In this document: one piece after another, positions 1-64,000 of the stretch
Layout: every line of letters starts with the position of its first letter
How positions within the stretch are numbered: the first letter of the stretch is position 1
IMG/VR virus record: IMGVR_UViG_3300020048_000114
Coordinates: 6,437 to 70,436 of that record
Direction: 5' to 3' (one strand)
DNA from: a virus
Lineage: Duplodnaviria; Caudoviricetes
DNA length: 64,000 nucleotides
Program-made: the position numbers and the translations under genes
The notes under the pieces: model-generated
The model's database searches: none
Seen by the model: the letters and a program-made list of their open reading frames with translations, nothing else
Told to the model about the DNA's origin: nothing

Positions 1-660
1 GATATTATAGAGGATAAAAATACAAAAGTAGTATTCGTCAAAGGACCAGCTGGAACATCAAAAACATTTACGGCAATTTATGCTGCATTGAAATTGATGA
101 ATAAAAAAGCCGTAAGTGATATTGTTTATGTCAGAACGATTGCCGAGAGTGCTTCCAAGTCACTTGGTTCTTTGCCAGGCGAGGCAAATGATAAAATGGC
201 ACCGTTCCTGATGCCCTTGAGGGACAAGCTCGACGAACTACTTCCTAAGCAGGATGTTGATATGTTGATAAAGGAAGAAAGGGTTCAAGGTATTCCCGTC
301 AACTATTTGAGAGGTGCATCGATCAATGCCAAGGTTGTCATAATCGACGAGGCTCAAAATCTAAATAGAAAAGAATTAATCACTGCACTTACCCGTATAG
401 GAAAATTCTCAAAATTTATTGTTCTTGGAGACGAATTCCAATCCGACATCAAAGATAGTGGATTTATGAAAATGTTTGACTTGTTCAACGATCAGTCGAG
501 TAAAGAACAAGGCATCTATAGTTTTGCTTTTACGAAGGATGACATCGTTCGGTCCGGCGTATTGAAGTTCATTGTTGAAAAAATAGAAGGAACATACACA
601 CCTCCTGAGAGTGATGGGTTCATTAGGCCGACCAATACCGATTGGAAGCCAGGCGAGTGA
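1..660 (+). CDS. phoH: PhoH-family ATPase (5'-partial; frame open from base 1)
   Basis: Frame 1 reads VFVKGPAGTSKT (Walker A) upstream of the track ORF. It also has YLRGASI, VIIDEAQN, LTRIG and GDxxQSD, all typical PhoH motifs. Confidence 0.93.
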   Translation, partial: DIIEDKNTKVVFVKGPAGTSKTFTAIYAALKLMNKKAVSDIVYVRTIAESASKSLGSLPGEANDKMAPFLMPLRDKLDELLPKQDVDMLIKEERVQGIPVNYLRGASINAKVVIIDEAQNLNRKELITALTRIGKFSKFIVLGDEFQSDIKDSGFMKMFDLFNDQSSKEQGIYSFAFTKDDIVRSGVLKFIVEKIEGTYTPPESDGFIRPTNTDWKPGE

Positions 661-676
661 TTTTTTAATTCTTGAC

Positions 677-704
677 ATCTCATACCCATATTTGGGTATG
701 AGAT
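677..704. promoter_or_regulatory. Perfect 12-bp inverted repeat covering the PEP-CTERM start codon, directly after TTGACA (672-677)
   Basis: atctcataccca-tatt-tgggtatgagat; ATG 698-700 lies in the right arm. Confidence 0.55.
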
Positions 705-1837
705 TTTCTGCATTATTTTTATTGGAGTTTTTGTCCGTAACATCTTTGTTTGGACAAGTTACGAACATTGGTTCGGAGGGAATTTCAAATGGATCGGCGC
801 CGTTAACAATTTCAAACCAAATTCGGTTGACGGCAAATCAAACATGGTCAACTGTCGGTCCATTCAATGTGACCGGATACATCGATGGAAACAATAAGAA
901 TTTAACATTGAATGGGGCCGGAAACATTGTCATATCAAATCAGATAAATCAAGTTAAAGATTTAACATTGATGGGGAGTGGGAATCGAGTGTTGGATATT
1001 ATCTCGAACACAAACACGGTAACGGTGTCCAGCACAGGAACAAACACATTCAACGGAACAATCAATTCTAAGAAGTTAACCGTCACAAGTGGTATCAACA
1101 CATTCAACGGAACGATAAACGTCCAGAATCAAGGCATAACAACATCAGGAACGACGAATACAACGTTCAATGGAGAAATAAACGCCGGGTCTAATGGAAT
1201 CACCATAAACGGAAGTGGAAATATAGTTTTTAACGGACAAATTCATAACGCTGGGTCGCTGAATATTAATGGTGTCGGAAATATCACACTTTCAGGCAAC
1301 GGCCAAAATAATATTGGGAATACCTATGTTAATGACGGAACATTGATAATGGATCAGACTAACGGAATTGCAATCAGCGGCGGATTGACGGTTGGATCAA
1401 ATGGAATTGTTCAATTTGAAGGAAACTCACAAACCCCATCATGGCAAAATGTAACTCTTGAAGAAGGCGCTACGTTATTTTTGGGAGACACAAATCAATC
1501 ATTCTCAAACCTCATTATTGAAGGGGATTCTGTGATTGATTTTGGTTCTGGCGGATCGACTCTAAACATCGGCAATATCACGGTGTTAAATGATGCTGTG
1601 TTGACCATCGCAAATTGGAACACATCGGTTGATTATTTTACAACCTCTGCAAATCCAAATAATGCAGTTGTTCAAATATATTATGCCGACACAGGCCAAT
1701 ATGCAACATGGACATCGGGTGGAGGTTTTATTAAACCTGGACAACCTGTTCCAGAACCTTCAACTTACGGATTTATTATGATTTCATTCGTCGTCAGCCT
1801 TGTATTCTTTAGAAGAAGTTATTATAACAAACGTTGA
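698..1837 (+). CDS. PEP-CTERM surface protein with beta-helix/passenger-like repeats
   Basis: ATG at 698 gives a signal-peptide-like N-terminus (MRFSALFLLEFLSVTSLFG). The body has G/N/T-rich repeats (TNTFNGTIN). The C-terminus is VPEPSTYG, a hydrophobic helix, then RR. Confidence 0.88.
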   Translation: MRFSALFLLEFLSVTSLFGQVTNIGSEGISNGSAPLTISNQIRLTANQTWSTVGPFNVTGYIDGNNKNLTLNGAGNIVISNQINQVKDLTLMGSGNRVLDIISNTNTVTVSSTGTNTFNGTINSKKLTVTSGINTFNGTINVQNQGITTSGTTNTTFNGEINAGSNGITINGSGNIVFNGQIHNAGSLNINGVGNITLSGNGQNNIGNTYVNDGTLIMDQTNGIAISGGLTVGSNGIVQFEGNSQTPSWQNVTLEEGATLFLGDTNQSFSNLIIEGDSVIDFGSGGSTLNIGNITVLNDAVLTIANWNTSVDYFTTSANPNNAVVQIYYADTGQYATWTSGGGFIKPGQPVPEPSTYGFIMISFVVSLVFFRRSYYNKR

Positions 1838-1872
1838 TTGACTTCCTGATTGGTGTATTCTAATGTATTCAA

Positions 1873-2544
1873 ATGAACTACTCAAGAAACCTAACAGAAG
1901 AACAGATTCAATCAAACTATAACGAATTCATTGAATTCATCAAATCATCGTTTAAGGGAGATAGACTTGAAAAACTTCTCCACATGTATTCAGAAGACGA
2001 GCTTGGATTGCGAGCGGCCATTGCACCAGCATCAGGAAATTTAAACTTCCATTTGGCACATGTCGGAGGATACATTCAACACATTATGAATGTAGTTAAC
2101 AATTCAAAGTATTATGGTATGCTTTATCAGAAAGCCGGTGGAACAATCGATTACACAGAGGAAGAGAGAATCTTCGCTGCACTACATCATGACTTGGGTA
2201 AATTGGGAGACCACGAAGGTAATCCATACTATCTCCCACAAGACGATGAATGGGCAAAGAAAAAGAAAAACGAATCGTTCAAACATAATCCAGCCTTACA
2301 GTGGATGGACGTAACAGACCGTGCTTTGTTTCTTCTTCAATATTACAAGATTGAAATCACTTGGAAAGAAACTCTTGGAATCAAATTGGCTGATGGTATC
2401 TACAATGACGCTTCGAAGAAATATTACATTGTTTATAATCCGGACAACAGTTTAAAGACAAGTCTTCCATACGTTATTCATGGAGGGGATTTCCTTTCAT
2501 GTAACGTGGAACGTGACTCTTATAAGAGAGACAACCCAAAGTAA
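1873..2544 (+). CDS. HD-domain phosphohydrolase
   Basis: H(x)GG..QHI motif, ALHHDLGK (HD) and a distal IHGGD. Confidence 0.8.
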   Translation: MNYSRNLTEEQIQSNYNEFIEFIKSSFKGDRLEKLLHMYSEDELGLRAAIAPASGNLNFHLAHVGGYIQHIMNVVNNSKYYGMLYQKAGGTIDYTEEERIFAALHHDLGKLGDHEGNPYYLPQDDEWAKKKKNESFKHNPALQWMDVTDRALFLLQYYKIEITWKETLGIKLADGIYNDASKKYYIVYNPDNSLKTSLPYVIHGGDFLSCNVERDSYKRDNPK

Positions 2545-2548
2545 TTTA

Positions 2549-2977
2549 TTACTCTTCTTCTCGGTCGTCGTCCTCTTGATCTTCTTTGGCCTCGTCCGAG
2601 TTTTGATTTTCTTTCCAGTTGTTGAAATTTTTAAGTTTCAACTCCAATAATTTGACCAAGGACACAATGATAAAACTTTGTTCATCCTTGGTCATTCCTC
2701 TTTGTTGAATGTGGGATGCTATCGATATAGCTTGTCTTAGAAGACTTTCTGTTCTTTGTGCTTGATTTGCTGGAGTTATTAATCCAGGCATCATGTCCAA
2801 ATCTTTTTCGGAACCAATCATTGCGTCGATCCTTTTTTCAAACGCTGCATCTCTCTCCTTTTTTGGAAGAGATTTTACTTCCTCTTGTATTTTCTCAAGA
2901 TCAGAATCGGGAATAAATTTTGCGATCTGAAACGATCTGAGGACATCCATCTTCTGTAGAATGTGAGTATTTGCCAT
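2549..2977 (-). CDS. Hypothetical protein
   Basis: 142-aa ORF filling the gap between neighbours, with an acidic tail. Confidence 0.6.
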   Translation of the reverse strand: MANTHILQKMDVLRSFQIAKFIPDSDLEKIQEEVKSLPKKERDAAFEKRIDAMIGSEKDLDMMPGLITPANQAQRTESLLRQAISIASHIQQRGMTKDEQSFIIVSLVKLLELKLKNFNNWKENQNSDEAKEDQEDDDREEE

Positions 2978-3036
2978 CGTTAATAAGTATTGACATTATC
3001 CCTATTATGTTGTTTCATATTAAAAATTATTTAAAA

Positions 3037-3972
3037 ATGTCTAAACACCCTTTATCTTTGTGCTGCTTGTCACCGTCTGTTGAAAAAGAATATGGTCTGA
3101 AAATGCAGACCGTGACCTATGCAAGTTTTAAAAAATTGTCGAGACAAGACGCTTTAAAATTGGTTTCCGACAAGACCATTAACAATCTCAAAACCACAAG
3201 AAAAATAATGGAATATTGCAACGATGTGTTGCAGATTTCAGGCTATCGAATGACCAGCAGCCTTGTTCCATTGATATCTTACAAAGAGGCAAATTTTTCT
3301 TGGTCGGATTTGCCCGAGTTTGATTTTATATCAAAAGAATTTAAGTCTCTTGGAGAATATTCAAAATCTGTTGGCCTTAGAGTGTCTTTCCATCCCGGGG
3401 AATATACAACTCTTACGTCGGACAATGAACAGTCTATTGAGGCGTCCATTTCCGATCTAAATACTCATGGACAGATTTTCGATATGATGGAGCTTCCACA
3501 AACTCCTTATGCACCTATAAATTTTCATATCAGAAAAGACGGCGATATCGATATTTTGGGTGCGGTTGCAAGGAAACATATTCGTCGCCTACCCGACTCT
3601 GTAAAAAATAGAATAACCTTGGAGGTAAATGATAACGTGAAAGGTGTGTGGACAGCCGAGAATCTAAAGAAACAATTTTACGACACCGTTGGCATACCCA
3701 TTACTTTCGACTCATTGCATTGTTCGATTTTGACAGGAGGCAAAACGTTGGAAGAAAATTACGACATTTCCCGTTCGACTTGGAATGGCATTCCACCAGT
3801 TTTCCACTTTTCCGTTGGCAAAGATGGAACCCGATCCCATGCAGATTTCAACGATGGTTCGATTCCTCCTTTTTACAAAAAACACGACGTTATTTGGGAT
3901 GTCGAACTTAAAGGAAAATGTGTTGCTATAAAAAAATTGGTTGAAGATATCGAGAAATCAAATTTGTTTTGA
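3037..3972 (+). CDS. uvsE: UV-damage endonuclease (UvsE/UvdE family)
   Basis: YRMTSSLVP, RVSFHPGEY, RITLEVND, PITFDSLH, FHFS, SHAD and DVELKGK match UvdE TIM-barrel motifs. Start refined to ATG 3037. Confidence 0.88.
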   Translation: MSKHPLSLCCLSPSVEKEYGLKMQTVTYASFKKLSRQDALKLVSDKTINNLKTTRKIMEYCNDVLQISGYRMTSSLVPLISYKEANFSWSDLPEFDFISKEFKSLGEYSKSVGLRVSFHPGEYTTLTSDNEQSIEASISDLNTHGQIFDMMELPQTPYAPINFHIRKDGDIDILGAVARKHIRRLPDSVKNRITLEVNDNVKGVWTAENLKKQFYDTVGIPITFDSLHCSILTGGKTLEENYDISRSTWNGIPPVFHFSVGKDGTRSHADFNDGSIPPFYKKHDVIWDVELKGKCVAIKKLVEDIEKSNLF

Positions 3973-4665
3973 TTTCCACTCAATACCTTTTCTATTTTTT
4001 GTAGGTTCTGCCAAGAATGCGTTGACCGCTTTCTTAACCGATGTGTGTATGTGGAAATCTCCTGAATTGTCCACGATTACAAAATTCTTTCCGAACAAGG
4101 CTTGATATTTTCCGATGTTGTTTTGTGCATTTTGCCACAATTGTTTAACGATATCTTCCGGTATCTTTCTTTTTCTTTTAGCATTTCTTTGTAGAGCAGA
4201 TTCAAGAGATGTATTGACGAACACCATCATACAGTCGTATCCAAGTCCTTCAAACAGTTCCTTTTTATCTTTTATCTTCTTAAAGTCTTCTCCCGTTCCG
4301 TCTATAATGATTCCCAATCGACCTTTTATATATTGAGACAATAGACTCTGTTGAGTAGCTTTCGCTTTACTTCTTAAAGAATCAGGTTCGGTGGATGTTA
4401 TTTTTTTGAATTCATCCGGCGGTAATTTTGTCAGATCGGAATCTATATCATTTTTTGTCAGCAATTTTTCAAATGTGATATCGCTATTAACAAGCTTCAA
4501 TCCGGTTGAACTTAGAGTTAAGTTTTTTGCTATTCCGAAAATGTCTGACACAACTCGACTTTTTCCTGATCCTGGTCCTCCAGCTGAGAACACACACTTC
4601 AATATTCCGGGATCACGAATGCCCTCGTCGATATTTTCCATCAAAAGGTCTTTAAGTTTAATCAT
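3958..4665 (-). CDS. P-loop nucleotide kinase (zeta-toxin/AAA_33-like) with a MIKLKDLLME leader
   Basis: AGGPGSGKS, LVNSD, IIIDGTG, MVFVNTSLESALQRNAKRKR. Start refined to 4665. Confidence 0.8.
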   Translation of the reverse strand: MIKLKDLLMENIDEGIRDPGILKCVFSAGGPGSGKSRVVSDIFGIAKNLTLSSTGLKLVNSDITFEKLLTKNDIDSDLTKLPPDEFKKITSTEPDSLRSKAKATQQSLLSQYIKGRLGIIIDGTGEDFKKIKDKKELFEGLGYDCMMVFVNTSLESALQRNAKRKRKIPEDIVKQLWQNAQNNIGKYQALFGKNFVIVDNSGDFHIHTSVKKAVNAFLAEPTKNRKGIEWKSKQI

Positions 4666-4666
4666 G

Positions 4667-5464
4667 TTAGTTTCCGGCCAAAAATACAAACGCTTTTATG
4701 CTAATAGGATCAAATGTATTAATTACTCTGTAGGCTTCTTGGATTGTGACTCCCTCTTCCATTGTGTCGTCGATTAATAGGACATTAGATTTGTGCAATT
4801 GTTCTATGAGGTTCACATCGTAGCCTGGCTTTATCTCATAGAACATTGAGAAGTAACGGCGAACGCTTTGACTTGCACCTGTCTTTTTTATTTCAAAATA
4901 ATCCTCTGGATGTGTGAGTTGCATTCTTTCCAAGACTTTCTTCGCATAATCATATCCTTTCTTGGAAGCTTCACCTTTGTCAACAACTTTCACATTCTTC
5001 CATTTTACTTTTGTTATGACGTTATCATAAACAATTGCAGACGGTATCATTTTTTTAATCTCTTCCGCAATCAATAAGTTTAATTTTGAAGTTGAACCCA
5101 ATGGAACGAGTGCGTCGATCTTATCCAACATCCCTTTGTTCTTCATGTATTTCAGCTTCCTAGAAATCAGTTTTGATAACAATTCTTTATTTTCTGGATT
5201 GTTGGAGTCTTTAACACCTTTTCGAATTGCGGTTTTAAATCCTTCCGGTGCCGACGCAGCTTGATTGAATGTATAGGCAGAGTATATTTTTATACCTTTT
5301 CTAACAAATTCATTTACCTTGAATGAAGCTGTTGGTAGAACTTCATCGGAATCACCAGAACCGATTGCAGGTTCTTTATCTGAAATTGTGGTTGTGTATT
5401 CTCCGTTCGTTCCCTTGGATGGGAACAAAGCCATTTCATTGATTATGTCTTTTAACTTAATCAC
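4667..5464 (-). CDS. Type I phosphoribosyltransferase-like protein with a (M)IKLKDIINE leader
   Basis: PRPP-binding-like VLLIDDTMEEGVTIQEA and LVPLGSTS. Probable GTG start at 5464, just after the upstream stop at 5476. Confidence 0.65.
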   Translation of the reverse strand: MIKLKDIINEMALFPSKGTNGEYTTTISDKEPAIGSGDSDEVLPTASFKVNEFVRKGIKIYSAYTFNQAASAPEGFKTAIRKGVKDSNNPENKELLSKLISRKLKYMKNKGMLDKIDALVPLGSTSKLNLLIAEEIKKMIPSAIVYDNVITKVKWKNVKVVDKGEASKKGYDYAKKVLERMQLTHPEDYFEIKKTGASQSVRRYFSMFYEIKPGYDVNLIEQLHKSNVLLIDDTMEEGVTIQEAYRVINTFDPISIKAFVFLAGN

Positions 5465-5475
5465 TGTATGGTGTC

Positions 5476-6210
5476 TTAGATTAATCCCATTACCAACAAC
5501 CAACTTGGTTCTCCATTTGGTCCTGTTCCATCCGGCTCAACTCTTGTTCCCAAAGGAGTTGATACGATTCCATCACTCGACATTTTTTCAAGTGCGTTGA
5601 TTGATGGAGTCGGTTTGAACTTTGTCAAATATTTACTTGCGTTCTGTATGCTCAAGGACCACCATTTTCCTTCTGAGAAAACGTAGATGTGTGTCGGTCT
5701 TTTTCCAAAGAACACATCAACGGTTTGCGAAGGCTTTAGAACAGGAACACCGTCTTTCGATTTCAATTCAGTTTTTACTTGAACTTTAACAGGCTGCTTT
5801 GTCAATCCTCTTGGAATTTTTCCGCCTTCGAAGTCTGTTTGTGTTCTCTTCAATTCATTTTCTTGGGCTGGTTGACCTTCGTTTTCATTGATTGTATTTG
5901 AGAAATATTTTTTGTATGTATTTTCATGATCGATGTCACCGTCGATTGCTTTTGGTTCTCCATTTTTCATCACAAGAGATTTCCACAATTTAGTTAAATC
6001 ATAACCGTTGTATATCTGTGGTTCTTTTTTTCTTTCATCGAAGAAGTTTATTACATCCAAAGGGGCTTGTTGTAAATCTTTTAAAAATAACAAGAATTTT
6101 TTTGGGTCTTCCCCCAATTCATTGAAAGAAGTTTCCATTACGGGTTGAGATTCTTTGATAATTTCTACAAAACATTCTCTTATGAGAGATTTAAGGTCGG
6201 ATTTGTTCAT
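5476..6210 (-). CDS. Hypothetical, probably two-domain head-packaged protein
   Basis: Leader MNKSDLKSLIRECFVEIIKE, internal INE|NEGQ junction, TATTTATA upstream. Confidence 0.6.
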   Translation of the reverse strand: MNKSDLKSLIRECFVEIIKESQPVMETSFNELGEDPKKFLLFLKDLQQAPLDVINFFDERKKEPQIYNGYDLTKLWKSLVMKNGEPKAIDGDIDHENTYKKYFSNTINENEGQPAQENELKRTQTDFEGGKIPRGLTKQPVKVQVKTELKSKDGVPVLKPSQTVDVFFGKRPTHIYVFSEGKWWSLSIQNASKYLTKFKPTPSINALEKMSSDGIVSTPLGTRVEPDGTGPNGEPSWLLVMGLI

Positions 6211-6250
6211 ATTGATTTATTTTAAAGTATAAATATATATGATTATTGTA

Positions 6251-8056
6251 TTATGGTTGTTTTTTCCATTCATATTTTAAATTCCCACAGTCCCAGATTC
6301 TATCATAACCATTGAGTTGCATGTTTTCCCATTCGGTTAAGTTTGGATCAAATGTTATAAGTTTTTTTGACAATTCCGATTTTCTAAAATTATATCGGTG
6401 TTTTAACTCATATGGGTTATTTGATTTGAAATACCAGTAATTAGGTGGAGACTGTTTTACTTTTGTAAATCCTATTTTATCATATAGCGCATTTAATCCA
6501 GAGTATCTTATGTCGGCAAATGTTGTTATTTTCGATGGATTATGGTTTTTTATGAAGTGTGATATGAATTTTCCAGCAATTCCGATCACAGATGTTTCTC
6601 CAACGCAGAATCTATACATTTCATATTCACCAACTGTTGGATTCTTTGTTCCAAGAGCAACTCTGGCTCCACCAAATGTCATAACCGAGACAAGGGTGTT
6701 GTTATAAAATGCTCCAAGCTTTATCGATGATTTATCCGATCCTTGGATGTGATTTTTGTTCAAAAAGTTAATACATTCTTTTGAGGGTATCTCTTTTATT
6801 ATACAATTTCTTGCGTATATGGGTTTTAAATCTCGCATTTTAAGTATGGATTTTAGTTTATTTTTTACTATTTCTTGGTTGTTAATCCATTCATTTTCGA
6901 AAATATGAATCAGTCTTATTCCAAGTTTTTCACATTCCAACGTTTTATTTAAGTGATATGATCTGTCTTTACCGCCCGATGATTCGGAATGCCAATAGAT
7001 TCCGTCAAATTCAATAGCAAGTTTTTTTGATGGAATATGGATGTCAAGTTCATATGGTGGAATTATTTGACGAGTTCCTTGTATAACTTCTTCCGATGTT
7101 AATGATTTTACATATTCAAATACTTCATTTTCGAGTTCGGATTTTGCTATTGGAAAACAAACTTTGCATCTTGGAATGTTTCCTGAATATAGATCGTCTT
7201 CAAATTGACTTTCACATTTATTACATTTGAATTTATATTTGTTATCGTGTTTTGATCCAATATAAGCCTCTCTATCAAACATCGGAGTGCATATACCATT
7301 CAATCTATCTCCATCAAACAACAGATTTACAAAGTTTTGTCTTAGTTTCAATTTGGATTTATTTTTATGCAATTCTGTCTGTGAAATATTTGTCACCCCA
7401 TATTTTTCATTCAATGAATTTAACATTTTTTCTCTATCTCTCAATGGTGTATCAACTCCATATCTTTCCAAGTTTGTCTTTTTAATTGTTTCTTTTACTT
7501 CATCCGATTGGGTTGCAAATTCAAATCCGTATTTGTCTTTAATTGATGATTTTATTTTTTCTGACGTTTCGATTGATGCAAATCCCTGTCCACCGAAGTT
7601 TTTTATTGCGGTTTCCAAACTTTTCTTTTTTATGTCCTCGTTTTGTTGAGCATATTCAACACCATATCTATCTAACATGGCTTTTCTAAATTTTTCGCCA
7701 TATTCTTCTGTTTTGGAATAATGATCGACTCCATATTTTTCCATGAAAATTGACTTCATTTTGTTTTTATGATCGTCGGTTTTTGTGTGACTATCAACTC
7801 CATATTTTGATATACAAGTTTTTTTAGCCAATTCAACTTTTTTAACATTAACTTCAATGTCGTTGGCAGCACATTTGGAACAACAATATTTTTGATTTCT
7901 ATATTTCCTATGTGAAAATTCAATCAGACACGTTTTACAATTTGATGTTGTAAACGACTCGTTTTTTCTTGAAACATCTCGGCATTTCATTGAACAATAA
8001 TGTTTATTTATTGTATCTGTTTGACAGACCTTACATTTGTTCATTGATTTCTCCAT
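6251..8056 (-). mobile_element. Hef-like endonuclease gene, copy 1 (Zn ribbons + KYGV repeats + Vsr-like nuclease + GNAT/Mom-like C-domain)
   Basis: CxxC...YCSxxC, KYGV repeats, LAIEFDGIYWHSE, LIHIFENEW, IYARNC, NHIQG, TFADIRYS, GYDRIWDCG. Confidence 0.8.
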
Positions 8057-8111
8057 ATAGTATTTTGTATTTGAATATAAATATAGACCAACAATACATT
8101 ATACGCATAAA

Positions 8112-8139
8112 AAATCCACCAATTTTTGTTGGTGGATTT
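8112..8139 (-). terminator. Rho-independent terminator after tail sheath
   Basis: aaatccaccaa-6 nt-ttggtggattt hairpin followed by a U-run on the minus strand. Confidence 0.75.
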
Positions 8140-8161
8140 GAGTTAACAGATGAAAACTTTC

Positions 8162-11125
8162 TTAACCATTTGAGAATGCGGCACCTGTAGGCATAACATT
8201 GAAGTCGATGATAACAAATTCGGCAGTCTTTGTTGGTTGAATGTAGATTTGTCCGTAAAGGATATTTCTATCAACCAAGTCAGCTGTGTTATTGGAATCA
8301 TCCATGACGACCTTGAATGCATATAATCCTGATCTCTGTTGAACGGATTGTAAATATGGGTTCACCAAATTCAAGAATTTGTTTCTTGTGACACTTGTAT
8401 TTTGTTCAAATATAAGGTATTTCGATGAACTTGCAATGAACTTCTTCAACGAAATCAACAATCTTCTTACATTGATTCTGTCGAGGGCACTTGGCAATAC
8501 TTGTAGAGTCTTCTGACCCCATACGTTGATGCCTTGGCCTGGGAATGCTGCGATTGGGTTGACACGACCGACATACAAGGTGTCACGGTCTGCGTGGGTC
8601 AATCTGTCAACAACTTGAACAGCTGTTGGGATTCCACCACGATTCAAACCTGCCGGAGCGAACCATTCTGCACCAACTCTGTCGCTCGAAGCATATACAG
8701 CAGGGAGAACAACTGATGGTGGGACAGGAACGATCTTGTTTGTGTTTGTGTCGGTGATCTTTACCCAAGGGTAGTATGTAGCAGCGTAGTTTGTATCAAA
8801 CTGTTCTGCCTTCAATACAACACTGTCGATGGAGGCTGCACCGGCTGGAAGGTTTTGAACCAAATCCATGATGTAGAATACGTCTCCGCGAGTCTCACAC
8901 AATTCAACAGTTCTTGTTACCAAGTATGGGTTGTATGAGTAGTTAACACCAGGCAATACGATCAAGTTAATGTCGAATTCATCAGCGTTGCTCAAAGCGT
9001 TTAGGGCCTGTGAGTATGCGTATGAACCGAGGGATGTGTTGGTCGAACAATTCAAACCTTGTTGGTTTGTTGCGATGATGTCGTCTCCGATCAATACAGG
9101 AACAGAAGGAGATTGACCGTCGAATCCGCCTTGGAATCCAAGAACGAACTTACGTTTCTTAACACTTGTCTGTTCTGTCGATGGAACGAAGGTCGGAACC
9201 AATCCAGCGTCATTTTCCAAGTCGAATGCATCGTTACATGCACTTGAAGCATATCTTGGAATTGGAGCGAAGAACTGTTTGTTGTCCAATTCAGAACCCT
9301 TTGCCGAACCTTGTGGGTAGAGGGATGCCAATTCAGCATCGGCGGTGCCTGGTGCTGGTTGGAATACTACACCTGAAGCATACTTGCCTGGTTGTAGGCT
9401 GTATGTAGATGCGTTGGTGTATGTCATCTTGACGATCTTGCTCAATGTTGAGTAATCGCCACCGATTGGTGAAGCATATGCATCAAATCCGTATGGAACG
9501 GAATTTTCTGGATATGGAACGGTTGTCATTTCGATTCTGATGGTCCTGCTTTGGTTGACGTAATCGCCAAATTCAAGAATCTTTCCATTGTGATCGATGT
9601 ATGTGTATCTGTCACCGATTCTACGAGCAACGAAATCTGCCGAATCAGGATTCAAATTCAAGTTTGTGAATGACTCGACGTAAACAGGTTTTACATCGTT
9701 GTCGGAGTATTGACGAACGTTCAATGTGAAGGTTCCGTATCTGCTTCCAGGAACGGTTCCAGCCAACTTAACGTTGCTGATTTCAATCTTGTATTCTGTG
9801 TTTGCACTTGTTCCATCGGAAAGAGTGTGAACTTTGAACAGATTGTATTTTGTTTCAATTCCACCGTCTCTTGAGACGATTTGTGAATTGATCCAAGGTG
9901 TATAAGCGTTGGTCAAATCGAATGTGGAATCTCCAATATCAGGAGTGATACCATCTTCGAAATCGGTTGTGGTTGTTCCACCAGTCGAGATTTGAATCTT
10001 CCATGATCCACTTGCAATCATTTCTTCCAATACTTCGGAAGTTTTGTATTCGAAGTTCTTGTAAACATAAGCAACTTGTTTCTTTGTTGTTGCCGATACA
10101 GAAACGAATCCTGCATCTGGGTTTGTTCCGAAAACATTCTTCAAGTATGCTGGGCTTTGTGGATCGATTGAGAACGAATATGATCCGTAGCTCGAAGAAA
10201 CAACGGTGTTGGATTCGGTATCCAAGTGAGCTTCCTTCAATTCAATCGAATAGTTCGATGTTAATGAAGAGGTGGTCGATGGAGTCAATACAGAACCGGA
10301 GAATCCATATAGATTTTGTCCTGTGTCAAATGCGGTGTTTGCCAAAACTGCCAAAACAACTTCATTTTCTCCCGAACCTGTTACGATTTCACCACATGCA
10401 TCCAATGTTGGAAGACCTGCTGGTGTCCATGAGGACAAGTCAAACGATCCGTAGTCTCCTGTTACAGAACCGGAGATGTAATATACTGCGTTTCCACACA
10501 AGTTTTGTGAAGTAACCTTTCCGCTAACAGTGATCGAACCAATGTGTGCGATTTGTGGGTTCAATACAACAGCAGAAGACAATGTTCCGCTTACGAATGT
10601 CGAACCGGACATGTGAACTCCTATTAGAGAGCTTGAAATCGTTCCAACTTGAACCTGAGAACCGGAGTATAGACCTGTGTAGAATGTTCCGATCAAAGCA
10701 CCTTGCAACACATTGCTGCCCGATGTGAATGTTGCGTAAACAACTGAACCGCTGATTGATCCTGATTCTGTGAATCTATCATATTGGCCTGGGATAGCAC
10801 TGATGATAACTGGGTCTTTCTGTTGATATCCTGCCAATCCACCAACACGAACTACGGTCACAATGCCTTGTTCTTTCAAATACTGTTGAGCAGTAAAAGG
10901 AGCATATAGAGTTCCGTCAGGAGCACCGAAAATTGCTTCTAAGTCGCCTTGTGTGCGAACTGTTGTTGGTGTGAAACCAGGGCCTTTTGCGAATGGACCT
11001 ACGATTGCACCTCCGATTGCCTCGATACCTTGAGCGAGGAACGATTGATCGAGTTCACGGGTGAAAACACCTGCGGACACGATACGATTTGATGGGGTGA
11101 ATGTTCCCCCTTGTTGAATTGGCAT
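8162..11125 (-). CDS. Contractile tail sheath protein (T4 gp18-like)
   Basis: N-terminal IVSAGVFTRELDQS and AIVGPFAKGP. C-terminal YYPWV, WFAPAGLNRG, VWGQKTLQ..SALDRINVRRLL. Start refined to MPIQQ at 11125. Confidence 0.95.
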   Translation of the reverse strand: MPIQQGGTFTPSNRIVSAGVFTRELDQSFLAQGIEAIGGAIVGPFAKGPGFTPTTVRTQGDLEAIFGAPDGTLYAPFTAQQYLKEQGIVTVVRVGGLAGYQQKDPVIISAIPGQYDRFTESGSISGSVVYATFTSGSNVLQGALIGTFYTGLYSGSQVQVGTISSSLIGVHMSGSTFVSGTLSSAVVLNPQIAHIGSITVSGKVTSQNLCGNAVYYISGSVTGDYGSFDLSSWTPAGLPTLDACGEIVTGSGENEVVLAVLANTAFDTGQNLYGFSGSVLTPSTTSSLTSNYSIELKEAHLDTESNTVVSSSYGSYSFSIDPQSPAYLKNVFGTNPDAGFVSVSATTKKQVAYVYKNFEYKTSEVLEEMIASGSWKIQISTGGTTTTDFEDGITPDIGDSTFDLTNAYTPWINSQIVSRDGGIETKYNLFKVHTLSDGTSANTEYKIEISNVKLAGTVPGSRYGTFTLNVRQYSDNDVKPVYVESFTNLNLNPDSADFVARRIGDRYTYIDHNGKILEFGDYVNQSRTIRIEMTTVPYPENSVPYGFDAYASPIGGDYSTLSKIVKMTYTNASTYSLQPGKYASGVVFQPAPGTADAELASLYPQGSAKGSELDNKQFFAPIPRYASSACNDAFDLENDAGLVPTFVPSTEQTSVKKRKFVLGFQGGFDGQSPSVPVLIGDDIIATNQQGLNCSTNTSLGSYAYSQALNALSNADEFDINLIVLPGVNYSYNPYLVTRTVELCETRGDVFYIMDLVQNLPAGAASIDSVVLKAEQFDTNYAATYYPWVKITDTNTNKIVPVPPSVVLPAVYASSDRVGAEWFAPAGLNRGGIPTAVQVVDRLTHADRDTLYVGRVNPIAAFPGQGINVWGQKTLQVLPSALDRINVRRLLISLKKFIASSSKYLIFEQNTSVTRNKFLNLVNPYLQSVQQRSGLYAFKVVMDDSNNTADLVDRNILYGQIYIQPTKTAEFVIIDFNVMPTGAAFSNG

Positions 11126-11139
11126 GGCTTTATTTCCTT

Positions 11140-11832
11140 TTATGTTGTAATGCACGTATTGTGCAATTTGTTGATTGGTTTGTTATGATCTGTTTTTCTA
11201 TACACATCAATAAATTTTTTATCCGTTGAATTATATCTCCGAAATGCGGTTGGATTGAGAAAATTTATTATTTTATTTTCTCGTTGTTTATCCAGAATTT
11301 TTCTATTTGGTTTATTGTGATATTTACTGTCATATTCAATAACCACGTTTCTTTCCGAATCATATCCATCTAAATAAAACAAATCATTAAAAATTTTTAT
11401 TTGATGGTTTATCTCGAAGTTGAAACCTATTGAATTCCACTTATTTATCAATTCTATTTGCCCATGATCCGTTTTCACCTTTATCCACTTTGATCTATGT
11501 AATGCATTTATATGACGTTCTCTAACATCTGGTCTATGCATAGAAATTTTCACAATTTTTCCGGTCTTTAGTCTTTCATCATTGTTTAAATAACGATTTT
11601 TTTGCGAAATCGACATGTTATCTCTGATCGATTTTGATAATTTTTTTCCGATATGCGTTCCAACTTTTGAACATTTGTTGCATTTCATTGTGGATGCCAA
11701 TGATCTTCTTACACTTTCTCTGGTTCGTATAACTCTGACTTCTTTACATGATGGGCATATGAGTCCATGACCATTCTCAATAACCTTTACGGTTCCATTG
11801 ATGATTGCATTTTTGACTACATTTTCCCTCAT
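11140..11832 (-). mobile_element. Free-standing Vsr/DUF559-like (EDxHD-type) homing endonuclease with Zn ribbon and NUMOD3-like segment
   Basis: CPSC..CNKC, LSKSIRDNMSISQK, FYLDGYDSERNVVIEYDSKYH. Confidence 0.75.
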
Positions 11833-11854
11833 TAAATATAAGTATAAATAAAAA

Positions 11855-11900
11855 ATTCCAAAATCTTTTTAATTTTTTAAACACTTAAAGATTTTGGAAT
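11855..11900. terminator. 14-bp inverted repeat (terminator or operator) between the 94-aa gene and the endonuclease promoter
   Basis: attccaaaatcttt-18 nt-aaagattttggaat. Confidence 0.55.
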
Positions 11901-11906
11901 GTGTAT

Positions 11907-12191
11907 TTACTTCGTTTCTGTTGGTGTGAAGGTTCCGTCTTTCAATGAAAGATTTCCCTCACCATATTTTGATAGGATTGTGTCGATGTGATTTTTCTCT
12001 GCAATCTGCGTGTCCTCATACAATTTTGTTAGAACATCCTCTTTTTCTCTCAGAGAATCGACGGCTTTATTTAGATGAATTTTTTCCAGATGGAGTTCAC
12101 CAAATTTCATCAAAACTTGATTGTATGTTGCACTTATTTCTTTGAACTTTTGAAGTTCTTCGTCTGCTAATTTTACAGTTGTATTACTCAT
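11907..12191 (-). CDS. Small coiled-coil hypothetical protein
   Basis: 94-aa helical ORF preceded by a conserved TATATATA-type upstream motif. Confidence 0.65.
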   Translation of the reverse strand: MSNTTVKLADEELQKFKEISATYNQVLMKFGELHLEKIHLNKAVDSLREKEDVLTKLYEDTQIAEKNHIDTILSKYGEGNLSLKDGTFTPTETK

Positions 12192-12363
12192 ATATGTATA
12201 TATATGGAATATTTTACCAAAATCTTATATAATTACGGTATATCCTTTGGATTCTGCTATTGAAACATCACAATCTGCCGATCCTGGATTGTTTGAGAAA
12301 TCAAGAGTTGCATCACCCTCTAATATAGCATTCATTATTGAATTTAGGGCGTCTGCGTCAAAA

Positions 12364-12561
12364 TTACAATTGTTCATATTCTCTTGGGTTTGGTTCATAA
12401 TAAACTCCCTCATATGTTTTCCATTGTTGTCCCTTTACCGTGATTTTGTATTCATAGTATCTTCTTCCGAATAACGATCCTTGTGGTAATGCAACAAAAC
12501 CGTTTGGCTCCCCTTTAAAGGTGCCCTTTCGCATGGTGGTGTTATTGATTATCGGATTCAT
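12364..12561 (-). CDS. Small hypothetical protein
   Basis: 65-aa ORF whose start overlaps the gp15-like stop. Confidence 0.4.
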   Translation of the reverse strand: MNPIINNTTMRKGTFKGEPNGFVALPQGSLFGRRYYEYKITVKGQQWKTYEGVYYEPNPREYEQL

Positions 12562-13457
12562 TTTCTTACTCTATTTTTGTTTGGATCAACGAATCTGATG
12601 TCCAGATTGTTTTGGCTGGTGGGTGTAGGAGGAAATTCAGAAGATGATATTTTTGGTTCCTCTCCTATAACCAGTTTACGTGGGTTCAATCTTCTTATGG
12701 TTGTTGGAGTGCCATCCTCATAGAATTCGGGCAATAGTCTTCCGTAAACAGTTATTGAAAATGTTGTTCTAACAAGTCTTTCCTGGTCAACATTAACTTC
12801 TGTTTGGTTATTATAGTCATTAATTTCTGTCCTGAATCTATATCTTTTTTTATCTCCCCAATAATCATGTGTGGCAAAATTAATCTTCTCAATTATTTTG
12901 TTCATCTGTGTTATCTTATTGGTCCACGCAATACAGTCGTATATGATTACAACTTTATCTGGCATAACAATGTTATATACTTCTTTTGTAGGTGGTTCCA
13001 GTTGTTTGTTTAGAATATTGAATCTATCATACTTGTTTTTTGCACTATATTTCTGTTGAATCTGATATGTTATAAATCTATTTGCCGTCAGCGGTTCTTC
13101 ATTTGAAACGGATATTCTATTCAACGCTATCACAGGTCTCATAATTTTTCCGTTCTGGTCACGGATATACCCATCTTTTTGTGCAGACTTCCATCTTTCA
13201 GGGTTGGCAGCAATAATTGGAACTTTTACTATCTCTCCATTTTCCGTTACTTCCGGTTGTATATAATTTTGGAGATGTTCGAAAATTGTAGTGTCGATAT
13301 CCAAAAGATCGATTTTATAATTTTTAAATGTATCTTGATCTCTTCTTACCTGTTCTTCACGTTTGACATCGATGTCACCGTTGGCAACGGATTGATCGTT
13401 GCTTACGTTATTTGGAGGTGAAACCTTTGGTGGTGTTGTTGGTCCTTTCCAAGCCAT
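12558..13457 (-). CDS. Tail completion/terminator protein (T4 gp15-like)
   Basis: VPIIAANPERW..AQKDGYIRD...RPVIALNR, VIIYDCIAWT..ITQMNKIIE; lies in neck/tail context. Confidence 0.7.
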   Translation of the reverse strand: MAWKGPTTPPKVSPPNNVSNDQSVANGDIDVKREEQVRRDQDTFKNYKIDLLDIDTTIFEHLQNYIQPEVTENGEIVKVPIIAANPERWKSAQKDGYIRDQNGKIMRPVIALNRISVSNEEPLTANRFITYQIQQKYSAKNKYDRFNILNKQLEPPTKEVYNIVMPDKVVIIYDCIAWTNKITQMNKIIEKINFATHDYWGDKKRYRFRTEINDYNNQTEVNVDQERLVRTTFSITVYGRLLPEFYEDGTPTTIRRLNPRKLVIGEEPKISSSEFPPTPTSQNNLDIRFVDPNKNRVRK

Positions 13458-13461
13458 AAGA

Positions 13462-13941
13462 TTATTGTGTTGGTCTTTCGACGATGTTTAGATTTGCGAC
13501 ATCACTGTAAACGGTGTTACATATGATTGAATGTGATTTGTCGGCCTGTCCTCCGAGCAATTGTTCTTGGACAACATTGTCTATTTCAAAATATTTATCA
13601 TTCCACAAAATGTAGTCTCCGCTTTGGGGATAAAACTGTAATCTCTCCAACTCAGCTTCCAGGAATTTAAATATGATGTTTTGACTTCTATCAGGACCAA
13701 AATTTTCGGAAGCAGTCTGCATGTCAGGACGTTCAGCTAAGTTTGATATATCAACACCTGCATAGAAAAGTTTTTCTGTGTTTTCGTCTGTTTCTCCGTA
13801 AATATTAGTCTTTGTTTCAGTTGCAATTTTGAACAGTGTCACAATGTTCTCAATTACGTCGTCCAACAATTCATTGTTTATGCTTCGAATGAATCGAATG
13901 TCTCTTGGAGAGAAAAATTTTCCTCGGTTTAATGATGCCAT
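13462..13941 (-). CDS. Neck/head-closure protein (T4 gp14-like)
   Basis: NIYGE, FYPQSGDYILWNDKYFEIDNV; adjacent to the gp15-like gene. Confidence 0.7.
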   Translation of the reverse strand: MASLNRGKFFSPRDIRFIRSINNELLDDVIENIVTLFKIATETKTNIYGETDENTEKLFYAGVDISNLAERPDMQTASENFGPDRSQNIIFKFLEAELERLQFYPQSGDYILWNDKYFEIDNVVQEQLLGGQADKSHSIICNTVYSDVANLNIVERPTQ

Positions 13942-16900
13942 TACAATAAATATTGGAAATATGATTTATATTTGATTTGTTCTTCAAATAGTGGTTCGTC
14001 AAGATCAGGCACAGGTGCAGGAGGATTCTCAGACAAATCTTTCTCTATTATAGCAGCAAGTTCTGGATAAACTTCTTTTGTTTTATCAACGCCAAATCTA
14101 TTGGTTAAGACTCCCCACACTCCCTTTGCAGATTCAATTCCTCCGCTTGCAGCAAGATCAACCATAGCTTTCGGATAGTCGCTCGTTTTCTTTCCAATCC
14201 CTCTTGTATATGACACTCTGAATATGGCGAATAAACATGAATTTGCTTTATTAGGGGTGTTCCATAATGCAGGAGGAATTTCGGAGACGTTATCTATAAC
14301 CCTCTCGTTTATCAGATGATATACAACTTCACTTGGTTCTTTTACATTTTCAAAAGATTTTGGAGGGAACTGCGTCAGTGATGTTCTTGCATGTTCTCTT
14401 GTCCAAACGATATAATTTTCTAAATATTTGTCTGGTTTTTCTTCTATTCTTTGTCTTAGTATTGGGTCAAAATCATTTGGAAGTTTATACTTTTCAACGT
14501 ATGCACGCATAATATTCAAACCGGAATCAACTATAGACGTTGCCTTTTCCATCAAAACCGGAGGAATAATAAGTTCTGGCATATTTTCTTTTATGATCGA
14601 CACAACCGCTATCGAAGAATCATATTCATCCTCCAACAAGAAATTTAATATAATCTGTGGAACGGGCTGTTGTTTTTCTAAGAAATATAACATCAGTTTT
14701 GATATACTGGTTGGGTTGTTTTCCAGTTTTTGAAAATATATATCAGGTATATTCTGTGGAGGTATGTTGTTTTGTTTACATATCTCAGCGAGAACTCTTC
14801 CACTGATCGATGTGAATTTTTCGACGGGAATGTTCTCAAGTGACATGCCAGATTTGACAAAAATTCTCAGAGCCGAACTTGGTGTCCTTGTTATTATATT
14901 CTCTATGATGTTTTGAGGGAAGTCGCTTATCTTCGATCCATTCTTCATAGCAAATTCTATGAAGGCTGATATTTCATGTGCATCCTCGGACATTTTTAAT
15001 ATCAGCGATTCTGGAATATTTATAAGTGGTATTCCGTCTTCGATCATATAAAATGAAACGATTCTCGATGTTCCTGCATCTCCCGATTTCGGACTCGACA
15101 CTGCATTTATCATAGTTGATATCGATGGGATATCAAATATTTTTAACTTTTTCTTTTCTCTAAAAAAATCAATATATTTATACGCAGTATAACTGTTCAT
15201 TTTCTCGGTGACAGTTCTTTCCAACCACTCGGTCGGAATTTTTGTCATGTTGGAGTTCATCATTCCCGATACAATATTTGTAAGTGTTATGATAGGAAAC
15301 GTGTCAAATGCTTTTACGAGACGGGGATTAATTTCCTGTCTGTCATTCTTTGTGTTCTTCATCAAGATTTTAACATAGTAGTTAGTATCTTTTACATGAG
15401 TTCTGGTAGGGTCATGTGGATCACTTTTAACAAAACTATTTTTTATAGTGTTGATATGTTTGAACCCCTTTGGAGAAAAGAACACTGCCTGCATTGGTTC
15501 GTTGCTGTGGATAATACCTTTACCTGATTTATCTGCTGCACCGTATATTCCCAATTTTTCAAATATGACTCTCCATTTTTTAGGAGCGGTTGTTCTTGAA
15601 CTCCACGTATCGCCTGTCAAAAATATTGCTGCCATTCTGGTGACATTCCACAATTTAGTTCCATAATCACTTAGCTTTGCGTCTTGTTCCCATTTGTCTA
15701 TGAGAAACCTCTTGATATCATGAGTATCCCATTTTCTGTCTCCCGAGGAAGTAAATGATTTCCTCTTGCTTTCAGGAGCATCCTCGAAAATCATTTCCAC
15801 GCACATGTTCATGTATTTAACATAATCAGACCCGGACAACTTAGAAATATCGTTAATGAAATGGTCCGAGCTCTGTTTGAGAACCTGTATATATGGACGT
15901 TCTGATGCAAATGGAAATGTATTTTCATCGACATGATTCCAGGCTTCTTTCAAAGGATATGCGTAGATTCCAAATGGTGTATCGAACTTGGTATTGTAAT
16001 TGAATCTCAAATCTTCCAAGTTGGTGAATGATATGTATATGGATGGATCATCTTTATATTTTGATAATGCAGCTATATTATGAAGCTTGGGATTTTTTTC
16101 TGGATGTGATCTAGCTTCGTCAACAATGGATTCCGTTATCATTTTTTTGATAAACGTTGACACCAAGGATGGAACTTTAATATGGGAATTGCTTAAAATA
16201 TTTCCATAAAATTGTTTATTTGCAACAAAGAATTTTTTCATGTCTCCCATTTGATCGTCGTGTATATCTATCGATCCATCGGAATTCATTTTTACGTCTT
16301 CATATTGACTGGTAATCATCGGAAGCATCAACTTCATCATCCATACAGGAGGTGTTATAAATCCTTTTTTAACAAGTAGTTTTCTTATATCTTCTGTAAC
16401 AACTCCCCATATTGGAAGATTTGAATTCATCATCTCGGAGAATGCCTTCAACTTGGTTTTCGGTTCACCTGCAACGGCAACCAATTTATAATTTCCACTT
16501 TTCTGTTTTCTCAAAGCGACGAATCCGGTTGGTTCTCCAATAAACGTCCAATTTCTTACTCGGTCGTCAAATCTTTCTCTATCCCAAGATTTTCCTGTTG
16601 CTGATATATATTGTTTTTGAAAGACATTAAATAGTTGATCGTTATCGACATCTTGACTGTGAAATATTCTTTCCTGTATTTGATTTGTGTTTTTTAATAA
16701 CATATCCAAAAGGATTTTATTAACGATCAAATATTTCTTGTTGAGACCCACTTGTGAGTCTCCGATAGAAAACGATCCATCGTCGTTTTGTTTTAGATGT
16801 TTGTATTTTTCTTCCAATTCCGGCAAGATTTTTCCTGATATTTCCTTCGGTGCTTCTACAAATCCTCTTTTCATGAGGGATTTTTTTGCGTTATCATCCG

Positions 16901-17186
16901 ATAGAGTCCAGATGGGTATATTTAAAGAATTTAATTCATCGAAAGCTTTTATTTTGTCACGAACGTTTCCTGCCATCGCAACCAATTTATTATACCCATT
17001 GTTTTGTTTTTTGTATGCCAGAAATCCCTCTGGTTCACCGACAAAAACCCAATTTTTTATTTTGTTGAAAAATTTATCTCTATTCCACGATTTTCCTGTT
17101 GCAGAAACATACTGATTGTAGAAGACATCAAACAGTTTATTTTGATCTTCATCCTTGGCGTGGAATATTCTTTCATCTAATGACAT
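13941..17186 (-). CDS. Large multidomain protein (1081 aa) with a duplicated ~167-aa N-terminal domain and helical C-terminal repeats
   Basis: RIFH...SATGKSW...NW.F.GEP.GF occurs twice. The third domain starts after ITESIVDE. Confidence 0.7.
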   Translation of the reverse strand: MSLDERIFHAKDEDQNKLFDVFYNQYVSATGKSWNRDKFFNKIKNWVFVGEPEGFLAYKKQNNGYNKLVAMAGNVRDKIKAFDELNSLNIPIWTLSDDNAKKSLMKRGFVEAPKEISGKILPELEEKYKHLKQNDDGSFSIGDSQVGLNKKYLIVNKILLDMLLKNTNQIQERIFHSQDVDNDQLFNVFQKQYISATGKSWDRERFDDRVRNWTFIGEPTGFVALRKQKSGNYKLVAVAGEPKTKLKAFSEMMNSNLPIWGVVTEDIRKLLVKKGFITPPVWMMKLMLPMITSQYEDVKMNSDGSIDIHDDQMGDMKKFFVANKQFYGNILSNSHIKVPSLVSTFIKKMITESIVDEARSHPEKNPKLHNIAALSKYKDDPSIYISFTNLEDLRFNYNTKFDTPFGIYAYPLKEAWNHVDENTFPFASERPYIQVLKQSSDHFINDISKLSGSDYVKYMNMCVEMIFEDAPESKRKSFTSSGDRKWDTHDIKRFLIDKWEQDAKLSDYGTKLWNVTRMAAIFLTGDTWSSRTTAPKKWRVIFEKLGIYGAADKSGKGIIHSNEPMQAVFFSPKGFKHINTIKNSFVKSDPHDPTRTHVKDTNYYVKILMKNTKNDRQEINPRLVKAFDTFPIITLTNIVSGMMNSNMTKIPTEWLERTVTEKMNSYTAYKYIDFFREKKKLKIFDIPSISTMINAVSSPKSGDAGTSRIVSFYMIEDGIPLINIPESLILKMSEDAHEISAFIEFAMKNGSKISDFPQNIIENIITRTPSSALRIFVKSGMSLENIPVEKFTSISGRVLAEICKQNNIPPQNIPDIYFQKLENNPTSISKLMLYFLEKQQPVPQIILNFLLEDEYDSSIAVVSIIKENMPELIIPPVLMEKATSIVDSGLNIMRAYVEKYKLPNDFDPILRQRIEEKPDKYLENYIVWTREHARTSLTQFPPKSFENVKEPSEVVYHLINERVIDNVSEIPPALWNTPNKANSCLFAIFRVSYTRGIGKKTSDYPKAMVDLAASGGIESAKGVWGVLTNRFGVDKTKEVYPELAAIIEKDLSENPPAPVPDLDEPLFEEQIKYKSYFQYLL

Positions 17187-17219
17187 AAGTTATAAATATG
17201 GAGAATATTCCAAAAGGAC

Positions 17220-17248
17220 TTGACTTTTTTAAATTCATCACCCATATT
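17220..17248 (+). promoter_or_regulatory. Sigma70-like promoter
   Basis: TTGACT-17 nt-CATATT, upstream of the ORF at 17284. Confidence 0.5.
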
Positions 17249-17283
17249 CGAGTCTCTTAATAATAAGAAATTACAAATAAATT

Positions 17284-17553
17284 ATGTCACACATTACTAT
17301 GTTTCCATCCACTCGCAAAAAGTGGAACAAGAGAATGATCGAGCACATTCGTGCGATTCATCCCCGTCCAACTTACCTCGACAAGGTTGAGGTAAAAAAT
17401 GAAAAGACCGGAAAACTCGAAACCAAGATGGTTCGAAAGGTTCTGTCCGATAGTGACATATCAAAGCTGGTCAAGAGTAATTACAATCTGTCTCCGGATA
17501 AACCATCCAAGTCGGTTGTTGTGACTCCAACGGCTGATGTTGGAACTGAATAA
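17284..17553 (+). CDS. Hypothetical basic protein
   Basis: 89-aa ORF between the promoter and a terminator. Confidence 0.65.
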   Translation: MSHITMFPSTRKKWNKRMIEHIRAIHPRPTYLDKVEVKNEKTGKLETKMVRKVLSDSDISKLVKSNYNLSPDKPSKSVVVTPTADVGTE

Positions 17554-17563
17554 TAACAAAAAT

Positions 17564-17590
17564 ACCGGAGAGAAATCTCCGGTTTATTTT
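17564..17590 (+). terminator. Rho-independent terminator
   Basis: accggaga-gaaa-tctccggt followed by a T-rich run. Confidence 0.8.
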
Positions 17591-17592
17591 TT

Positions 17593-17859
17593 ATGAAAAA
17601 AGGAAATTTTGTATCTCTTAAAAAAACAGAATCGGTGACAGAACAATCCGGTGCTCTTGTTGATGGTTATAATTTAAAAGGTTATCTTATCAACGACATT
17701 TGTGTTGGAGAAAAAATTGAGGTAATTAGAACAGAACGAAACGGAGAAGAAGTGACAGGTTGGTTTGAATCTTCGAATATTGAAAGTATATCCGGAAACG
17801 TCATAAAGACAAACAATTCATGTTGGGAAATTGAAAATATACTTTCGGAAGAAAAATAA
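17593..17859 (+). CDS. Hypothetical protein
   Basis: 88-aa ORF convergent with the neck gene. Confidence 0.55.
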   Translation: MKKGNFVSLKKTESVTEQSGALVDGYNLKGYLINDICVGEKIEVIRTERNGEEVTGWFESSNIESISGNVIKTNNSCWEIENILSEEK

Positions 17860-17895
17860 ATGTTTAATTCTATCTCCATGTTTATAATCATGATC

Positions 17896-19107
17896 TTATC
17901 CGATATAGATAAACATTGGAGCTTTCATCAAGGTTTCATTTAATTGTTGAGCCTGAGCTGCCTGTTTTTCCATAATAGATGAACGGCTTGTTGCTTCCAA
18001 ATTCTCTCTCAATTGTGTAATCAACTCGGTCTTGTCAGCTGCTGCTTCCTGTCTCAATTCTCCACCATCCAAAGTAACTTCTGATCCTGGAATAGGGATT
18101 GTTTGATATTTCTGTCTTATTGCTCCCAGTAATTCTTTACATAGTGCCAAGAAATACTTTCTTATCCATTGTTTTCCTGGCTCATTAATGTTCATATAAG
18201 GAATGACTTCGTAAGGAACATTGCTGTAGTCCCCTATAACGGTTGAAGATTGACTGCCGCTGTAATATTGACTCGATGAACTGGTTGACATGTTTGACCC
18301 ACTTGGGAAGAATATTGCACCATCTCTATCTTTTGTTACAACATAATCGAAATAAACCGTCATATTTCGGTTAGGAACTGGAAATAATTTCAATTTATTG
18401 TTTATCACCTCAAAGCTCCAAGCAGACTTTCTAACCATGTCGTTAAATTCAATTGCTTGACCCCTTAATAAATCTTCAAATATTGGAGTCATTAAAAACT
18501 GTGTGGCAGGGGAGAATCCGGCAAATCCCATTTCGTTCATGATGTTACTGTAACTCATTCCTGTCATGGAAAACGGATCATAAATACGTGCAAATGCTGG
18601 TGGTGGATTATGGAACACTCTTTTGATTTCGATTCGTGATCCACTTTCAACTGTGTCCCCCCAAATTGCCTGTAAATCATATGTTTGTATGGCCGGCGAC
18701 ACCTCGATTTCCCCACGCTTCCAATCGACATGTCCGCCATATCCATTTTCCGTTCCATATGATTGAGCCAAATTTATTTGAAATGGAAGGCCGACTCCTT
18801 GGATATTCTGTTGGGTGACATTTATTGTTGTTGGTTGACCCTGTAGAAGGCCTAAATTATTCCGTATATTGAATTGATTCACCTGTGCTCCATACTCAAG
18901 GACCGACTCTTCAAATGCAGCGTAAAATGAAAAATCTATAAGTTCCACATCTTGAATAGGATACCCAAGTCGCCGAGCGGCCCAATCTGCAATTTTCGGT
19001 CCATCCAATTGAAAACGTGGATCTGAGTCGAAAAATCCAAATGGGGTTTTTCCGGTGATTGTCGAACCGGAGCCCGGCCACCTTACTTTGTCTTGGTCTT
19101 GAATCAT
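17896..19107 (-). CDS. Neck protein (T4 gp13-like head-tail adaptor)
   Basis: WAARRLGYPIQDVEL, WIRKYFLAL.KELLG.IR.KY..IPIPG.EVTLDG, PMFIYIG. Confidence 0.8.
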   Translation of the reverse strand: MIQDQDKVRWPGSGSTITGKTPFGFFDSDPRFQLDGPKIADWAARRLGYPIQDVELIDFSFYAAFEESVLEYGAQVNQFNIRNNLGLLQGQPTTINVTQQNIQGVGLPFQINLAQSYGTENGYGGHVDWKRGEIEVSPAIQTYDLQAIWGDTVESGSRIEIKRVFHNPPPAFARIYDPFSMTGMSYSNIMNEMGFAGFSPATQFLMTPIFEDLLRGQAIEFNDMVRKSAWSFEVINNKLKLFPVPNRNMTVYFDYVVTKDRDGAIFFPSGSNMSTSSSSQYYSGSQSSTVIGDYSNVPYEVIPYMNINEPGKQWIRKYFLALCKELLGAIRQKYQTIPIPGSEVTLDGGELRQEAAADKTELITQLRENLEATSRSSIMEKQAAQAQQLNETLMKAPMFIYIG

Positions 19108-19139
19108 ATCTTAATAAATATAATGACGTGAACTAATTA

Positions 19140-20855
19140 TCAATTAAATGTCATTTCGTATTTAAGATTCCCACAATCCCAGATACGATCATAGTTATTG
19201 TTTAACATATTGTCATATTCATTTAATTTATCGTCATATACATTTAATTTTTTGGATAGGACGTTTTTTCTAAAAGAGAATCGATGCCATATGTTAATTG
19301 GGGATGATAACTTAAAATACCAGTAGTTTGGAGTGGTCATTCCAATTAACTTAAAACCGATTTTATCATACATAGAAGATAAACCACTGTATCTTATATC
19401 AGCATATGTGATTATCTTGAGAGGTTTTATGTTTTTTATAAAATGATTTAATAATTTGCTTGCTCCACCGATAACAGTTTTGGATGAACAATATCTGTAA
19501 AGTTCATATTCATTTGTTGACGGGCCCTTGTTTCCAAGAGCAACTCTCAGTGGACCAAACGACATAACAGAAACGATTTCTCCGTTGAATTTTAAACCAT
19601 AATATACGCTCGATTTGTCATTTCCTTGTATGTGGTAATTGTCCAAAAAGATCATTTTTTCTCGATTTGTTATTTCAACAATTTCACATTTTCTTGCATA
19701 TGTTTTATTTGATGAACCATTCATAATATTCAGTATTTTGTTTTTGACTATGTTTTGTTTGGTGATCCACTCATAATCCCAAATTTGAATTAGTTTTATT
19801 CCAAGTTTATCACACTCAATTGTTTTATCTATGTGATATGATCGGCTTCGTTTTCCAAATGACTCAGAATGCCATGATATTCCATTGCACTCTATAGCAA
19901 TTTTCTTTTTTGGAATATAAATATCCAACTCTTTACCGTTTAATATAGACCTGTCATTTTCAATTATTTCAACATTTATATTTGATTTTATAAATTCAAC
20001 AACTTGGAGTTCGAACTTGGAACGGTTTTGTGGAAAACAGTTGATACAAATTGGAATTTTTCCACTCTCCAAATTATCTTCAAATTCGTGACCACACTTA
20101 TTACATTTAAATTTATATTTTACAGATTTGCCGTCTTTTTTACCTCCAACATAATCATCAATTGTGAACAATGGAGAACAATTGTTATTTCTAATTGGAT
20201 TATTCAATAAATTGTTAAATGCTTCTGATAAAGTTTTTAATTTTAAATCGTTTTTTACACATGTCCGTTGTGCTGTAGATGTCACACCATATCTTTCGAG
20301 GTTCGTGCGTTTGGCTTTTTCTATAACCGTTTTACTTTTTGATGGTGTGTTTGACCCATATTTTTTGAAATTGGTTTCTCTTATTTTTTGTTTCACGACT
20401 TCATTTGCAAAAACGTTGTCACATTTATATTTTGATTGCACAGAGTTTTTTATTTTTTCAGATATTGATGGGGATGTGAATGAACACGTCGATCCATATT
20501 TATTCAAAAAAGTTTGTTCCCTTTTATTTTGTATTTCATCACTCTGGCTAGGATTTTCAACACCATACTTTTCCAACATTGTTTTTCTTGTCTTCTCCAT
20601 CCTGTTATTGACAAGTGTTTTATCCTTTTGGTGTTCAGAAGAACATTTTTTACAACAATATTTTCCATATCCAATCGGAAATCCATTAAACGGAGTGTCG
20701 TTAAAACAATTTGGACATTTCCTGTTAACCACCGGGTTGATTAGGTTGTATAACTCTTCGTTTGTTTTTTTGTGAAACATCATAAAGTGTCGAGACAACG
20801 ACAAATTATTTTTACAAACCTTTTCGCAAATTGGACATTTATATTGATCAATCAT
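19140..20855 (-). mobile_element. Hef-like endonuclease gene, copy 2
   Basis: C2H2 finger, KYGVENPSQ repeats, IAIECNGISWHSE, IQIWDYEW, YARKC, YADIRYS, YDRIWDCG. Confidence 0.8.
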
Positions 20856-20992
20856 TTTGATTTGTCCTCCCAGTATCTCTCCATTCTTTTCTTCAAAATA
20901 ATCTCTCTGTTTTTGTGATAATATTTCATCGACCGTCTAGTATTCATCTTATCCAATTCATCTTTGGACCTATTTAGTTTTTTTCTTCCCAT
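20852..20992 (-). CDS. Small basic protein (46 aa) translationally coupled to Hef-like copy 2; not in the ORF track
   Basis: MGRKKLNRSKDELDKMNTRRSMKYYHKNREIILKKRMERYWEDKSK*. Its stop overlaps the next ATG (ATGA), and TATTTATA lies 4 nt upstream. Confidence 0.6.
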   Translation of the reverse strand: MGRKKLNRSKDELDKMNTRRSMKYYHKNREIILKKRMERYWEDKSK

Positions 20993-21075
20993 GGTATATA
21001 AATATATCATAAAAACATAAAACGTCAAAATAAATTTGTTGGCTAAATATAATTAAGCAAATGAAATCCGCGTCA

Positions 21076-21083
21076 TATTTATA
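21076..21083 (+). promoter_or_regulatory. Representative copy of the recurrent TATTTATA putative late-promoter motif
   Basis: The same 8-mer lies 3-19 nt upstream of starts at 6210, 8056, 11832, 17186, 20992, 21087, 31399, 36748, 39738, 42362, 44977 and 59705. Confidence 0.65.
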
Positions 21084-21086
21084 CAC

Positions 21087-21731
21087 ATGATAAAATTAAA
21101 AACATTGATATTTGAGGTTGCGGATTTGCCCCCTCCACAAGTAAAGTTTGAGATGCCCGCACAGACAACATCCAAAAAACCTGACTATTTTGTTGCAAAG
21201 AACCATGATTTCTCAAAAAACTCCGAAATCAATACCAATATCGATTACAAAAAATTGGAAGATATCATAAAAAAATTTGAAAATAATAAGGAGTATAAAG
21301 GTGGGGGGTGGAATAAATCCAAACAAAGATGGTTTCCACATAAAAGCGTTGAGGGTGGTCTTCCTACAATTGCATATGGACATAAACTTCTCCCAGGAGA
21401 AGATTTCTCAAAAGGTCTCACAGAGGATGAAGCTATAAAACTTCTACGAAAAGACCTTCAACGTGCAGAATCGATTGCAAAGGGAATGATAAAGAACTGG
21501 GATAAGTTGCCATCCGATTATAAGATCGCATTAATCAATTCTGTTTATAGGGGTGGGAGAAACAAGGACATAGGACCGAAAGCAATATCATATATTAACA
21601 GTGGTCAATTTGAAAAAGTTCCATCTGAATATCTGAATCACAGAGAATACAAAACAACCTCGAATAAGGGTGTTAAAGACAGAATGGAGTGGAATGCAAA
21701 AGTGTTCAAAAAATACTCAAACCTCCCATGA
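21087..21731 (+). CDS. Phage lysozyme (GH24-like) with a MIKLKTLIFE leader
   Basis: SVEGGLPTIAYGHKL...GLTEDEAIKLLRKDL, ALINSVY. Confidence 0.8.
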   Translation: MIKLKTLIFEVADLPPPQVKFEMPAQTTSKKPDYFVAKNHDFSKNSEINTNIDYKKLEDIIKKFENNKEYKGGGWNKSKQRWFPHKSVEGGLPTIAYGHKLLPGEDFSKGLTEDEAIKLLRKDLQRAESIAKGMIKNWDKLPSDYKIALINSVYRGGRNKDIGPKAISYINSGQFEKVPSEYLNHREYKTTSNKGVKDRMEWNAKVFKKYSNLP

Positions 21732-22525
21732 AATATAAAGATTTTTATTGTGACATAATATCGGAATCAAACGAGAAAAATTGTTATGGATTTTTTATAG
21801 ATAGAAGCGGAAATTCCATTCCCGTTTCGGAGTGGGGCGGACATGCGCAAGTTGCATCATCCATTCTAAAAAACCCAAACATTAATGATAGTATTTCCAC
21901 CTCATATTTAATGGAAAAGAGGGGATATTTACGTGTGTCAGCTCCGAGAAGTGGAACAAAAATGTATGTCGAATCTATTCCGATGGTTAAGTATGACTCA
22001 CTAACACCCCAACAGAGAAAAACGATTGAAACTATTTCCCATGATAGAAAACAAGAAATCATATTAAACGGTTCTCCAATTTTTGGAGAATTAAATGAAG
22101 AGATACAAGTTAAATATATGGTGGATGGGCAGCCAGAATACGATGATGACGATGAAAATGTAATAACAGATTTTCACAATCAGATTCAATCACTCGAAAA
22201 AACTTCTGGAATATCAATATTGAGGAACAAAGAATTGAGTTTGGTTCTTGTTGAAGACAATATCATCATAGGAGCACTTTATACAGAATTAAGCAATTTA
22301 AAATTCTCCTTTGATGTGATTGTTCACCCACAACATAGAAATAAAGGGATTGGTGATAAATTGATAAAACTCGGATTGTCGAATTATAAGGAACTAAAAA
22401 ATTCTTATGACGATGAAATTAAATTGGTGATAGACTGCGTTAATCCATTACTTATAAATACATTTAAGAAAAATGGATTAAAGGTCGTCAAGACAGACGG
22501 CAAACATACCATTATGACGTTATGA
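21728..22525 (+). CDS. Two-domain protein with a C-terminal GNAT acetyltransferase-like domain
   Basis: ATGA overlap with the lysozyme stop. Leader MKYKDFYCDIISE, linker GELNE|E, and FDVIVHPQHRNKGIGDKLI (acetyl-CoA motif). Confidence 0.65.
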   Translation: MKYKDFYCDIISESNEKNCYGFFIDRSGNSIPVSEWGGHAQVASSILKNPNINDSISTSYLMEKRGYLRVSAPRSGTKMYVESIPMVKYDSLTPQQRKTIETISHDRKQEIILNGSPIFGELNEEIQVKYMVDGQPEYDDDDENVITDFHNQIQSLEKTSGISILRNKELSLVLVEDNIIIGALYTELSNLKFSFDVIVHPQHRNKGIGDKLIKLGLSNYKELKNSYDDEIKLVIDCVNPLLINTFKKNGLKVVKTDGKHTIMTL

Positions 22526-22968
22526 AATACAAAGATTTTTACACAGACGAGTTAAACGAAGACCCAGAAGTTTTGATGGGTGAATACCCAAGATGGGACT
22601 ATGATAGTTATCTATTCATCGGAACGACGGATGGTAAAGGACTAATATACACATCCATAAAACAGAATCCGCACATGATCCACGGAAATCTTATGAGAGC
22701 TTTCGTTAAAAAAATTGATCAAAACGGAGTGGATGTTAAAACAATAGGAGATGTTGCGGATAAACAATTTTCATTTGATCTATCCGGCGCAGTTATACCA
22801 AAACAAACTGGAATAGAAAAAACCCTGATATCCTTATGGGATAAACAGGGCTTGATACTAAAACCAATTCTTAGAGATTTGTTGATTAAGATAGGTGTTT
22901 CCGGTGCAGCCTCGTTGGAGGTTGCGGATAGAAATGACAAAGACAATTCACAGACGCAAGATTTTTAA
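22522..22968 (+). CDS. Hypothetical protein with a MKYKDFYTDELNE leader
   Basis: ATGA-coupled to the upstream gene; leader nearly identical to that of the 21728 gene. Confidence 0.65.
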   Translation: MKYKDFYTDELNEDPEVLMGEYPRWDYDSYLFIGTTDGKGLIYTSIKQNPHMIHGNLMRAFVKKIDQNGVDVKTIGDVADKQFSFDLSGAVIPKQTGIEKTLISLWDKQGLILKPILRDLLIKIGVSGAASLEVADRNDKDNSQTQDF

Positions 22969-23651
22969 TTGGTCTTGGACGTTGGGATCAACCACAATCC
23001 GTTCGAGAAAATCTTTTCTTTCAAGAGAGGGTAAAGTTCAAAAATTTTCAAGGATTCAAGCGTATTGTGTTTGAACATCTTGAATAATTCTTCCCTCGTT
23101 CTCTCCGAACTGACATTATCCAACATATTGATGAATTTTGGATTGTGAAGAATTCTATGAATTGGCATGGAGATTCCAAAATCCTTCGTAACGGAAAATC
23201 TAACAGCTCTGAGGAGACGGAGTGAATCCTCTCGCATTCTGTCTTCCGTTTCTCCGACGCATCGAATAACTTTGTTTTTGATGTCTTCCTGTCCATTGAA
23301 TGGATCGATTAGATTTCCGTCATCATCTTGAGCAATTGCGTTGCAGGTAAAATCCCGGCGCGACAAGTCATCAAACAACGTTCCATTTTCAACAGAATCG
23401 GGCCGACGACCATCGGAATATGCGCCTTCTTTACGACACATTACGAAATCAACTCCGCCGAGGATGTTATCAACCGCACGAATTGTGAAGAATTCAGGTT
23501 TTTCAACCTTGATGTCACAACCACGGGATTGAATAGCTTCCTTCATTTCGTTATACGATCCAGCCTCAACCGAGAAATCAATATCCTTCGATTCGATTCC
23601 CATGATCAAATCACGAACAGCTCCTCCTACACGATAAAATTTTGCGTTCAT
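22965..23651 (-). CDS. tRNA nucleotidyltransferase (CCA-adding/poly(A) polymerase family), compact form
   Basis: VGGAVRD..MG..SKDIDF, DLSRRDFTCNAIA, EDSLRLLRAVRF, VSSERTREE. Start refined to 23651. Confidence 0.9.
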   Translation of the reverse strand: MNAKFYRVGGAVRDLIMGIESKDIDFSVEAGSYNEMKEAIQSRGCDIKVEKPEFFTIRAVDNILGGVDFVMCRKEGAYSDGRRPDSVENGTLFDDLSRRDFTCNAIAQDDDGNLIDPFNGQEDIKNKVIRCVGETEDRMREDSLRLLRAVRFSVTKDFGISMPIHRILHNPKFINMLDNVSSERTREELFKMFKHNTLESLKIFELYPLLKEKIFSNGLWLIPTSKTN

Positions 23652-23694
23652 ATTTAGGAGAGTGGACCACAAGAAACAATAAGTCAATAAATTT

Positions 23695-25371
23695 TTGATC
23701 GATCGGTTTTATTTGGTATATTTACCATATATGACACCAGTTACAAATAAATTAGTTATCTCAGAAGAAGAGTCAAAAATATGTAAAATCGATGGAAAGA
23801 AATTTAGTTCATCTCGTAAGATGGTGTGGCACGTTAGAAAAACACATAAATTGTCATTTGAGGAATATATTATAAAATATTACTATGGCGGAAACCGACC
23901 GGTATGTTTGAAAACAGGAAATTTTCTTTCATTCAAAGGAAATAAACTTGGTCCTTGGTTCACCGATTATTCAAAAAACAATTTCCCAAGAAAACATCAC
24001 ACAGAAGAGACAAAAAATAAAATTAAAGATGGGTGTGAAAAGACATCAATGGAGAAATATGGTGTGAAAAATGTATTTTTATCCGATTGGTGTAAGGAGA
24101 AGTCAAAGACAACGATTGTTGAACGATATGGTGTTGATAACATAATGAAACTCGATGAATATAAAAAATTCATCCCAAGAACAACTGAATCATTACAAAA
24201 GGCAAAAGAAACAAATCTTAAAAAATATGGATCACCAACATACACATCGACAATTGAATGGAAACAAAAACTGAGAGAACTATCATTTATTAAATATTAT
24301 GATAATTGGGAAAATTATTTAAAGTCTTTATCCGATAGAAAAATTGATTGTGTCCACGGTTCAATATCTGATATGAAGAATAAGAATCCTATTTCTTATA
24401 AATGTCAGATTGATGGGTTTGAATGGGTAGAAACAGATTTGTTGCAACCAATTTGTCCAAAATGTTTGGAAACTGGAAATCTATCAAATAGATCAAAGAT
24501 GGAAACTGAGATGTGTTCATGGTTGAAGTCTATAAACATTGATTTTAAAATGAATAATCGGTTTAAAACAGAAACAGGAACATATGAGATAGATTTCTAT
24601 ATACCAAATAAAAACATCGGTATAGAATTAAATGGAAACTATTATCATTCACAGAATGGTGGCGGAAAGAATCGCAAATATCATATAGACAAATTAAATT
24701 CAATAAACTCAATTGGAATAGAATTGATACAAATATTCGAAGATGAGTGGATAAAGAAATTTCAAATAATAAAAGACAAGTTATTATCAAAGTTGGATAG
24801 AGGATCGTTCAAATCAATATACGCAAGAAATTGTAAGGTCATCAATATAGAAAATAATATAGCAAATGATTTTCATGAATTGAATCATATACAAGGAAAA
24901 TCAAATTCAACCATTCATTTTGGTTTGTTTGATGGAGATTTGATGGTTTCCGTTATGAGTTTTTCTGGTCTTAGACCTTCTCTCGGAAACAAAAAGATAA
25001 AAGGACATTATGAATTGGTTAGATACTCATCATTATTAAATCATTCCATCATTGGCGGTTTTTCCAAATTAATATCACATTTCATAAAAAGAAATAATCC
25101 GGTAAAGATAATAACATATGCTGACAGACGGTATTCCGGATTAAAAAACAACGTATATGAAAAGACAGGATTCAAATTCGTTGACATTGGTTCTCCGAAT
25201 TATTGGTATGTCAAAAAATTAGACAGAAAACATAGGTTTAATTTCACCAAATCAAAATTGGTAAAGGATGGATTTGATTCTAACAAAACCGAATGGGATA
25301 TCATGAAATCCCGTGGATGGGATAGGATTTGGGATTGTGGTCACTTAAAATATGAGATGTTGATTCATTGA
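23695..25371 (+). mobile_element. Hef-like endonuclease gene, copy 3 (probable start ATG 23731)
   Basis: C..DG..H..H finger, KYGV repeats, IGIELNGNYYHSQ, IQIFEDEW, YADRRYS, GWDRIWDCGHLKYE. Confidence 0.8.
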
Positions 25372-25455
25372 AATAAAAAAACCCGACTCGAAAAAGTCGG
25401 GGTTTTTGTCGGACACTCTAACCTAAGTCCTTAAACTTGATCGAGATCCCCGATT
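25368..25455. repeat. Direct-repeat copy 1: bidirectional terminator plus an orphan copy of the major capsid gene 3' end
   Basis: Matches 27221-27307. The minus strand encodes IGDLDQV*. Confidence 0.9.
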
Positions 25456-25577
25456 TTCGTGAAAAACTATTTGTAAAAAATGAAAGAAGTATAGCTAAAG
25501 CGGTTAAAAATGGGATCAATTCTCTGTCTGTCATAGAAAAAGATTGAACCAATAAAAAACAGAAGTCAAAATTTTAA

Positions 25578-27224
25578 TTGTTGTTCATTGTTACAAATAA
25601 TTTCGTTTATCCAGACTTCTATCGATATGTATTATGGATGAAACGAAAAGTGAATAAGATAGTTTGTAAAATTTGTAACAATGAGTATTCAACCGTTGGG
25701 TTTTTTGGTCATTTAAGAGACACACACCAAACCTCTCCGGATGAATATGTTAAACAACATGGAGAGTATAGAACAAAGGTTTTATCTTTAAAAAATTATG
25801 AATCCGCAGATTCAAATTTCGAGTGTCTGTTGGATGGAAAAAAATTCAAATCGGAGAGGATGTTATCTGGCCACATCAAGAGAAATTTCAACATGTCTAA
25901 GAACGAATACGTCAAAAATGTTGTTTTTAAGGATGGTATTCCAAAATGTAAGTGTGGATGTGGAGATGATGTGGGTATAATAAAACAATATCCATATAAA
26001 AGAGAATACATTTCTGGACACAATTCTGTCGGTGAAACCAATCCGATGTATGGTAAAACTCACAGCGTTGATGCGATTAACACCATGATAGAAAAGGCAA
26101 ATTCGCGGGTGGAATTATACAGAGAAAATAAATGTCCTCTCCCTATGCATTCAAAAGAATCTTTGATTAAACGTGGATTGATCTATTCAAATAAAATGAT
26201 GAATTTGAAACAAATAAAATACAACGTTGAAATATTGGAGAGGAATGGTGATTTTCTAAGATTTAAGTGCTTGAAATGCAATAAAGAACATTCTCAATAT
26301 CATACATCATATTTCACTTGCTCAAATTGTTATCCACCCATTAAATCAAAAGGCGAAAACGACTTGAAATCTTCTATTGAAACAACATTTAACATTGAGT
26401 GTGTGCAGAATTATAGAAAGCTTTTTAATGGAACAATGGAATGTGATATTTTCATTCCGTCGAAAAATATAGGAATAGAATATAACGGAATATACTATCA
26501 CTCGGAATTTTCTGGAAATAAACATAAAAATTACCACATAGATAAGACAAACAGTTTTCTTAACAAGGGGGTTAAAATACTGCACGTTTTCGAGGATGAA
26601 TGGTTGAATAAAAGAGATATAATTTTATCAAGAATAGGTTCTTACATAGGAAAATACGGAAGTAAACACCACGCCAGAGAGTGTGTAATAAAAGAAGTTT
26701 CTATAAATGATTCACGAGATTTTTTAACAAAGAACCACTTACAGGGTAGTGACAAACATCAAATTTCATATGGACTATACAAAGATGGTTGTTTATTATC
26801 CATAATGACATTCTCAAAATTAAATATATCAAAGGGATCAATTCACATAGATGGTCATTATGAACTTAGTAGATTCTGTAATTTATTGAACACGTCGATC
26901 TCAGGGGCATTTAGCAAACTACTTAAACACTTTATAAAAAACAACACATTTGAAAAATTGATAACTTATGCAGATATGAGATGGTCGGATCAAACAAAAA
27001 ATGTTTACATTATCAACGGATTTAATTTTGTGTCCAAATCAAGTCCAAATTATTTTTACACAAAGGATCACAAGAATAGATTGAACAGATTTGGATTCAG
27101 GAAATCGGAATTGATTAAATCAGGTGGCGATCCATCAAAAACAGAAATTCAAATAATGAGGGAAATGGGATATGATAGAATATGGGATTGTGGACATTTA
27201 AAATATGAATTGTTAACTCGTTGA
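25578..27224 (+). mobile_element. Hef-like endonuclease gene, copy 4 (probable start ATG 25638)
   Basis: C2H2 fingers, CKCGCG...YISGHN, IGIEYNGIYYHSE, LHVFEDEW, YADMRWS, GYDRIWDCGHLKYE. Confidence 0.8.
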
Positions 27225-27307
27225 AATAAAAAACCCCAACCGAAAGGTTGGGGTTTTTGTTTGGTCAATCTAACCTAAGTCCTTAGACTTGATCGAGATC
27301 GCCGATT
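27221..27307. repeat. Direct-repeat copy 2: bidirectional terminator plus the active major capsid gene 3' end
   Basis: aaaaaccccaacc-gaaa-ggttggggttttt hairpin, then tctaacctaagtccttagacttgatcgagatcgccgatt. Confidence 0.9.
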
Positions 27308-28884
27308 ATTATTTTCCCATAGAACTCAGGTCTTACTAATTTCTTAGCATATCTTGTCATAACACCACGTCTTGGGGTGAAGTTAACAGGATCATAAACC
27401 AGAGGAGTCTGGATCAGAGGAATGTATGGAGCGTAAACAGCACCGGTTTCGAGGAAGTTATTTCCACGGAAACCTACCAAGATGACGTTATCGGTCATGT
27501 ATGGGTTCTTGTAAACTGTCCAACGGTTCGATAGCGAACCAACCTTCGAAACACCCATTGCGAACTTAGCAGAATCACCGTCGGTGTTTGCTGTGAAGCC
27601 AGGGATGGATTCAAGGATTGTTGCTACGTCTGGCGAAACAACGAGGAAGTTAGCACCACCACGAAGAGTCAACTGGTGAATCTTGTTGGAAACCTTCTGA
27701 ATCTTGTTACCAAGAGTCTGGAACCATGTGCTCTTAACATAAGCGGTTCTGTTTGTAGCAGAATCATCAAATGTCTGTGTGTTGTAGTTGTATTCCTTGC
27801 CGATTGCTGCGGACCAGTATTCGGTTGTTACCGCTGGTGCGCCAGTTACCAACATGTCCAAGATTTCGAGGTCCAATTCCATCGAAACGTATTCAGACAA
27901 CATTGCTGTCAGTTCTGCTTCTGCGTCGATAGAGTGGTATGCGTTCAAGTCTTGTGCCAATTCTGGGGTCCAGACGGCCTTCAACTTACGTGTCTTAGCG
28001 ACAATTGGTTCAGATTTCAAGTCCAAGTTGATTTCTGGGATACCAATGTCTGCGTTCAATCCTTGTGGAGCGATTGCGACACCCTTGTCTTCAAAGTCAC
28101 CACGGGAGGTGTCTGTTGGCTGAACGAAGTATGCAACTCCAACTGTTGCTGGAACAGCGGAAGCGGATACGATGAACTGAACGTTTGTTCCTACAACCTT
28201 TGTGAAGGCTGGATAGAAATCAACGATGCCTGAACCGGATACTGTGAATCCACGAACACCGAGGGCGTCGTAAGATGGAAGGGATGCTACTGGAACAAGA
28301 ACCTTCTTAACTTCGTTTGCTGCGACAGATGCGGAGAGGGCTTCTACGAAATTAACGTCGAATGAAGAACCCGATGCGCCAGTTACGGAAACAGCAGATG
28401 CGGTTACGTTATTGATTGTATAACCAAAACGTCCTTGTCCATAGAGACCGTTTACTGCAGCATCTGTAGAACCGTTCTTGACACCAGTTCCACCGAACAA
28501 TGAAGTTCCGTTGAACTGTGGTTTTCCTGCTTGGTTTGATCCATACTTGAAGTCCAAGTAGAAGATCAGGCCGGAAGGAAGGTTCATTGGCTGAACCGAG
28601 ACGAATTCCTTAGCTGCGATTTCTGCGAAAACACGACGAACCAATGGAAGAGCAACTCCAGCCCATTGTTCTGAGTTTGCGGAGGTGCCTGTTCTTGTTG
28701 CTTCTTCGATCAATTGCTTAGCCTGATTCTCCAAGAGAATGGACATGTGCGACTTGTCGGTGTCGGAACCAACTCCTTCAAGGAGTCCGGTTTTATTCCA
28801 CTTGTTAACCAACTGGCGTGTTTCAGCCATTAGCTTTGCTTGTGGGTTGAATGTATCTGTGAGTAATGATTTTACTGCTGACAT
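27283..28884 (-). CDS. Major capsid protein (T4 gp23-like)
   Basis: KWNKTGLLEG, ILLENQAK, LPLVRRVF, VSVQPMNLPSGLIFYLD, AKTRKLKAVWTPELAQDLNAYH, YAPYIPL, GVMTRY. Confidence 0.97.
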   Translation of the reverse strand: MSAVKSLLTDTFNPQAKLMAETRQLVNKWNKTGLLEGVGSDTDKSHMSILLENQAKQLIEEATRTGTSANSEQWAGVALPLVRRVFAEIAAKEFVSVQPMNLPSGLIFYLDFKYGSNQAGKPQFNGTSLFGGTGVKNGSTDAAVNGLYGQGRFGYTINNVTASAVSVTGASGSSFDVNFVEALSASVAANEVKKVLVPVASLPSYDALGVRGFTVSGSGIVDFYPAFTKVVGTNVQFIVSASAVPATVGVAYFVQPTDTSRGDFEDKGVAIAPQGLNADIGIPEINLDLKSEPIVAKTRKLKAVWTPELAQDLNAYHSIDAEAELTAMLSEYVSMELDLEILDMLVTGAPAVTTEYWSAAIGKEYNYNTQTFDDSATNRTAYVKSTWFQTLGNKIQKVSNKIHQLTLRGGANFLVVSPDVATILESIPGFTANTDGDSAKFAMGVSKVGSLSNRWTVYKNPYMTDNVILVGFRGNNFLETGAVYAPYIPLIQTPLVYDPVNFTPRRGVMTRYAKKLVRPEFYGKIIIGDLDQV

Positions 28885-28940
28885 AATGTTATATTATTGA
28901 TTGTTTTTTGGTTTTCCTAACTCTATAGTATTATAATCTA

Positions 28941-30185
28941 TTACAATACTTGCTTTTTGATTCCGGCTAACTTTTGGAATCTATTTGCCATCTCAGTTCC
29001 TTCGGTGATTACCTCTTTTGTAGGTTTTGTGGAAGCAACTGTTTTCGAAGCTAAACCTTCGGTGATGGTCTTAACTGCAACCTTCTGTGAAGGAGCGGCG
29101 GACTTTGCACCAAAATTAATCGATTCAGCGATAGTAGAATATACAAGTTTGACTTCACGAGTGTTCTTCGCTAGGTCCATGCTTTCTACGATCTTTAGTT
29201 TTTGTGGGTTACTCAAATTTCCTGCCTTGAATAGCTTGTTTGTGTAAAGCAACTTGGCGTTGAGTAAATTGACTTCATTCAACTTGCCCTTAACAAATGT
29301 TAGAGCTTCGTTGAATTGTGATAGTTGTTTCTTGAGTGTTTCGTTCTCAAGTTGGAGAGCTTCCATATCAGGTTGGGTCTGTTGGATTGGTGCGACCTGT
29401 GGTGCAACTCCCTCAGCCTCTGCTGTAATCTCTGCCATCAACTCATCAAAATTGATTGTTTCTTCCGAATCAACTGGAGCAACTCCAGCTTGTGGTGCGG
29501 TTGCGGGTGCAACTGCTGGAAGACCGTTTTCGGAAACTACTTCCTTTTCGTCTTCGTCTTCTTCGGCACCCTTTTCAAGTTCTTCCTTGATAGAGTCCAA
29601 TTCTTTTTCGTCTTCTGTCTCTTCCCCTTCGGATAGACCTACGGTTCCGTCATTGTATTGATCTTTGAATTGGCCAGTCTTTCCCAATGGGTCTTCTGTC
29701 TTTTCCCCAGCCTGTGGTTTAGAAGGATCGGAAGGTGCGGAAGTCTTCAATGTTGGAGTGTTTCCAATCACTGTGTATTTCACTTTTTCGCCTTGTGGGT
29801 CTTCTGTTTCTTGTAGAGCTGATGCTGTTGGATCAACAACTGGAGGAAGTGCGTCGATAGGTGCTGGAGCAGAAGGAACGGATGGAGCAGGTGGAACGGA
29901 TGGAGCAGATGGAACGGATGGAGCAGATGGGATACCTGTGTCAACTGGAAGAGTTGGATCAACCGAGATATCCGCTTCAGTAGCAAGACCGTCGATTTCT
30001 GTTACCGGATCTTCCAATGAGAATTCTTCTTCATCTTGAAGTTCGTTTTTCAACTTCTCAGAAAGAGCACCTGTTACGGCTTCTGTGAAGTGTTCTTGAA
30101 GAGCAAGCTTGGCATTGGCAAGAGCTGTTGCTCTTACTGCCTTTGCATCTGCGATTGCTTCTTTTAGTAGATTTGATTGTGACAT
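28941..30185 (-). CDS. Prohead core/scaffold protein
   Basis: Immediately upstream of MCP. LLKEAIADAKAVR N-terminus, acidic/Pro-rich middle, coiled-coil EVNLLNAKLLYTNKLF, C-terminal RFQKLAGI. Confidence 0.8.
   Translation of the reverse strand: MSQSNLLKEAIADAKAVRATALANAKLALQEHFTEAVTGALSEKLKNELQDEEEFSLEDPVTEIDGLATEADISVDPTLPVDTGIPSAPSVPSAPSVPPAPSVPSAPAPIDALPPVVDPTASALQETEDPQGEKVKYTVIGNTPTLKTSAPSDPSKPQAGEKTEDPLGKTGQFKDQYNDGTVGLSEGEETEDEKELDSIKEELEKGAEEDEDEKEVVSENGLPAVAPATAPQAGVAPVDSEETINFDELMAEITAEAEGVAPQVAPIQQTQPDMEALQLENETLKKQLSQFNEALTFVKGKLNEVNLLNAKLLYTNKLFKAGNLSNPQKLKIVESMDLAKNTREVKLVYSTIAESINFGAKSAAPSQKVAVKTITEGLASKTVASTKPTKEVITEGTEMANRFQKLAGIKKQVL
29865..29930. repeat. 18-nt coding tandem repeat (~3.7 copies) encoding PSAPSV
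   Basis: Unit tggagcagatggaacgga with 1-nt variants. Confidence 0.85.
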
Positions 30186-30332
30186 ATATTATGACCTTTA
30201 TTTTTTGTTTCTCTGTGTAAGCATTAATCGCCAACAATACAGTTTGTATATACTTGCCACAAATAAAGGTTGTCGCATTTTTATATAAATATGTATATAT
30301 TTTATAAAACGTAAAAAATTTTCTATTTATTT

Positions 30333-30944
30333 TTAGATATCTTGTGAATGTGGCTGAATTGTTCCAAAATATCCTATCAATGCATTCTTAGTGTTGAACA
30401 TAGGTGTCGCAGTGAATACTATATGAACCGATCCACCTGTTGGTATAACTAATGAGAATGAGTCTGTCCAGTCTCTATTCTCACTGACACTTAGATACCA
30501 ATTTCTAGCAACTTCTTCTCTACTATCATTTTCTATACAATTTATCCAACCCGATCCCATGAGTTCATCAGGTGTTCGTCCTGACAACCTACAATATGTT
30601 CTATTCACATGAACTACCTTTCCAGTTGCATCGGTTTCAAATGTTCCGTAGGTCAAATCTTGTATAAGGGCCTTTTGTCTTTTTTCTTGTTTTATAAGTT
30701 CCGCATCGAGACGTGATACATAGTCTTTCAAAGATGATCCGCCGTTGTGTTGAAGTTCTTTTTTTATAGAACTGACATCACTGTCGATTCTCAGTAAAGA
30801 ATTTTGGATGTTCTGCATCAGGCTTAGGCGATTTTTTATCCATGTGTATCCGCGTCTTGAGAATTTTAGGAATCCCCAAAGACCGGCGCCAATAGCCGAT
30901 GCATATCCTACCAACTGTGAAAGTTGTTCAAGGGTGATATCCAT
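30333..30944 (-). CDS. Membrane-anchored PAS-domain protein
   Basis: N-terminal hydrophobic helix and coiled coil with HNGGSSLKD. PAS-like FETDATGKVVHVNRTYCRLSGRTPDELMGSGW. Confidence 0.75.
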   Translation of the reverse strand: MDITLEQLSQLVGYASAIGAGLWGFLKFSRRGYTWIKNRLSLMQNIQNSLLRIDSDVSSIKKELQHNGGSSLKDYVSRLDAELIKQEKRQKALIQDLTYGTFETDATGKVVHVNRTYCRLSGRTPDELMGSGWINCIENDSREEVARNWYLSVSENRDWTDSFSLVIPTGGSVHIVFTATPMFNTKNALIGYFGTIQPHSQDI

Positions 30945-30952
30945 GACCGAAA

Positions 30953-31399
30953 TTATTTAGGCGCAATTATTCCATCTGCCTCGGGTGGCAATTCATCAAT
31001 GTCATAGTAACGTTGTAAGATGTTTCCTACTTCTTCGTAAATAGCTTCCATCTTTCTTTGGCATCTGTGGGATTCTTCTGCCAACTTTTGAAATTCCATA
31101 GCGTGACGTGTTGCCTCTTTCATGTTTCTCTCAACAATGTCCTTATCAAACCAATCGTCTTCTGTGATTCGTTCGAGTGCCAATCTTTTTGCGTGTGTAA
31201 CGGTTTTGTTAAGTTTCTTTGCAATCTCCATCACTGGCTCTGTGCGTCTCAATGATTTTGCCAATTTGTTGTATTCAGCAACAACTGCAAGAGTGTTTTT
31301 CATTTCGTCTTTGGTTAGAGGCTGTGGAGCTTCCATTCCGTCATCTGTGAATTTCGTATTAGGAGATTCGATTTCTTGTATAATTGCTTTGAGTTTCAT
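30953..31399 (-). CDS. Hypothetical head-module protein (MKLKAIIQE leader)
   Basis: Helical ORF ending YEEVGNILQRYYDI; TATTTATA upstream. Confidence 0.65.
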   Translation of the reverse strand: MKLKAIIQEIESPNTKFTDDGMEAPQPLTKDEMKNTLAVVAEYNKLAKSLRRTEPVMEIAKKLNKTVTHAKRLALERITEDDWFDKDIVERNMKEATRHAMEFQKLAEESHRCQRKMEAIYEEVGNILQRYYDIDELPPEADGIIAPK

Positions 31400-31446
31400 G
31401 TGGATTTGATTATAAATATAGAACTTGGTAGAAAAGATTAAATTTT

Positions 31447-31875
31447 TTAAACGGTTCTTAGTGTATCTTTGGATATTTTGGATAATGCTCTAGCTGCATC
31501 TGGACTTACCTTTCGAACGCCTTGAATGAATCTAGGATTCTTCTGTATCAGTGTGTCCAGATCAGGAATCTGTGCTCTCATATGTTTTACGAAGTCGCTT
31601 ATCTTCTTTGGTGATCCCAAAATAGATTTTGTTCTCGATCCAATTGTTCTTGCGGCTGCGTCTATAGCTTTTGTATTGGTCCCTATAGGTTCCATTTTCT
31701 TTGCATCTGTTGATTCCATTGGTTCCGATTCATCGGACATTGGATCGATAGGATCGTCAGACATTGTTGCAGCCGATGCGGACGTATCTGTGGAAGATAT
31801 ATTTTTGTTAGATTTGCTAGAAATCGCTTGTAAATCTCCTTTTTCGTATTCGTTTAATATATCTTTTAGTTTCAT
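31447..31875 (-). CDS. Hypothetical protein (MKLKDILNE leader)
   Basis: 142-aa ORF overlapping the upstream stop. Confidence 0.6.
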   Translation of the reverse strand: MKLKDILNEYEKGDLQAISSKSNKNISSTDTSASAATMSDDPIDPMSDESEPMESTDAKKMEPIGTNTKAIDAAARTIGSRTKSILGSPKKISDFVKHMRAQIPDLDTLIQKNPRFIQGVRKVSPDAARALSKISKDTLRTV

Positions 31876-32237
31876 AAAAATTTAGTGTCTATTGTCCTTA
31901 TAACGTCTTCTATAAAGACTCCCTTGACTACATCAGGAAGGGTTCCCAAGTTTTTTGAATTGAAAAATGCAATATCGTATTTTGTGGAGTCTTCTTCACA
32001 TTTACCGATAACTATTCTTCCAATGTTATTCTCGAAGGAGAATCCGACAGGAGTTTCGGTTGCTTTTATATTGGTTGCTCTCCATCTGCTTAAAAAGGTC
32101 GGGTCGATTGCTCTTAACTTTCTTATAATCGATCCCGACCCTTCGGAAGATAACTCTTCCGACAACAATTTAAGTTGTCGGTTGTTATTAACATCTTCGC
32201 ATATCAAAGATATAGATGATGTCCATTTTGAAAACAT
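31872..32237 (-). CDS. Hypothetical protein
   Basis: 121-aa ORF in a tightly packed operon. Confidence 0.55.
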   Translation of the reverse strand: MFSKWTSSISLICEDVNNNRQLKLLSEELSSEGSGSIIRKLRAIDPTFLSRWRATNIKATETPVGFSFENNIGRIVIGKCEEDSTKYDIAFFNSKNLGTLPDVVKGVFIEDVIRTIDTKFL

Positions 32238-32815
32238 TATACAGGTGATTCTTCTGTTGGTTGTAGTGCAGCTTCGTTTCCGTCAATAAATGGTGCCATA
32301 CTCTCGACCAATTGTGGGAATCCTACGATTCCTCTAAATCCGATTGTGTCGTCTTTAAACGATTTAAAATCTTCTTCGGTTTCGATTGATAGTTTATCAA
32401 CGATGTTCTTTGCAAGAGCATCAATTTGATTGGTCTTTATTGCTGGGTCGAGAACGAGTTGTAACAATGCAGTCACACCACTTGGACTTACAAGTTTGAT
32501 ATATCTCTGCTCCTCCAATTCTTGTTCAGCGGAGGTTTTTTTGGCTTTGGCTTTTTCCAATTCGGCCTGTGCCAGATTAGCTTCATTTCCTGCTGAATCA
32601 GGACTCTCTACAGGGGGTTCGGCAGGAGTTGGTTCAGGAGCAGGAACGTCTTCCGGAGTAGCTTCCGCCGCAGGCGTTTCCTGACTCGGGTCGTCCGTTG
32701 GGAGGGCGTCAGGATCTTCATCTTTTTCGAAAATTCTTCCCTTGCGCGCGTTTTTTGATATCTCCGACAAAAGTGATTTAAATTCGGCGGTTGGTTTGTA
32801 TGTTATATTCTTCAT
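32237..32815 (-). CDS. Hypothetical protein with an acidic/Pro-rich linker
   Basis: N-terminus shares F.SLLSEISKNA with the 34352 gene. Confidence 0.6.
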   Translation of the reverse strand: MKNITYKPTAEFKSLLSEISKNARKGRIFEKDEDPDALPTDDPSQETPAAEATPEDVPAPEPTPAEPPVESPDSAGNEANLAQAELEKAKAKKTSAEQELEEQRYIKLVSPSGVTALLQLVLDPAIKTNQIDALAKNIVDKLSIETEEDFKSFKDDTIGFRGIVGFPQLVESMAPFIDGNEAALQPTEESPV

Positions 32816-32822
32816 AATTTTA

Positions 32823-34352
32823 TTATTTTGCAGCAGATGCCCATTTGGTTAGAGTGTTTACAAACTCAGTATCACTTATCTGGCCTGCAGCCTTTTGACT
32901 CAAAAGAGTATCGTATCTAATGTCTGCGTTTCCAGGAAACAAGTTTTCCAGTCCATTTTTTATGAAATGGTTTCCGGGGGAATTGAGGTCTGAAACCGAT
33001 TGCGGATTAAATCCCTGTAGAGAGTCAACCTTGCCTCCGCCAAATCCTGCCTCACGCATTTTATTTAAAATACTGTTTGCCTCTCTTTGGGCTCCTGTGT
33101 TTACTTGTTGGAGTTGGTCTGCTGACAAAGCAGAACCTCCGATTCCGCCTGTGCCTCCGCCGGCAAACTGAGATATGCCGTTTACCGCGTTTCCTATGAA
33201 GGCTCCTGCTGCTCCCGCGACAGCTCCTTTTTTCATTCCTTTTTTCGCTCCGCTCCATCCAGCAGAAGCCGTCTTTTTAATGTCAAATTTATTTCCCGCT
33301 CGTTTATCGGATATTGCGGATTTTGCAGCACCGATTCCACCCCCAATTGCTCCTCCTATTACAGCCCCCTTAGCAGCACCCAATAAAGACGCTGCCAATA
33401 AAGGAACGAGTCCTCCCGCGCCAATTGCAGCTACTGCGCCCGTTGCTGCAATGAGTCCCAATCCAGCAACCGCTTTGACAGGATTTTTCTTTGACCATGT
33501 GGCAACTTTACCAACAAATCCTGGCTGAGTTGGGTCCATTGATTTAACTTTTGCCAAGCCAGATTGAACCAGATCTTTTGCCTTTTGGATTTTTGGGTTT
33601 TTTAACAAAGCCTCTAGTTTTTTTGGATTTGATTTTGCCAAATTTGCAAGAGTTTTAAATTGTTTTGGGTCGTTCTTTTTTATTTGGTCAACAACATTCT
33701 TTAAAGTTTTTTTAACAATAACTTTCTTTGCTGAGTCGTTTTGTTTAGACTTTGGCTGAGTGGCTGGTTTTTTCGTTGACAATCCAGATGTTCCTGAACT
33801 CTTCGTTGTGGATTTTGGGTTGCTCGATGAGGTTTTTTTATTTACACTCGATGGCTTATTTGAAGACGACTTCGCTTTCAATTCCGCCATTCGTTTTTCA
33901 AGCCTTTTCATTTCCTCTTTGTCGCCAGAAACCTTGGCTTTTTTCCAAGCACTTGATATATTTTTACCAGCGTTTTTTGCAAAACTTCCCAAGGTGTCAA
34001 AAAACCCCTCTTCAATCTCGTCTTCTGTTATAATGTTTTCTGATAGAAGTCCATGGAAGCTGTTCTTATATTCAACGAGTCTGTCAACGTCTGAGTCAAA
34101 GGATTCTCTTAGTATTTCAAAGTCGGTCATTGGTCCCTGTTCACAATCTACATCTCCGGTAGATACAGATGATATTATTGTATTTTTCGGGGTGTTTTCA
34201 ACAGAACCGCCTGCATTACTTCCACTTACAGCAATAGTAACATTTTTTGCAACAAAATCATCAGTAGACATTCTTCCGACATTTGCGTTTTTTGAAATCT
34301 CCGATAATAGAGATGTAAATGCTGGGGTTGCTATGAAGTTATATTTTGACAT
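32823..34352 (-). CDS. Gly/Ala-rich (glycine-zipper-like) putative virion/ejection protein
   Basis: Long GxxxG-rich hydrophobic stretch after a Lys/Ser-rich region; internal IITEDEIEE|GFF junction. Confidence 0.6.
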   Translation of the reverse strand: MSKYNFIATPAFTSLLSEISKNANVGRMSTDDFVAKNVTIAVSGSNAGGSVENTPKNTIISSVSTGDVDCEQGPMTDFEILRESFDSDVDRLVEYKNSFHGLLSENIITEDEIEEGFFDTLGSFAKNAGKNISSAWKKAKVSGDKEEMKRLEKRMAELKAKSSSNKPSSVNKKTSSSNPKSTTKSSGTSGLSTKKPATQPKSKQNDSAKKVIVKKTLKNVVDQIKKNDPKQFKTLANLAKSNPKKLEALLKNPKIQKAKDLVQSGLAKVKSMDPTQPGFVGKVATWSKKNPVKAVAGLGLIAATGAVAAIGAGGLVPLLAASLLGAAKGAVIGGAIGGGIGAAKSAISDKRAGNKFDIKKTASAGWSGAKKGMKKGAVAGAAGAFIGNAVNGISQFAGGGTGGIGGSALSADQLQQVNTGAQREANSILNKMREAGFGGGKVDSLQGFNPQSVSDLNSPGNHFIKNGLENLFPGNADIRYDTLLSQKAAGQISDTEFVNTLTKWASAAK

Positions 34353-34353
34353 A

Positions 34354-34971
34354 TTATTTGGTTGTGATTTCTGTGATGATATCTCTCATCAATGTTTCTG
34401 CTGTCTCGTATTTATTTTTTGAAATTGATCCGTTTACCCCTTCATTTATTGAAGTTGGAGACATGAATGCTCCTCTGGTGCTTGGATTTGAAACGAAATC
34501 CCATGCAACAAGTTCAAAGTCATCACCCACAGTAACTCCACCGTCTCTATTCTCTTTTACAGAACCAAGTCCACGACTTGAGATTCCAAGACGAATATTA
34601 CTTTTTATGAGTTCTCTAAGAATATTTCCAGCGGGAGTTGTGAGAATTTCAACAGTTCCGATAACACTGTCACCTTCCCAGTGAACCTCTGTAATGTTAT
34701 GGCTTACATTTTTCAATTCTACAACCGATGTGTTTGGATGGTCCAATTCACCGACTGCTCTACGTTCATTGACAAAATTCTTTTTGTAGTTTTCAACTTC
34801 ACGTTCCAATATTGCACGTGGATAACTACGACCATTTTGGTTTCTCTCGTTGGCCTTTTGGAGAATACCTTTAACAACCAATGGCGCATTTGGATTTGCG
34901 TCTCTGGCCTCTGTTAAGATGGTGGGAGAAATTTCAAATGTGATATAATCAACTAATAATTGTCTGCTCAT
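34354..34971 (-). CDS. Prohead maturation protease (T4 gp21-like)
   Basis: NQNGRSYP, GELDHP, VSHNIT, ILTTPAG, LGISSRGLGS, WDFVSNPST. Confidence 0.95.
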   Translation of the reverse strand: MSRQLLVDYITFEISPTILTEARDANPNAPLVVKGILQKANERNQNGRSYPRAILEREVENYKKNFVNERRAVGELDHPNTSVVELKNVSHNITEVHWEGDSVIGTVEILTTPAGNILRELIKSNIRLGISSRGLGSVKENRDGGVTVGDDFELVAWDFVSNPSTRGAFMSPTSINEGVNGSISKNKYETAETLMRDIITEITTK

Positions 34972-35867
34972 GTGTTTGTAATTGGTTTCTCTGTAGATTG
35001 TTGTTTTTGTGCCGGAGCCGGTGCAACTGGCTGAACAGGTTTTGTATCAGTTGGAACAACCGGTTTCTCGGTTTGTTGAGAATCTTTTCCGCTAATCACA
35101 ATCTTAAATGTTGTGTCTAAATAGTAATCTTTTTGTTGTTTGTCTTTGACAACCAATTGATATTCATCCTTGACTAAGGACAATGTTACAGATGATGGAA
35201 CAATTTTGTAATCCTTCTTTATTTGTCCAAAACCCTTTGATGCTCTAATTGTTACTTCTTTTCCAACCAACGATTCGTTAAATAGAGTCTCATAACCAGT
35301 TACAATTTTTGCTAGGTCTGCTTGAAAATTTGTAAATCCAGATGCAATATCAAATGTCCTTGGTTGTAGAGTTGGAGTGGAAGCCTCTTTTACAAGAGAT
35401 ATTTCCGATCCGCCAACAAGGGTATTAAATTGTTCAGCTATTCTTCCAAATTTTTCTCTGATGTCCGATATATCCTTCACGGTTCTTTTTGCGAAGGAAT
35501 TTTCCTTCATCAACTTTGCATGTTTAGGATTTGTTTTTCTGGCCATCAACGATTCAACAACCGTCAACATTCTATTTGTTTCTGCAAGATAACTAGAAAT
35601 TTTTCTTCCTAAAAACGGGTCTCCGACAACAGCTTCGGATATAACCTTTTTATCAGATTCTTCCGTTTCGTTGTTCACAAGTGTATAACCACTAGCCTTG
35701 GCAGCATCTGGATTTCCATTCTTTCTTTTTGTAAAAGCAAATGGAGTATTAAATCCTGCGACATTTCCAGTTGCAGTCATTTCTTTTATGGACTCGTCCT
35801 CTTGCATCACTTCCAATATTGTATTGAGAATGAACTGCTTAAATTGTTCTTTTTTGGATGCGTCCAT
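34968..35867 (-). CDS. Hypothetical head-module protein
   Basis: IKE|MTATGNVAGFNTPFAF motif; between the protease and portal-linked genes. Confidence 0.65.
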   Translation of the reverse strand: MDASKKEQFKQFILNTILEVMQEDESIKEMTATGNVAGFNTPFAFTKRKNGNPDAAKASGYTLVNNETEESDKKVISEAVVGDPFLGRKISSYLAETNRMLTVVESLMARKTNPKHAKLMKENSFAKRTVKDISDIREKFGRIAEQFNTLVGGSEISLVKEASTPTLQPRTFDIASGFTNFQADLAKIVTGYETLFNESLVGKEVTIRASKGFGQIKKDYKIVPSSVTLSLVKDEYQLVVKDKQQKDYYLDTTFKIVISGKDSQQTEKPVVPTDTKPVQPVAPAPAQKQQSTEKPITNT

Positions 35868-36748
35868 TATTTTTTCAACTCCTTGATTAGTTCATATGAC
35901 AACAAAATTGCTGTTACATGGTTGTCTCTAACAGATACAGATTCACGGATTTTCGTGAGTTGATTTACAGTTTCTTTCAATTTTATCTTAGCAATTGAAT
36001 CATCAACAGTTTCAATAATAGACGAAAATTGACATTTGATGTCATCAACACACTTGTTTACACGTTCTTTCAAAGATGTGGTGTTTGTAACATTGTTGAT
36101 ATATTCTTTTATTAGTGTTTTCTGTTCATCCCCAAGGACAGAATATTTCTCATTGAAGTTGTCCACCAACAGTTTATAAGTTAACAATCTAACATCCTCT
36201 GATTGTTCCTTATACAATTTCATCAAGTTGTCTTTTTCCTCGTTTAATGTATTCTTCTTTTTTGCATTTGAGGTTGCGAGATGTTCCATAATCATATTTC
36301 TCGCCTGAAAGATTTCCCCTGCATCTGATTGAACCGTTGGTCTTGATGATTCTTCCAAGACTTTATATATGGATGCCAAGAGTTTATAATTTCCGATACT
36401 CCCCTTCATAAAAGAATCAATGTCCCAATTATTCTTGATTTCTTTTACAACTTCAAATTTCTGTCTATCTAAATTGGCATTATTGATTTTCGCTCTATTT
36501 TTTATGACAACTTCAATCAATTTTTCGGCTTGGATTGTATCTTTGGTGGTCTCTTCCGAAATCAGTTGATACAACTTTAATTCTCTCCCCAACTCGGTTG
36601 ACTCATTGAAGTGTTTTTTCAATATGTCTGCGGCAGCTGTATTATTGTTAGCTGAAAGGATGTCGGATGTTACCTGTTTTACAAGCAATTCGAATAATAT
36701 TCCCGTGTTGCGGAATTTACTGTGCTTTAGTTTCTTGGGTTGAATCAT
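35867..36748 (-). CDS. Helical head-module protein downstream of portal
   Basis: KHSKFRNTGILFELLV N-terminus; TATTTATA 4 nt upstream. Confidence 0.7.
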   Translation of the reverse strand: MIQPKKLKHSKFRNTGILFELLVKQVTSDILSANNNTAAADILKKHFNESTELGRELKLYQLISEETTKDTIQAEKLIEVVIKNRAKINNANLDRQKFEVVKEIKNNWDIDSFMKGSIGNYKLLASIYKVLEESSRPTVQSDAGEIFQARNMIMEHLATSNAKKKNTLNEEKDNLMKLYKEQSEDVRLLTYKLLVDNFNEKYSVLGDEQKTLIKEYINNVTNTTSLKERVNKCVDDIKCQFSSIIETVDDSIAKIKLKETVNQLTKIRESVSVRDNHVTAILLSYELIKELKK

Positions 36749-36789
36749 AAGATATAAATATTATTTTCTTTATAAAAAGTTGAGTTATT

Positions 36790-39738
36790 TTAGTCTGGGA
36801 GGATATTTTTCTCGTCTAACATCGAGTTTCGTTCTGTTATCACTTCTTTTTTGTTGCCGGAGAGCTTTTCTCTCATCTTTTTCAAATCGGCGGCTGTGAA
36901 CATACTTTCCAACCCGGTTGTCTCGGTCTCTCTTAAAGATGGAACTCCATTCAGACCTCCACGGACTTTATCACGTAGAGGACCATCCGACTTGCTGCCG
37001 GTTTTTTCTTTTTTACCCAATGGATTTTCTCCAAAAGGAAATTCTCTTGATTTGTTAGATTGATCCGACTCACCTTTTCTATCGGATTCACCCCTATATT
37101 CTTGAAGTCTTTCTGGTTCTTCTGCGGATAGGTCGGGTAATTCATCATCCATTCCACCACCCATGTCACTATCATCAGGCATATCCGATGGAGAACCTCC
37201 GTCATCTACAGATTGTTTTGATTTTGCTGGATCATTGCCGGCATCCTCAATTTGTTTCAGTCTATATAGAATCTTTTGGTCGTTTACAACGCCATTTCGT
37301 ATCTCTTCAATCTGTGTATCGCTTAGGCTAAACAACTCTTTATATACAAAAGTAGAACTGAACAGTTTTGATTCAGTCATATCTTTTGCGAGATTCATCT
37401 TGTCTCCCCAAATTGCAATCTTCTCCTGTTCCAATACGCTTGATGGATTGGTCAATTCAAGTTTGAAATTTACAAGAGATGCGTCTTCAAATCCTTGGAC
37501 TCTCAGGTGAACGATAGCGATCTTATTGAGTTCACTGATGATGATTCGTTGAATTCTATTAATTGTTTTTGAGAAACGAACGTCTTCCTGCGCCAAAGTT
37601 GACTTACCAGACAAGGTTTCGTCGTAACCCAAGAATGCCTTTGGAATTTTCAAAGCCGACATCAGCTTGTTACGGAGGTATTCGATATCCTCTGTTCCTG
37701 TGAATTCCATACCACTTAACGTGTCGATGGATGTTCCTGAGTCTCCACCACGGACCGGCAAGTAGAAGTCCTCGACCATGTTCATAAGGTTGAACTTCAA
37801 ATTATAGTCACCGGTTCTCTCGTCAATATAAGGAACCTTCTTCATACGAGAAATCAACTTCTCCATATGTCCATCAACCTCGGAAGGGGCGATGTTACCA
37901 ACGTCTATCTTGAAAATTCTCTTTTCAGGAGCTCTCATGATACGGTGGATTAACATTGCGTCTTCCATCAACGACAACTGTTTCCATACACGTCTTGCAC
38001 CTTCCAACATCGACTTACCATACGGCAAGAAATTGGAATCGCTCAACAGTCTAAAGTGTGCAACTTCAAAGTTTTCATATTCTTGTCCACCTCTCGAACC
38101 GTCATGTTGGAATTTTGTATATGCACGATTGTTCTCATCGGTTCCTTCAACACGGGTAACTTCATATGCAGATAACGGGTGAACATTATAAACACCATAT
38201 TCAGGAGAGATTTCCATTAACAGGAAAAAGTCTCCATATTTGACCATGTTTCTCGTCCAACTCCAAAGATTAAACTCAACATTCAGAATATCATAGAACA
38301 AATTTTCAAGAATTTTCTTAATGTTTTCATCATCGGATGAAACCGTCAAAACTTTTCCAAGTTCACTTTTTGTCAAACACTCATCGGCATAGATATCAAG
38401 AGCAGATGAAAGAATTGGGTCCATGTCCATCGTGTTGTGAATAAACACACTGTCCGTTGCAAAGTTTTGAAAATGTTCGACAGTCACATCGTAAACATCA
38501 GCTTCTCCAACATATTCAATTGATTTTATTTTGTGATTTAATGTCTGTTCGATTCCAGATTTAAATTCTTTCCAATTTATATTTTCAGACTTTAATCTAT
38601 TTTGTATAACGGAATAGTCACACCCAATATAATCAACCAAGTCCCAAATTTTCAACTTTCCTGTATTTTTGAATAATTCGTAAGACTTTTCTTCAATTTT
38701 TTCAATTGTTAAATCGTTTCTATAGTTTGGATTATTTGTGTTGGATATATCTCTATCAACAAAAGCCAATTTTAAAGAATCGGATCGTTTTTCATTCGAT
38801 TCAAATGTGTGAGATTTTCCATAAAATGGATTATTTTTTCCGGAACGTCTCCCGTTCCACTTATTTATTTTTCTATTTATATAGTTCGGATGCGATTTTA
38901 GTTTATTTAACTGATTATCGTAGTTCTCTTCACCCCACAATACATTTTTACTGTGTGTAGAATGTAATTTATAATGATCTTTATATTCCATTGGAATGAG
39001 GTTGTCGGGAGAATTATCCGATCCGACGAAGTTCTTGTGGTGAATAACTTTTCCTCCAATATCTCCATGAAATTGTTCAGCAATAATTCTGTGTTCTTTT
39101 TGCCATCCTTTTGAGAAGTTATACAACTGTTTATATCTTTTAAATCCGTGGTTTTTATATCCATATTCGGATCGATAAAATGGCATGACAGATTCACCAA
39201 CAACAATATCTTGAAGTTTTTTATATTCTCCATTTCTCATCAAAAATGGATGTCCGGCACTTCCAATGATGGATTGATCATTATCAAATGTAACTTTCCA
39301 ACATTTTCTAACACCTTTCTTCCTTGGGTGATATGCGTTACCCAGTTTTATTGAATCTGATTCATGATCATAAGAAAATACGTGGAATCTTTTCTGTGGA
39401 GAATCTTTATATTTTTCCGTGAGCTCTTTTATTGTTGGTTGAGAACCATCCGGAAGAGGAATTATGGTATCCTCGCCTATACAGTCATAATCCCTAAACA
39501 ATTCCAATCTTGCGGATTGGTATGACATCGACATATCACGATTGTGTAAATTGTAGGTGCTCGATCTTAGACGATTGAAACGGTCACGTAGGGAATTTCT
39601 GTCAGTTCCCATCTGAGCCATATCAGTGTCAATCAGTTTTAACTTTTTTCCGCCAACGTTTCTTATGATGACATCATTGCTGAAAAGCTTTTTTAACTTT
39701 TTAAATATTGTTGCTCTATGTTCGATTTCTGTGTTCAT
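36790..39738 (-). CDS. Portal protein (T4 gp20-like) containing an intein
   Basis: ALDIYADE, MVKYGDFF, EVAHFRL, QLSLMEDAMLIHRIMRAPEKRIFKIDVGN, EDFYLPVRGG...IDTLSG, ALKIPKAFL. Confidence 0.95.
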   Translation of the reverse strand: MNTEIEHRATIFKKLKKLFSNDVIIRNVGGKKLKLIDTDMAQMGTDRNSLRDRFNRLRSSTYNLHNRDMSMSYQSARLELFRDYDCIGEDTIIPLPDGSQPTIKELTEKYKDSPQKRFHVFSYDHESDSIKLGNAYHPRKKGVRKCWKVTFDNDQSIIGSAGHPFLMRNGEYKKLQDIVVGESVMPFYRSEYGYKNHGFKRYKQLYNFSKGWQKEHRIIAEQFHGDIGGKVIHHKNFVGSDNSPDNLIPMEYKDHYKLHSTHSKNVLWGEENYDNQLNKLKSHPNYINRKINKWNGRRSGKNNPFYGKSHTFESNEKRSDSLKLAFVDRDISNTNNPNYRNDLTIEKIEEKSYELFKNTGKLKIWDLVDYIGCDYSVIQNRLKSENINWKEFKSGIEQTLNHKIKSIEYVGEADVYDVTVEHFQNFATDSVFIHNTMDMDPILSSALDIYADECLTKSELGKVLTVSSDDENIKKILENLFYDILNVEFNLWSWTRNMVKYGDFFLLMEISPEYGVYNVHPLSAYEVTRVEGTDENNRAYTKFQHDGSRGGQEYENFEVAHFRLLSDSNFLPYGKSMLEGARRVWKQLSLMEDAMLIHRIMRAPEKRIFKIDVGNIAPSEVDGHMEKLISRMKKVPYIDERTGDYNLKFNLMNMVEDFYLPVRGGDSGTSIDTLSGMEFTGTEDIEYLRNKLMSALKIPKAFLGYDETLSGKSTLAQEDVRFSKTINRIQRIIISELNKIAIVHLRVQGFEDASLVNFKLELTNPSSVLEQEKIAIWGDKMNLAKDMTESKLFSSTFVYKELFSLSDTQIEEIRNGVVNDQKILYRLKQIEDAGNDPAKSKQSVDDGGSPSDMPDDSDMGGGMDDELPDLSAEEPERLQEYRGESDRKGESDQSNKSREFPFGENPLGKKEKTGSKSDGPLRDKVRGGLNGVPSLRETETTGLESMFTAADLKKMREKLSGNKKEVITERNSMLDEKNILPD
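38434..39483 (-). mobile_element. Cis intein (350 aa) with an HNH endonuclease, in portal
   Basis: YD|CIGEDT ... VYDVTVEHFQNFATDSVFIHN|TMD; internal IHHKNFVGSDNSPDNL. Confidence 0.92.
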
Positions 39739-39789
39739 CTATGTTATTTGTTTATATAAATATTGATTTGTTATTACATTAAACAATAT

Positions 39790-41262
39790 TTATCGTATTA
39801 GCCATGTTAAATCCTCTGATCGGTTTCCGATTTGGATGTTCCAGGGGTCTTTTGCGGGCATGTTTGCCGTTCTATAAACTCCACCAAATCCTTGTGGAGG
39901 TGTTCCATTTTCGCCGTTTGCGGTTGAACTTCCTATACCATTCAACATAGCCTTATTGAGTTCAATTGATTGAGTTCTGAGGCGTAGAGCTGTGTCACGA
40001 ATCCATAGGGCGGTTCCGTAAGACATTACAATATCGTCATTATATCCACTTGCGGCCTCTGCCTTTGATCCTTTCCAAATGAAAGTTTTTAACTGCTCTA
40101 TCAATCTTGTGGAATTTATCTTTGCCTCTTTTTGGTGCATCGACAATTCAAACTTTGAAATAATAAGCGGCCTCGACTTTCCACTCATTGTGAATCCAGG
40201 AACCATTCGTTTTTCTTGAGCACCTATTTTGTTCGTCATCTGTGCGTCAACATCCACATATAATAATTCAGATGAAGTGTAAAATAGATTTTCATATCCC
40301 AAGTCTATTACCTCTTGAAGGGTTGCCCACCCAATATTTGCGTTTTCTATAACCAACAAAGCTGAATTGTATTCGGTGGCAACCGCAACCAAAAATCTGC
40401 CATATTCCTTTGTTGACATTTTACCTTCATATTCAGCCACCTGTTCCAACGTCTCCAAATCTAATATATGAAACGCATTGAAGTCGGTTCCGTCGCCACG
40501 AGCAACGTCTGCCACAACCATATATGATCTATTAGACAGTGCGTATTCCCAAATCCAAAATTCTTGGCCAGCACGTCTCTTTTCAATTGGGTCTTTTGTC
40601 AGCCTCTCATAATATGAAATGTCTTCTGCCTTGATCACGGTGTTACCCGATGATGAAAAATCCGTGTCGCATTCCTGGGCGGATTGTCTGACTCCTAGAT
40701 TTTTTGTCTGTTCATCTCTCCAAGTCTGGTCTCTCTCCGGGTGTAGATTCCATTTTAGTCGAATCGTGTTGAACCCGTTTTTTCCAGCATCTGCATCAAC
40801 CCATGTTTTGTGAAACCAATTTCCACTGCCGTTCGGCGTCGAGAGGACCACACATTGTCCGCCTGTGCTAAGGGTTGGCTGTGCAGCCATCCAGATATCT
40901 TCTGCGTATTCCATGAACGCACAATTGCTTGATAAGATGCCATCTGTGTAATATCTCGATTTTTTTTCAACACTCAGCGCGTCATACAGTTTTATTTTTT
41001 TATTTACTTTTCTATTACTTTTAACAGAAATAACCCCCACATCCGATTCGATTAACGTGCCTCTTTTTGCATCCTTTGCATATATGAATGAATCTGAAGA
41101 TGTTGCCCCCAATTTATGATTCTCTGAACACTTTAATACAACTCCGTTGGAAAATTTAATTTGTCTATAACTTTCCTTTTCCACACATGAAACCCCAACA
41201 AAATCACTCCACCCATCGGGGGTTAATATCTCGAAATTATTTATTTGTTTGTTGTCTTTCAT
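39790..41262 (-). CDS. terL: Terminase large subunit, C-terminal part, fused to a 113-aa C-intein (IntC 40924-41262)
   Basis: IntC has CSENH and ends LYDALSVEKKSRYYTDGILSSN|CAF. It is followed by LSTPNG, ADVARGDG.D, LVIENANIG, NDDIVMS. Confidence 0.92.
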   Translation of the reverse strand: MKDNKQINNFEILTPDGWSDFVGVSCVEKESYRQIKFSNGVVLKCSENHKLGATSSDSFIYAKDAKRGTLIESDVGVISVKSNRKVNKKIKLYDALSVEKKSRYYTDGILSSNCAFMEYAEDIWMAAQPTLSTGGQCVVLSTPNGSGNWFHKTWVDADAGKNGFNTIRLKWNLHPERDQTWRDEQTKNLGVRQSAQECDTDFSSSGNTVIKAEDISYYERLTKDPIEKRRAGQEFWIWEYALSNRSYMVVADVARGDGTDFNAFHILDLETLEQVAEYEGKMSTKEYGRFLVAVATEYNSALLVIENANIGWATLQEVIDLGYENLFYTSSELLYVDVDAQMTNKIGAQEKRMVPGFTMSGKSRPLIISKFELSMHQKEAKINSTRLIEQLKTFIWKGSKAEAASGYNDDIVMSYGTALWIRDTALRLRTQSIELNKAMLNGIGSSTANGENGTPPQGFGGVYRTANMPAKDPWNIQIGNRSEDLTWLIR

Positions 41263-42362
41263 TTCAGCTTTTTAATTGTGTTTTCCAAGTATGGATGATT
41301 TGATAAATCTATTCGGTTAACATTTGATTTTATCCAATCCTCATCAATGCAGATATAATCATAATTATTTTTCTTACACCAATCCATTGCAGATAATTCT
41401 TTTAATGAATTATCAATTTTCAACTTTAAACTTTTTGGTTTGATTTCAAATATCTTTTTATTTTTTACATCATGAAAATCAACAATGTATATTTTGTCAT
41501 TTCCTGCGTGGTCTATATATGGTATCCGAATGTCCTCATATGTTGTATGTTGATTTAATACCCAAAATATAGCTTCCCACCAACTTCTAAATTTTTTGAT
41601 TTCTCCAGATTCCAATTTTATATATGATTTCCATCGAGTCCAAGAATTTGTTATACAAGGTGTGAATGAACCATCCAATATTTTTTTCTTCATTAATATC
41701 GATAATTTTTTTGAGGCTTCTTCATATGAACATTTGTATTTCTCGTGTAAGTTTCCAGATTTCCAAGTTTCTTTATTTGTGTCACTTATTCGTTTTTTTG
41801 TGTCGGCACTATGCCAGGGTTTACCATTCAAACCAATCTTTCGGTTATTTATTCGTTTCTGTATAGTTTCGTTTGATATTCTAGATGATGCGTCAGATAT
41901 TTGTTTTTTTATTTTTTCACATTTTTCTTTTTCGTAAAGTTCAAATATAGATTTCCCTCTAATTTCAGATCCTCTTTTTTTTGAAGATTTTATCAGTTCT
42001 ATGCATGATCGTTTTTTATCTTCATCCGACATATTTTTGTATCGCATGTCCATCATTTTTTTTGTGTGTTTTGATTTGCACTCAAATGAGTTACAATGTT
42101 TTGATAGGTTAACTTTGTATGGATTAAATTTTAATATATTTTTATTACAGTGTGGACATAACATTGGTTCGGATAAATTATTTTCTATATAGAATATTCT
42201 CTCTCTGATGGATGTATCTGGAACAAGAAATGATGTGTCCGACAAAATCATGTCATATATATGAATTAAATTGTGTTTTATATACCAATCTTTTTTACAT
42301 GATTTGTGTATAAGTTTTTTATCAACAAAAACATTTGACATGATTTTTTCTCTATTTTCCAT
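41259..42362 (-). mobile_element. Free-standing TnsA-like PD-(D/E)XK homing endonuclease between the terminase halves
   Basis: CPHC..CNSFEC, NUMOD3-like HSADTKKRIS, FRSWWE...YEDIRIPY...YIVDF...IFEIKP. Its stop overlaps the IntC ATG. Confidence 0.78.
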
Positions 42363-42387
42363 ATAACTTCTATATAGTCTATAAATA

Positions 42388-42969
42388 TCAACTATATTCT
42401 GTATTATTGAATAAATCTTCTATTTTTATTTTTTTTATTTCCCCCGTTGTTTTATTTCTTATGGATACCATTGCATCACCGGATACACATTCGTCCATAA
42501 TAAGAAGTGAAATAGCTCCAGAACGTGCAGAGTCTTTAGACGATGACACAGATTTTACCTGCGAACCGTTCTTCAATCGAAGAGATAATCTATTGTCTTC
42601 GGTTGCTTGAACTCTCAACCAACTTGGAAGATTATCGTTTGCAAATCTAACTTTTGTGACAACTTCTTTTGCAGCATCTTGAGTTTTGGATATAATCAGA
42701 CAGTTTTTGTCCGAGTGAAATATCATTAACCATAATATGTATGCTGCGCATAAAGTTGATATCCCCATTTGTCTCGACTTGAGAACGATATTTTTACTAT
42801 TGGACTGAAATTCTTGAAGTGCTTCTTCTTGGTATGGAAATAATTTAAATAGAATTCTTCCGCGAGTTGGGTGTTGGATCATTACATACTTTTTTATGAA
42901 GTATGTTGCGCTCAACGAACACTTTTTATATTCGTTCTTGATTACATCTCTGATTTCAGCGTTAGACAT
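42388..42969 (-). CDS. terL: Terminase large subunit, N-terminal ATPase part, ending in a 33-aa N-intein (IntN 42391-42489)
   Basis: YFIKKYVMIQHP, LFPYQ, LKSRQMGIST (Walker A), LLIMDE|CVSGDAMVSI...KIEDLF*. Start refined to 42969. Confidence 0.92.
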   Translation of the reverse strand: MSNAEIRDVIKNEYKKCSLSATYFIKKYVMIQHPTRGRILFKLFPYQEEALQEFQSNSKNIVLKSRQMGISTLCAAYILWLMIFHSDKNCLIISKTQDAAKEVVTKVRFANDNLPSWLRVQATEDNRLSLRLKNGSQVKSVSSSKDSARSGAISLLIMDECVSGDAMVSIRNKTTGEIKKIKIEDLFNNTEYS

Positions 42970-42970
42970 A

Positions 42971-43666
42971 TTATACGTTTTCCACCGGAACGAAGTTGAA
43001 TTTTTTCGAAACGTCTGTATCAAATTCAGGCAGAGATTTTAATTCGTCCTCTATCAATTTTAAAGATTTACAGCATTCTTTGTAATCGGATAGAATATTC
43101 TGCATCAGTTCTATTCTCGATTCATTTGCCCATTCTTCAACATGTCCGTTTGAATTTACAAATTTAATAACACTCTGGCCTTTTGTATATTTATAACTTT
43201 CTCTGAGATTTTTTCTCATGTCTTCTACATAAGACAATTGATTTTGAAGAATTTTCTTTTTTTCATAGTCTGCAAATTTGCCAAGGATTCTCAATTCCGT
43301 CTCATACTCGGTAACACAGTTGAAACACATTCCTGTTTTATTCAACATCTTCTCATCCAGAGGGTTGTTACTCCATCTAAAATCACCCCCACATCTTTTG
43401 CACGTCCACTTCTTATTGATTTCCTGTTTAATTAAATCTGCTTTTGGGTTGTGACTTCTAACTCCATATTCTGTTTTTATCCAAGACTTTCCCTTTGCAT
43501 CTTCCCATACGTCTCCAACTTTTCTTGTTTCTGTTGGGGCTTCGTATCCGACCTGTGTGAATGGTCTTATTCCCGCCTGCATATCCTTAACAATGTCAAT
43601 ATTGGATTTTCCCTTGGCTTTCTTCATAATTGTAATAGTATCTATATATATGAACCATTTGGACAA
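42971..43666 (-). CDS. Hypothetical Zn-ribbon protein directly upstream of terL
   Basis: CKRC...CFNC; true start may be MKKAKGK further in. Confidence 0.65.
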   Translation of the reverse strand: MSKWFIYIDTITIMKKAKGKSNIDIVKDMQAGIRPFTQVGYEAPTETRKVGDVWEDAKGKSWIKTEYGVRSHNPKADLIKQEINKKWTCKRCGGDFRWSNNPLDEKMLNKTGMCFNCVTEYETELRILGKFADYEKKKILQNQLSYVEDMRKNLRESYKYTKGQSVIKFVNSNGHVEEWANESRIELMQNILSDYKECCKSLKLIEDELKSLPEFDTDVSKKFNFVPVENV

Positions 43667-43678
43667 AAGTCATATATA

Positions 43679-44977
43679 TCAGTGATTTTCCTCGACGTTT
43701 AGAAGTGAATTTAACTTTGCAACGGTCATTCCAAGTTTATTGGCAATTTCTGCTCTTTTATTATAGGGAGTGTCTTTATCAAACGTTTTAAGAATGTTTT
43801 TCAGAACTGGATCAATGACATGTTTTACATTTTTAAATCTGTCTCCTATATTGGTTGGATTTGAAGTTGTTCTTCCTGTTATTAGGGTGTTTGTTTCATC
43901 AAATGTATATGGCTTTTTATCTTTGTTTTTTTCATACACATCCGAATCATCCGTTTCTTCAATCGCATCATCATAAACATAATCCCTTGGATTTCCAAAT
44001 CTGGACACCATGGATGTTAGGAGCTTAAAATCACCTGGAGTCAATTCATCGAAAGATTCTTTCCATATAGATACAATGTTATGTTCATCCCATAAACGAC
44101 CTGTCAATCTTCCCAAATCTCGACCATTTTTTTGATAATTGTATCTGTCTTTATTATATTGGTTTATTTGTTTCAGGGCCTCTTTCAAATCACCTTCTAT
44201 CGACATTCCATGAATTTCATATTTCTTGGAATCCATATCAACCTCTCCCATTAAACAATCATCTCTAAACAATTGAAATACATTTGTTAACTGAGAGTGT
44301 GTTCTTTTTCTCGCCCATACTCTAAAGTCTTTAAATAATATGAATACAACTGTATCACTCGATTGCCACGTTAAACTGGTTGTTTTTGGTTGATCTGGAG
44401 ATTCTTTTAATATTTTATTTTTGAATTTTTCCGTCAAAACCTTGTATAGATATTCATCGAAGAAACCAAAAATCTTTTTGAAAGCCACCATATTTGTGTC
44501 TTTTGACATTGGAATCTTACCTAAAAAATCTATAACTTGATTGTCTGTTATACTCGATCCTGACAATTCAACTGGCAGATTTGGGGTTGCCAGTTTCGCA
44601 GGCAACTGTGGAATTGTCATATAATATGACTGTCCAGGAACAGGAGTTTTTGTGTAGGGTCTTATATTTTTTGGAATCAACCGAACGTTTTCTTTTGTTG
44701 TTATCCAGACAACTACAGCTTCCTGTGGATTGAATTTAGACGGAAGTTTTATTTGAGAAAACAATCGTTGCGATTTTATAACATTTCCGGAGTCGATTCC
44801 CATAGAAGCAAATATCGATTGTTTTTCATCAAATGATAGTGGTCCTGTTGTATTGTCTGCCGCTATGAAACAATTATCAATACCATATCTCTTGGTTAAT
44901 AAATCCCATATTACTTTTTTACCCAAATGAGGTGGTTGAAACGTATCGGTGTAGATGTATATTGTTTTGAGAGACAT
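43679..44977 (-). CDS. Two-domain protein; N-terminal degenerate cytidylyltransferase-like (HxGH-like) domain
   Basis: TFQPPHLGK resembles FQPxHxGH, with PLSFDEK..IF. ILKE|S junction before the second domain. Confidence 0.5.
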   Translation of the reverse strand: MSLKTIYIYTDTFQPPHLGKKVIWDLLTKRYGIDNCFIAADNTTGPLSFDEKQSIFASMGIDSGNVIKSQRLFSQIKLPSKFNPQEAVVVWITTKENVRLIPKNIRPYTKTPVPGQSYYMTIPQLPAKLATPNLPVELSGSSITDNQVIDFLGKIPMSKDTNMVAFKKIFGFFDEYLYKVLTEKFKNKILKESPDQPKTTSLTWQSSDTVVFILFKDFRVWARKRTHSQLTNVFQLFRDDCLMGEVDMDSKKYEIHGMSIEGDLKEALKQINQYNKDRYNYQKNGRDLGRLTGRLWDEHNIVSIWKESFDELTPGDFKLLTSMVSRFGNPRDYVYDDAIEETDDSDVYEKNKDKKPYTFDETNTLITGRTTSNPTNIGDRFKNVKHVIDPVLKNILKTFDKDTPYNKRAEIANKLGMTVAKLNSLLNVEENH

Positions 44978-45000
44978 AGAAATTCGCTAAATATATAAAT

Positions 45001-45417
45001 ATGAAGCAAAGCAATCCGCCTCCAAAAAACATTACTTTTTATATAGTTATTTCATATTTATCAATAATGGATTTCAATTTGGACAACATGACACAGTTTA
45101 ATCTTATGCGTAATGGCGGACAGATTAAACCATGCGATCCAGCACCAAATGGATTTGATCCAGCGAAAATATTTATGGATAGAAAAAAACTTCAATCCGA
45201 TGGTCCTGGATTCAATCCTACATATCAACCTGATATACAGAGTTTCGATCCAAAGGACGTTGAAGAACTTGAAGAGTTTTGCAAATCCCGTGGAATAATC
45301 GGAGTTAATTTCGGAAGGATGAATCCACGAGAAGTTTTGAATATGTTGAAAAAGAAAACTGGAATACCAACTGAATCAAAACAATACACGACACAGAAAA
45401 CTCTTTTACATGGATAA
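45001..45417 (+). CDS. Hypothetical protein (likely start ATG 45067)
   Basis: ORF overlapping the start of the next gene. Confidence 0.6.
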   Translation: MKQSNPPPKNITFYIVISYLSIMDFNLDNMTQFNLMRNGGQIKPCDPAPNGFDPAKIFMDRKKLQSDGPGFNPTYQPDIQSFDPKDVEELEEFCKSRGIIGVNFGRMNPREVLNMLKKKTGIPTESKQYTTQKTLLHG

Positions 45418-46621
45418 TCCCTACAAAAAATTTACCCAATTTCTTCTAAATGAAGACTTTAAAGACTGTGTTATGGCTGAGATACCTGTTGAAAATGATG
45501 TATCGTCGGAAGACCCATATCCAATACTTCCACAAATATTATCTTTTATAGAGACGATTCCGGACGATATCTTATACACAGAAGAAAAAGATCATGGAAA
45601 AGAGACATGGCCACATATAACAATGTTATATGGTCTCGAAGACGATCAATCCGAAGAGGTCGAAGAGTTGTTGAAAGGTATGGAGGGAAAGATACAAGCC
45701 ACTTTAGGCAAGGTCACAAAATTCAGGAATGAAGTATTTGATGTTCTAAAAATAGAGGTAAATAGTCCAGACCTGACAAAGATAAATGCGATCTTAAAAA
45801 CTCTCCCCAACAAAAATACATATCCGACTTACATTCCACATGTCACTCTTGCATATGTAAAACCAGGAGAAGGCGAAGAGTTTGTCGGTGATGACACGTT
45901 TGAAGGAATCGTCGTGTCAATAGATAAAATAGTGTATGCAGACAAAGACAGAAATCACAAAAAGGTTCTCGGAGAGAATTCAGGATGGGGTGGTGGTGGA
46001 GCTGGATATGGTGGTGCAGTTGGAGGCTCTATATCAGCTGCTGGATGGGCTGGGACTTTCAATGGAACCAAACAGAACATAAACAAGTTTGGAAAGAGTA
46101 GCAGACACACCTCACATGATATAGAAAACTCTCCTGTAACAGGAACAGAGGGAAGTAGAAGTATGCCCCAAAGTGGCAATATTGTGTTGGGATGGGCACC
46201 TTATGATTCTATAAAAGCAGAGGATTTAAACGTCCCCGGAATGGATAAGGACGAGTTGTATTTGGGAATCAAGACCGAACTTTCAAGACAGGTTAAACCC
46301 GACAAAAATCAAGCCAAACAAATTGCAATCGATAACATTGGATTGGAACCAAAATTTTATTCAGGATTAAAAATGTATATGCCAGAACAAAAAATAACAC
46401 ACGAACAAAAAATCAAAGCCGTTGGGGATATCATAAAAGAACTACAGGCACAACGTAATGGAGTTTCATCCGCTGTTAACAACCCGGCAAATCAAATGAT
46501 ACAATCTGCGATAAAAGAAAGAGTTGCAGGTAGATCAATAGAATCTATTTCCGAAATCATGAGGGACATGTATAAAACAGAGATGGAAAAACCAAAGAAA
46601 ACTTTAAAAGATATAAAATAA
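45410..46621 (+). CDS. 2H phosphoesterase (2'-5' RNA ligase/T4 gp57B-Acb1-like fold) fused to a Gly-rich linker and a helical C-domain
   Basis: Two HxT motifs: PHITMLYG and PHVTLAY. Confidence 0.8.
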   Translation: MDNPYKKFTQFLLNEDFKDCVMAEIPVENDVSSEDPYPILPQILSFIETIPDDILYTEEKDHGKETWPHITMLYGLEDDQSEEVEELLKGMEGKIQATLGKVTKFRNEVFDVLKIEVNSPDLTKINAILKTLPNKNTYPTYIPHVTLAYVKPGEGEEFVGDDTFEGIVVSIDKIVYADKDRNHKKVLGENSGWGGGGAGYGGAVGGSISAAGWAGTFNGTKQNINKFGKSSRHTSHDIENSPVTGTEGSRSMPQSGNIVLGWAPYDSIKAEDLNVPGMDKDELYLGIKTELSRQVKPDKNQAKQIAIDNIGLEPKFYSGLKMYMPEQKITHEQKIKAVGDIIKELQAQRNGVSSAVNNPANQMIQSAIKERVAGRSIESISEIMRDMYKTEMEKPKKTLKDIK

Positions 46622-46625
46622 CATC

Positions 46626-46988
46626 ATGCACTTCAAAAACTTCTACGCAGAATTGAAATCAATAAACAAACAACAATCTATAACAGAAGACTGTTGGTGG
46701 GGCGAACAGACTCCAAAGGAAGAACTCGCGGACGAAAAACCATCCCTTTCTTCTTTAATACGAATCGGAGACAGACCATCTGTAATCATCATTGAGCCCG
46801 ATGTTGAGGTCGGTAATGAAGGTGGATCGATTGAAGATACACCAAAAAATCCGGTCATATCCGCAACCAACGATCCTACACCAAATGATATAAATGCACA
46901 GCCTGTTCAACCACAAGTCACCGATGCGGATATGGTTGAGTTAAGAGAAAGATGGGCCCGTGCATCAGGAATAAAAGAAACGAGGTAA
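46626..46988 (+). CDS. Hypothetical protein (MHFKNFYAE leader)
   Basis: Ends RWARASGIK, similar to the scaffold C-terminus RFQKLAGIK. Confidence 0.6.
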   Translation: MHFKNFYAELKSINKQQSITEDCWWGEQTPKEELADEKPSLSSLIRIGDRPSVIIIEPDVEVGNEGGSIEDTPKNPVISATNDPTPNDINAQPVQPQVTDADMVELRERWARASGIKETR

Positions 46989-46991
46989 ATT

Positions 46992-48020
46992 ATGAAAATT
47001 AAAAAAATATTTGCGGTATTTCTTATCGCCTTTTTTGTTCTTGTTGCACTTCCATCATGTAAAACCATACAAAATGGAGATGGAACAAAACAAGTAGTTG
47101 AGGCTGCTGGAAAAGTCACAGAAGCAGAACTCAACGTCGCAGAGAATACAGATAAAAAAATGGAATCTATAGGAGAGTTTTCCTATGGAACCAGTTTGGC
47201 ATTAAACAATATATATAGTCTTCCTGAGTTTGAATCTCTTCCTATGACTTTTAAACTGTCATTGGATGCCGCTGTTTTAACCAACAACTTTGTCCGTGAA
47301 TTGTCATCTGCACCGAATTCACAGAAAATGTTGGAGATGGAAGAGTTTATAAAAAAACTGACAAGTGAATTGGAGTCCGAAAGAAAGTCTGCGTTCAATC
47401 AGTCTCTTATTTATGAAAATAATATAGCCGAGTTGAATAAACAATCAACGGAACTACAGATAAAACTAGATCAAGCGGAGAAATCATTCAAAGAATTAAC
47501 ATTCTCTTTGGGTGAGAAAGTTGATACCCTAAGCACAAGTCTAGCAAACGAGAAATCAAAGACAACCAACCTAGAAGGAAAACTTGAAAAGTTTGATGAA
47601 GGGTTTGGATTTTACTCCATAAGGCATGGAATTGGAATATTTTTCAAAAAAATAATGTGGATCGGACTTGGATTTGGTGTTATATTTTTGATATTGAAAA
47701 TTTTAGCATCGTCGAATCCGATTGCGGCTGCAATATTTTCGGTATTTGAATCCATTATCGGCGGAATAATAAAATTCTTTTCTTATATTTTTCCCAAAGC
47801 TGTTGAGTTTGCTGGTCATATATCTATGAAAACCTTTAACAAGGTTGAATCTTCGAGAAACAAAATAATAGATACAATTGAAGAATTATATAATATTGAA
47901 AAAAACTCTCCAGGAAAAACATTTACTCTTAATGAAATATTTGAGCATTTGGGAAAAAATATGAATGATGCCGACAAGGAAGAGGTTAAATTGGCTTTGA
48001 AGAAACTTGGATGGAATTAA
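46992..48020 (+). CDS. Lipoprotein with coiled coil and C-terminal membrane segments (unimolecular-spanin-like topology)
   Basis: MKIKK + hydrophobic stretch + LPS-C, a long heptad region, then WIGLGFGVIFLILKILA. Confidence 0.55.
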   Translation: MKIKKIFAVFLIAFFVLVALPSCKTIQNGDGTKQVVEAAGKVTEAELNVAENTDKKMESIGEFSYGTSLALNNIYSLPEFESLPMTFKLSLDAAVLTNNFVRELSSAPNSQKMLEMEEFIKKLTSELESERKSAFNQSLIYENNIAELNKQSTELQIKLDQAEKSFKELTFSLGEKVDTLSTSLANEKSKTTNLEGKLEKFDEGFGFYSIRHGIGIFFKKIMWIGLGFGVIFLILKILASSNPIAAAIFSVFESIIGGIIKFFSYIFPKAVEFAGHISMKTFNKVESSRNKIIDTIEELYNIEKNSPGKTFTLNEIFEHLGKNMNDADKEEVKLALKKLGWN

Positions 48021-48711
48021 CCCCATCTCTAAATAACCTCGCTTGTTCTATATTACAAAAACCATATTTCCATATGGTTTTTTTATTTGATTTTATTTGG
48101 ACATAAAATCGTTTTCCACCATTTGTTTCATATTCCTTTATTCCCCAATTTATGTTTTTATTTCTATAGTTTGTTCGGGGAGATGTTATTTTATTAATAA
48201 AATCATCGGTTCTACTTTTTCCCCGTGAGTTGTTTCCTATGTTTATTTTATGTTCTTCTGTGAAGGGTTTTCTTTTTAATCCAGTTTTGGAATTTTTAAT
48301 TTTTTGTTTCCATTCTTCTGTAAACACTCTTCCACACAGACTGTTTTTTATTTTATTTTTTGTTTCTTGTGACAGCGGATTCTTTTTTCGACCTTTATTT
48401 TTTATACTTATTTTATCCCTGGATTCCTTAGACAACGTTTTATCTCCGTTTGACATGTTATATCCAGATTGATTACTTCCAATGTATGATATCCAAAACT
48501 TTTCAGATTCATTCAACTCTTCAACCCCACATTCCTCAAGAATACAAAAATTGAAATTTTGATGTCCATATTTTGATAGTGCATTAAATATTCTCGTCTG
48601 TTTGACGCAGTTTAATCTTTTGTATTGAGAGAATCGGCGCTCTATATTTACACTCTGTCCAATATATGATTTTCCACTTGGAGAAGTGAGACAATATATT
48701 CCACATGTCAC
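47986..48711 (-). mobile_element. GIY-YIG homing endonuclease (Seg-like) with NUMOD3 repeats
   Basis: CGIYCLTSPSGKSYIGQS..IERRF, LNESEKFWI, LSQETKNKI/FTEEHKINI repeats; GTG start. Confidence 0.9.
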
Positions 48712-48890
48712 TTAACACCATCCAATCTTAAATTTTTAACAAAATCTTTTACTTTGTCTATGAATTCGGGAGTATTTCTTACTGTATAGGAAATAATTCC
48801 AGAACTTTTTAATTTTTTGTAATGATTTTTTGAATATATACAACTATCAATTCTTCTTTTTTCTTTGTTCATGCTAATACATATTAGCAA
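48708..48890 (-). CDS. Small basic protein coupled to the GIY-YIG gene
   Basis: Its stop overlaps the GTG start (GTGA). Confidence 0.5.
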   Translation of the reverse strand: MLICISMNKEKRRIDSCIYSKNHYKKLKSSGIISYTVRNTPEFIDKVKDFVKNLRLDGVK

Positions 48891-48917
48891 AATTGGGAAA
48901 TTTAAAAATATTTTTAA

Positions 48918-49292
48918 TTAATCCCCTGCCAATGCTCTAAGGTCTGCCAACTCTGACTCTGATAGTTGGACACTTTCGCCGGTGTTTTCATTTACAACCG
49001 AAACGGTTTCTTTGAAGACTTCCGGTGATTTTTTTGTCTCGGGAAGAGACAGTCCAAGACGACTCGATATTTTTTTAAATTTGTCGATCTTCTCTTGTTC
49101 TTGTCGTATAGCTTTCAAATATTTGGAAACTCTCTTGTCCAAAGCAGACATCGCCTTCATGTGTTTCTTGTTACGGTGATCCTTTATGACATTTATCTTT
49201 TTGATATTGTCATTGTGTTCTTCCATGAACTTCGTTGCTGTGTCGATCAACAACGCAAGACCTTCCGGTGTAATGTTTTCCTCACTCCACAT
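48918..49292 (-). CDS. Hypothetical coiled-coil protein
   Basis: 124-aa ORF in operon. Confidence 0.6.
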   Translation of the reverse strand: MWSEENITPEGLALLIDTATKFMEEHNDNIKKINVIKDHRNKKHMKAMSALDKRVSKYLKAIRQEQEKIDKFKKISSRLGLSLPETKKSPEVFKETVSVVNENTGESVQLSESELADLRALAGD

Positions 49293-49791
49293 TTTTTACT
49301 TTGGTTTTATGCATGTGTTTTGGTTTTTTAACAATTACGGCATCATGTAGATTGTGTGCGCAATTAAAACAGCATACTTCCAAATTTTCAATAGAAAAAT
49401 TACTATGGACGTTATCTTTGAAACAAAGTATCAGAGGAACAACGTCATCTGATATTCTTCGTTCATTAAATCCACACACCTCACACTCATTCTTCTTCAC
49501 TTTTGCCTTCACCAATTTTCTCAAGACTGCAACTCTATCAGCGTTTGGATATTTATTGTCAAGAATGTCGTTGAGTTTTTGATTGGCTTTGTATGGGTCT
49601 TTTGGTTTTAACGTTCCTTTTCCGGTTCGATTCAAACAATTCCCATACAGTCCATATTGAACCGCATACTTTTTATATGTGTTGAAATGGACTCCCAAAT
49701 TTCGAGAACATTCTTGGGCTGTTTTTGATATAGATTGGGCAGCAAGAATCTCACTGGCCAATATCATTCTATTGTGACCTTGTAATCCCAT
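49282..49791 (-). CDS. HTH + degenerate HNH-like Zn-finger protein
   Basis: SKTAQECSRNLGVHFNTYKKYA (HTH). CEVCG...LILCFKD...NFSIENL..CCFNCAH lacks the usual catalytic His. Confidence 0.6.
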   Translation of the reverse strand: MGLQGHNRMILASEILAAQSISKTAQECSRNLGVHFNTYKKYAVQYGLYGNCLNRTGKGTLKPKDPYKANQKLNDILDNKYPNADRVAVLRKLVKAKVKKNECEVCGFNERRISDDVVPLILCFKDNVHSNFSIENLEVCCFNCAHNLHDAVIVKKPKHMHKTKVKNVE

Positions 49792-49792
49792 A

Positions 49793-50143
49793 TTATAAAT
49801 CAGTAGGCATCATGGGTTCATTCATCAGATCGACTTTACTGGCTTTTAAGTAGTTTTTGCGAATGTCTTCGGCAAGTCTATTCATAGACGCTCCACCAGC
49901 ATTGCATAATAATTTATATGAATTTATAAATTTTACAAATTGAGAAGATTTTTTTAAAGACGTTTTTACGACAGCTCCAATTTTAAAATCTTGTGGACTT
50001 GAATGATATCTAGCTTCGACTGCCATTGTGGCAGCCTCGATTAATATATCATCAACGTCAGTATAATCTTCTGTAGGAACGACTATTTCAAGATTCCAGT
50101 CAGATGTGTCAACTATAACAGATTCTTTTTTATTTAGTTTCAT
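49793..50143 (-). CDS. Hypothetical protein
   Basis: 116-aa ORF in operon. Confidence 0.6.
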   Translation of the reverse strand: MKLNKKESVIVDTSDWNLEIVVPTEDYTDVDDILIEAATMAVEARYHSSPQDFKIGAVVKTSLKKSSQFVKFINSYKLLCNAGGASMNRLAEDIRKNYLKASKVDLMNEPMMPTDL

Positions 50144-50146
50144 ATA

Positions 50147-52819
50147 TTAATAAGTATCTTTGAAAATCGATTCCGTGGATAAATCTCCATCATTGATTAA
50201 ATCCATGTTGTTCAATTTTGTTTTCATTTTTTCACATATCTGTTCTTCTTGCGTTCCTGCTACGAAAATAATTTTTTGCATTGCTTTTGTTTTGGCTTCT
50301 GCACGCCATACTCTCCCAAGAGCTTGTTTGAGTCCGACAGCGGAAGGTCCGGGAGATATTAACGCAATTCTTGGGTATTGTCCATTCAAATCGTGTAAAG
50401 ACAATCCAGCGCCTCCTGCAGATATATTTACAAGAATTATCCGTGACTTGTCGGCTTGAAAATCATCTATATGTTTTTGTCTGTTTTCCGTGTCTCCTCC
50501 CCAAATCATACATTTGGTATTTAATTTATCGGAAAGTGCTTTAATGGTGTCCGTGAAATTAACTATGATAACAACACTCATACCATCAGCAATGGCTTCT
50601 TCTGCCATATCAACGAATAGAGGAACCTTCAACAATTCACATTGCTGTCTTGCTCTCAACTGTGCCGTTAGTGCGTTTGTTTGTTTTTCTCTATCACTTT
50701 TTAGAGTCTGTGCGAGAACACGTAATTCGGCTCCCATTTCAAAAAATATCTGATTTATTTCCGCTTTCGATTTCTCATCCATGTCATATGATTCGGCAAT
50801 GATATCACAGTCAGGAAAATCAGGAATATCAGTTTTTTTGATTCTAGCTCCCCTCTCTTTGAATAAATCAAAGTTTAATTTTTTCAGTGCATTTTTTGAT
50901 CCATTGAATTGCCAACCAAATCGACCTTGTTCACAATCATGCTCTAATAAAAATTCATTAAATGCTTTCGATGTTCCTTTATGGAGTCCCAAAATTTTTC
51001 CAACGGTCTTCAATTCTATTGGGTTAATCGCAGATGTTGCCGAACAACATAGTATTTTAAATCCTGCGTTGTGAGCAGATACAGCCATCTCAGAATTTTG
51101 AGTCTTTCCATCTTTTAATTTATGGCTTTCATCAAATATAATTAAAACATTTTGTGGGTCTTTTATCTTCCACACAAACTTTTCAATTGTTGATTTTTTG
51201 CTAGTTTTCTCCCACGTCGCAATTTTTTTATATTTTCCGGTTCTCAATCCTTCGTAATTTATTACAAACTCAACCGGCATACCAAAATGGTTTTCAATAA
51301 CACGTTTCCAAGATGTTATAACCGCTTTTGGACATACAACGCCAACTCGAAGACCCAACTCACGTGCAACTCCAACCGCTACATATGTTTTTCCGCTATT
51401 ATGAGTCACAAAAAAATTATCCATTAAATACCTACCATCACCATCTAAGGAAAACCCGTAAAATTCACCAACGGTTTGTTTCTCAACTTTAAAACCAACA
51501 ACGCTTGCATCCTTTTTCTGGATTCTTGGTTTTGCAATTTTTCTTTTAATTTTACATGGAATTTGATTGATGTTTCCAAGTATAGAACAAGAGTGATATG
51601 TTCCACTTTTTCCATTATTTTTGCATGTGTGAACCCTACTTTTATCAACCACAAAAAACCCAAGTGACCTTGCAATGAACGATGTGTCATCCCTCAAATT
51701 TTTGGATTTGGATGTGAAAGAGTAACACCCTTTGTCATATGAACCATCGGTGTCAATCAACCCAGCCAAAATTTGCAATCTAACTTGTCTTGTATTTATT
51801 TTATATTCTGTTGGAATAAATCTATTTTCGCATTTGACAGGAAACAATCCAATTGATCGCATATTTCTAAAAAGGTCCGGCGAGGATGTTATTCTTTTTG
51901 TTATATTTTGACTTGTATTCCCAAGTGTCCAATTATTTTTTTTACAATGATCATTCAACATTTCCCACATTTCTTCGTCATTCGATGTAAATGATATACA
52001 ATCTTTTGTGCTGAGGCCACCATCTCCCAATAAAGCACCCAATAAATATGGATCGATTGTAACACCTTTTTCATTCCACGAATCAACTCCAACAGTGAAA
52101 ATCTTCATCGCATGTTTTGTGGTTTTGCTCAAGTTAATGTAATCCTTTACTTTTATATCGTAAATTTTTCCATACTCATAACCCCCAGTCCACTTGTGCG
52201 TTTTTGAAGGTCCATTTGTCAATTTGACGGTTAACAAATGGTTCCCATTTACAGAAAAATTTGGTCCTTTGACAGGAACAATATTATACATCTGTTCAAA
52301 ACCGTGATGTAATTTTGTGATTATTTGTGGTCCTTTCCATCCCATGACACGATCTCCGATACGAAGAGTTTCAACATTTCTCGTTGATCCGTCAAACATA
52401 AGAATTCCTTGTCCTTTTGTGTGACACCCTGTATCCGATCCGTCTATCGCAGCTCCATATTTTCTGATAGAAGCCGATAGTTGAGAAACCAACGTTGGTT
52501 GCCATTTTCTCAACCCCTGTTCATACTTTAAAGGAGCCAATTCAAGACTGCTTTTGTCAGGAACTATTATTGGTTTTTTACCTTCCGTGGTTCCTATGGT
52601 TGAAAAATCGTTTTGGTTTTTCTGCCATTCTTTCAGATACCACTCTCCAGTTTCATCTTTTTCAACCGCGAATCCACGCAGACGCATTTTTGCTTTGTTG
52701 GATTCCCAAAAAACAAAAAATCCAGGCAAAACATCTTTTGGAATACACCAAGAACGAACGAACATAGGTCCGTTCCTAGTGTATATCTTAGATGATCTTT
52801 TCCATACTATATCGAACAT
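50147..52819 (-). CDS. SF2 (SNF2/DEAD-like) helicase containing an intein
   Basis: After splicing: DTG-SGKT (Walker A), IFDESH, SATS, LVNISAGGAGLSLHD, QALGRVWR. Confidence 0.9.
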   Translation of the reverse strand: MFDIVWKRSSKIYTRNGPMFVRSWCIPKDVLPGFFVFWESNKAKMRLRGFAVEKDETGEWYLKEWQKNQNDFSTIGTTEGKKPIIVPDKSSLELAPLKYEQGLRKWQPTLVSQLSASIRKYGAAIDGSDTGCHTKGQGILMFDGSTRNVETLRIGDRVMGWKGPQIITKLHHGFEQMYNIVPVKGPNFSVNGNHLLTVKLTNGPSKTHKWTGGYEYGKIYDIKVKDYINLSKTTKHAMKIFTVGVDSWNEKGVTIDPYLLGALLGDGGLSTKDCISFTSNDEEMWEMLNDHCKKNNWTLGNTSQNITKRITSSPDLFRNMRSIGLFPVKCENRFIPTEYKINTRQVRLQILAGLIDTDGSYDKGCYSFTSKSKNLRDDTSFIARSLGFFVVDKSRVHTCKNNGKSGTYHSCSILGNINQIPCKIKRKIAKPRIQKKDASVVGFKVEKQTVGEFYGFSLDGDGRYLMDNFFVTHNSGKTYVAVGVARELGLRVGVVCPKAVITSWKRVIENHFGMPVEFVINYEGLRTGKYKKIATWEKTSKKSTIEKFVWKIKDPQNVLIIFDESHKLKDGKTQNSEMAVSAHNAGFKILCCSATSAINPIELKTVGKILGLHKGTSKAFNEFLLEHDCEQGRFGWQFNGSKNALKKLNFDLFKERGARIKKTDIPDFPDCDIIAESYDMDEKSKAEINQIFFEMGAELRVLAQTLKSDREKQTNALTAQLRARQQCELLKVPLFVDMAEEAIADGMSVVIIVNFTDTIKALSDKLNTKCMIWGGDTENRQKHIDDFQADKSRIILVNISAGGAGLSLHDLNGQYPRIALISPGPSAVGLKQALGRVWRAEAKTKAMQKIIFVAGTQEEQICEKMKTKLNNMDLINDGDLSTESIFKDTY
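51398..52426 (-). mobile_element. Cis intein (343 aa) with a LAGLIDADG endonuclease, in the helicase Walker A
   Basis: DTG|CHTKG ... YLLGALLGDG, LAGLIDTDG ... FYGFSLDGDGRYLMDNFFVTHN|SGKT. Confidence 0.95.
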
Positions 52820-53139
52820 CAGTCGCCATGTTCTTCTCTATACTGTTCATTGTATTCGGCCTCGAACACATTTTTTCTCGTAGGAGAGTTTCCTTTGATG
52901 TATCCGATGTTGAAATATTCAGACATCAATTCATAAAATGCTCTTCCTCTACGGTCATCCTCTGCCAAACCTGTGTCTGCTGCCGATTCCATAAACTTCA
53001 TACGTGTTTTTTGCATCCCACGTATGCACATTCCCTCAAGGTATGATACGAGACCATCAACAGTCTCAAATATGATACATGGGTTTTTTCCACCGACGGA
53101 TTTGGTAGTATCAACTACATAATATTGTATTTTTGCCAT
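52819..53139 (-). CDS. Hypothetical protein
   Basis: 106-aa ORF with a conserved upstream 20-mer. Confidence 0.65.
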   Translation of the reverse strand: MAKIQYYVVDTTKSVGGKNPCIIFETVDGLVSYLEGMCIRGMQKTRMKFMESAADTGLAEDDRRGRAFYELMSEYFNIGYIKGNSPTRKNVFEAEYNEQYREEHGD

Positions 53140-53167
53140 ATATGTATATATATGGATCGATCCATCG

Positions 53168-54226
53168 TTAAATTCGCTTTTTTACACCGAATCCAAATCC
53201 GCCGAAACCAAGTTTCTGCGGTTCGTCTTCTTCATCGGTGCTCTGAGTTGAAGATGGCTTCGACGCCATGAGTTTCCGTATAACTTCTACAGCTTTTGTG
53301 AATTCATTTCCGAGACACTTCACGGAGATTACCAATTCGGCCATAGCAGCAAAACTAAAGTCCTCTGTCGATTTTACCCAATTTTCGATATCTTCGTTTT
53401 CGGTTTTTAATTTATGTGTGAAGTATATTCTGCGAACTGTTGCGTTGGGCATCCCAATTTTAATAACCTTGTCAAATCTACGTGGACGACTAACAATTCT
53501 CTTATCCAACTTCTCAGGATAGTTTGTTGTTGCCAAATTTACCACTTTATCAATTTGATTTTCTCCATCCAACATAGACAACAATTCATCTTCTCCATAT
53601 TGATCGATGATCGAGTCAATATCTTCAAAAATACAGACAGCGTTTCTATTTGGTTCGACTTCACGGAATGCTTTTAATCCCATGGATGTTGTTCCTGGAT
53701 GTCCACACATGAAAACAATTCCTTTTTGTTTTACAATCCGTTTGATTATTTGTTGGACCAGACTCGTTTTTCCGCCACCTGGAGGGCCATACAATAAATA
53801 TCCTCTTCTGTGCAAGAAACCATATTCCTTGAATACGTCTCCATTTTTCCAGAAATCCTCGACTTCCTTCAATATTTTATCTGTTTTTGAATCAGGAAAT
53901 TCAATTAGACTATCAACATTTACATCTGACTTTTCAAACACGGGGTCTCCGTTATCCGAGAATATTGAATATACTCCACTAACCAACGTTTTTTGTGTTT
54001 TTCCGACAGCCTTGAATGATGTCGGCCCAGCCTTTGCCCACTGACATCGGGATGAGATTACAACGTCCTCTTCATCGTCGTCAGGAGATGTTTCCTTATT
54101 CCGTTTTAAATATGGATTTGTTCTCGGTGCTCTGGGCCGAGTGGGTGCTTTTACAGCCGTTCCAAAATCGAATGGATCGGACTGTGTCGATGATTCGTCA
54201 ATATTTTCATTTCGTATTTCTCTCAT
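53168..54226 (-). CDS. AAA+ ATPase
   Basis: LLYGPPGGGKTS, FEDIDS, LATTNYPEKLD.RIVSRPRRFD. Confidence 0.92.
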   Translation of the reverse strand: MREIRNENIDESSTQSDPFDFGTAVKAPTRPRAPRTNPYLKRNKETSPDDDEEDVVISSRCQWAKAGPTSFKAVGKTQKTLVSGVYSIFSDNGDPVFEKSDVNVDSLIEFPDSKTDKILKEVEDFWKNGDVFKEYGFLHRRGYLLYGPPGGGKTSLVQQIIKRIVKQKGIVFMCGHPGTTSMGLKAFREVEPNRNAVCIFEDIDSIIDQYGEDELLSMLDGENQIDKVVNLATTNYPEKLDKRIVSRPRRFDKVIKIGMPNATVRRIYFTHKLKTENEDIENWVKSTEDFSFAAMAELVISVKCLGNEFTKAVEVIRKLMASKPSSTQSTDEEDEPQKLGFGGFGFGVKKRI

Positions 54227-54274
54227 GTTTTTTCAGATTAACATGAGAGAATACAAATGGTCAATTTATAATAA

Positions 54275-54754
54275 TTACTTCTTCTTTTTCTTTGTGGTTG
54301 GAATTTCTTCGACAACTACTGGAACAGGAGCCTCTTCAACTTTTTCTACAACGACAACTGGCTCAACGACTGTCTCTACCGATGGGGTTGGAACGACTTC
54401 CTCAACAACTTCAACCTTTTCTTCAACAACAGGCGATGGATCAGGTTCAACAACTGTCTCCACAGGTGTTTCTACGACCGGTTCAACAACTGATATGGGT
54501 TCCTCTGCAACTGTCACAGGTTCCTCGACGGCGACAACCACATCTGAAATTTCTTCTTTAACCTCTACTTGTGGGATAATTTCAATTGCAGGTTCTACAA
54601 CCGGTTCTTCAATCTTGAAAAGGTCGGAAGGGGTTTCGGTGAAAACAACGTCTTCAATCTCAACCACGGGAGTTTCAACAACTACAACAACTGGCTTTTG
54701 TTCTTCTACGACTCTATCAACGTGGTATGCAATACCTGAATATATATTTCTCAT
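54275..54754 (-). CDS. Low-complexity V/E/P-rich protein with a basic tail
   Basis: Repeated (P)VVE motifs; ends KKKKK. Confidence 0.6.
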   Translation of the reverse strand: MRNIYSGIAYHVDRVVEEQKPVVVVVETPVVEIEDVVFTETPSDLFKIEEPVVEPAIEIIPQVEVKEEISDVVVAVEEPVTVAEEPISVVEPVVETPVETVVEPDPSPVVEEKVEVVEEVVPTPSVETVVEPVVVVEKVEEAPVPVVVEEIPTTKKKKK

Positions 54755-54819
54755 GATTTAATTTTTGGTTAAGTTTAACATCTATATATATATATAACCT
54801 ATTCAAGAAAGAGACAAAA

Positions 54820-56304
54820 TTATATTTTTGACCATAACCATTTAAAATTTCCACAATCCCAAATTCTATCATAACCGTTATTTTTCATATTATCCCATTC
54901 TGATAGAATTTCATCAAATTTGGACAATCTCCCAGAGAGTTTGTGTTTTTGAAAATTCATTCTCCCCAGTCTGTGTTTATAATCTTTTTCTATATAGTAA
55001 TAATTGGGCGGGGTGATGTTATTTAAAGAAAACCCAAGTTTCCCATAAATTTCTCCTGTGAAGAATCTTCTATCCGAGTATGATATTATTGTATTTGGTG
55101 AATATTTTTTTACAAAATATGAGAACATTTTACTTGCTCCTCCATGTATTTTATGTCCAAGTTTGTTGCAAAATCTGAACATTTCATACTGGACATTTTT
55201 ATCGAACCTGGAAGAACCAAACGTCATAACGGAAACGAGTTCTTCATTGTGGTATAAACCAATTTTAATAGATGATTTGTCATCTCCTTGTATGTGGTTT
55301 GTCTCCAAAAATTTGTTCTTTTCGGTTGATCCAATTTCTTTTACTATACAATCTCGACCATTAAGTTTAATTTTGAAAACTCCAAATTGGTTGGCCAATA
55401 TTGACTTTACAATATCTTGTTTGTGGACCCATTCATCTTCAAATAAATGTATCAATTTTATTCCATGAAAAGCACACGACTTTGTTTTATTCAAATGATA
55501 CATTTTGTCTTTGTTATTCGCATTTTCTGCGTGCCAGTATAATCCGTTGTGTTCAATTGCAATTTTTTTATCTTTAACGTAGAAATCCAACTCCTTTCCA
55601 ACCAACACTGTTCTATCGGAGATTTTTATTGTTTCGGTTGGGATCAATGTTGATAAAAAATCATATATTTGTTGTTCAACTATGTTTTTTCCTGTTGGAT
55701 TGCATGTTGGGCAAAAAATCGTTTTGTGGTTGTATATTGTTGTTTCGAATTTGTTGTCGCAACACATACATTGGAATAGATATTTGTTTTCCCATGTGTA
55801 TCCGACATAATCTTTCCGATCAAACAGTGGAATCAGTTTTCTTTCTTTACTAACAAATAGTATATTATCGTAATTATTGTTTGATAACGTTGATCGTATT
55901 TTTTCTTTTATATCGATTCTTTTGCATGGATTATCAACGCCATAATTTTTTATGAAAGTTTCCTTCATCTTTTCGATGTTATTATATTTCACATCACCAT
56001 ATCTTTCCAATTTGGTTGCGTTAACTTTATCCATTAAATCTTTATTGGATAAGGCATTTTCAACTCCATATTTCTCCAACATAGATTTTTTGAAATTTGA
56101 TTTTGTTGCATCTGTTGTCATTGGATGACCACCGTATTTTTTTTGGAACGTGTCTTTTTGTTTTTTAATCATCCCCTCTTTAATAACAGGGTCTTGATTC
56201 TTGCAACTTTTGGAACAGTATATTCTTTTTCTAGTTCTCTCTTGATTCGGAACGAAAAATTCTTTATTGCATGTTTTACATGTTTTGGATATTAGATTTG
56301 ACAT
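54820..56304 (-). mobile_element. Hef-like endonuclease gene, copy 5
   Basis: CKTC...YCSKSC, KYGV repeats, IAIEHNGLYWHAE, LIHLFEDEW, YSDRRFF, GYDRIWDCG. Confidence 0.8.
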
Positions 56305-56456
56305 TGTTTTGGTTTGAATGGTGTGTATTAATTAGTAATTATAGAGTGGTTATTAAAAAATGTCAATAATAATTGTTATATTCTTTTATTTATTATAAAT
56401 AACACATATAAATCAGTGTTATATCAAAAATATAAACCCTTAAATAACACAATATT

Positions 56457-56948
56457 ATGGCAGAATTACTAGATCAAAACGAAATATTTTGGACTCCATT
56501 TGAACCCAAACAGGCCAACAGATTCATCATGTATATCGATGGAATCCCATCATTCATGGTAAAAATGACTGATAGACCAAAGTGCACATCCGGCGTTGTT
56601 ACGCTCGATCACATCAATTTGCAGAGAAAAGTCAAGGGAAAGACCACATGGCAAGATATTACAATTTCATTGTATGATCCTGTCGTTCCTTCTGCCGCAC
56701 AGGCAGCAATGGAATGGATAAGATTGTCGCATGAAGCAGTCACCGGTCGTGACGGATATGCTGATTTCTATAAAAAAGATATCACACTGAACTCCCTTGG
56801 GCCCGTTGGAGACAAGGTTGAGGAGTGGACCATATATGGAGCGTTTGTGACAACATTTGATGGTGGTGCCTTGGATTACTCAACAGCAGACCAAGCAGTT
56901 AATGTTACCCTCGGAATTGCCTACGACTACGCAATTTTGCAGTTCTGA
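56457..56948 (+). CDS. Tail tube protein (T4 gp19-like)
   Basis: EPKQANRFIMYIDGIP, KGKTTWQDITISLYDP, YKKDITL..LGPVGDKVEEW, YDYAILQF. Confidence 0.92.
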   Translation: MAELLDQNEIFWTPFEPKQANRFIMYIDGIPSFMVKMTDRPKCTSGVVTLDHINLQRKVKGKTTWQDITISLYDPVVPSAAQAAMEWIRLSHEAVTGRDGYADFYKKDITLNSLGPVGDKVEEWTIYGAFVTTFDGGALDYSTADQAVNVTLGIAYDYAILQF

Positions 56949-56998
56949 TTCAGCATCACATTCCGTCACAGATTCGTAGATTTATTGGTGTTTGGCAC

Positions 56999-57033
56999 AT
57001 CTCCAGCATATTTATTTGTGTTGGGGATTTTTT
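56999..57033 (+). terminator. Terminator after tail tube; loop contains TATTTATT
   Basis: atctccagca-tatttatttg-tgttggggat (2 G-U pairs) followed by a T-run. Confidence 0.65.
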
Positions 57034-57058
57034 GTGACCAAATTTCCAATGAACAAAT

Positions 57059-58789
57059 ATGGAAAAAATAGAATTTAAAGGAAAAAAATATAATACAAAA
57101 TATTATTCAATAAGGAATTGTGTGTTATGTGATAAACAATTCATTGGATTGGTTTCAAGAAATCCGAGGTTTTGTGGAAACGCTTGTAGCACAAAATCAA
57201 CAGCAAACTCAAAAGATAGAATTGATAAAATCAAATCAACTAAGCTAGAACGATATGGTTCCGAGACATATGTGAATCCAGAAAAAGCAAAACTAACATG
57301 TTTTGAAAAATATGGAGTTGATAACGTTTCAAAGTCTCAAATTGTGATTGATAAGATAAAAGAGACCAATCGAGAAAAATTTGGATCAGATTGGTTTTTT
57401 GCGTCGGAGGTTGGGAAGGAAAAAATAAAAGAATCGAACATGGAGAAATATGGTGTCGAAAATCCCTCTTCAATCAACGAAGTGAAGGAAAAAAGAAAAA
57501 ATACAATTATTAACAAATATGGAAGAGAAAACTTTTTTTCGAATGTTGAGGGGAAAGATTTGGTTAAAAATTCCTTAATGGAAAAATACGGAATAGAGCA
57601 CCCGTCGGAATCTCAAGAATTTCTATCCAAAAGAAGTAAAAATAATATACATAATAATTTCGATAAAATTGTTTTTAAACAGAATATAATTGAAGTGTGT
57701 GAACCCATGTTTTCAATTGAAGAGTATAAAACAACAGATAGAAAAAATCTATATAAATTTAAATGTAAGAAATGTGAGAGTGTTTTTGAAGACTCCATAA
57801 ACGGCGGAAAAACACCAAGATGTTCTACATGTTTTCCCAAAATTACAGGATCATCAATTGCTGAAAAGGAAATATTGGAATTTATAAAATCATTATTACC
57901 GACCGATGACATCCATCACAACGTCAGACCATTTGAAAACAAAGGTCTCGACATCTATATACCAAACAAAAAAATCGCAATTGAATATAATGGACTGTAT
58001 TGGCACAGTGAAAATCATGGAAATCGTGGAAAAAATTATCACATAGACAAATCCAATACATGTTTGAAAAATGGAGTTAGATTAATTCAAATATTTGAGG
58101 ACGAGTGGATCAACAAACAAGAAATCGTAAAATCAAAAATAAAATCCATACTGGGCGTTAGATCGATTGAAAAATCCATATATGCAAGAAAAGTTAATAT
58201 TCAAAGAATATCTAGCAGTATGTCGAGTCCATTTCTTGATAAATACCACATACAAGGAAAATGCAATTCTCCAATTAGATATGGGGCTTTTTTTGGGGGG
58301 GAGTTGGTTGGAGTTATGACGATTGGAAAACTTAGAATATCCATGGGACATAGAAAAAATCTGGACGGTGAATTTGAATTAATTAGGTTTGCAACATCCA
58401 AAAGTGTAACGGGGCTTGCGTCAAAAATGTTATCCGTTTTTATAAAAGAATTCTCCCCCACAGCTATAACATCATATTCAGATAATCGATGGTCCAGTAG
58501 AGAAAACGCTATGTATGCAAAAATAGGATTTGAAAAAATTTCAGAAACTCCGCCTAACTATTTTTACATACAACATGGATATCCGAAAAGATACCATCGT
58601 TTTGGATTTGCAAAACACACATTAAAAAATAAGTTAAAAACTTTTGATTCTGATATAAGCGAGTGGGAGAACATGAAAAGTAATGGATATGATAGAATAT
58701 GGGATTGTGGGACAACTAAATGGGTGTGGAAAAAATACAGAATCTTCAACAAATACGATAAACTCAAATCCATTGGAATTGAAAGCTAG
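57059..58789 (+). mobile_element. Hef-like endonuclease gene, copy 6
   Basis: CVLC...FCGNAC, KYGV repeats, IAIEYNGLYWHSE, LIQIFEDEW, YSDNRWS, GYDRIWDCG. Confidence 0.8.
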
Positions 58790-59189
58790 ATCGGATAGAA
58801 TGCGTGCGGATAGATTGAGTGGGAAAATACCAAATTTATCGGGAGAAAATCACTCCCAATGGAAAGGCGGAATATCTCCTATCAATAACATGGCCCGAGC
58901 AGACCGCCGATTATATACAGAATGGAAATATCCAATTCTTAAAAGAGATAATTTTCAATGTGTAAAATGTAAATCAACCGATGAATTACAAGTCCACCAT
59001 AATGTTGAGACAATGAGTGAAATTGTTAGAAAAATAGTTCCTTCTGATTTGTCGGAAGATATTACATTTGAAGAAAAATCAAATTGGTCGGATAAAATCG
59101 TATCATATCACATTGATAATAATGTTTCTGGAGAAACACTTTGTATTAAATGTCACTATGAATTACATCCATCTTTGAATTTTAAATGA
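58740..59189 (+). CDS. HNH endonuclease, possibly 5'-truncated (first clean ATG at 58800)
   Basis: GENHSQWKGG, ILKRDNFQCVKC...LQVHH...GETLCIKCH..H. Confidence 0.75.
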   Translation, partial: ESSTNTINSNPLELKARSDRMRADRLSGKIPNLSGENHSQWKGGISPINNMARADRRLYTEWKYPILKRDNFQCVKCKSTDELQVHHNVETMSEIVRKIVPSDLSEDITFEEKSNWSDKIVSYHIDNNVSGETLCIKCHYELHPSLNFK

Positions 59190-59674
59190 GATATAGTCAA
59201 AAAATAGTTTTTATAATAAAGTTATTCAGAAACTTTGGTTTTCCAAAAATAAAAATGAATCGAGAAAAATATATTGCGTCTTATTGTGATGGAACAATAT
59301 CATTATCAAATAAAATATTTGATATGGGTGTCCATGAGATACTTTCTGTTCTATTACATGAATATATCCACTTTATACAGGACCTTGAAGGAAGACTTAA
59401 AAATTGTGAAGAGTATAACAATTTAGCAAAAGATATTCCAGAATTTCAAAAAACTATTACGGGTCAACAATTTATATTTGCAAAATTTGTAAACAAATTT
59501 CAAATAGAAAAGGAAGCTGTATTCATCCAATTAAAAGTTTTTGATTCTTTTAAATCCGATTTTTTTGATAAAAACATTTTCATAGAAAATCATGTCAAAG
59601 ATGAATTTTATAAATTTGATGTGAATTGTTGGTTGGAAAATAGATCGATGAAACTATCTTGTGATTTTAAGTAA
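59186..59674 (+). CDS. HExxH metallopeptidase-like protein
   Basis: VLLHEYIHFIQ with a downstream E..A. Confidence 0.6.
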   Translation: MRYSQKIVFIIKLFRNFGFPKIKMNREKYIASYCDGTISLSNKIFDMGVHEILSVLLHEYIHFIQDLEGRLKNCEEYNNLAKDIPEFQKTITGQQFIFAKFVNKFQIEKEAVFIQLKVFDSFKSDFFDKNIFIENHVKDEFYKFDVNCWLENRSMKLSCDFK

Positions 59675-59704
59675 TAATTGTGTAGGTGTCTATATTTATA
59701 AATA

Positions 59705-60508
59705 ATGAATAAATCGGAACTGAAAAATATCATCAAGGAATGTGTTAGAGAAATATTGTCCGAGGGCGTTGTCTCCGAATTTTCCAATGATAGAAAAAGA
59801 TCGTATCCGGCTTCCGAGTCGAGAGTCTTTGATATTATAGCCAACACCGTTGAGAAAAACGGAAAACAAGTTCAACACCCTGATCCATCGAAACTCGACA
59901 CCGTTGGATATGTTTTCAAGAATTTGATGCTCTTGGTCAAAAAAGATGGATCATCGAAAACAATACAAGTTGATAACCTTTTTGCAACAAAAGATGTAAA
60001 TGGACAAGTCAACTATGTCTCAGGAACACAGGCCGATTTGAAGAAGATTGCTAAAGACAACATTCAAGATTTAAAAGAAATCAATGGGACTCCTGAGTAT
60101 TCACATGAGAACTATGGAATGTTAGAAGCAGAAGGCGTCAATTCGGAACTGATTCGATACACAGTATCATACAAATTGTATAAAAATGGTGCTGCTATCC
60201 GTAATAGAAAAAATGTGGAGGTGTATGGACCGGATTTTGGAACGGCTGAATCGGATAAAAAGAAATTCTTGGAGGATAAAGTTTATTCGTATGAAATTGC
60301 ATCGGTTGAGTCTATGAAGGGAAAAAACAAAGAAATAGTCCCAATTTCAGGAATAAAACCGACCGATGAAGGAGAATTAAAAATTGTTGGATTGGTTGTG
60401 ACATCCGAACAACAAACTCCACAACCAGCAGATAAATCCCCTGCATTTGATGCACAAACCATCAAGAAACTTTCCGAACCAATTGATCCTGGATCAAGAG
60501 TTGATTAA
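59705..60508 (+). CDS. Hypothetical protein (MNKSELKNIIKECVREILSE leader; internal MLE|AE junction)
   Basis: TATTTATA 4 nt upstream. Confidence 0.65.
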   Translation: MNKSELKNIIKECVREILSEGVVSEFSNDRKRSYPASESRVFDIIANTVEKNGKQVQHPDPSKLDTVGYVFKNLMLLVKKDGSSKTIQVDNLFATKDVNGQVNYVSGTQADLKKIAKDNIQDLKEINGTPEYSHENYGMLEAEGVNSELIRYTVSYKLYKNGAAIRNRKNVEVYGPDFGTAESDKKKFLEDKVYSYEIASVESMKGKNKEIVPISGIKPTDEGELKIVGLVVTSEQQTPQPADKSPAFDAQTIKKLSEPIDPGSRVD

Positions 60509-60509
60509 C

Positions 60510-60914
60510 ATGTCATTTTTAAAACATTTAATATCTGAGTGTATTGATGAGGTTCTTACAGAAGAACAATTGGATAAGAACATGCAGACCGAGGCCGATG
60601 TCACTTTCTACGATCCAAAAACATTTAAACCAATTAAATTCAAATACAACTTTCTCTCGGCTAGAGATAAAGACATAAACAAGGTGGTTGATATCATCAA
60701 GAAGAAATACCCATATATAAAAGATGTTGATCTTGGGTTGAATGATGAATTGGAATTGATGAGACAGTTCAAACAAAATGGAACTTTGACAAATTTGAAC
60801 AACAAGTTGTATTTGTATGTGGATATGAGAGATGGTGATATTGTTTTAAAAGCCACCAAAAACAAGAATCTTGCTTCACGTAGAAATTTACCATTAAAAA
60901 ACGCAGGTAAATAA
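60510..60914 (+). CDS. Hypothetical protein (MSFLKHLISECIDEVLTE leader)
   Basis: ATG 60510 lies 1 nt after the upstream stop. Confidence 0.6.
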   Translation: MSFLKHLISECIDEVLTEEQLDKNMQTEADVTFYDPKTFKPIKFKYNFLSARDKDINKVVDIIKKKYPYIKDVDLGLNDELELMRQFKQNGTLTNLNNKLYLYVDMRDGDIVLKATKNKNLASRRNLPLKNAGK

Positions 60915-60940
60915 TATTTTCGTCATATATATATAGATAT

Positions 60941-61768
60941 ATGAGCAACGAACCAACGATTTCAATTACAAGACCAACTTCCCAATCGGAGACTCCAAAA
61001 ACTTCAAAGCCTGGATTGAAGACGCACACAGTCGAACTTCCTTCAAAAGGATTTTTCTACAATCAATCGAATCCGCTTTCAAGTGGAAAAGTCGAAATTT
61101 ACGAAGTGACTGTAAAACATGAAGATATTCTGAGCAATCAGAATCTACTGAAAAAAGGAACAGTTCTCGATGAATTTTTAAAAAGCCTGATTGCTACCGA
61201 GGGCGTCTCATTGGATGATATTACGATTGGTGACAAGAATGCATTATTCGTTGCATCACGAATTCTTGCATATGGAGAAGATTACTCAATTAAGGTCAAA
61301 TGCCCTGAGTGTGGGTTCGAGAACACCGTTTCCGTTGACTTGTCGAAAATTAAGCCAATCGAATATGATTTCTCAAAAATCGTAAAGGGGGAGAATAAGT
61401 TCAATTTCGTTCTTCCTGTTAGTGGGAAAAGGGTGACCTGGAAATTGCTTACCCATAAGGACGAAACGAGTATCGACTCTGAGATAAAGGCGTTGAATAG
61501 GTCACTTGACTCATCTTCTCCCGAAATCACCACTCGTTTGAAGTATCTTATCACATCCATAGATGGAGATTTTGACAGATTGAAGATAAAGAGATTTGTC
61601 GATAACGAATTGACTTCACGGGACAGTTTGGCCCTCAGACGTTCGGTTAAAGAATTTACTCCTGATTTAGATATGACATTTGATTTTGCCTGTGGTAAGT
61701 GTGGTCACACCGAAAAGTCAAATATTCCTATGAATACCAACTTCTTCTGGCCAAGTGTGTCTGAATGA
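60941..61768 (+). CDS. Baseplate hub assembly/tail chaperone-like protein (T4 gp26-like), paralogue A
   Basis: VELPSKGFFY, EDILSNQNL, ARILAYG..Y, CPECG, CGKCG, NFFWP. Confidence 0.8.
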   Translation: MSNEPTISITRPTSQSETPKTSKPGLKTHTVELPSKGFFYNQSNPLSSGKVEIYEVTVKHEDILSNQNLLKKGTVLDEFLKSLIATEGVSLDDITIGDKNALFVASRILAYGEDYSIKVKCPECGFENTVSVDLSKIKPIEYDFSKIVKGENKFNFVLPVSGKRVTWKLLTHKDETSIDSEIKALNRSLDSSSPEITTRLKYLITSIDGDFDRLKIKRFVDNELTSRDSLALRRSVKEFTPDLDMTFDFACGKCGHTEKSNIPMNTNFFWPSVSE

Positions 61769-62688
61769 ACTGGAAGGAATCCGAGATAATAGATATTGCT
61801 TCCGAGGGGTTCTTCTATGAGAAGAGTCACCCCTTCTCGAAGGGGTATATAAAACTATATCCCATCACAGCTCGATGTGAAGACATTCTGTGTAACGGTT
61901 CTCTTATAAAACGAGGTCTTGTGTTGCAAACTTTGATGGACCATGTTTTGGATGTCAGTGTTTCAATTGATCATATTTTACAATGTGATTTGGATACTAT
62001 ACTTCTCAATTTAAAGATATTGAGTTATGGAAGGGACTCTAAATATAAGGTGAAATGTAACCACTGCGAATCCGTTAACGAACAAGTTGTATCATATGGA
62101 TTTAGGAGCAAAAAATTTGATTTTTCAAATTGTATAAGAGGTATAAATGAACTACAATATACATTTCCCAAATGTGGAAAAACTGTTAAATATAGACTCC
62201 CAACAAACACCGAAAATAAGATCTATTTGCGTGATGGTTGGTTGACTTTTATAAAAAATCAAACAATATCAATTGGCGGGATAGAAGATATCCATAATTT
62301 CTACGATTATGAGTTACCAATTGCCGACAATAAATCATTTAAGAAACACTATGAGGATTCCACTCCCGGGTTTAACACACTGGTCAATTTAACATGCCCA
62401 TCCTGCAGGGAAATAATGACAACAAAAATATGTATAGACGAGGGAATATTTGGTGTGACACCGGAAACAAAAAAATTAACACACGGAGAGATATTTGATC
62501 TGTGTTATCATTCAAATGGTTCTTTTACACATGACGTTTTGTATGATATGCCGGTGAATAACAGACAGTTTTACGTCAATAGATTGGTTGAGCTCAAGAC
62601 GAAGGAGAAGAGTGTAAATGATGCTGCTGTAAAGGGCGACAAATCGCCAACGGTTCAAGTCCCCAATAGGCCAAAGATCAAGAAGTAA
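61765..62688 (+). CDS. gp26-like paralogue B with an extra C-terminal domain
   Basis: IDIASEGFFY, EDILCNGSL, LKILSYG, CNHC, CPSC; extension EIFDLCYHSNGSFTHDVLYDMPV..RQFYV. Confidence 0.7.
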   Translation: MNWKESEIIDIASEGFFYEKSHPFSKGYIKLYPITARCEDILCNGSLIKRGLVLQTLMDHVLDVSVSIDHILQCDLDTILLNLKILSYGRDSKYKVKCNHCESVNEQVVSYGFRSKKFDFSNCIRGINELQYTFPKCGKTVKYRLPTNTENKIYLRDGWLTFIKNQTISIGGIEDIHNFYDYELPIADNKSFKKHYEDSTPGFNTLVNLTCPSCREIMTTKICIDEGIFGVTPETKKLTHGEIFDLCYHSNGSFTHDVLYDMPVNNRQFYVNRLVELKTKEKSVNDAAVKGDKSPTVQVPNRPKIKK

Positions 62689-63069
62689 TTACTTTTTGTT
62701 AATCTTCGACCTAATGTTAAGAAACATCCGAACCCCCTCGATTATTACAACCCCTTTGATGACATCCATTAGATTTGGAACGAATTTCTCCATAATCTTT
62801 TCGAATGGAGATTGTTTCATCTTCAAATAATCCATTGTAACGTCGAAATATCTATCTCGGATTTGTTTGTTTTTTTGATATATGCCGGACAATTCGGATA
62901 TTTCCGATCCTGTTAGTTCCAATCGTTTTGCTTTTTCTTCCAACTCAAGTTCACGTTGTCTCTCAGGATAAGTGCCATTAACAACCGAATCATAGTCGTC
63001 TAAGACCTTTTTCATGTCTCTATAAGCAACCTTCTGTTCTTTGGTTTTTATCTTAATTGGATATTTCAT
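62689..63069 (-). CDS. Hypothetical protein (inverted insertion in the tail operon)
   Basis: ATG 63069 avoids overlap with the tape-measure gene. Confidence 0.55.
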   Translation of the reverse strand: MKYPIKIKTKEQKVAYRDMKKVLDDYDSVVNGTYPERQRELELEEKAKRLELTGSEISELSGIYQKNKQIRDRYFDVTMDYLKMKQSPFEKIMEKFVPNLMDVIKGVVIIEGVRMFLNIRSKINKK

Positions 63070-63146
63070 GATATTAAACTTAAACTCATATGAACACATG
63101 TCAAGCTTTTTATAGAAAAACACAAAGAAATTGATATTTATTTGAA

Positions 63147-64000
63147 ATGTCGAAACAAACAAATCTAACCAAAGAAGAGGCTGAAGGTCTGGAAGTTCTT
63201 AGACAGTTACGTTCAGACCATCGTGAGGAAGAGACGAAGTTATTTGATATAGGAAAGAAAATACTAAATCAGATGCACTTGCGAATAAGCGCGTCCAATG
63301 AAGAAGTCGATAAGCAAAAAATTATTGTGGCCAAGGCGCAGAAGGTTTTAATAAGCAAAAAAATGTCGGACAAAAAAATGTCGGCCGACCTCACAAGGGC
63401 TGAACTGACCGATTTGAAATTTCTAAATGATCAAGTTTTAAAGGGGCTTAATTCAGAGGTAAAAGAGTCTGAAAGGTTGAAGAAGTTGGAAGACAAAAAA
63501 CGTGATGCTTTAATAATGTCTCTTGGTTTAATTAGTAAAACAAAAGACAAAGTTGGTCTAAAAGAGACATCGGATTTAATAAAGAAGAGCGCTCTTGAAT
63601 CGAAGTCCATTGACAAACAGATAAAGGAAAGAAAGAAGATCGCAGATCAGTTTGACACGCAATCAAAAAAACAAGAAGATAGTATATCAAAGAAGTTGAA
63701 ATCCTTGGATAAAGTTATTTCGGCTGCACAATCAGAGTTTGACGTTGAAAATTCGATATTGAATAGTCATTTACAAGAGAATGAAGCTTTAAACGATGAA
63801 CTAAAAAACCGAAAAAATATAAACGAGGCGCTCGATGAATTCTCTGGCTTAACAGACAAACTCAATAAAGTATCCTCTGCGTTGTCAAACCCTTGGACGA
63901 TGATTGCAGTTTCGTTAAAAGCAATCGTCGGTCGTTTTTTTGAATTGGATAACGCAGCGGGAGAATTTAGAAAAGAGACTGGATTAACAATAAGTCAGAT
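63147..64000 (+). CDS. Probable tape-measure protein, 3'-partial; not in the ORF track
   Basis: Frame is open from ATG 63147 to the window end. Coiled-coil, then ALSNPWTMIAVSLKAIV; follows the chaperone-like genes; TATTTATT upstream. Confidence 0.7.
   Translation, partial: MSKQTNLTKEEAEGLEVLRQLRSDHREEETKLFDIGKKILNQMHLRISASNEEVDKQKIIVAKAQKVLISKKMSDKKMSADLTRAELTDLKFLNDQVLKGLNSEVKESERLKKLEDKKRDALIMSLGLISKTKDKVGLKETSDLIKKSALESKSIDKQIKERKKIADQFDTQSKKQEDSISKKLKSLDKVISAAQSEFDVENSILNSHLQENEALNDELKNRKNINEALDEFSGLTDKLNKVSSALSNPWTMIAVSLKAIVGRFFELDNAAGEFRKETGLTISQ

Follow-up and report, generated by a model that had tools for sequence, protein, structure and literature searches.

Six related genes and their N-terminal readers

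The window analysed here is a 64,000-nt stretch of a 70.4-kb viral record. With a completeness of 22% at 70 kb, this record covers part of what is probably a jumbo phage genome; the phage is uncultured and T4-like. The window contains six open reading frames, c1 to c6, all intact, which encode proteins of 494-601 aa built on a common plan. Each begins with a variable zinc-ribbon/DUF7487 reader, which is followed by a zinc ribbon, a Vsr-like nuclease and a GNAT domain. The first gene, c1 (6251..8056, minus strand; 601 aa), lies immediately downstream of the tail-sheath gene, and c2 (19140..20855, minus strand; 571 aa) is located between the genes at 17896-19107 and 21087-21731. A tandem pair, c3 (23695..25371, plus strand) and c4 (25578..27224, plus strand), has the gene for the tRNA nucleotidyltransferase on one side and the major capsid gene on the other; c4 runs toward the 3' end of the capsid gene, in convergent orientation. 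The lengths of c3 and c4, at most 558 and 548 aa, assume upstream TTG starts, and the starts are uncertain, with internal ATG codons at residue 13 (c3) and residue 21 (c4) at least as likely. The last two genes flank the conserved tail-tube gene (56457..56948, plus strand): c5 (54820..56304, minus strand; 494 aa), the copy used for the structure model, is divergent from it, and c6 (57059..58789, plus strand; 576 aa) lies immediately downstream of it. A 12/12 match to the sigma-70-type promoter TTGACA-17-TATAAT (56338..56366, minus strand), a consensus match only, lies 34 nt ahead of the start codon of c5, and a terminator-like hairpin (56999..57028, plus strand) is located between the tail-tube gene and c6; promoter and terminator matches in total were not enriched in comparison to shuffled sequences.

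Together, the six reading frames amount to 10,062 nt with their stop codons, or 15.7% of the window. They can be aligned end to end at a pairwise identity of 30-44%, with 59 invariant columns that fall mostly within the C-terminal 330 residues, and a profile built from the six copies found exactly the same six places in the 70.4-kb record. The reading frame coordinates, the alignment and the profile search therefore bear out the initial annotation, which had described six paralogues of this size covering about 16% of the window. The core motifs that it listed as shared hold as a consensus and are not strict in all six proteins (c1 has IEFDG, c2 has NGISWH and c5 has NGRDC).

Identity among the six copies was 22% in the reader, 42% in the nuclease, 42% in the GNAT core and 52% in the C-terminal part, in agreement with the earlier view that the N-terminal modules are variable. 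These modules had been described as zinc-finger and KYGV-repeat regions, which is correct for the five copies with KYGV/DUF7487 repeats; c4 instead has two ROS/MucR-type zinc fingers and a NUMOD3 motif, and no DUF7487. The longest DUF7487 reader of the six belongs to c1, and the c2 reader combines a C2H2-like finger with DUF7487. Residues 1-155 of c5 (55840..56304, minus strand), the presumed DNA-target reader, comprise a zinc ribbon with a weak YacG-like match and helical 'KYG' repeats assigned to Pfam DUF7487, and helices occupy residues 39-154 in the structure model. None of the structural matches listed for c5 fell on the DUF7487 repeats, as the nuclease domain took up these lists.

All six proteins are full-length members of PHROG 3339/559, "Hef-like homing endonucleases", and PHROG 3339 ('homing endonuclease') matched each of them over its full length (1e-89 to 1e-129). 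Using tblastn, we matched 419 phage records, many of them annotated as Hef-like, and the matches always covered the nuclease and the C-terminal domain. The annotated Hef-like genes recovered in this way are from Acinetobacter phage 133, Campylobacter and Dickeya phages and coliphages, with 10-12 matching places in Campylobacter phages. This confirms the kinship that had been claimed with Hef-like genes, which are multicopy in some Campylobacter phages. The six copies are just 28-45% identical to members from cultured phages, and the nearest homologues of c5 are 84% and 77% identical to it. The same core is present in a coliphage Hef-like ORF located between nrdA and nrdB, the positional equivalent of the Hef of phage U5, which cleaves nrdB (PMC2988022). 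Cutting of the gene-less allele with unidirectional gene conversion is described in the literature for U5 Hef. Hef-like genes also adjoin the tail-tube and major-capsid genes in LIMEstone, Campylobacter phage PC5 and Acinetobacter phage 133; in the last of these, Hef and gp23 are convergent, as are c4 and the major capsid gene.

The Vsr-like nuclease and the Mom-like GNAT domain

Profile, Foldseek and VIA comparisons each assign c5 residues 205-310 (55375..55692, minus strand) to the Vsr-like (EDxHD-type) PD-(D/E)XK nucleases, and a Cys4 zinc ribbon (residues 174-203) precedes this domain. The six-copy profile, when compared to PDB sequences, matched I-Bth0305I (3r3p) at an E-value of 9e-6. 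The c5 nuclease matched the same structure in Foldseek (E 4e-4, TM 0.73), and VIA gave Z scores of 11.8 to 3hrl, 11.4 to 3r3p and 10.7 to Vsr (1cw0). From these profile and fold matches, we conclude that the Vsr-type nuclease proposed by the initial annotation is correct. Previously, phage Hef enzymes had been placed in the I-Bth0305I family (Taylor et al. 2011).

The residues aligned with I-Bth0305I E170, D196, N208 and H213 are retained in all six copies. The position aligned with D222, the fifth EDxHD residue, is variable (D, S, N, H, D, G), unlike Y367, H368 and K371, which are invariant. In the six copies, an aspartate at one of two nearby positions (364 or 370 in c1) resembled a compensating, migrated fifth catalytic residue; as the commonest pair at these positions among 77 sequences was N/N, we abandoned this idea.

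The C-terminal domain (c5 residues 312-494; 54823..55371, minus strand) was modeled with a pLDDT of 92-98, within a c5 model with an overall pLDDT of 89.5. VIA matched residues 317-494 to many GNATs at Z scores of 12-13.8. The best Foldseek match was Mu Mom (8bv8; E 1.3e-6), and the VIA alignment with Mom (Z 13.0) was the longest, at 163 residues compared to ~130 residues for other GNATs. A fold comparison of this domain had been called for by the initial annotation, and its outcome is a GNAT fold with Mom as the top Foldseek match. The c5 model also contains an extra segment of ~40 residues with short helices (residues 445-475), a candidate counterpart of the HTH-like insertion of Mom (residues 175-209) that is needed for Mom activity.

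An hhalign comparison with a single Mom sequence placed the essential Mom residues R111, S124, D149 and R151 on c5 residues R377, S391, D411 and R413, in a weak alignment (E 1e-3, probability 21%). Among 77 sequences, the four positions are conserved at 100% (R), 83% (S), 97% (D) and 95% (R). The full tetrad is present in c2-c6, and c1 has a glycine at the serine position, as do 9% of relatives. Cultured-phage Hef-like proteins, including the one encoded between nrdA and nrdB, have NRR, DKL or DRC replacing D-x-R. The Pfam Mom model (PF25680) scored c1 and c5 only, at 16.5-17.3 bits against a gathering threshold of 27.1, and when this model was compared to 45 family members it matched five at E<=0.01 (best 3.9e-6). 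Mom was absent at E<=10 from the comparison of the six-copy profile with PDB sequences, and was found only by profile-profile and fold comparison.

The proposal that the C-terminal domain looks like a Mom-type DNA acyltransferase is upheld for the Mom-like GNAT fold and the aligned tetrad, and modification of DNA by this domain is putative. Mom itself is a tRNA-dependent adenine N6 glycyl transferase whose donor is Gly-tRNAGly and not acyl-CoA (PMC13219725). Therefore, the acyl-CoA transfer assay that had been suggested is out of date. The window contains no tRNA genes that might point to a tRNA donor nearby, and the proximity of the tRNA nucleotidyltransferase gene to c3 is probably a coincidence.

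Distribution of the genes among related phages

The family tree sorts the copies by genomic site and not by genome, with values of 99 for the tube-upstream clade, 98 for the tube-downstream clade and 98 for the capsid-downstream clade, the last of which includes c3. The position lineages are tail-tube upstream, tail-tube downstream, capsid downstream and sheath downstream, and each copy is closer to same-site copies of other phages than to the paralogues in its own genome. Copies were present upstream of the tube gene in 16 of 71 relatives, downstream of the tube gene in 3 of 61 and downstream of the capsid gene in 4 of 80. A full-length copy downstream of the sheath gene, the c1 site, was found in 3 of 80 relatives (L169, L189 and L190 only). 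At the c2 site, none of 78 relatives had a full-length copy, and the genes that flank c2 are adjacent to each other in L248, L250 and L251. No full-length copy at all was found in two of the relatives, the 130-kb G001 and the complete, 297-kb G003; G001, the closest relative, retains a decayed relic of 233 aa at the c5 site.

As most relatives lack these genes, the copies do not occupy fixed orthologous positions in all relatives, the arrangement that the initial annotation had held to speak against mobility. It had also proposed to compare the phylogeny of the copies with that of a neighboring gene. The copies do cluster by site; on the tube tree, the presence of a tube-upstream copy is itself clustered, requiring 4 changes compared to a shuffle mean of 16.2, and the tube tree co-varies with whether the upstream Hef gene is present. 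With only 4 changes, vertical descent with loss fits as well as homing with co-conversion, and we dropped the argument that the distribution alone proves horizontal mobility. The nearest relatives, at no more than 71% identity in the tube and 82% in the capsid, are too distant to place insertion boundaries or the target site at the nucleotide level.

Probable homing and the putative role of the GNAT domain

From their full-length membership of the Hef-like family, their domain matches, their site-specific lineages, their absence from most relatives and the relic in the closest one, we consider it probable that all six are free-standing homing endonuclease genes of the Hef type, which parasitise a T4-like jumbo phage as selfish DNA. 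They stand between conserved genes, present or absent at the same site among relatives. We infer the following homing mechanism. In a co-infected cell, the reader would recognize a long site that adjoins the insertion point in an allele without Hef, and the nuclease would cut that allele. Repair by recombination would then bring the gene, together with the markers on either side of it, into the cut genome, as intronless homing with co-conversion.

The likeliest single role for the GNAT domain, which we propose only tentatively, is that of a putative Mom-type transferase with catalytic activity, held in place by the reader that it shares with the nuclease. This transferase would mark an adenine in or near the enzyme's own site. 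Such a mark would spare the carrier genome from cutting, and its candidate donors would be an aminoacyl-tRNA, as in Mom, or acyl-CoA. The c1 protein, which is without the serine, may depend on sequence differences for immunity, or its gene may be decaying. The suggestion of the initial annotation that each copy cuts naive alleles and protects its own is, in the same way, plausible and putative. Somewhat more doubtful is a putative single-chain 'homing restriction-modification', in which the reader that aims the nuclease also tethers the Mom-type transferase, and an adenine of the element's own site is (amino)acylated. If true, this would constitute a sequence-independent form of self-immunity, and would account for the presence of these genes next to invariant structural genes and for their build-up to six or more copies. 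The nuclease-Mom fusion, and a similar idea of restriction and protection, are already in print (Iyer et al. 2021, PMC7824862).

The GNAT domain might instead be a non-catalytic module, either a reader that flips adenine or clamps DNA or a dimerisation domain that pairs two nicking Vsr domains for a double-strand break, with the carrier immune through sequence differences as for other free-standing homing endonucleases. We regard this as possible and rather doubtful. Mom crystallises as a dimer (PMC13219725) and I-Bth0305I cuts both strands only via dimerisation (Taylor et al. 2011), which would suit a pairing role. A non-catalytic module would also fit the Pfam Mom score below threshold, the alteration of D or R of the D-x-R motif in cultured-phage Hef-like proteins (the nrdA-nrdB one included) and the serine, which varies more than the other three Mom residues and is replaced by glycine in c1. 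However, both arginines and the aspartate are retained in 95-100% of the 77 sequences, five of the six copies have the full tetrad, and the GNAT domain is conserved as much as the nuclease.

It is unlikely that the six proteins are single-chain restriction-modification-like weapons, in which the Mom domain modifies the phage genome broadly and the nuclease degrades unmodified DNA of the host or of superinfecting phages. This function was proposed for the REase-Mom fusions of jumbo phages, of which PA5oct has five copies (Iyer et al. 2021, PMC7824862), and it gains from the 5 places matching c5 in the PA5oct-like phage MIJ3 and from the probable jumbo phage origin of the window's record. However, long, diverged, multi-module readers and single-site lineages point to rare long targets and not to frequent restriction sites, complete related phages are without any copy, and the relic at one site suits a selfish life cycle. 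In addition, U5 Hef acts at one locus, nrdB (PMC2988022).

A target other than DNA appears more unlikely still: the GNAT domain would acylate a protein or small molecule, for example disabling a host repair or defence factor to favor recombinational repair after the cut. Many protein N-acetyltransferases do match the fold at a Z score of ~13, equal to Mom, and by eye the alignment contains a G-x-[GA]-type loop before the conserved serine, as in CoA-binding GNATs. Against this, Mom is the best Foldseek match and aligns over more residues and at a higher identity than the other structures, and the four residues around the adenine flipped by Mom are shared. Finally, fixed, domesticated paralogues that benefit the host and have lost mobility would accord with the six intact frames and the clustered presence on the tube tree (4 changes), and are highly improbable given that most relatives, including a complete genome, have no copies, that same-site copies elsewhere are closer than the paralogues within the genome, and that the closest relative contains a relic.

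Few selfish genes are as common in large phages as those of the Hef type. As the chemistry of Mom, a glycyl transfer from tRNA, was recently solved, the reason that a homing endonuclease carries a Mom-like domain is now directly testable. For this purpose, a single genome provides six natural variants in the window, whose readers differ and whose neighbors are known, and one of which lacks the catalytic serine. If the domain protects the carrier site, homing elements would have a self-immunity of a new kind, and adenine modifiers that can be programmed for a given site might be derived from it; otherwise, the family is a well-populated and already catalogued class of selfish genes.

Comparison with known systems places these proteins close to several others. 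I-Bth0305I (3r3p), the prototype of the EDxHD, Vsr-like homing endonucleases, has a homologous catalytic domain with E, D, N and H aligned, and resembles c4 in its NUMOD-type N-terminal reader. It differs in being intron-encoded, in its size of 266 aa with the nuclease at the C-terminus, and in having neither a GNAT domain nor a zinc ribbon (Taylor et al. 2011); in addition, its D222 is not conserved in the six copies. Mu Mom (8bv8) shares the GNAT fold, perhaps with its extra insertion, and its R111, S124, D149 and R151 correspond to conserved residues. The six proteins differ from Mom in their low identity (~13-15%), their score under the Pfam threshold, their fusion to a nuclease and a reader, and the missing serine of c1. 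The REase-Mom fusions of jumbo phages have the same domain fusion and are multicopy, and were read as acting in restriction and protection against host or rival DNA (Iyer et al. 2021, PMC7824862); here, as the lineages are site-specific, we favor homing elements over restriction weapons.

Homology extends over the full length, including the zinc ribbon, Vsr-like nuclease and GNAT core, to U5 Hef and the Hef-like proteins of PHROG 3339/559, among which we compared those of Acinetobacter phage 133, Dickeya LIMEstone (F-LimIII/VII/VIII/X) and Campylobacter group III phages. These genes are likewise free-standing beside conserved genes (tail tube, major capsid, nrdB), with several diverged copies per genome. 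The present carrier is distinguished as an uncultured jumbo T4-like phage, and its clade keeps the D-x-R motif of Mom, whereas the cultured-phage members sampled have an altered motif. Type IIG/IIC single-chain restriction-modification enzymes such as MmeI also place a reader, a nuclease and a base modifier in one chain, use a SAM methyltransferase and recognize short, frequent sites. A Pfam search found no methyltransferase domain in the six proteins, and the likeness to MmeI-type enzymes is a functional analogy only. As the six proteins likewise join a reader, a nuclease and a putative modifier on one chain, one specificity could steer both cutting and protection.

Six Hef-type genes in a T4-like structural region

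Six Hef-type ORFs, which we numbered in coordinate order, lie at positions 6251-8056 (c1, minus strand), 19140-20855 (c2, minus), 23695-25371 (c3, plus), 25578-27224 (c4, plus), 54820-56304 (c5, minus) and 57059-58789 (c6, plus) of the window. They encode proteins of 494-601 aa and together span 10,062 nt; for c3 and c4, the true starts are probably internal ATGs. The six-copy family described in the initial annotation is real, as all six ORFs could be aligned over their full length (30-44% pairwise identity end to end), and a profile built from them found exactly these six places in the whole 70.4-kb virus record. The alignment contains 59 invariant columns, nearly all within the C-terminal 330 residues. 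The motifs listed in that annotation are good as a consensus but not strict across copies, and the KYGV repeats it placed in the N-termini are absent from c4. Its description of the N-termini as variable was borne out, as the N-terminal "reader", the presumed DNA-target recognition part, shows 22% identity among the six copies, compared with 42% for the nuclease domain and 42-52% for the C-terminal GNAT domain.

The window is a structural region of a T4-like myovirus, with genes for the tail sheath and tail tube, a portal of T4 type and a T4 baseplate protein. At the major capsid protein, it shares 55-58% identity with Microcystis phage Mel-JY01, the Flavobacterium "immuto" phages and an uncultured 484-kb phage. 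At 70 kb, the virus record has an estimated completeness of 22%, and a relative whose capsid protein is 76% identical has a complete genome of 297 kb; the source virus is probably a jumbo phage. The 64-kb window carries at least eight selfish elements, the six Hef genes and two inteins. One intein, with an HNH endonuclease and a NUMOD3 motif, splits the T4-type portal gene (36790-39738, minus; Pfam Intein_splicing, HNH_3, NUMOD3 and Portal_T4), and the other, of Hint plus LAGLIDADG type, splits a SNF2/helicase-type gene (50147-52819, minus). The window contains no tRNA genes. A 1081-aa ORF (13941-17186, minus) gave no match in a Pfam search; by eye, its N-terminus holds an internal duplication of ~180 residues with two similar ERIFH..DQ.LF.VF..QY.SATGKSW segments.

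The nuclease domain and a proposed homing mechanism

The Vsr-type nuclease proposed in the initial annotation was supported by profile and fold comparison. The six-copy profile matched the catalytic domain of I-Bth0305I (PDB 3r3p, E 9e-6), which was also the top Foldseek match of a model of c5 residues 1-310 (pLDDT 87; E 4e-4, TM 0.73, 24-27% identity), with E. coli Vsr next. A structural aligner independent of Foldseek gave residues 205-310 of c5 Z scores of 11.8 to 3hrl (DUF559), 11.4 to 3r3p and 10.7 to Vsr (1cw0). All six copies retain the residues aligned with I-Bth0305I E170, D196, N208 and H213, whereas the position aligned with its fifth residue, D222, is not conserved. Phage Hef enzymes were already among the members of the "EDxHD" family when it was defined (Taylor et al. 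2011; PMC3239194). A Cys4 zinc ribbon lies directly N-terminal to the nuclease domain.

We propose that c1-c6 are probably free-standing homing endonuclease genes. The diverged reader would bind a long site in an allele that lacks the gene, the Vsr-type domain would cut that allele at the site, and repair of the broken genome would then copy in the gene together with its flanks.

Genomic positions, distribution and phylogeny

A conserved structural gene adjoins every copy. The sheath gene is followed immediately by c1; c3 and c4 are located at the capsid gene's 3' end; the tail-tube gene has c5 on one side and c6 on the other; and c2 lies between two genes that adjoin each other in relatives. 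In the closest relative, G001, the sheath and tube genes, which c1 and c6 respectively follow in the window, are neighbours in convergent orientation with 137 bp between them, compared with 45 kb in the window. Similar positions recur in known phages: the Hef gene of Acinetobacter phage 133 is convergent with gp23, exactly the arrangement of c4 with the capsid gene, and tail-tube-adjacent Hef-like genes are found in LIMEstone and Campylobacter phages.

Several neighbours of these genes were also observed. c3 and c4 point towards the capsid gene in convergent orientation (25578-28884), and their clade-mates in contigs L002, L014, L043 and L048 lie downstream of it on the same strand, so orientation differs inside one clade. 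A tRNA nucleotidyltransferase gene (CCA-adding type, PolyA_pol head domain; 22965-23687, minus) abuts c3, which is curious as Mom uses a tRNA 3' end, but no evidence links the two. A 168-aa ORF (58683-59189, plus) overlaps the 3' end of c6, has weak matches to HNH-endonuclease PHROGs (4.8e-7) and has a homologue directly after the tube gene in L088 and L130; it may be one more small homing endonuclease occupying this hot spot.

The initial annotation had named fixed orthologous positions in all relatives as the observation that would speak against mobility. We found instead that a full-length copy is present upstream of the tube gene in 16/71 assessable loci of related viral contigs, downstream of it in 3/61 relatives, downstream of the capsid gene in 4/80, downstream of the sheath gene in 3/80, and at the c2 site in 0/78. 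No full-length copy occurs in the relatives with the most similar capsid (79-81%) and tube (71%) proteins, in which 130 kb and 88 kb were searched, or in the complete 297-kb genome. In relatives lacking Hef, a baseplate-protein homologue follows the tube gene within 0.5-1 kb; in the window it is 4.45 kb away, past c6 and three small ORFs. Precisely at the c5 site, divergent from the tube gene, G001 carries a 233-aa relic (L326:2097-2798, plus) that matches c5 residues 229-491 at 26% identity and in which the reader, the catalytic His and part of the GNAT domain are missing, as expected of the degenerate phase of a homing cycle.

In a tree of 33 family members (quick IQ-TREE search), grouping follows genomic position and not genome: c5 joins 13 further tube-upstream copies (support 99), three tube-downstream copies group with c6 (98), four capsid-downstream copies with c3 and c4 (98), and c1 pairs with c2 (98). 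The six copies are therefore old, separately site-bound lineages rather than products of recent duplication. Comparison with a neighbouring gene, as the initial annotation had suggested, was possible for the tube gene, on whose protein tree presence of the tube-upstream copy is strongly clustered (4 changes, compared with 16.2 in shuffles), a pattern that does not separate mobility from vertical descent, as it is expected under descent with loss and under homing with flank co-conversion alike. No two relatives are similar enough to reveal a clean insertion boundary.

The Mom-like domain and known Hef enzymes

The full c5 model (pLDDT 89.5 overall, 92-98 in the C-terminal domain) had Mu Mom (8bv8) as its best PDB match in Foldseek (E 1.3e-6), above generic GNATs. 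On re-alignment, c5 residues 317-494 gave Z scores of about 13 to many GNATs, among which Mom (Z 13.0) had the longest alignment (163 residues, compared with about 130) and the highest identity (15%). A weak profile-profile alignment to Mom (E 1e-3, probability 21%) places R111, S124, D149 and R151, which are essential in Mom (PMC13219725), at c5 R377, S391, D411 and R413. All four occur in c2-c6, Gly replaces the Ser in c1, and the positions are conserved at 100, 83, 97 and 95% among 77 family members. Together, the Foldseek match, Z scores, residue alignment and domain conservation indicate that the GNAT fold and the relationship to Mom are real. The Mom-type assignment made in the initial annotation thus stands for fold, best match and aligned tetrad but not for formal membership: the Pfam Mom model scores 16.5-17.3 bits, below its 27.1 threshold, and reaches E<=0.01 in 5/45 relatives, so that by Pfam's own threshold these sequences are not Mom-family members.

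What this domain does may be read in several ways. The most favoured reading, still less likely than not, is the "cut and protect" idea of the initial annotation, in which a working Mom-type transferase, held in place through the same reader, would mark adenine at the carrier's own site; the donor used by Mom is Gly-tRNAGly, not acyl-CoA (PMC13219725). A non-catalytic module for flipping, clamping or dimerisation is a somewhat unlikely alternative. A catalytic role should be viewed with caution, as the D-x-R motif is altered in Hef-like proteins of cultured phages: NRR in Acinetobacter 133 and coliphage CJY920, DKL in Campylobacter PC5, and DRC in Dickeya XF4 and Pseudomonas MIJ3. In Escherichia phage CJY920, an unannotated 530-aa Hef-like ORF (L166:2227-3819, plus) between nrdA and an intron-split nrdB has Asn at the position equivalent to Mom D149. 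At this locus, U5 Hef replaces mobE and cuts nrdB (PMC2988022), and as the CJY920 gene there has NRR, the characterised type of Hef may, on sequence grounds, be functional without the canonical Mom tetrad. A weapon for broad restriction plus protection, the role proposed for jumbo-phage REase-Mom fusions (Iyer et al. 2021; PMC7824862), is improbable here, and acylation of some other acceptor slightly more so.

The Hef-like link drawn in the initial annotation was confirmed, as all six proteins match PHROG 3339 ("homing endonuclease") full-length (1e-89 to 1e-129), and PHROG 559 as well. In tblastn, c5 matched 419 phage records, many annotated "Hef-like homing endonuclease", including Acinetobacter phage 133 and the F-Lim genes of Dickeya LIMEstone-type phages. 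These matches always cover both the nuclease and the C-terminal domain, which marks the fusion as ancestral in the family as a whole and not peculiar to this phage. The multicopy state noted earlier for Campylobacter phages was also recovered, with 10-12 matching places each and 5 in a PA5oct-like Pseudomonas phage; up to nine Hef-like genes are reported for Campylobacter group III phages (PMC4546147) and four for LIMEstone1 (PMC3296691). Our literature search found no published test of the Mom-like domain of any Hef-type enzyme, a domain whose role can now be tested. Published work already covers the Hef-like family, including its Vsr-type nuclease and its multicopy state, as well as the nuclease-Mom fusion.

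Follow-up and report, generated by a model that had tools for sequence, protein, structure and literature searches.

Behind its major capsid protein (MCP) gene, a T4-like phage carries two Hef-like homing endonuclease genes (HEGs), and between them lies a second, dead copy of the last seven capsid codons, followed by its own terminator. We consider that this repeat is probably the scar of one recombination event, in which two HEG cassettes would have been stacked behind the capsid gene through one-sided repair of a break. In the window, i.e. the whole 64,000-nt stretch of viral DNA that was analysed, the two HEGs have diverged for a long time while the repeat is young. Among the relatives, the same site is a hotspot for HEGs, orphan capsid ends go together with double occupancy, and the relatedness of the capsid genes breaks shortly before their stop.

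Anatomy of the capsid end and its repeat

The MCP gene (27283-28884, minus strand) encodes a 533-aa protein of the T4 gp23 family (Pfam PF07068 Gp23, E 1.8e-76). The window contig is a metagenome assembly, and its best uncultured relatives among viral and metagenome contigs share 76-82% amino acid identity in the MCP, with none above 82%. Among cultured relatives, Flavobacterium phage immuto has an MCP gene with 68% nucleotide identity. Convergent with the MCP gene is copy 3 of the Hef-like HEGs (23695-25371, plus strand, likely ATG at 23728), whose stop adjoins terminator A; copy 4 lies at 25578-27224 (plus strand, likely ATG at 25638). The left neighbour of this HEG pair, oriented like the MCP gene, is a nucleotidyltransferase gene with a PolyA_pol head domain of the CCA-adding type (22965-23687, minus strand; Pfam PF01743, E 2.7e-25). 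Both HEGs are antisense to the MCP gene, adjoin a terminator and are devoid of the phage's TATTTATA motif. The GC content of copy 3 is 30%, against 36% across the window.

We assign both copies to the Hef-like family phrog_3339 ("homing endonuclease"; E 3e-99 for copy 3 and 3e-89 for copy 4), with an intact predicted nuclease core. Their open frames span 548-558 aa, and none of the 53 columns invariant across seven members of the family is altered in them. Both have Pfam matches, which for copy 3 are to DUF7487 and REase MTES_1575, and the latter is matched weakly by the two copies. Searches with tblastn led from these HEGs to genes annotated as Hef-like in the Campylobacter phages CP30A and NCTC12673 and in the Bacillus phage AR9. 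Free-standing endonucleases of this type comprise Hef of the T4-related phage U5, and they are multicopy in Campylobacter phages. The two copies share 47% amino acid identity, confined to their C-terminal 293 aa; their N-terminal halves are unrelated, the DNA-binding region of copy 4 being made of ROS/MucR-like zinc fingers and NUMOD3, unlike that of copy 3. Identity at third codon positions is 20-55%, which amounts to saturation, and a recent tandem duplication of the HEGs was rejected on account of this ancient divergence.

Copy 4, alone among the six HEGs, is flanked by direct repeats, at 25372-25455 (copy A, the orphan) and 27225-27307 (copy B, in use), both read on the minus strand and measuring 84 and 83 nt. 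Each holds the last seven codons of the gp23-type MCP, the stop, a 14-nt spacer and a two-way terminator: in copy A, hairpin A (25382-25401) and the dead tail IGDLDQV-stop (25431-25454), and in copy B, hairpin B (27234-27253) and the true end of the MCP gene (27283-27306). The original prediction had placed repeats of ~88 nt at 25368-25455 and 27221-27307; they are there, with their extent trimmed. An alignment offset by 1 nt does give 82% identity between 25315-25387 and 27168-27240, but the part of it that lies within the HEGs (25315-25371 and 27168-27224) was dropped from the footprint: it is the conservation of an IWDCGHLKYE protein motif in the HEG 3' ends, which are 68% identical between copies 3 and 4 and 61-77% identical in the remaining paralogue pairs. 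The informative repeat is therefore limited to the 84 and 83 nt given above.

Ungapped, 25376-25455 and 27228-27307 are 81% identical, and the identity rises to 37/39 (95%) at the capsid end. On the minus strand, the two tails read ATC GG(G/C) GAT CTC GAT CAA GT(T/C) TAA, so that 2 of the 24 coding nucleotides differ, against ~19% over the whole repeats. These are the only differences in the last 39 nt, and both are synonymous, as had been predicted (GGG/GGC and GTT/GTC); the 14-nt spacers are identical. Both hairpins fold on either strand (-18.7 and -23.5 kcal/mol in the MCP sense, -14.8 and -24.5 in the HEG sense), and when aligned their stems differ by one compensatory A:T/G:C pair and a paired T/A insertion, which bears out the bidirectional terminators and the compensatory change noted earlier. 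Chance similarity is excluded because shuffled controls remain far below: none of 100 shuffled 24-mers matched, and 200 shuffles gave local alignment scores of 12 at most, as compared with 62.5 for the true flank-to-flank alignment. The same search around the four remaining Hef-like copies and the terminase-region endonuclease found no footprint exceeding shuffled controls. From start to start, the units are regularly spaced by 1852-1853 nt.

The orphan tail is dead, with an in-frame TAG five codons upstream and no reading frame attached to it. The sole novel joint of the structure lies between this tail and the following spacer, at 25455/25456, i.e. at codon -7 of the MCP, and the bases common to both of its sides, as read from the sequence, are AAT at most. 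The AT-rich spacer extends over 182 nt up to the likely ATG of copy 4 (25456-25637, GC 27.5%) and has no counterpart in any relative. The whole structure is symmetrical as to which of the two cassettes came in.

The capsid end in related phages

All of the ~190 related loci share a common layout, in which the MCP stop is followed by a spacer of ~25-35 nt and then by a hairpin. Together with the dead frame, this uniformity supports what had been proposed from the window, namely that the orphan once served as the 3' end of an MCP gene and still has its native terminator. HEGs also use the region behind the MCP gene as a landing pad: 40 out of 100 distinct relatives have a GIY-YIG or Hef-like gene at most 2 kb downstream of it (10 Hef+, 26 GIY+, 3 GIY-, 1 with both and 60 with none). 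One pair of loci (L013 and the HEG-less L027) differs by the presence or absence of a Hef-like gene, as a clean 1.4-kb indel ~100 nt past the stop between flanks that are 95-98% identical. Presence/absence polymorphism at this site is thus established for the Hef-like family across relatives, copies 3 and 4 aside. In another locus (L219), a single Hef-like HEG converges on the MCP gene with its stop adjoining the hairpin, which represents the single-HEG state.

The window and L047, the two loci with a double HEG, both have an orphan tail, which is seen in none of the 39 single-HEG loci; by hand arithmetic on these two positive loci, an exact test gives ~0.001. This link with double occupancy is expected if a resident HEG removes the right-hand homology. 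L047, which comes from a separate, unrelated sample, has the same design as the window with a GIY-YIG gene. Its orphan reads (C)KVLVADLDQV-stop with synonymous differences only, and its joint therefore lies at about codon -10/-11. The idea that both orphans start at the same codon was rejected by in-frame comparison, which gives codon -7 for the window.

The original prediction had suggested comparing regions downstream of the MCP gene with zero, one or two elements. Loci with zero, one and two HEGs do occur among the 100 relatives, but none is close enough to speak for the lineage of the window, of which the collections searched contain no close relative with an empty site or a single element. 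An exact-pattern search with the MCP tail and the 14-nt spacer found no second genome, and a search with copy 4 returned one distant locus only and no other copy of the window cassette. A pattern taken from the UTR of the L047 orphan, searched for an empty site, matched the L047 contig itself only.

The capsid end also has a distinct record of relatedness. For relatives paired on positions -453 to -244 only, divergence holds at 0.02-0.05 as far as -64, then rises abruptly to 0.12-0.14 over the final 60 nt of the MCP gene. Third-position divergence reaches 0.27-0.38 in this tail versus ~0.11 before it, over pairs that are phylogenetically non-independent. The break ~60 nt before the stop is the mark of a recombination boundary, at the very place where the orphans begin. 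We also considered that tail divergence tracks the presence of a HEG; this was rejected, as pairs without any HEG show an equal excess in the tail, and the general break at about -60 remains.

Origin of the repeat

The explanation that we favor starts from two closely related T4-like phages, in each of which the MCP gene would have been followed by a two-way terminator and a convergent Hef-like HEG, the two HEGs being different. In a cell infected by both phages, one genome would have had its MCP gene broken about seven codons ahead of the stop, a homing endonuclease aimed at the conserved MCP end being the probable cause. The MCP-side end would have been copied from the other genome, gaining its MCP end, its terminator, its HEG and ~180 nt beyond. 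The other broken end, made of the MCP tail, the terminator and the resident HEG, would have been joined without homology, through 3 nt at most (AAT), because no matching sequence existed beyond that point. The product would be an intact MCP gene with one terminator, both HEGs, and the stranded last seven codons and terminator of the other genome, a dead copy that would still terminate copy 3. An endonuclease-made break, the position of the cut, the one-sided route of repair and the identity of the resident cassette are what we infer. The HEGs are saturated at third positions but the orphan and its UTR are 81% identical, and distally 37/39, which argues that the repeat stems from two related genomes rather than from one duplicated cassette. 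The compensatory differences between the terminators likewise argue for separate evolution of each, under selection, in its respective lineage. Long repeats would be lost by recombination, and short orphans may be over-represented for this reason.

Other origins have to be weighed against this one. The MCP tail B, terminator B, copy 4 and the spacer could form a self-contained mobile cassette that regularly homes into the MCP gene at codon -7, where its endonuclease would cut, with the MCP body as left arm and the orphan tail and terminator as right arm. The recoded tail of the cassette would keep the capsid functional and uncuttable, as a phage counterpart of the mitochondrial mORF hybrids. 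The original prediction is essentially this model. The anatomy agrees with it point by point, in both the window and L047 the active tail departs from the orphan at synonymous sites only, the excess of third-position divergence in the MCP tail is clade-wide, and the same design is known in fungal mitochondria (PMC3630166). We nevertheless hold it to be unlikely: no second genome has the cassette or anything near copy 4, two differences in 24 nt are weak evidence of recoding, and the right arm would measure only ~84 nt. Orphans are absent from all 39 single-HEG relatives, which makes clean insertion downstream of the terminator the usual mode here. A more improbable alternative is that no endonuclease was involved and that two co-infecting genomes underwent illegitimate recombination, long MCP duplications being unstable or harmful and therefore lost. 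T4-type phages do recombine readily and the joints differ (codon -7 in the window versus about -10/-11 in L047), but both independent joints fall within the last 36 nt of genes of 1.6-1.8 kb, pairs of HEGs are found at both, and HEGs are densely clustered at this site, where relatedness breaks sharply at about -60.

We give very little credence to a tandem duplication, of the kind driven by SegB in phage T6, of one unit of HEG, terminator and MCP tail whose HEGs would later have drifted apart or been replaced in part. Tandem amplification that depends on a HEG has been described (PMC13096335), the start-to-start spacing of the units is regular, and no paralogue in the contig is closer to copy 4 than copy 3 (48% versus 37-40%). 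Against this, the third positions of the HEGs are saturated and their N-terminal halves unrelated, while the orphan, although non-coding, has kept 95% identity over 39 nt. A remnant free of constraint cannot be of later date than the genes with which it was duplicated, so this origin is contradicted. Just as improbable is an assembly chimera of two strains, one with copy 3 and the other with copy 4 behind the MCP gene. The metagenomic nature of the contig would allow it, but the novel joint lies at the edge of the repeat and not within it, and a strain switch inside shared sequence therefore cannot create this joint. In addition, the longest exact run common to both halves is 17 nt, shorter than usual assembly k-mers, and an analogous structure is found in the unrelated sample that yielded L047.

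Meaning and known systems

The probable scar in the window would be of a known kind, and it calls for no integrase-like or new mode of mobility and no new class of mobile element. As the original prediction had it, the orphan is a former MCP end and no integrase is seen, as copy 4 is the sole gene between the repeats and domain and phrog searches found no recombinase domain in it; the HEGs are too diverged for a local duplication, and L047 offers a parallel. The proposed likeness to integrative elements that regenerate their target does not hold, as neither a tyrosine nor a serine recombinase is present and the repeats, gene ends of 81% identity, have no exact core. Nor is an undescribed mode of mobility needed, since one-sided break repair (in T4) and mORF hybrids are already documented. 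The scar places the probable break in the capsid gene to within a few codons. This yields a target site that can be tested for two uncharacterised endonuclease families, which flank the most conserved of phage genes in 40% of the relatives. The scar also illustrates how selfish nuclease genes can accumulate at one site and transfer the ends of essential genes from one phage to another. This bears on the use of capsid genes as phylogenetic or diversity markers, since their last ~60 nt have a separate history. We would only tentatively go further and suggest that, in this uncultured T4-like clade, the last ~20 codons of gp23-type genes might be a common target of SegD-like GIY-YIG and Hef-like endonucleases, and that cassettes with a respelled capsid end might be true mobile units. 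In that case, phages would have a counterpart of mitochondrial mORFs in these cassettes, the surplus of synonymous changes in the capsid tail would be the trace of a DNA-level arms race, and T4 SegD would gain a concrete candidate target.

Our search of the phage literature, whose coverage was incomplete, found no duplicated capsid-gene end beside a HEG. In phage T6, SegB drives a tandem segmental amplification of HEG-containing head-to-tail units with microhomology joints (PMC13096335). The window would resemble it as an HEG-dependent rearrangement into head-to-tail HEG-containing units, but the units of T6 are identical and amplified under selection; here the HEGs are ancient paralogues and near-identical units are absent, so the T6 mechanism does not fit. 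T4 segD occupies the space from gene 23 to gene 24 in antisense orientation, bounded by terminators and with no recognisable promoter, and its target is given as unknown (PMC2988022). As in the window, where the HEGs are likewise devoid of the TATTTATA motif, a free-standing HEG stands directly behind the gp23 capsid gene, antisense and next to a terminator, and HEGs of different families swap at one site, as they do at the T4 seg, mob and hef sites. The T4 cassettes are intergenic and duplication is unmentioned in that source (PMC2988022), whereas two stacked HEGs and an orphan target end are found here.

The mORFs of fungal mitochondria, which form gene hybrids in Allomyces atp6 and in Glomus atp6, atp9, cox2 and nad3, bring a replacement 3' end for the gene and strand the native 3' end unexpressed downstream (PMC3630166). 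The window shows the same order (MCP body and tail B, terminator B, copy 4, spacer, orphan tail A and terminator A), with an endonuclease gene within the 3' part of the host gene, an in-frame replacement end and the putative native end stranded downstream. It differs in being a phage with a Vsr-like/Hef-like enzyme, where the nucleases of mORFs are LAGLIDADG or GIY-YIG, in having its HEG on the opposite strand and its native terminator duplicated too, and in the extent of the duplication, which here is seven codons that differ at two synonymous sites, where the mORF hybrids show 64-81% identity over longer C-termini. In the searches made with copy 4 and with the tail and spacer, the window cassette did not recur at the same position in other genomes, the L047 orphan having a different HEG family and a different joint.

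The closest mechanistic parallel to the one-sided repair proposed here is the one-sided homing of T4, summarised as an endonuclease-initiated break repair with one-sided homology and illegitimate joints at microhomologies (PMC2988022, citing Parker et al. 1999). According to that summary, the donor is homologous on one side, the other joint forms at little or no homology, and a mobile gene is gained without its right flank, as would be the case in the window. The system summarised there consists of engineered td-intron constructs in the laboratory, whereas the window would hold a natural product with free-standing Hef-like HEGs, for which the route is deduced from the structure; here, the capsid gene would be the target and the resident HEG the cause of the missing homology.

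The capsid-gene end and its two copies

The linear IMG/VR viral contig is 70.4 kb long (completeness estimate 22%), and the window covers 64 kb of it. Among cultured phages, the Flavobacterium phages of the 'immuto' group come closest, with ~68% nucleotide identity across the major capsid protein gene. This gene (MCP) is of the T4 gp23 type (Pfam Gp23, E 1.8e-76) and lies on the minus strand at 27283-28884. Convergent with it, two homing endonuclease genes (HEGs) stand in tandem on the plus strand, copy 3 at 23695-25371 and copy 4 at 25578-27224. Both belong to the Hef-like family, which has six paralogues in the contig; the four others, at 6251-8056, 19140-20855 and 54820-56304 (minus strand) and 57059-58789 (plus strand), are 37-40% identical to copy 4. 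Between copies 3 and 4, amino acid identity (47%) extends over the C-terminal 293 residues only, and their N-terminal DNA-binding regions differ. Their third-codon identity is 20-55% over the entire alignment and is thus saturated. The G+C content is 30-31% in the two HEGs and 27.5% in the spacer between them, against 36% in the window and 46% in the MCP gene. At the 3' end of copy 4, 63 nt (27138-27200) match the Hef-like genes of the Bacillus phages AR9 and PBS1 with 87% DNA identity, a striking degree of conservation of the YDRIWDCGHLKYE-coding stretch between very distant phages. In another paralogue, copy 6, the frame stays open beyond the IWDCG motif, after which it would usually end, and extends into the following ORF (58683-59189).

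Copy 4 is flanked by direct repeats at 25372-25455 (84 nt) and 27225-27307 (83 nt), 81% identical without gaps, where the original prediction had placed repeats of about 88 nt. A chance origin is excluded. On the MCP strand, both read ATC GGx GAT CTC GAT CAA GTx TAA (IGDLDQV*); next come a 14-nt spacer, the same in both, and a hairpin rich in G+C between runs of A and T. As anticipated, each copy thus joins the last MCP codons to a two-way terminator, both hairpins folding stably in either direction; the 39 nt closest to the joint differ at two positions only, both synonymous, and the stems carry a compensatory A:T/G:C exchange, together with a paired insertion. In all of the about 190 related loci fetched with MCP, the stop is followed by a ~25-35-nt spacer and a terminator hairpin, so that each repeat copy is a complete native MCP 3' end, and the predicted identity of the orphan (25372-25455) as a former capsid-gene end holds. 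An in-frame TAG five codons upstream makes it a dead remnant. The two copies are far more like each other than either is like the UTR of any relative; their sources must have been two closely related phages.

The similarity over the last ~57 nt of copies 3 and 4 was considered as part of the repeat and rejected: it is the conserved C-terminal IWDCGHLKYE motif, 68% identical between them and no higher than in other paralogue pairs (61-77%). In another frame of the minus strand, 25418-25552 is open for 44 aa (38 aa from its ATG), beginning in the spacer and crossing the orphan tail, with a hydrophobic stretch, LIPFLTALAILLSFF; this may be the truncated start of a gene formerly after copy 4, or noise. 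No flanking repeats above shuffled controls were found at the four other Hef-like paralogues, and the endonuclease gene at 41259-42362, in the terminase region (39790-42969), has no flanking direct repeat.

Nuclease genes behind the capsid gene in related phages

Of the 100 distinct relatives whose sequence continues for 2 kb or more downstream of MCP, 40 have a HEG in those first 2 kb. In 26 of them it is a co-directional SegD-like GIY-YIG gene and in 10 a co-directional Hef-like gene; in 3 a GIY-YIG gene is convergent, and 1 has both. Insertion at this flank is normally scar-free, since two relative loci, L013 (9605-11300) and L027, differ cleanly by the presence or absence of 1.4 kb with a co-directional Hef-like gene ~100 nt past the MCP stop, with flanks 95-98% identical and no orphan. 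In the relative L219, MCP and a Hef-like HEG converge on a terminator, the HEG stop abutting the hairpin; this is presumably the single-HEG state of the window's type.

A second scar lies in L047 (9785-10860; same contig as L091 and L163), whose MCP is 63% identical. There, MCP and its terminator are followed by a GIY-YIG/NUMOD3 HEG (9913-10671), an orphan MCP end (~10689-10724) with its own, different terminator, and a Hef-like HEG (10855-12519). The orphan reads (C)KVLVADLDQV* in frame, which places the joint at about codon -10/-11, near the window's codon -7 yet not equal to it, and differs from the live end only synonymously. The joint comes after a ATATTTATAT motif, which in relatives precedes the gene following the GIY-YIG gene. 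In relatives such as L056 (9441-9480) and L170 (3793-3850), the gene that comes next, whether after the MCP terminator or after the GIY-YIG gene, begins MIKLK... and has this motif in front of it. The L047 scar is an independent analogue of that in the window. When each locus was scanned with the final 24 nt of its MCP gene (up to 4 mismatches; blind to shorter or more diverged orphans), only these two orphans appeared. Orphans are thus present in 2/2 double-HEG loci versus 0/39 single-HEG loci (exact test about 0.001, by hand arithmetic).

The MCP end also marks a break in relatedness, a recombination boundary. In pairs of relatives picked solely by identity at -453..-244, which are not phylogenetically independent, divergence is 0.02-0.05 up to -64, then 0.12-0.14 over the last 60 nt of MCP and about 0.25 just 3' of the stop; third positions reach 0.27-0.38 in these 60 nt, versus about 0.11 before. 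The tail excess is not restricted to pairs differing in HEG status, as other pairs show it too. Nevertheless, the MCP tail and UTR clearly have a history distinct from that of the gene body. It agrees with a published account in which nuclease genes border the stretches exchanged between phages (PMC10448857). A second divergence peak is seen in the relatives' MCP genes (L001-L221) at about -543..-484.

Possible origins of the scar

We consider it rather probable that the scar goes back to one-sided homing, in which two nuclease genes were stacked and the end of a capsid gene was left stranded. Two related phages would have carried different Hef-like HEGs at one site. In one genome, the MCP gene would have been broken a few codons short of its stop, probably by an endonuclease from among those crowding the site, and the other genome would have served as template for the repair. 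Homology would have been present on the MCP side and, owing to the resident HEG, lacking on the far side, so joining the copied strand (MCP end, terminator, HEG and about 180 nt) to the broken end would have relied on no homology beyond, at most, AAT. It can be speculated that the double-HEG genome resists both enzymes. The finding is of value mainly because the scar singles out the last ~20 codons of MCP as a candidate endonuclease target that can be tested.

An established cassette resembling the mobile endonuclease ORFs (mORFs) of fungal mitochondria, which bring a replacement gene 3' end, would home precisely at codon -7, and seems unlikely. Illegitimate recombination independent of any endonuclease, of which only short repeats survive, is quite improbable. 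Tandem duplication is very doubtful: the HEGs are saturated at third positions, whereas the unconstrained orphan, still 95% identical over 39 nt, is too young. Duplication of a single unit of HEG, terminator and tail that later diverged is rejected on these grounds, and the same age mismatch rules out a SegB-type tandem amplification (PMC13096335). An assembly chimera is equally hard to credit, as the sole novel joint (25455/25456) sits at the repeat edge, where a strain switch within shared sequence cannot make it, and the longest exact run common to the two halves is 17 nt.

Comparison with known systems

The likeness first proposed, to integrative elements that regenerate their target gene, fails on their defining feature, as no recombinase is present. 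The setting parallels that of T4 segD, the target of which is listed as unknown (PMC2988022): like it, copies 3 and 4 stand behind gp23, antisense and between terminators. T4 segD has no recognisable promoter, and copies 3 and 4 likewise lack TATTTATA, a motif with 21 matches in the window versus 4.8 expected and none in 23000-29000 (examples at 8076-8083, 20997-21004, 21076-21083, 30284-30291, 42380-42387 and 56394-56401). Several of these sites precede an ORF start by no more than about 100 nt, suggesting that the motif acts as a promoter. The anatomy of mitochondrial mORF gene hybrids (PMC3630166) is the same as that of the product proposed here. A search of an incomplete literature collection found no phage report of a HEG with a duplicated capsid-gene end next to it. 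The feature itself is genuine and well accounted for. For T4, one-sided homing through illegitimate repair of double-strand breaks has been described (PMC2988022), and the window seems, on balance, to offer a natural example of it, as a variant with stacked HEGs and a stranded capsid end.
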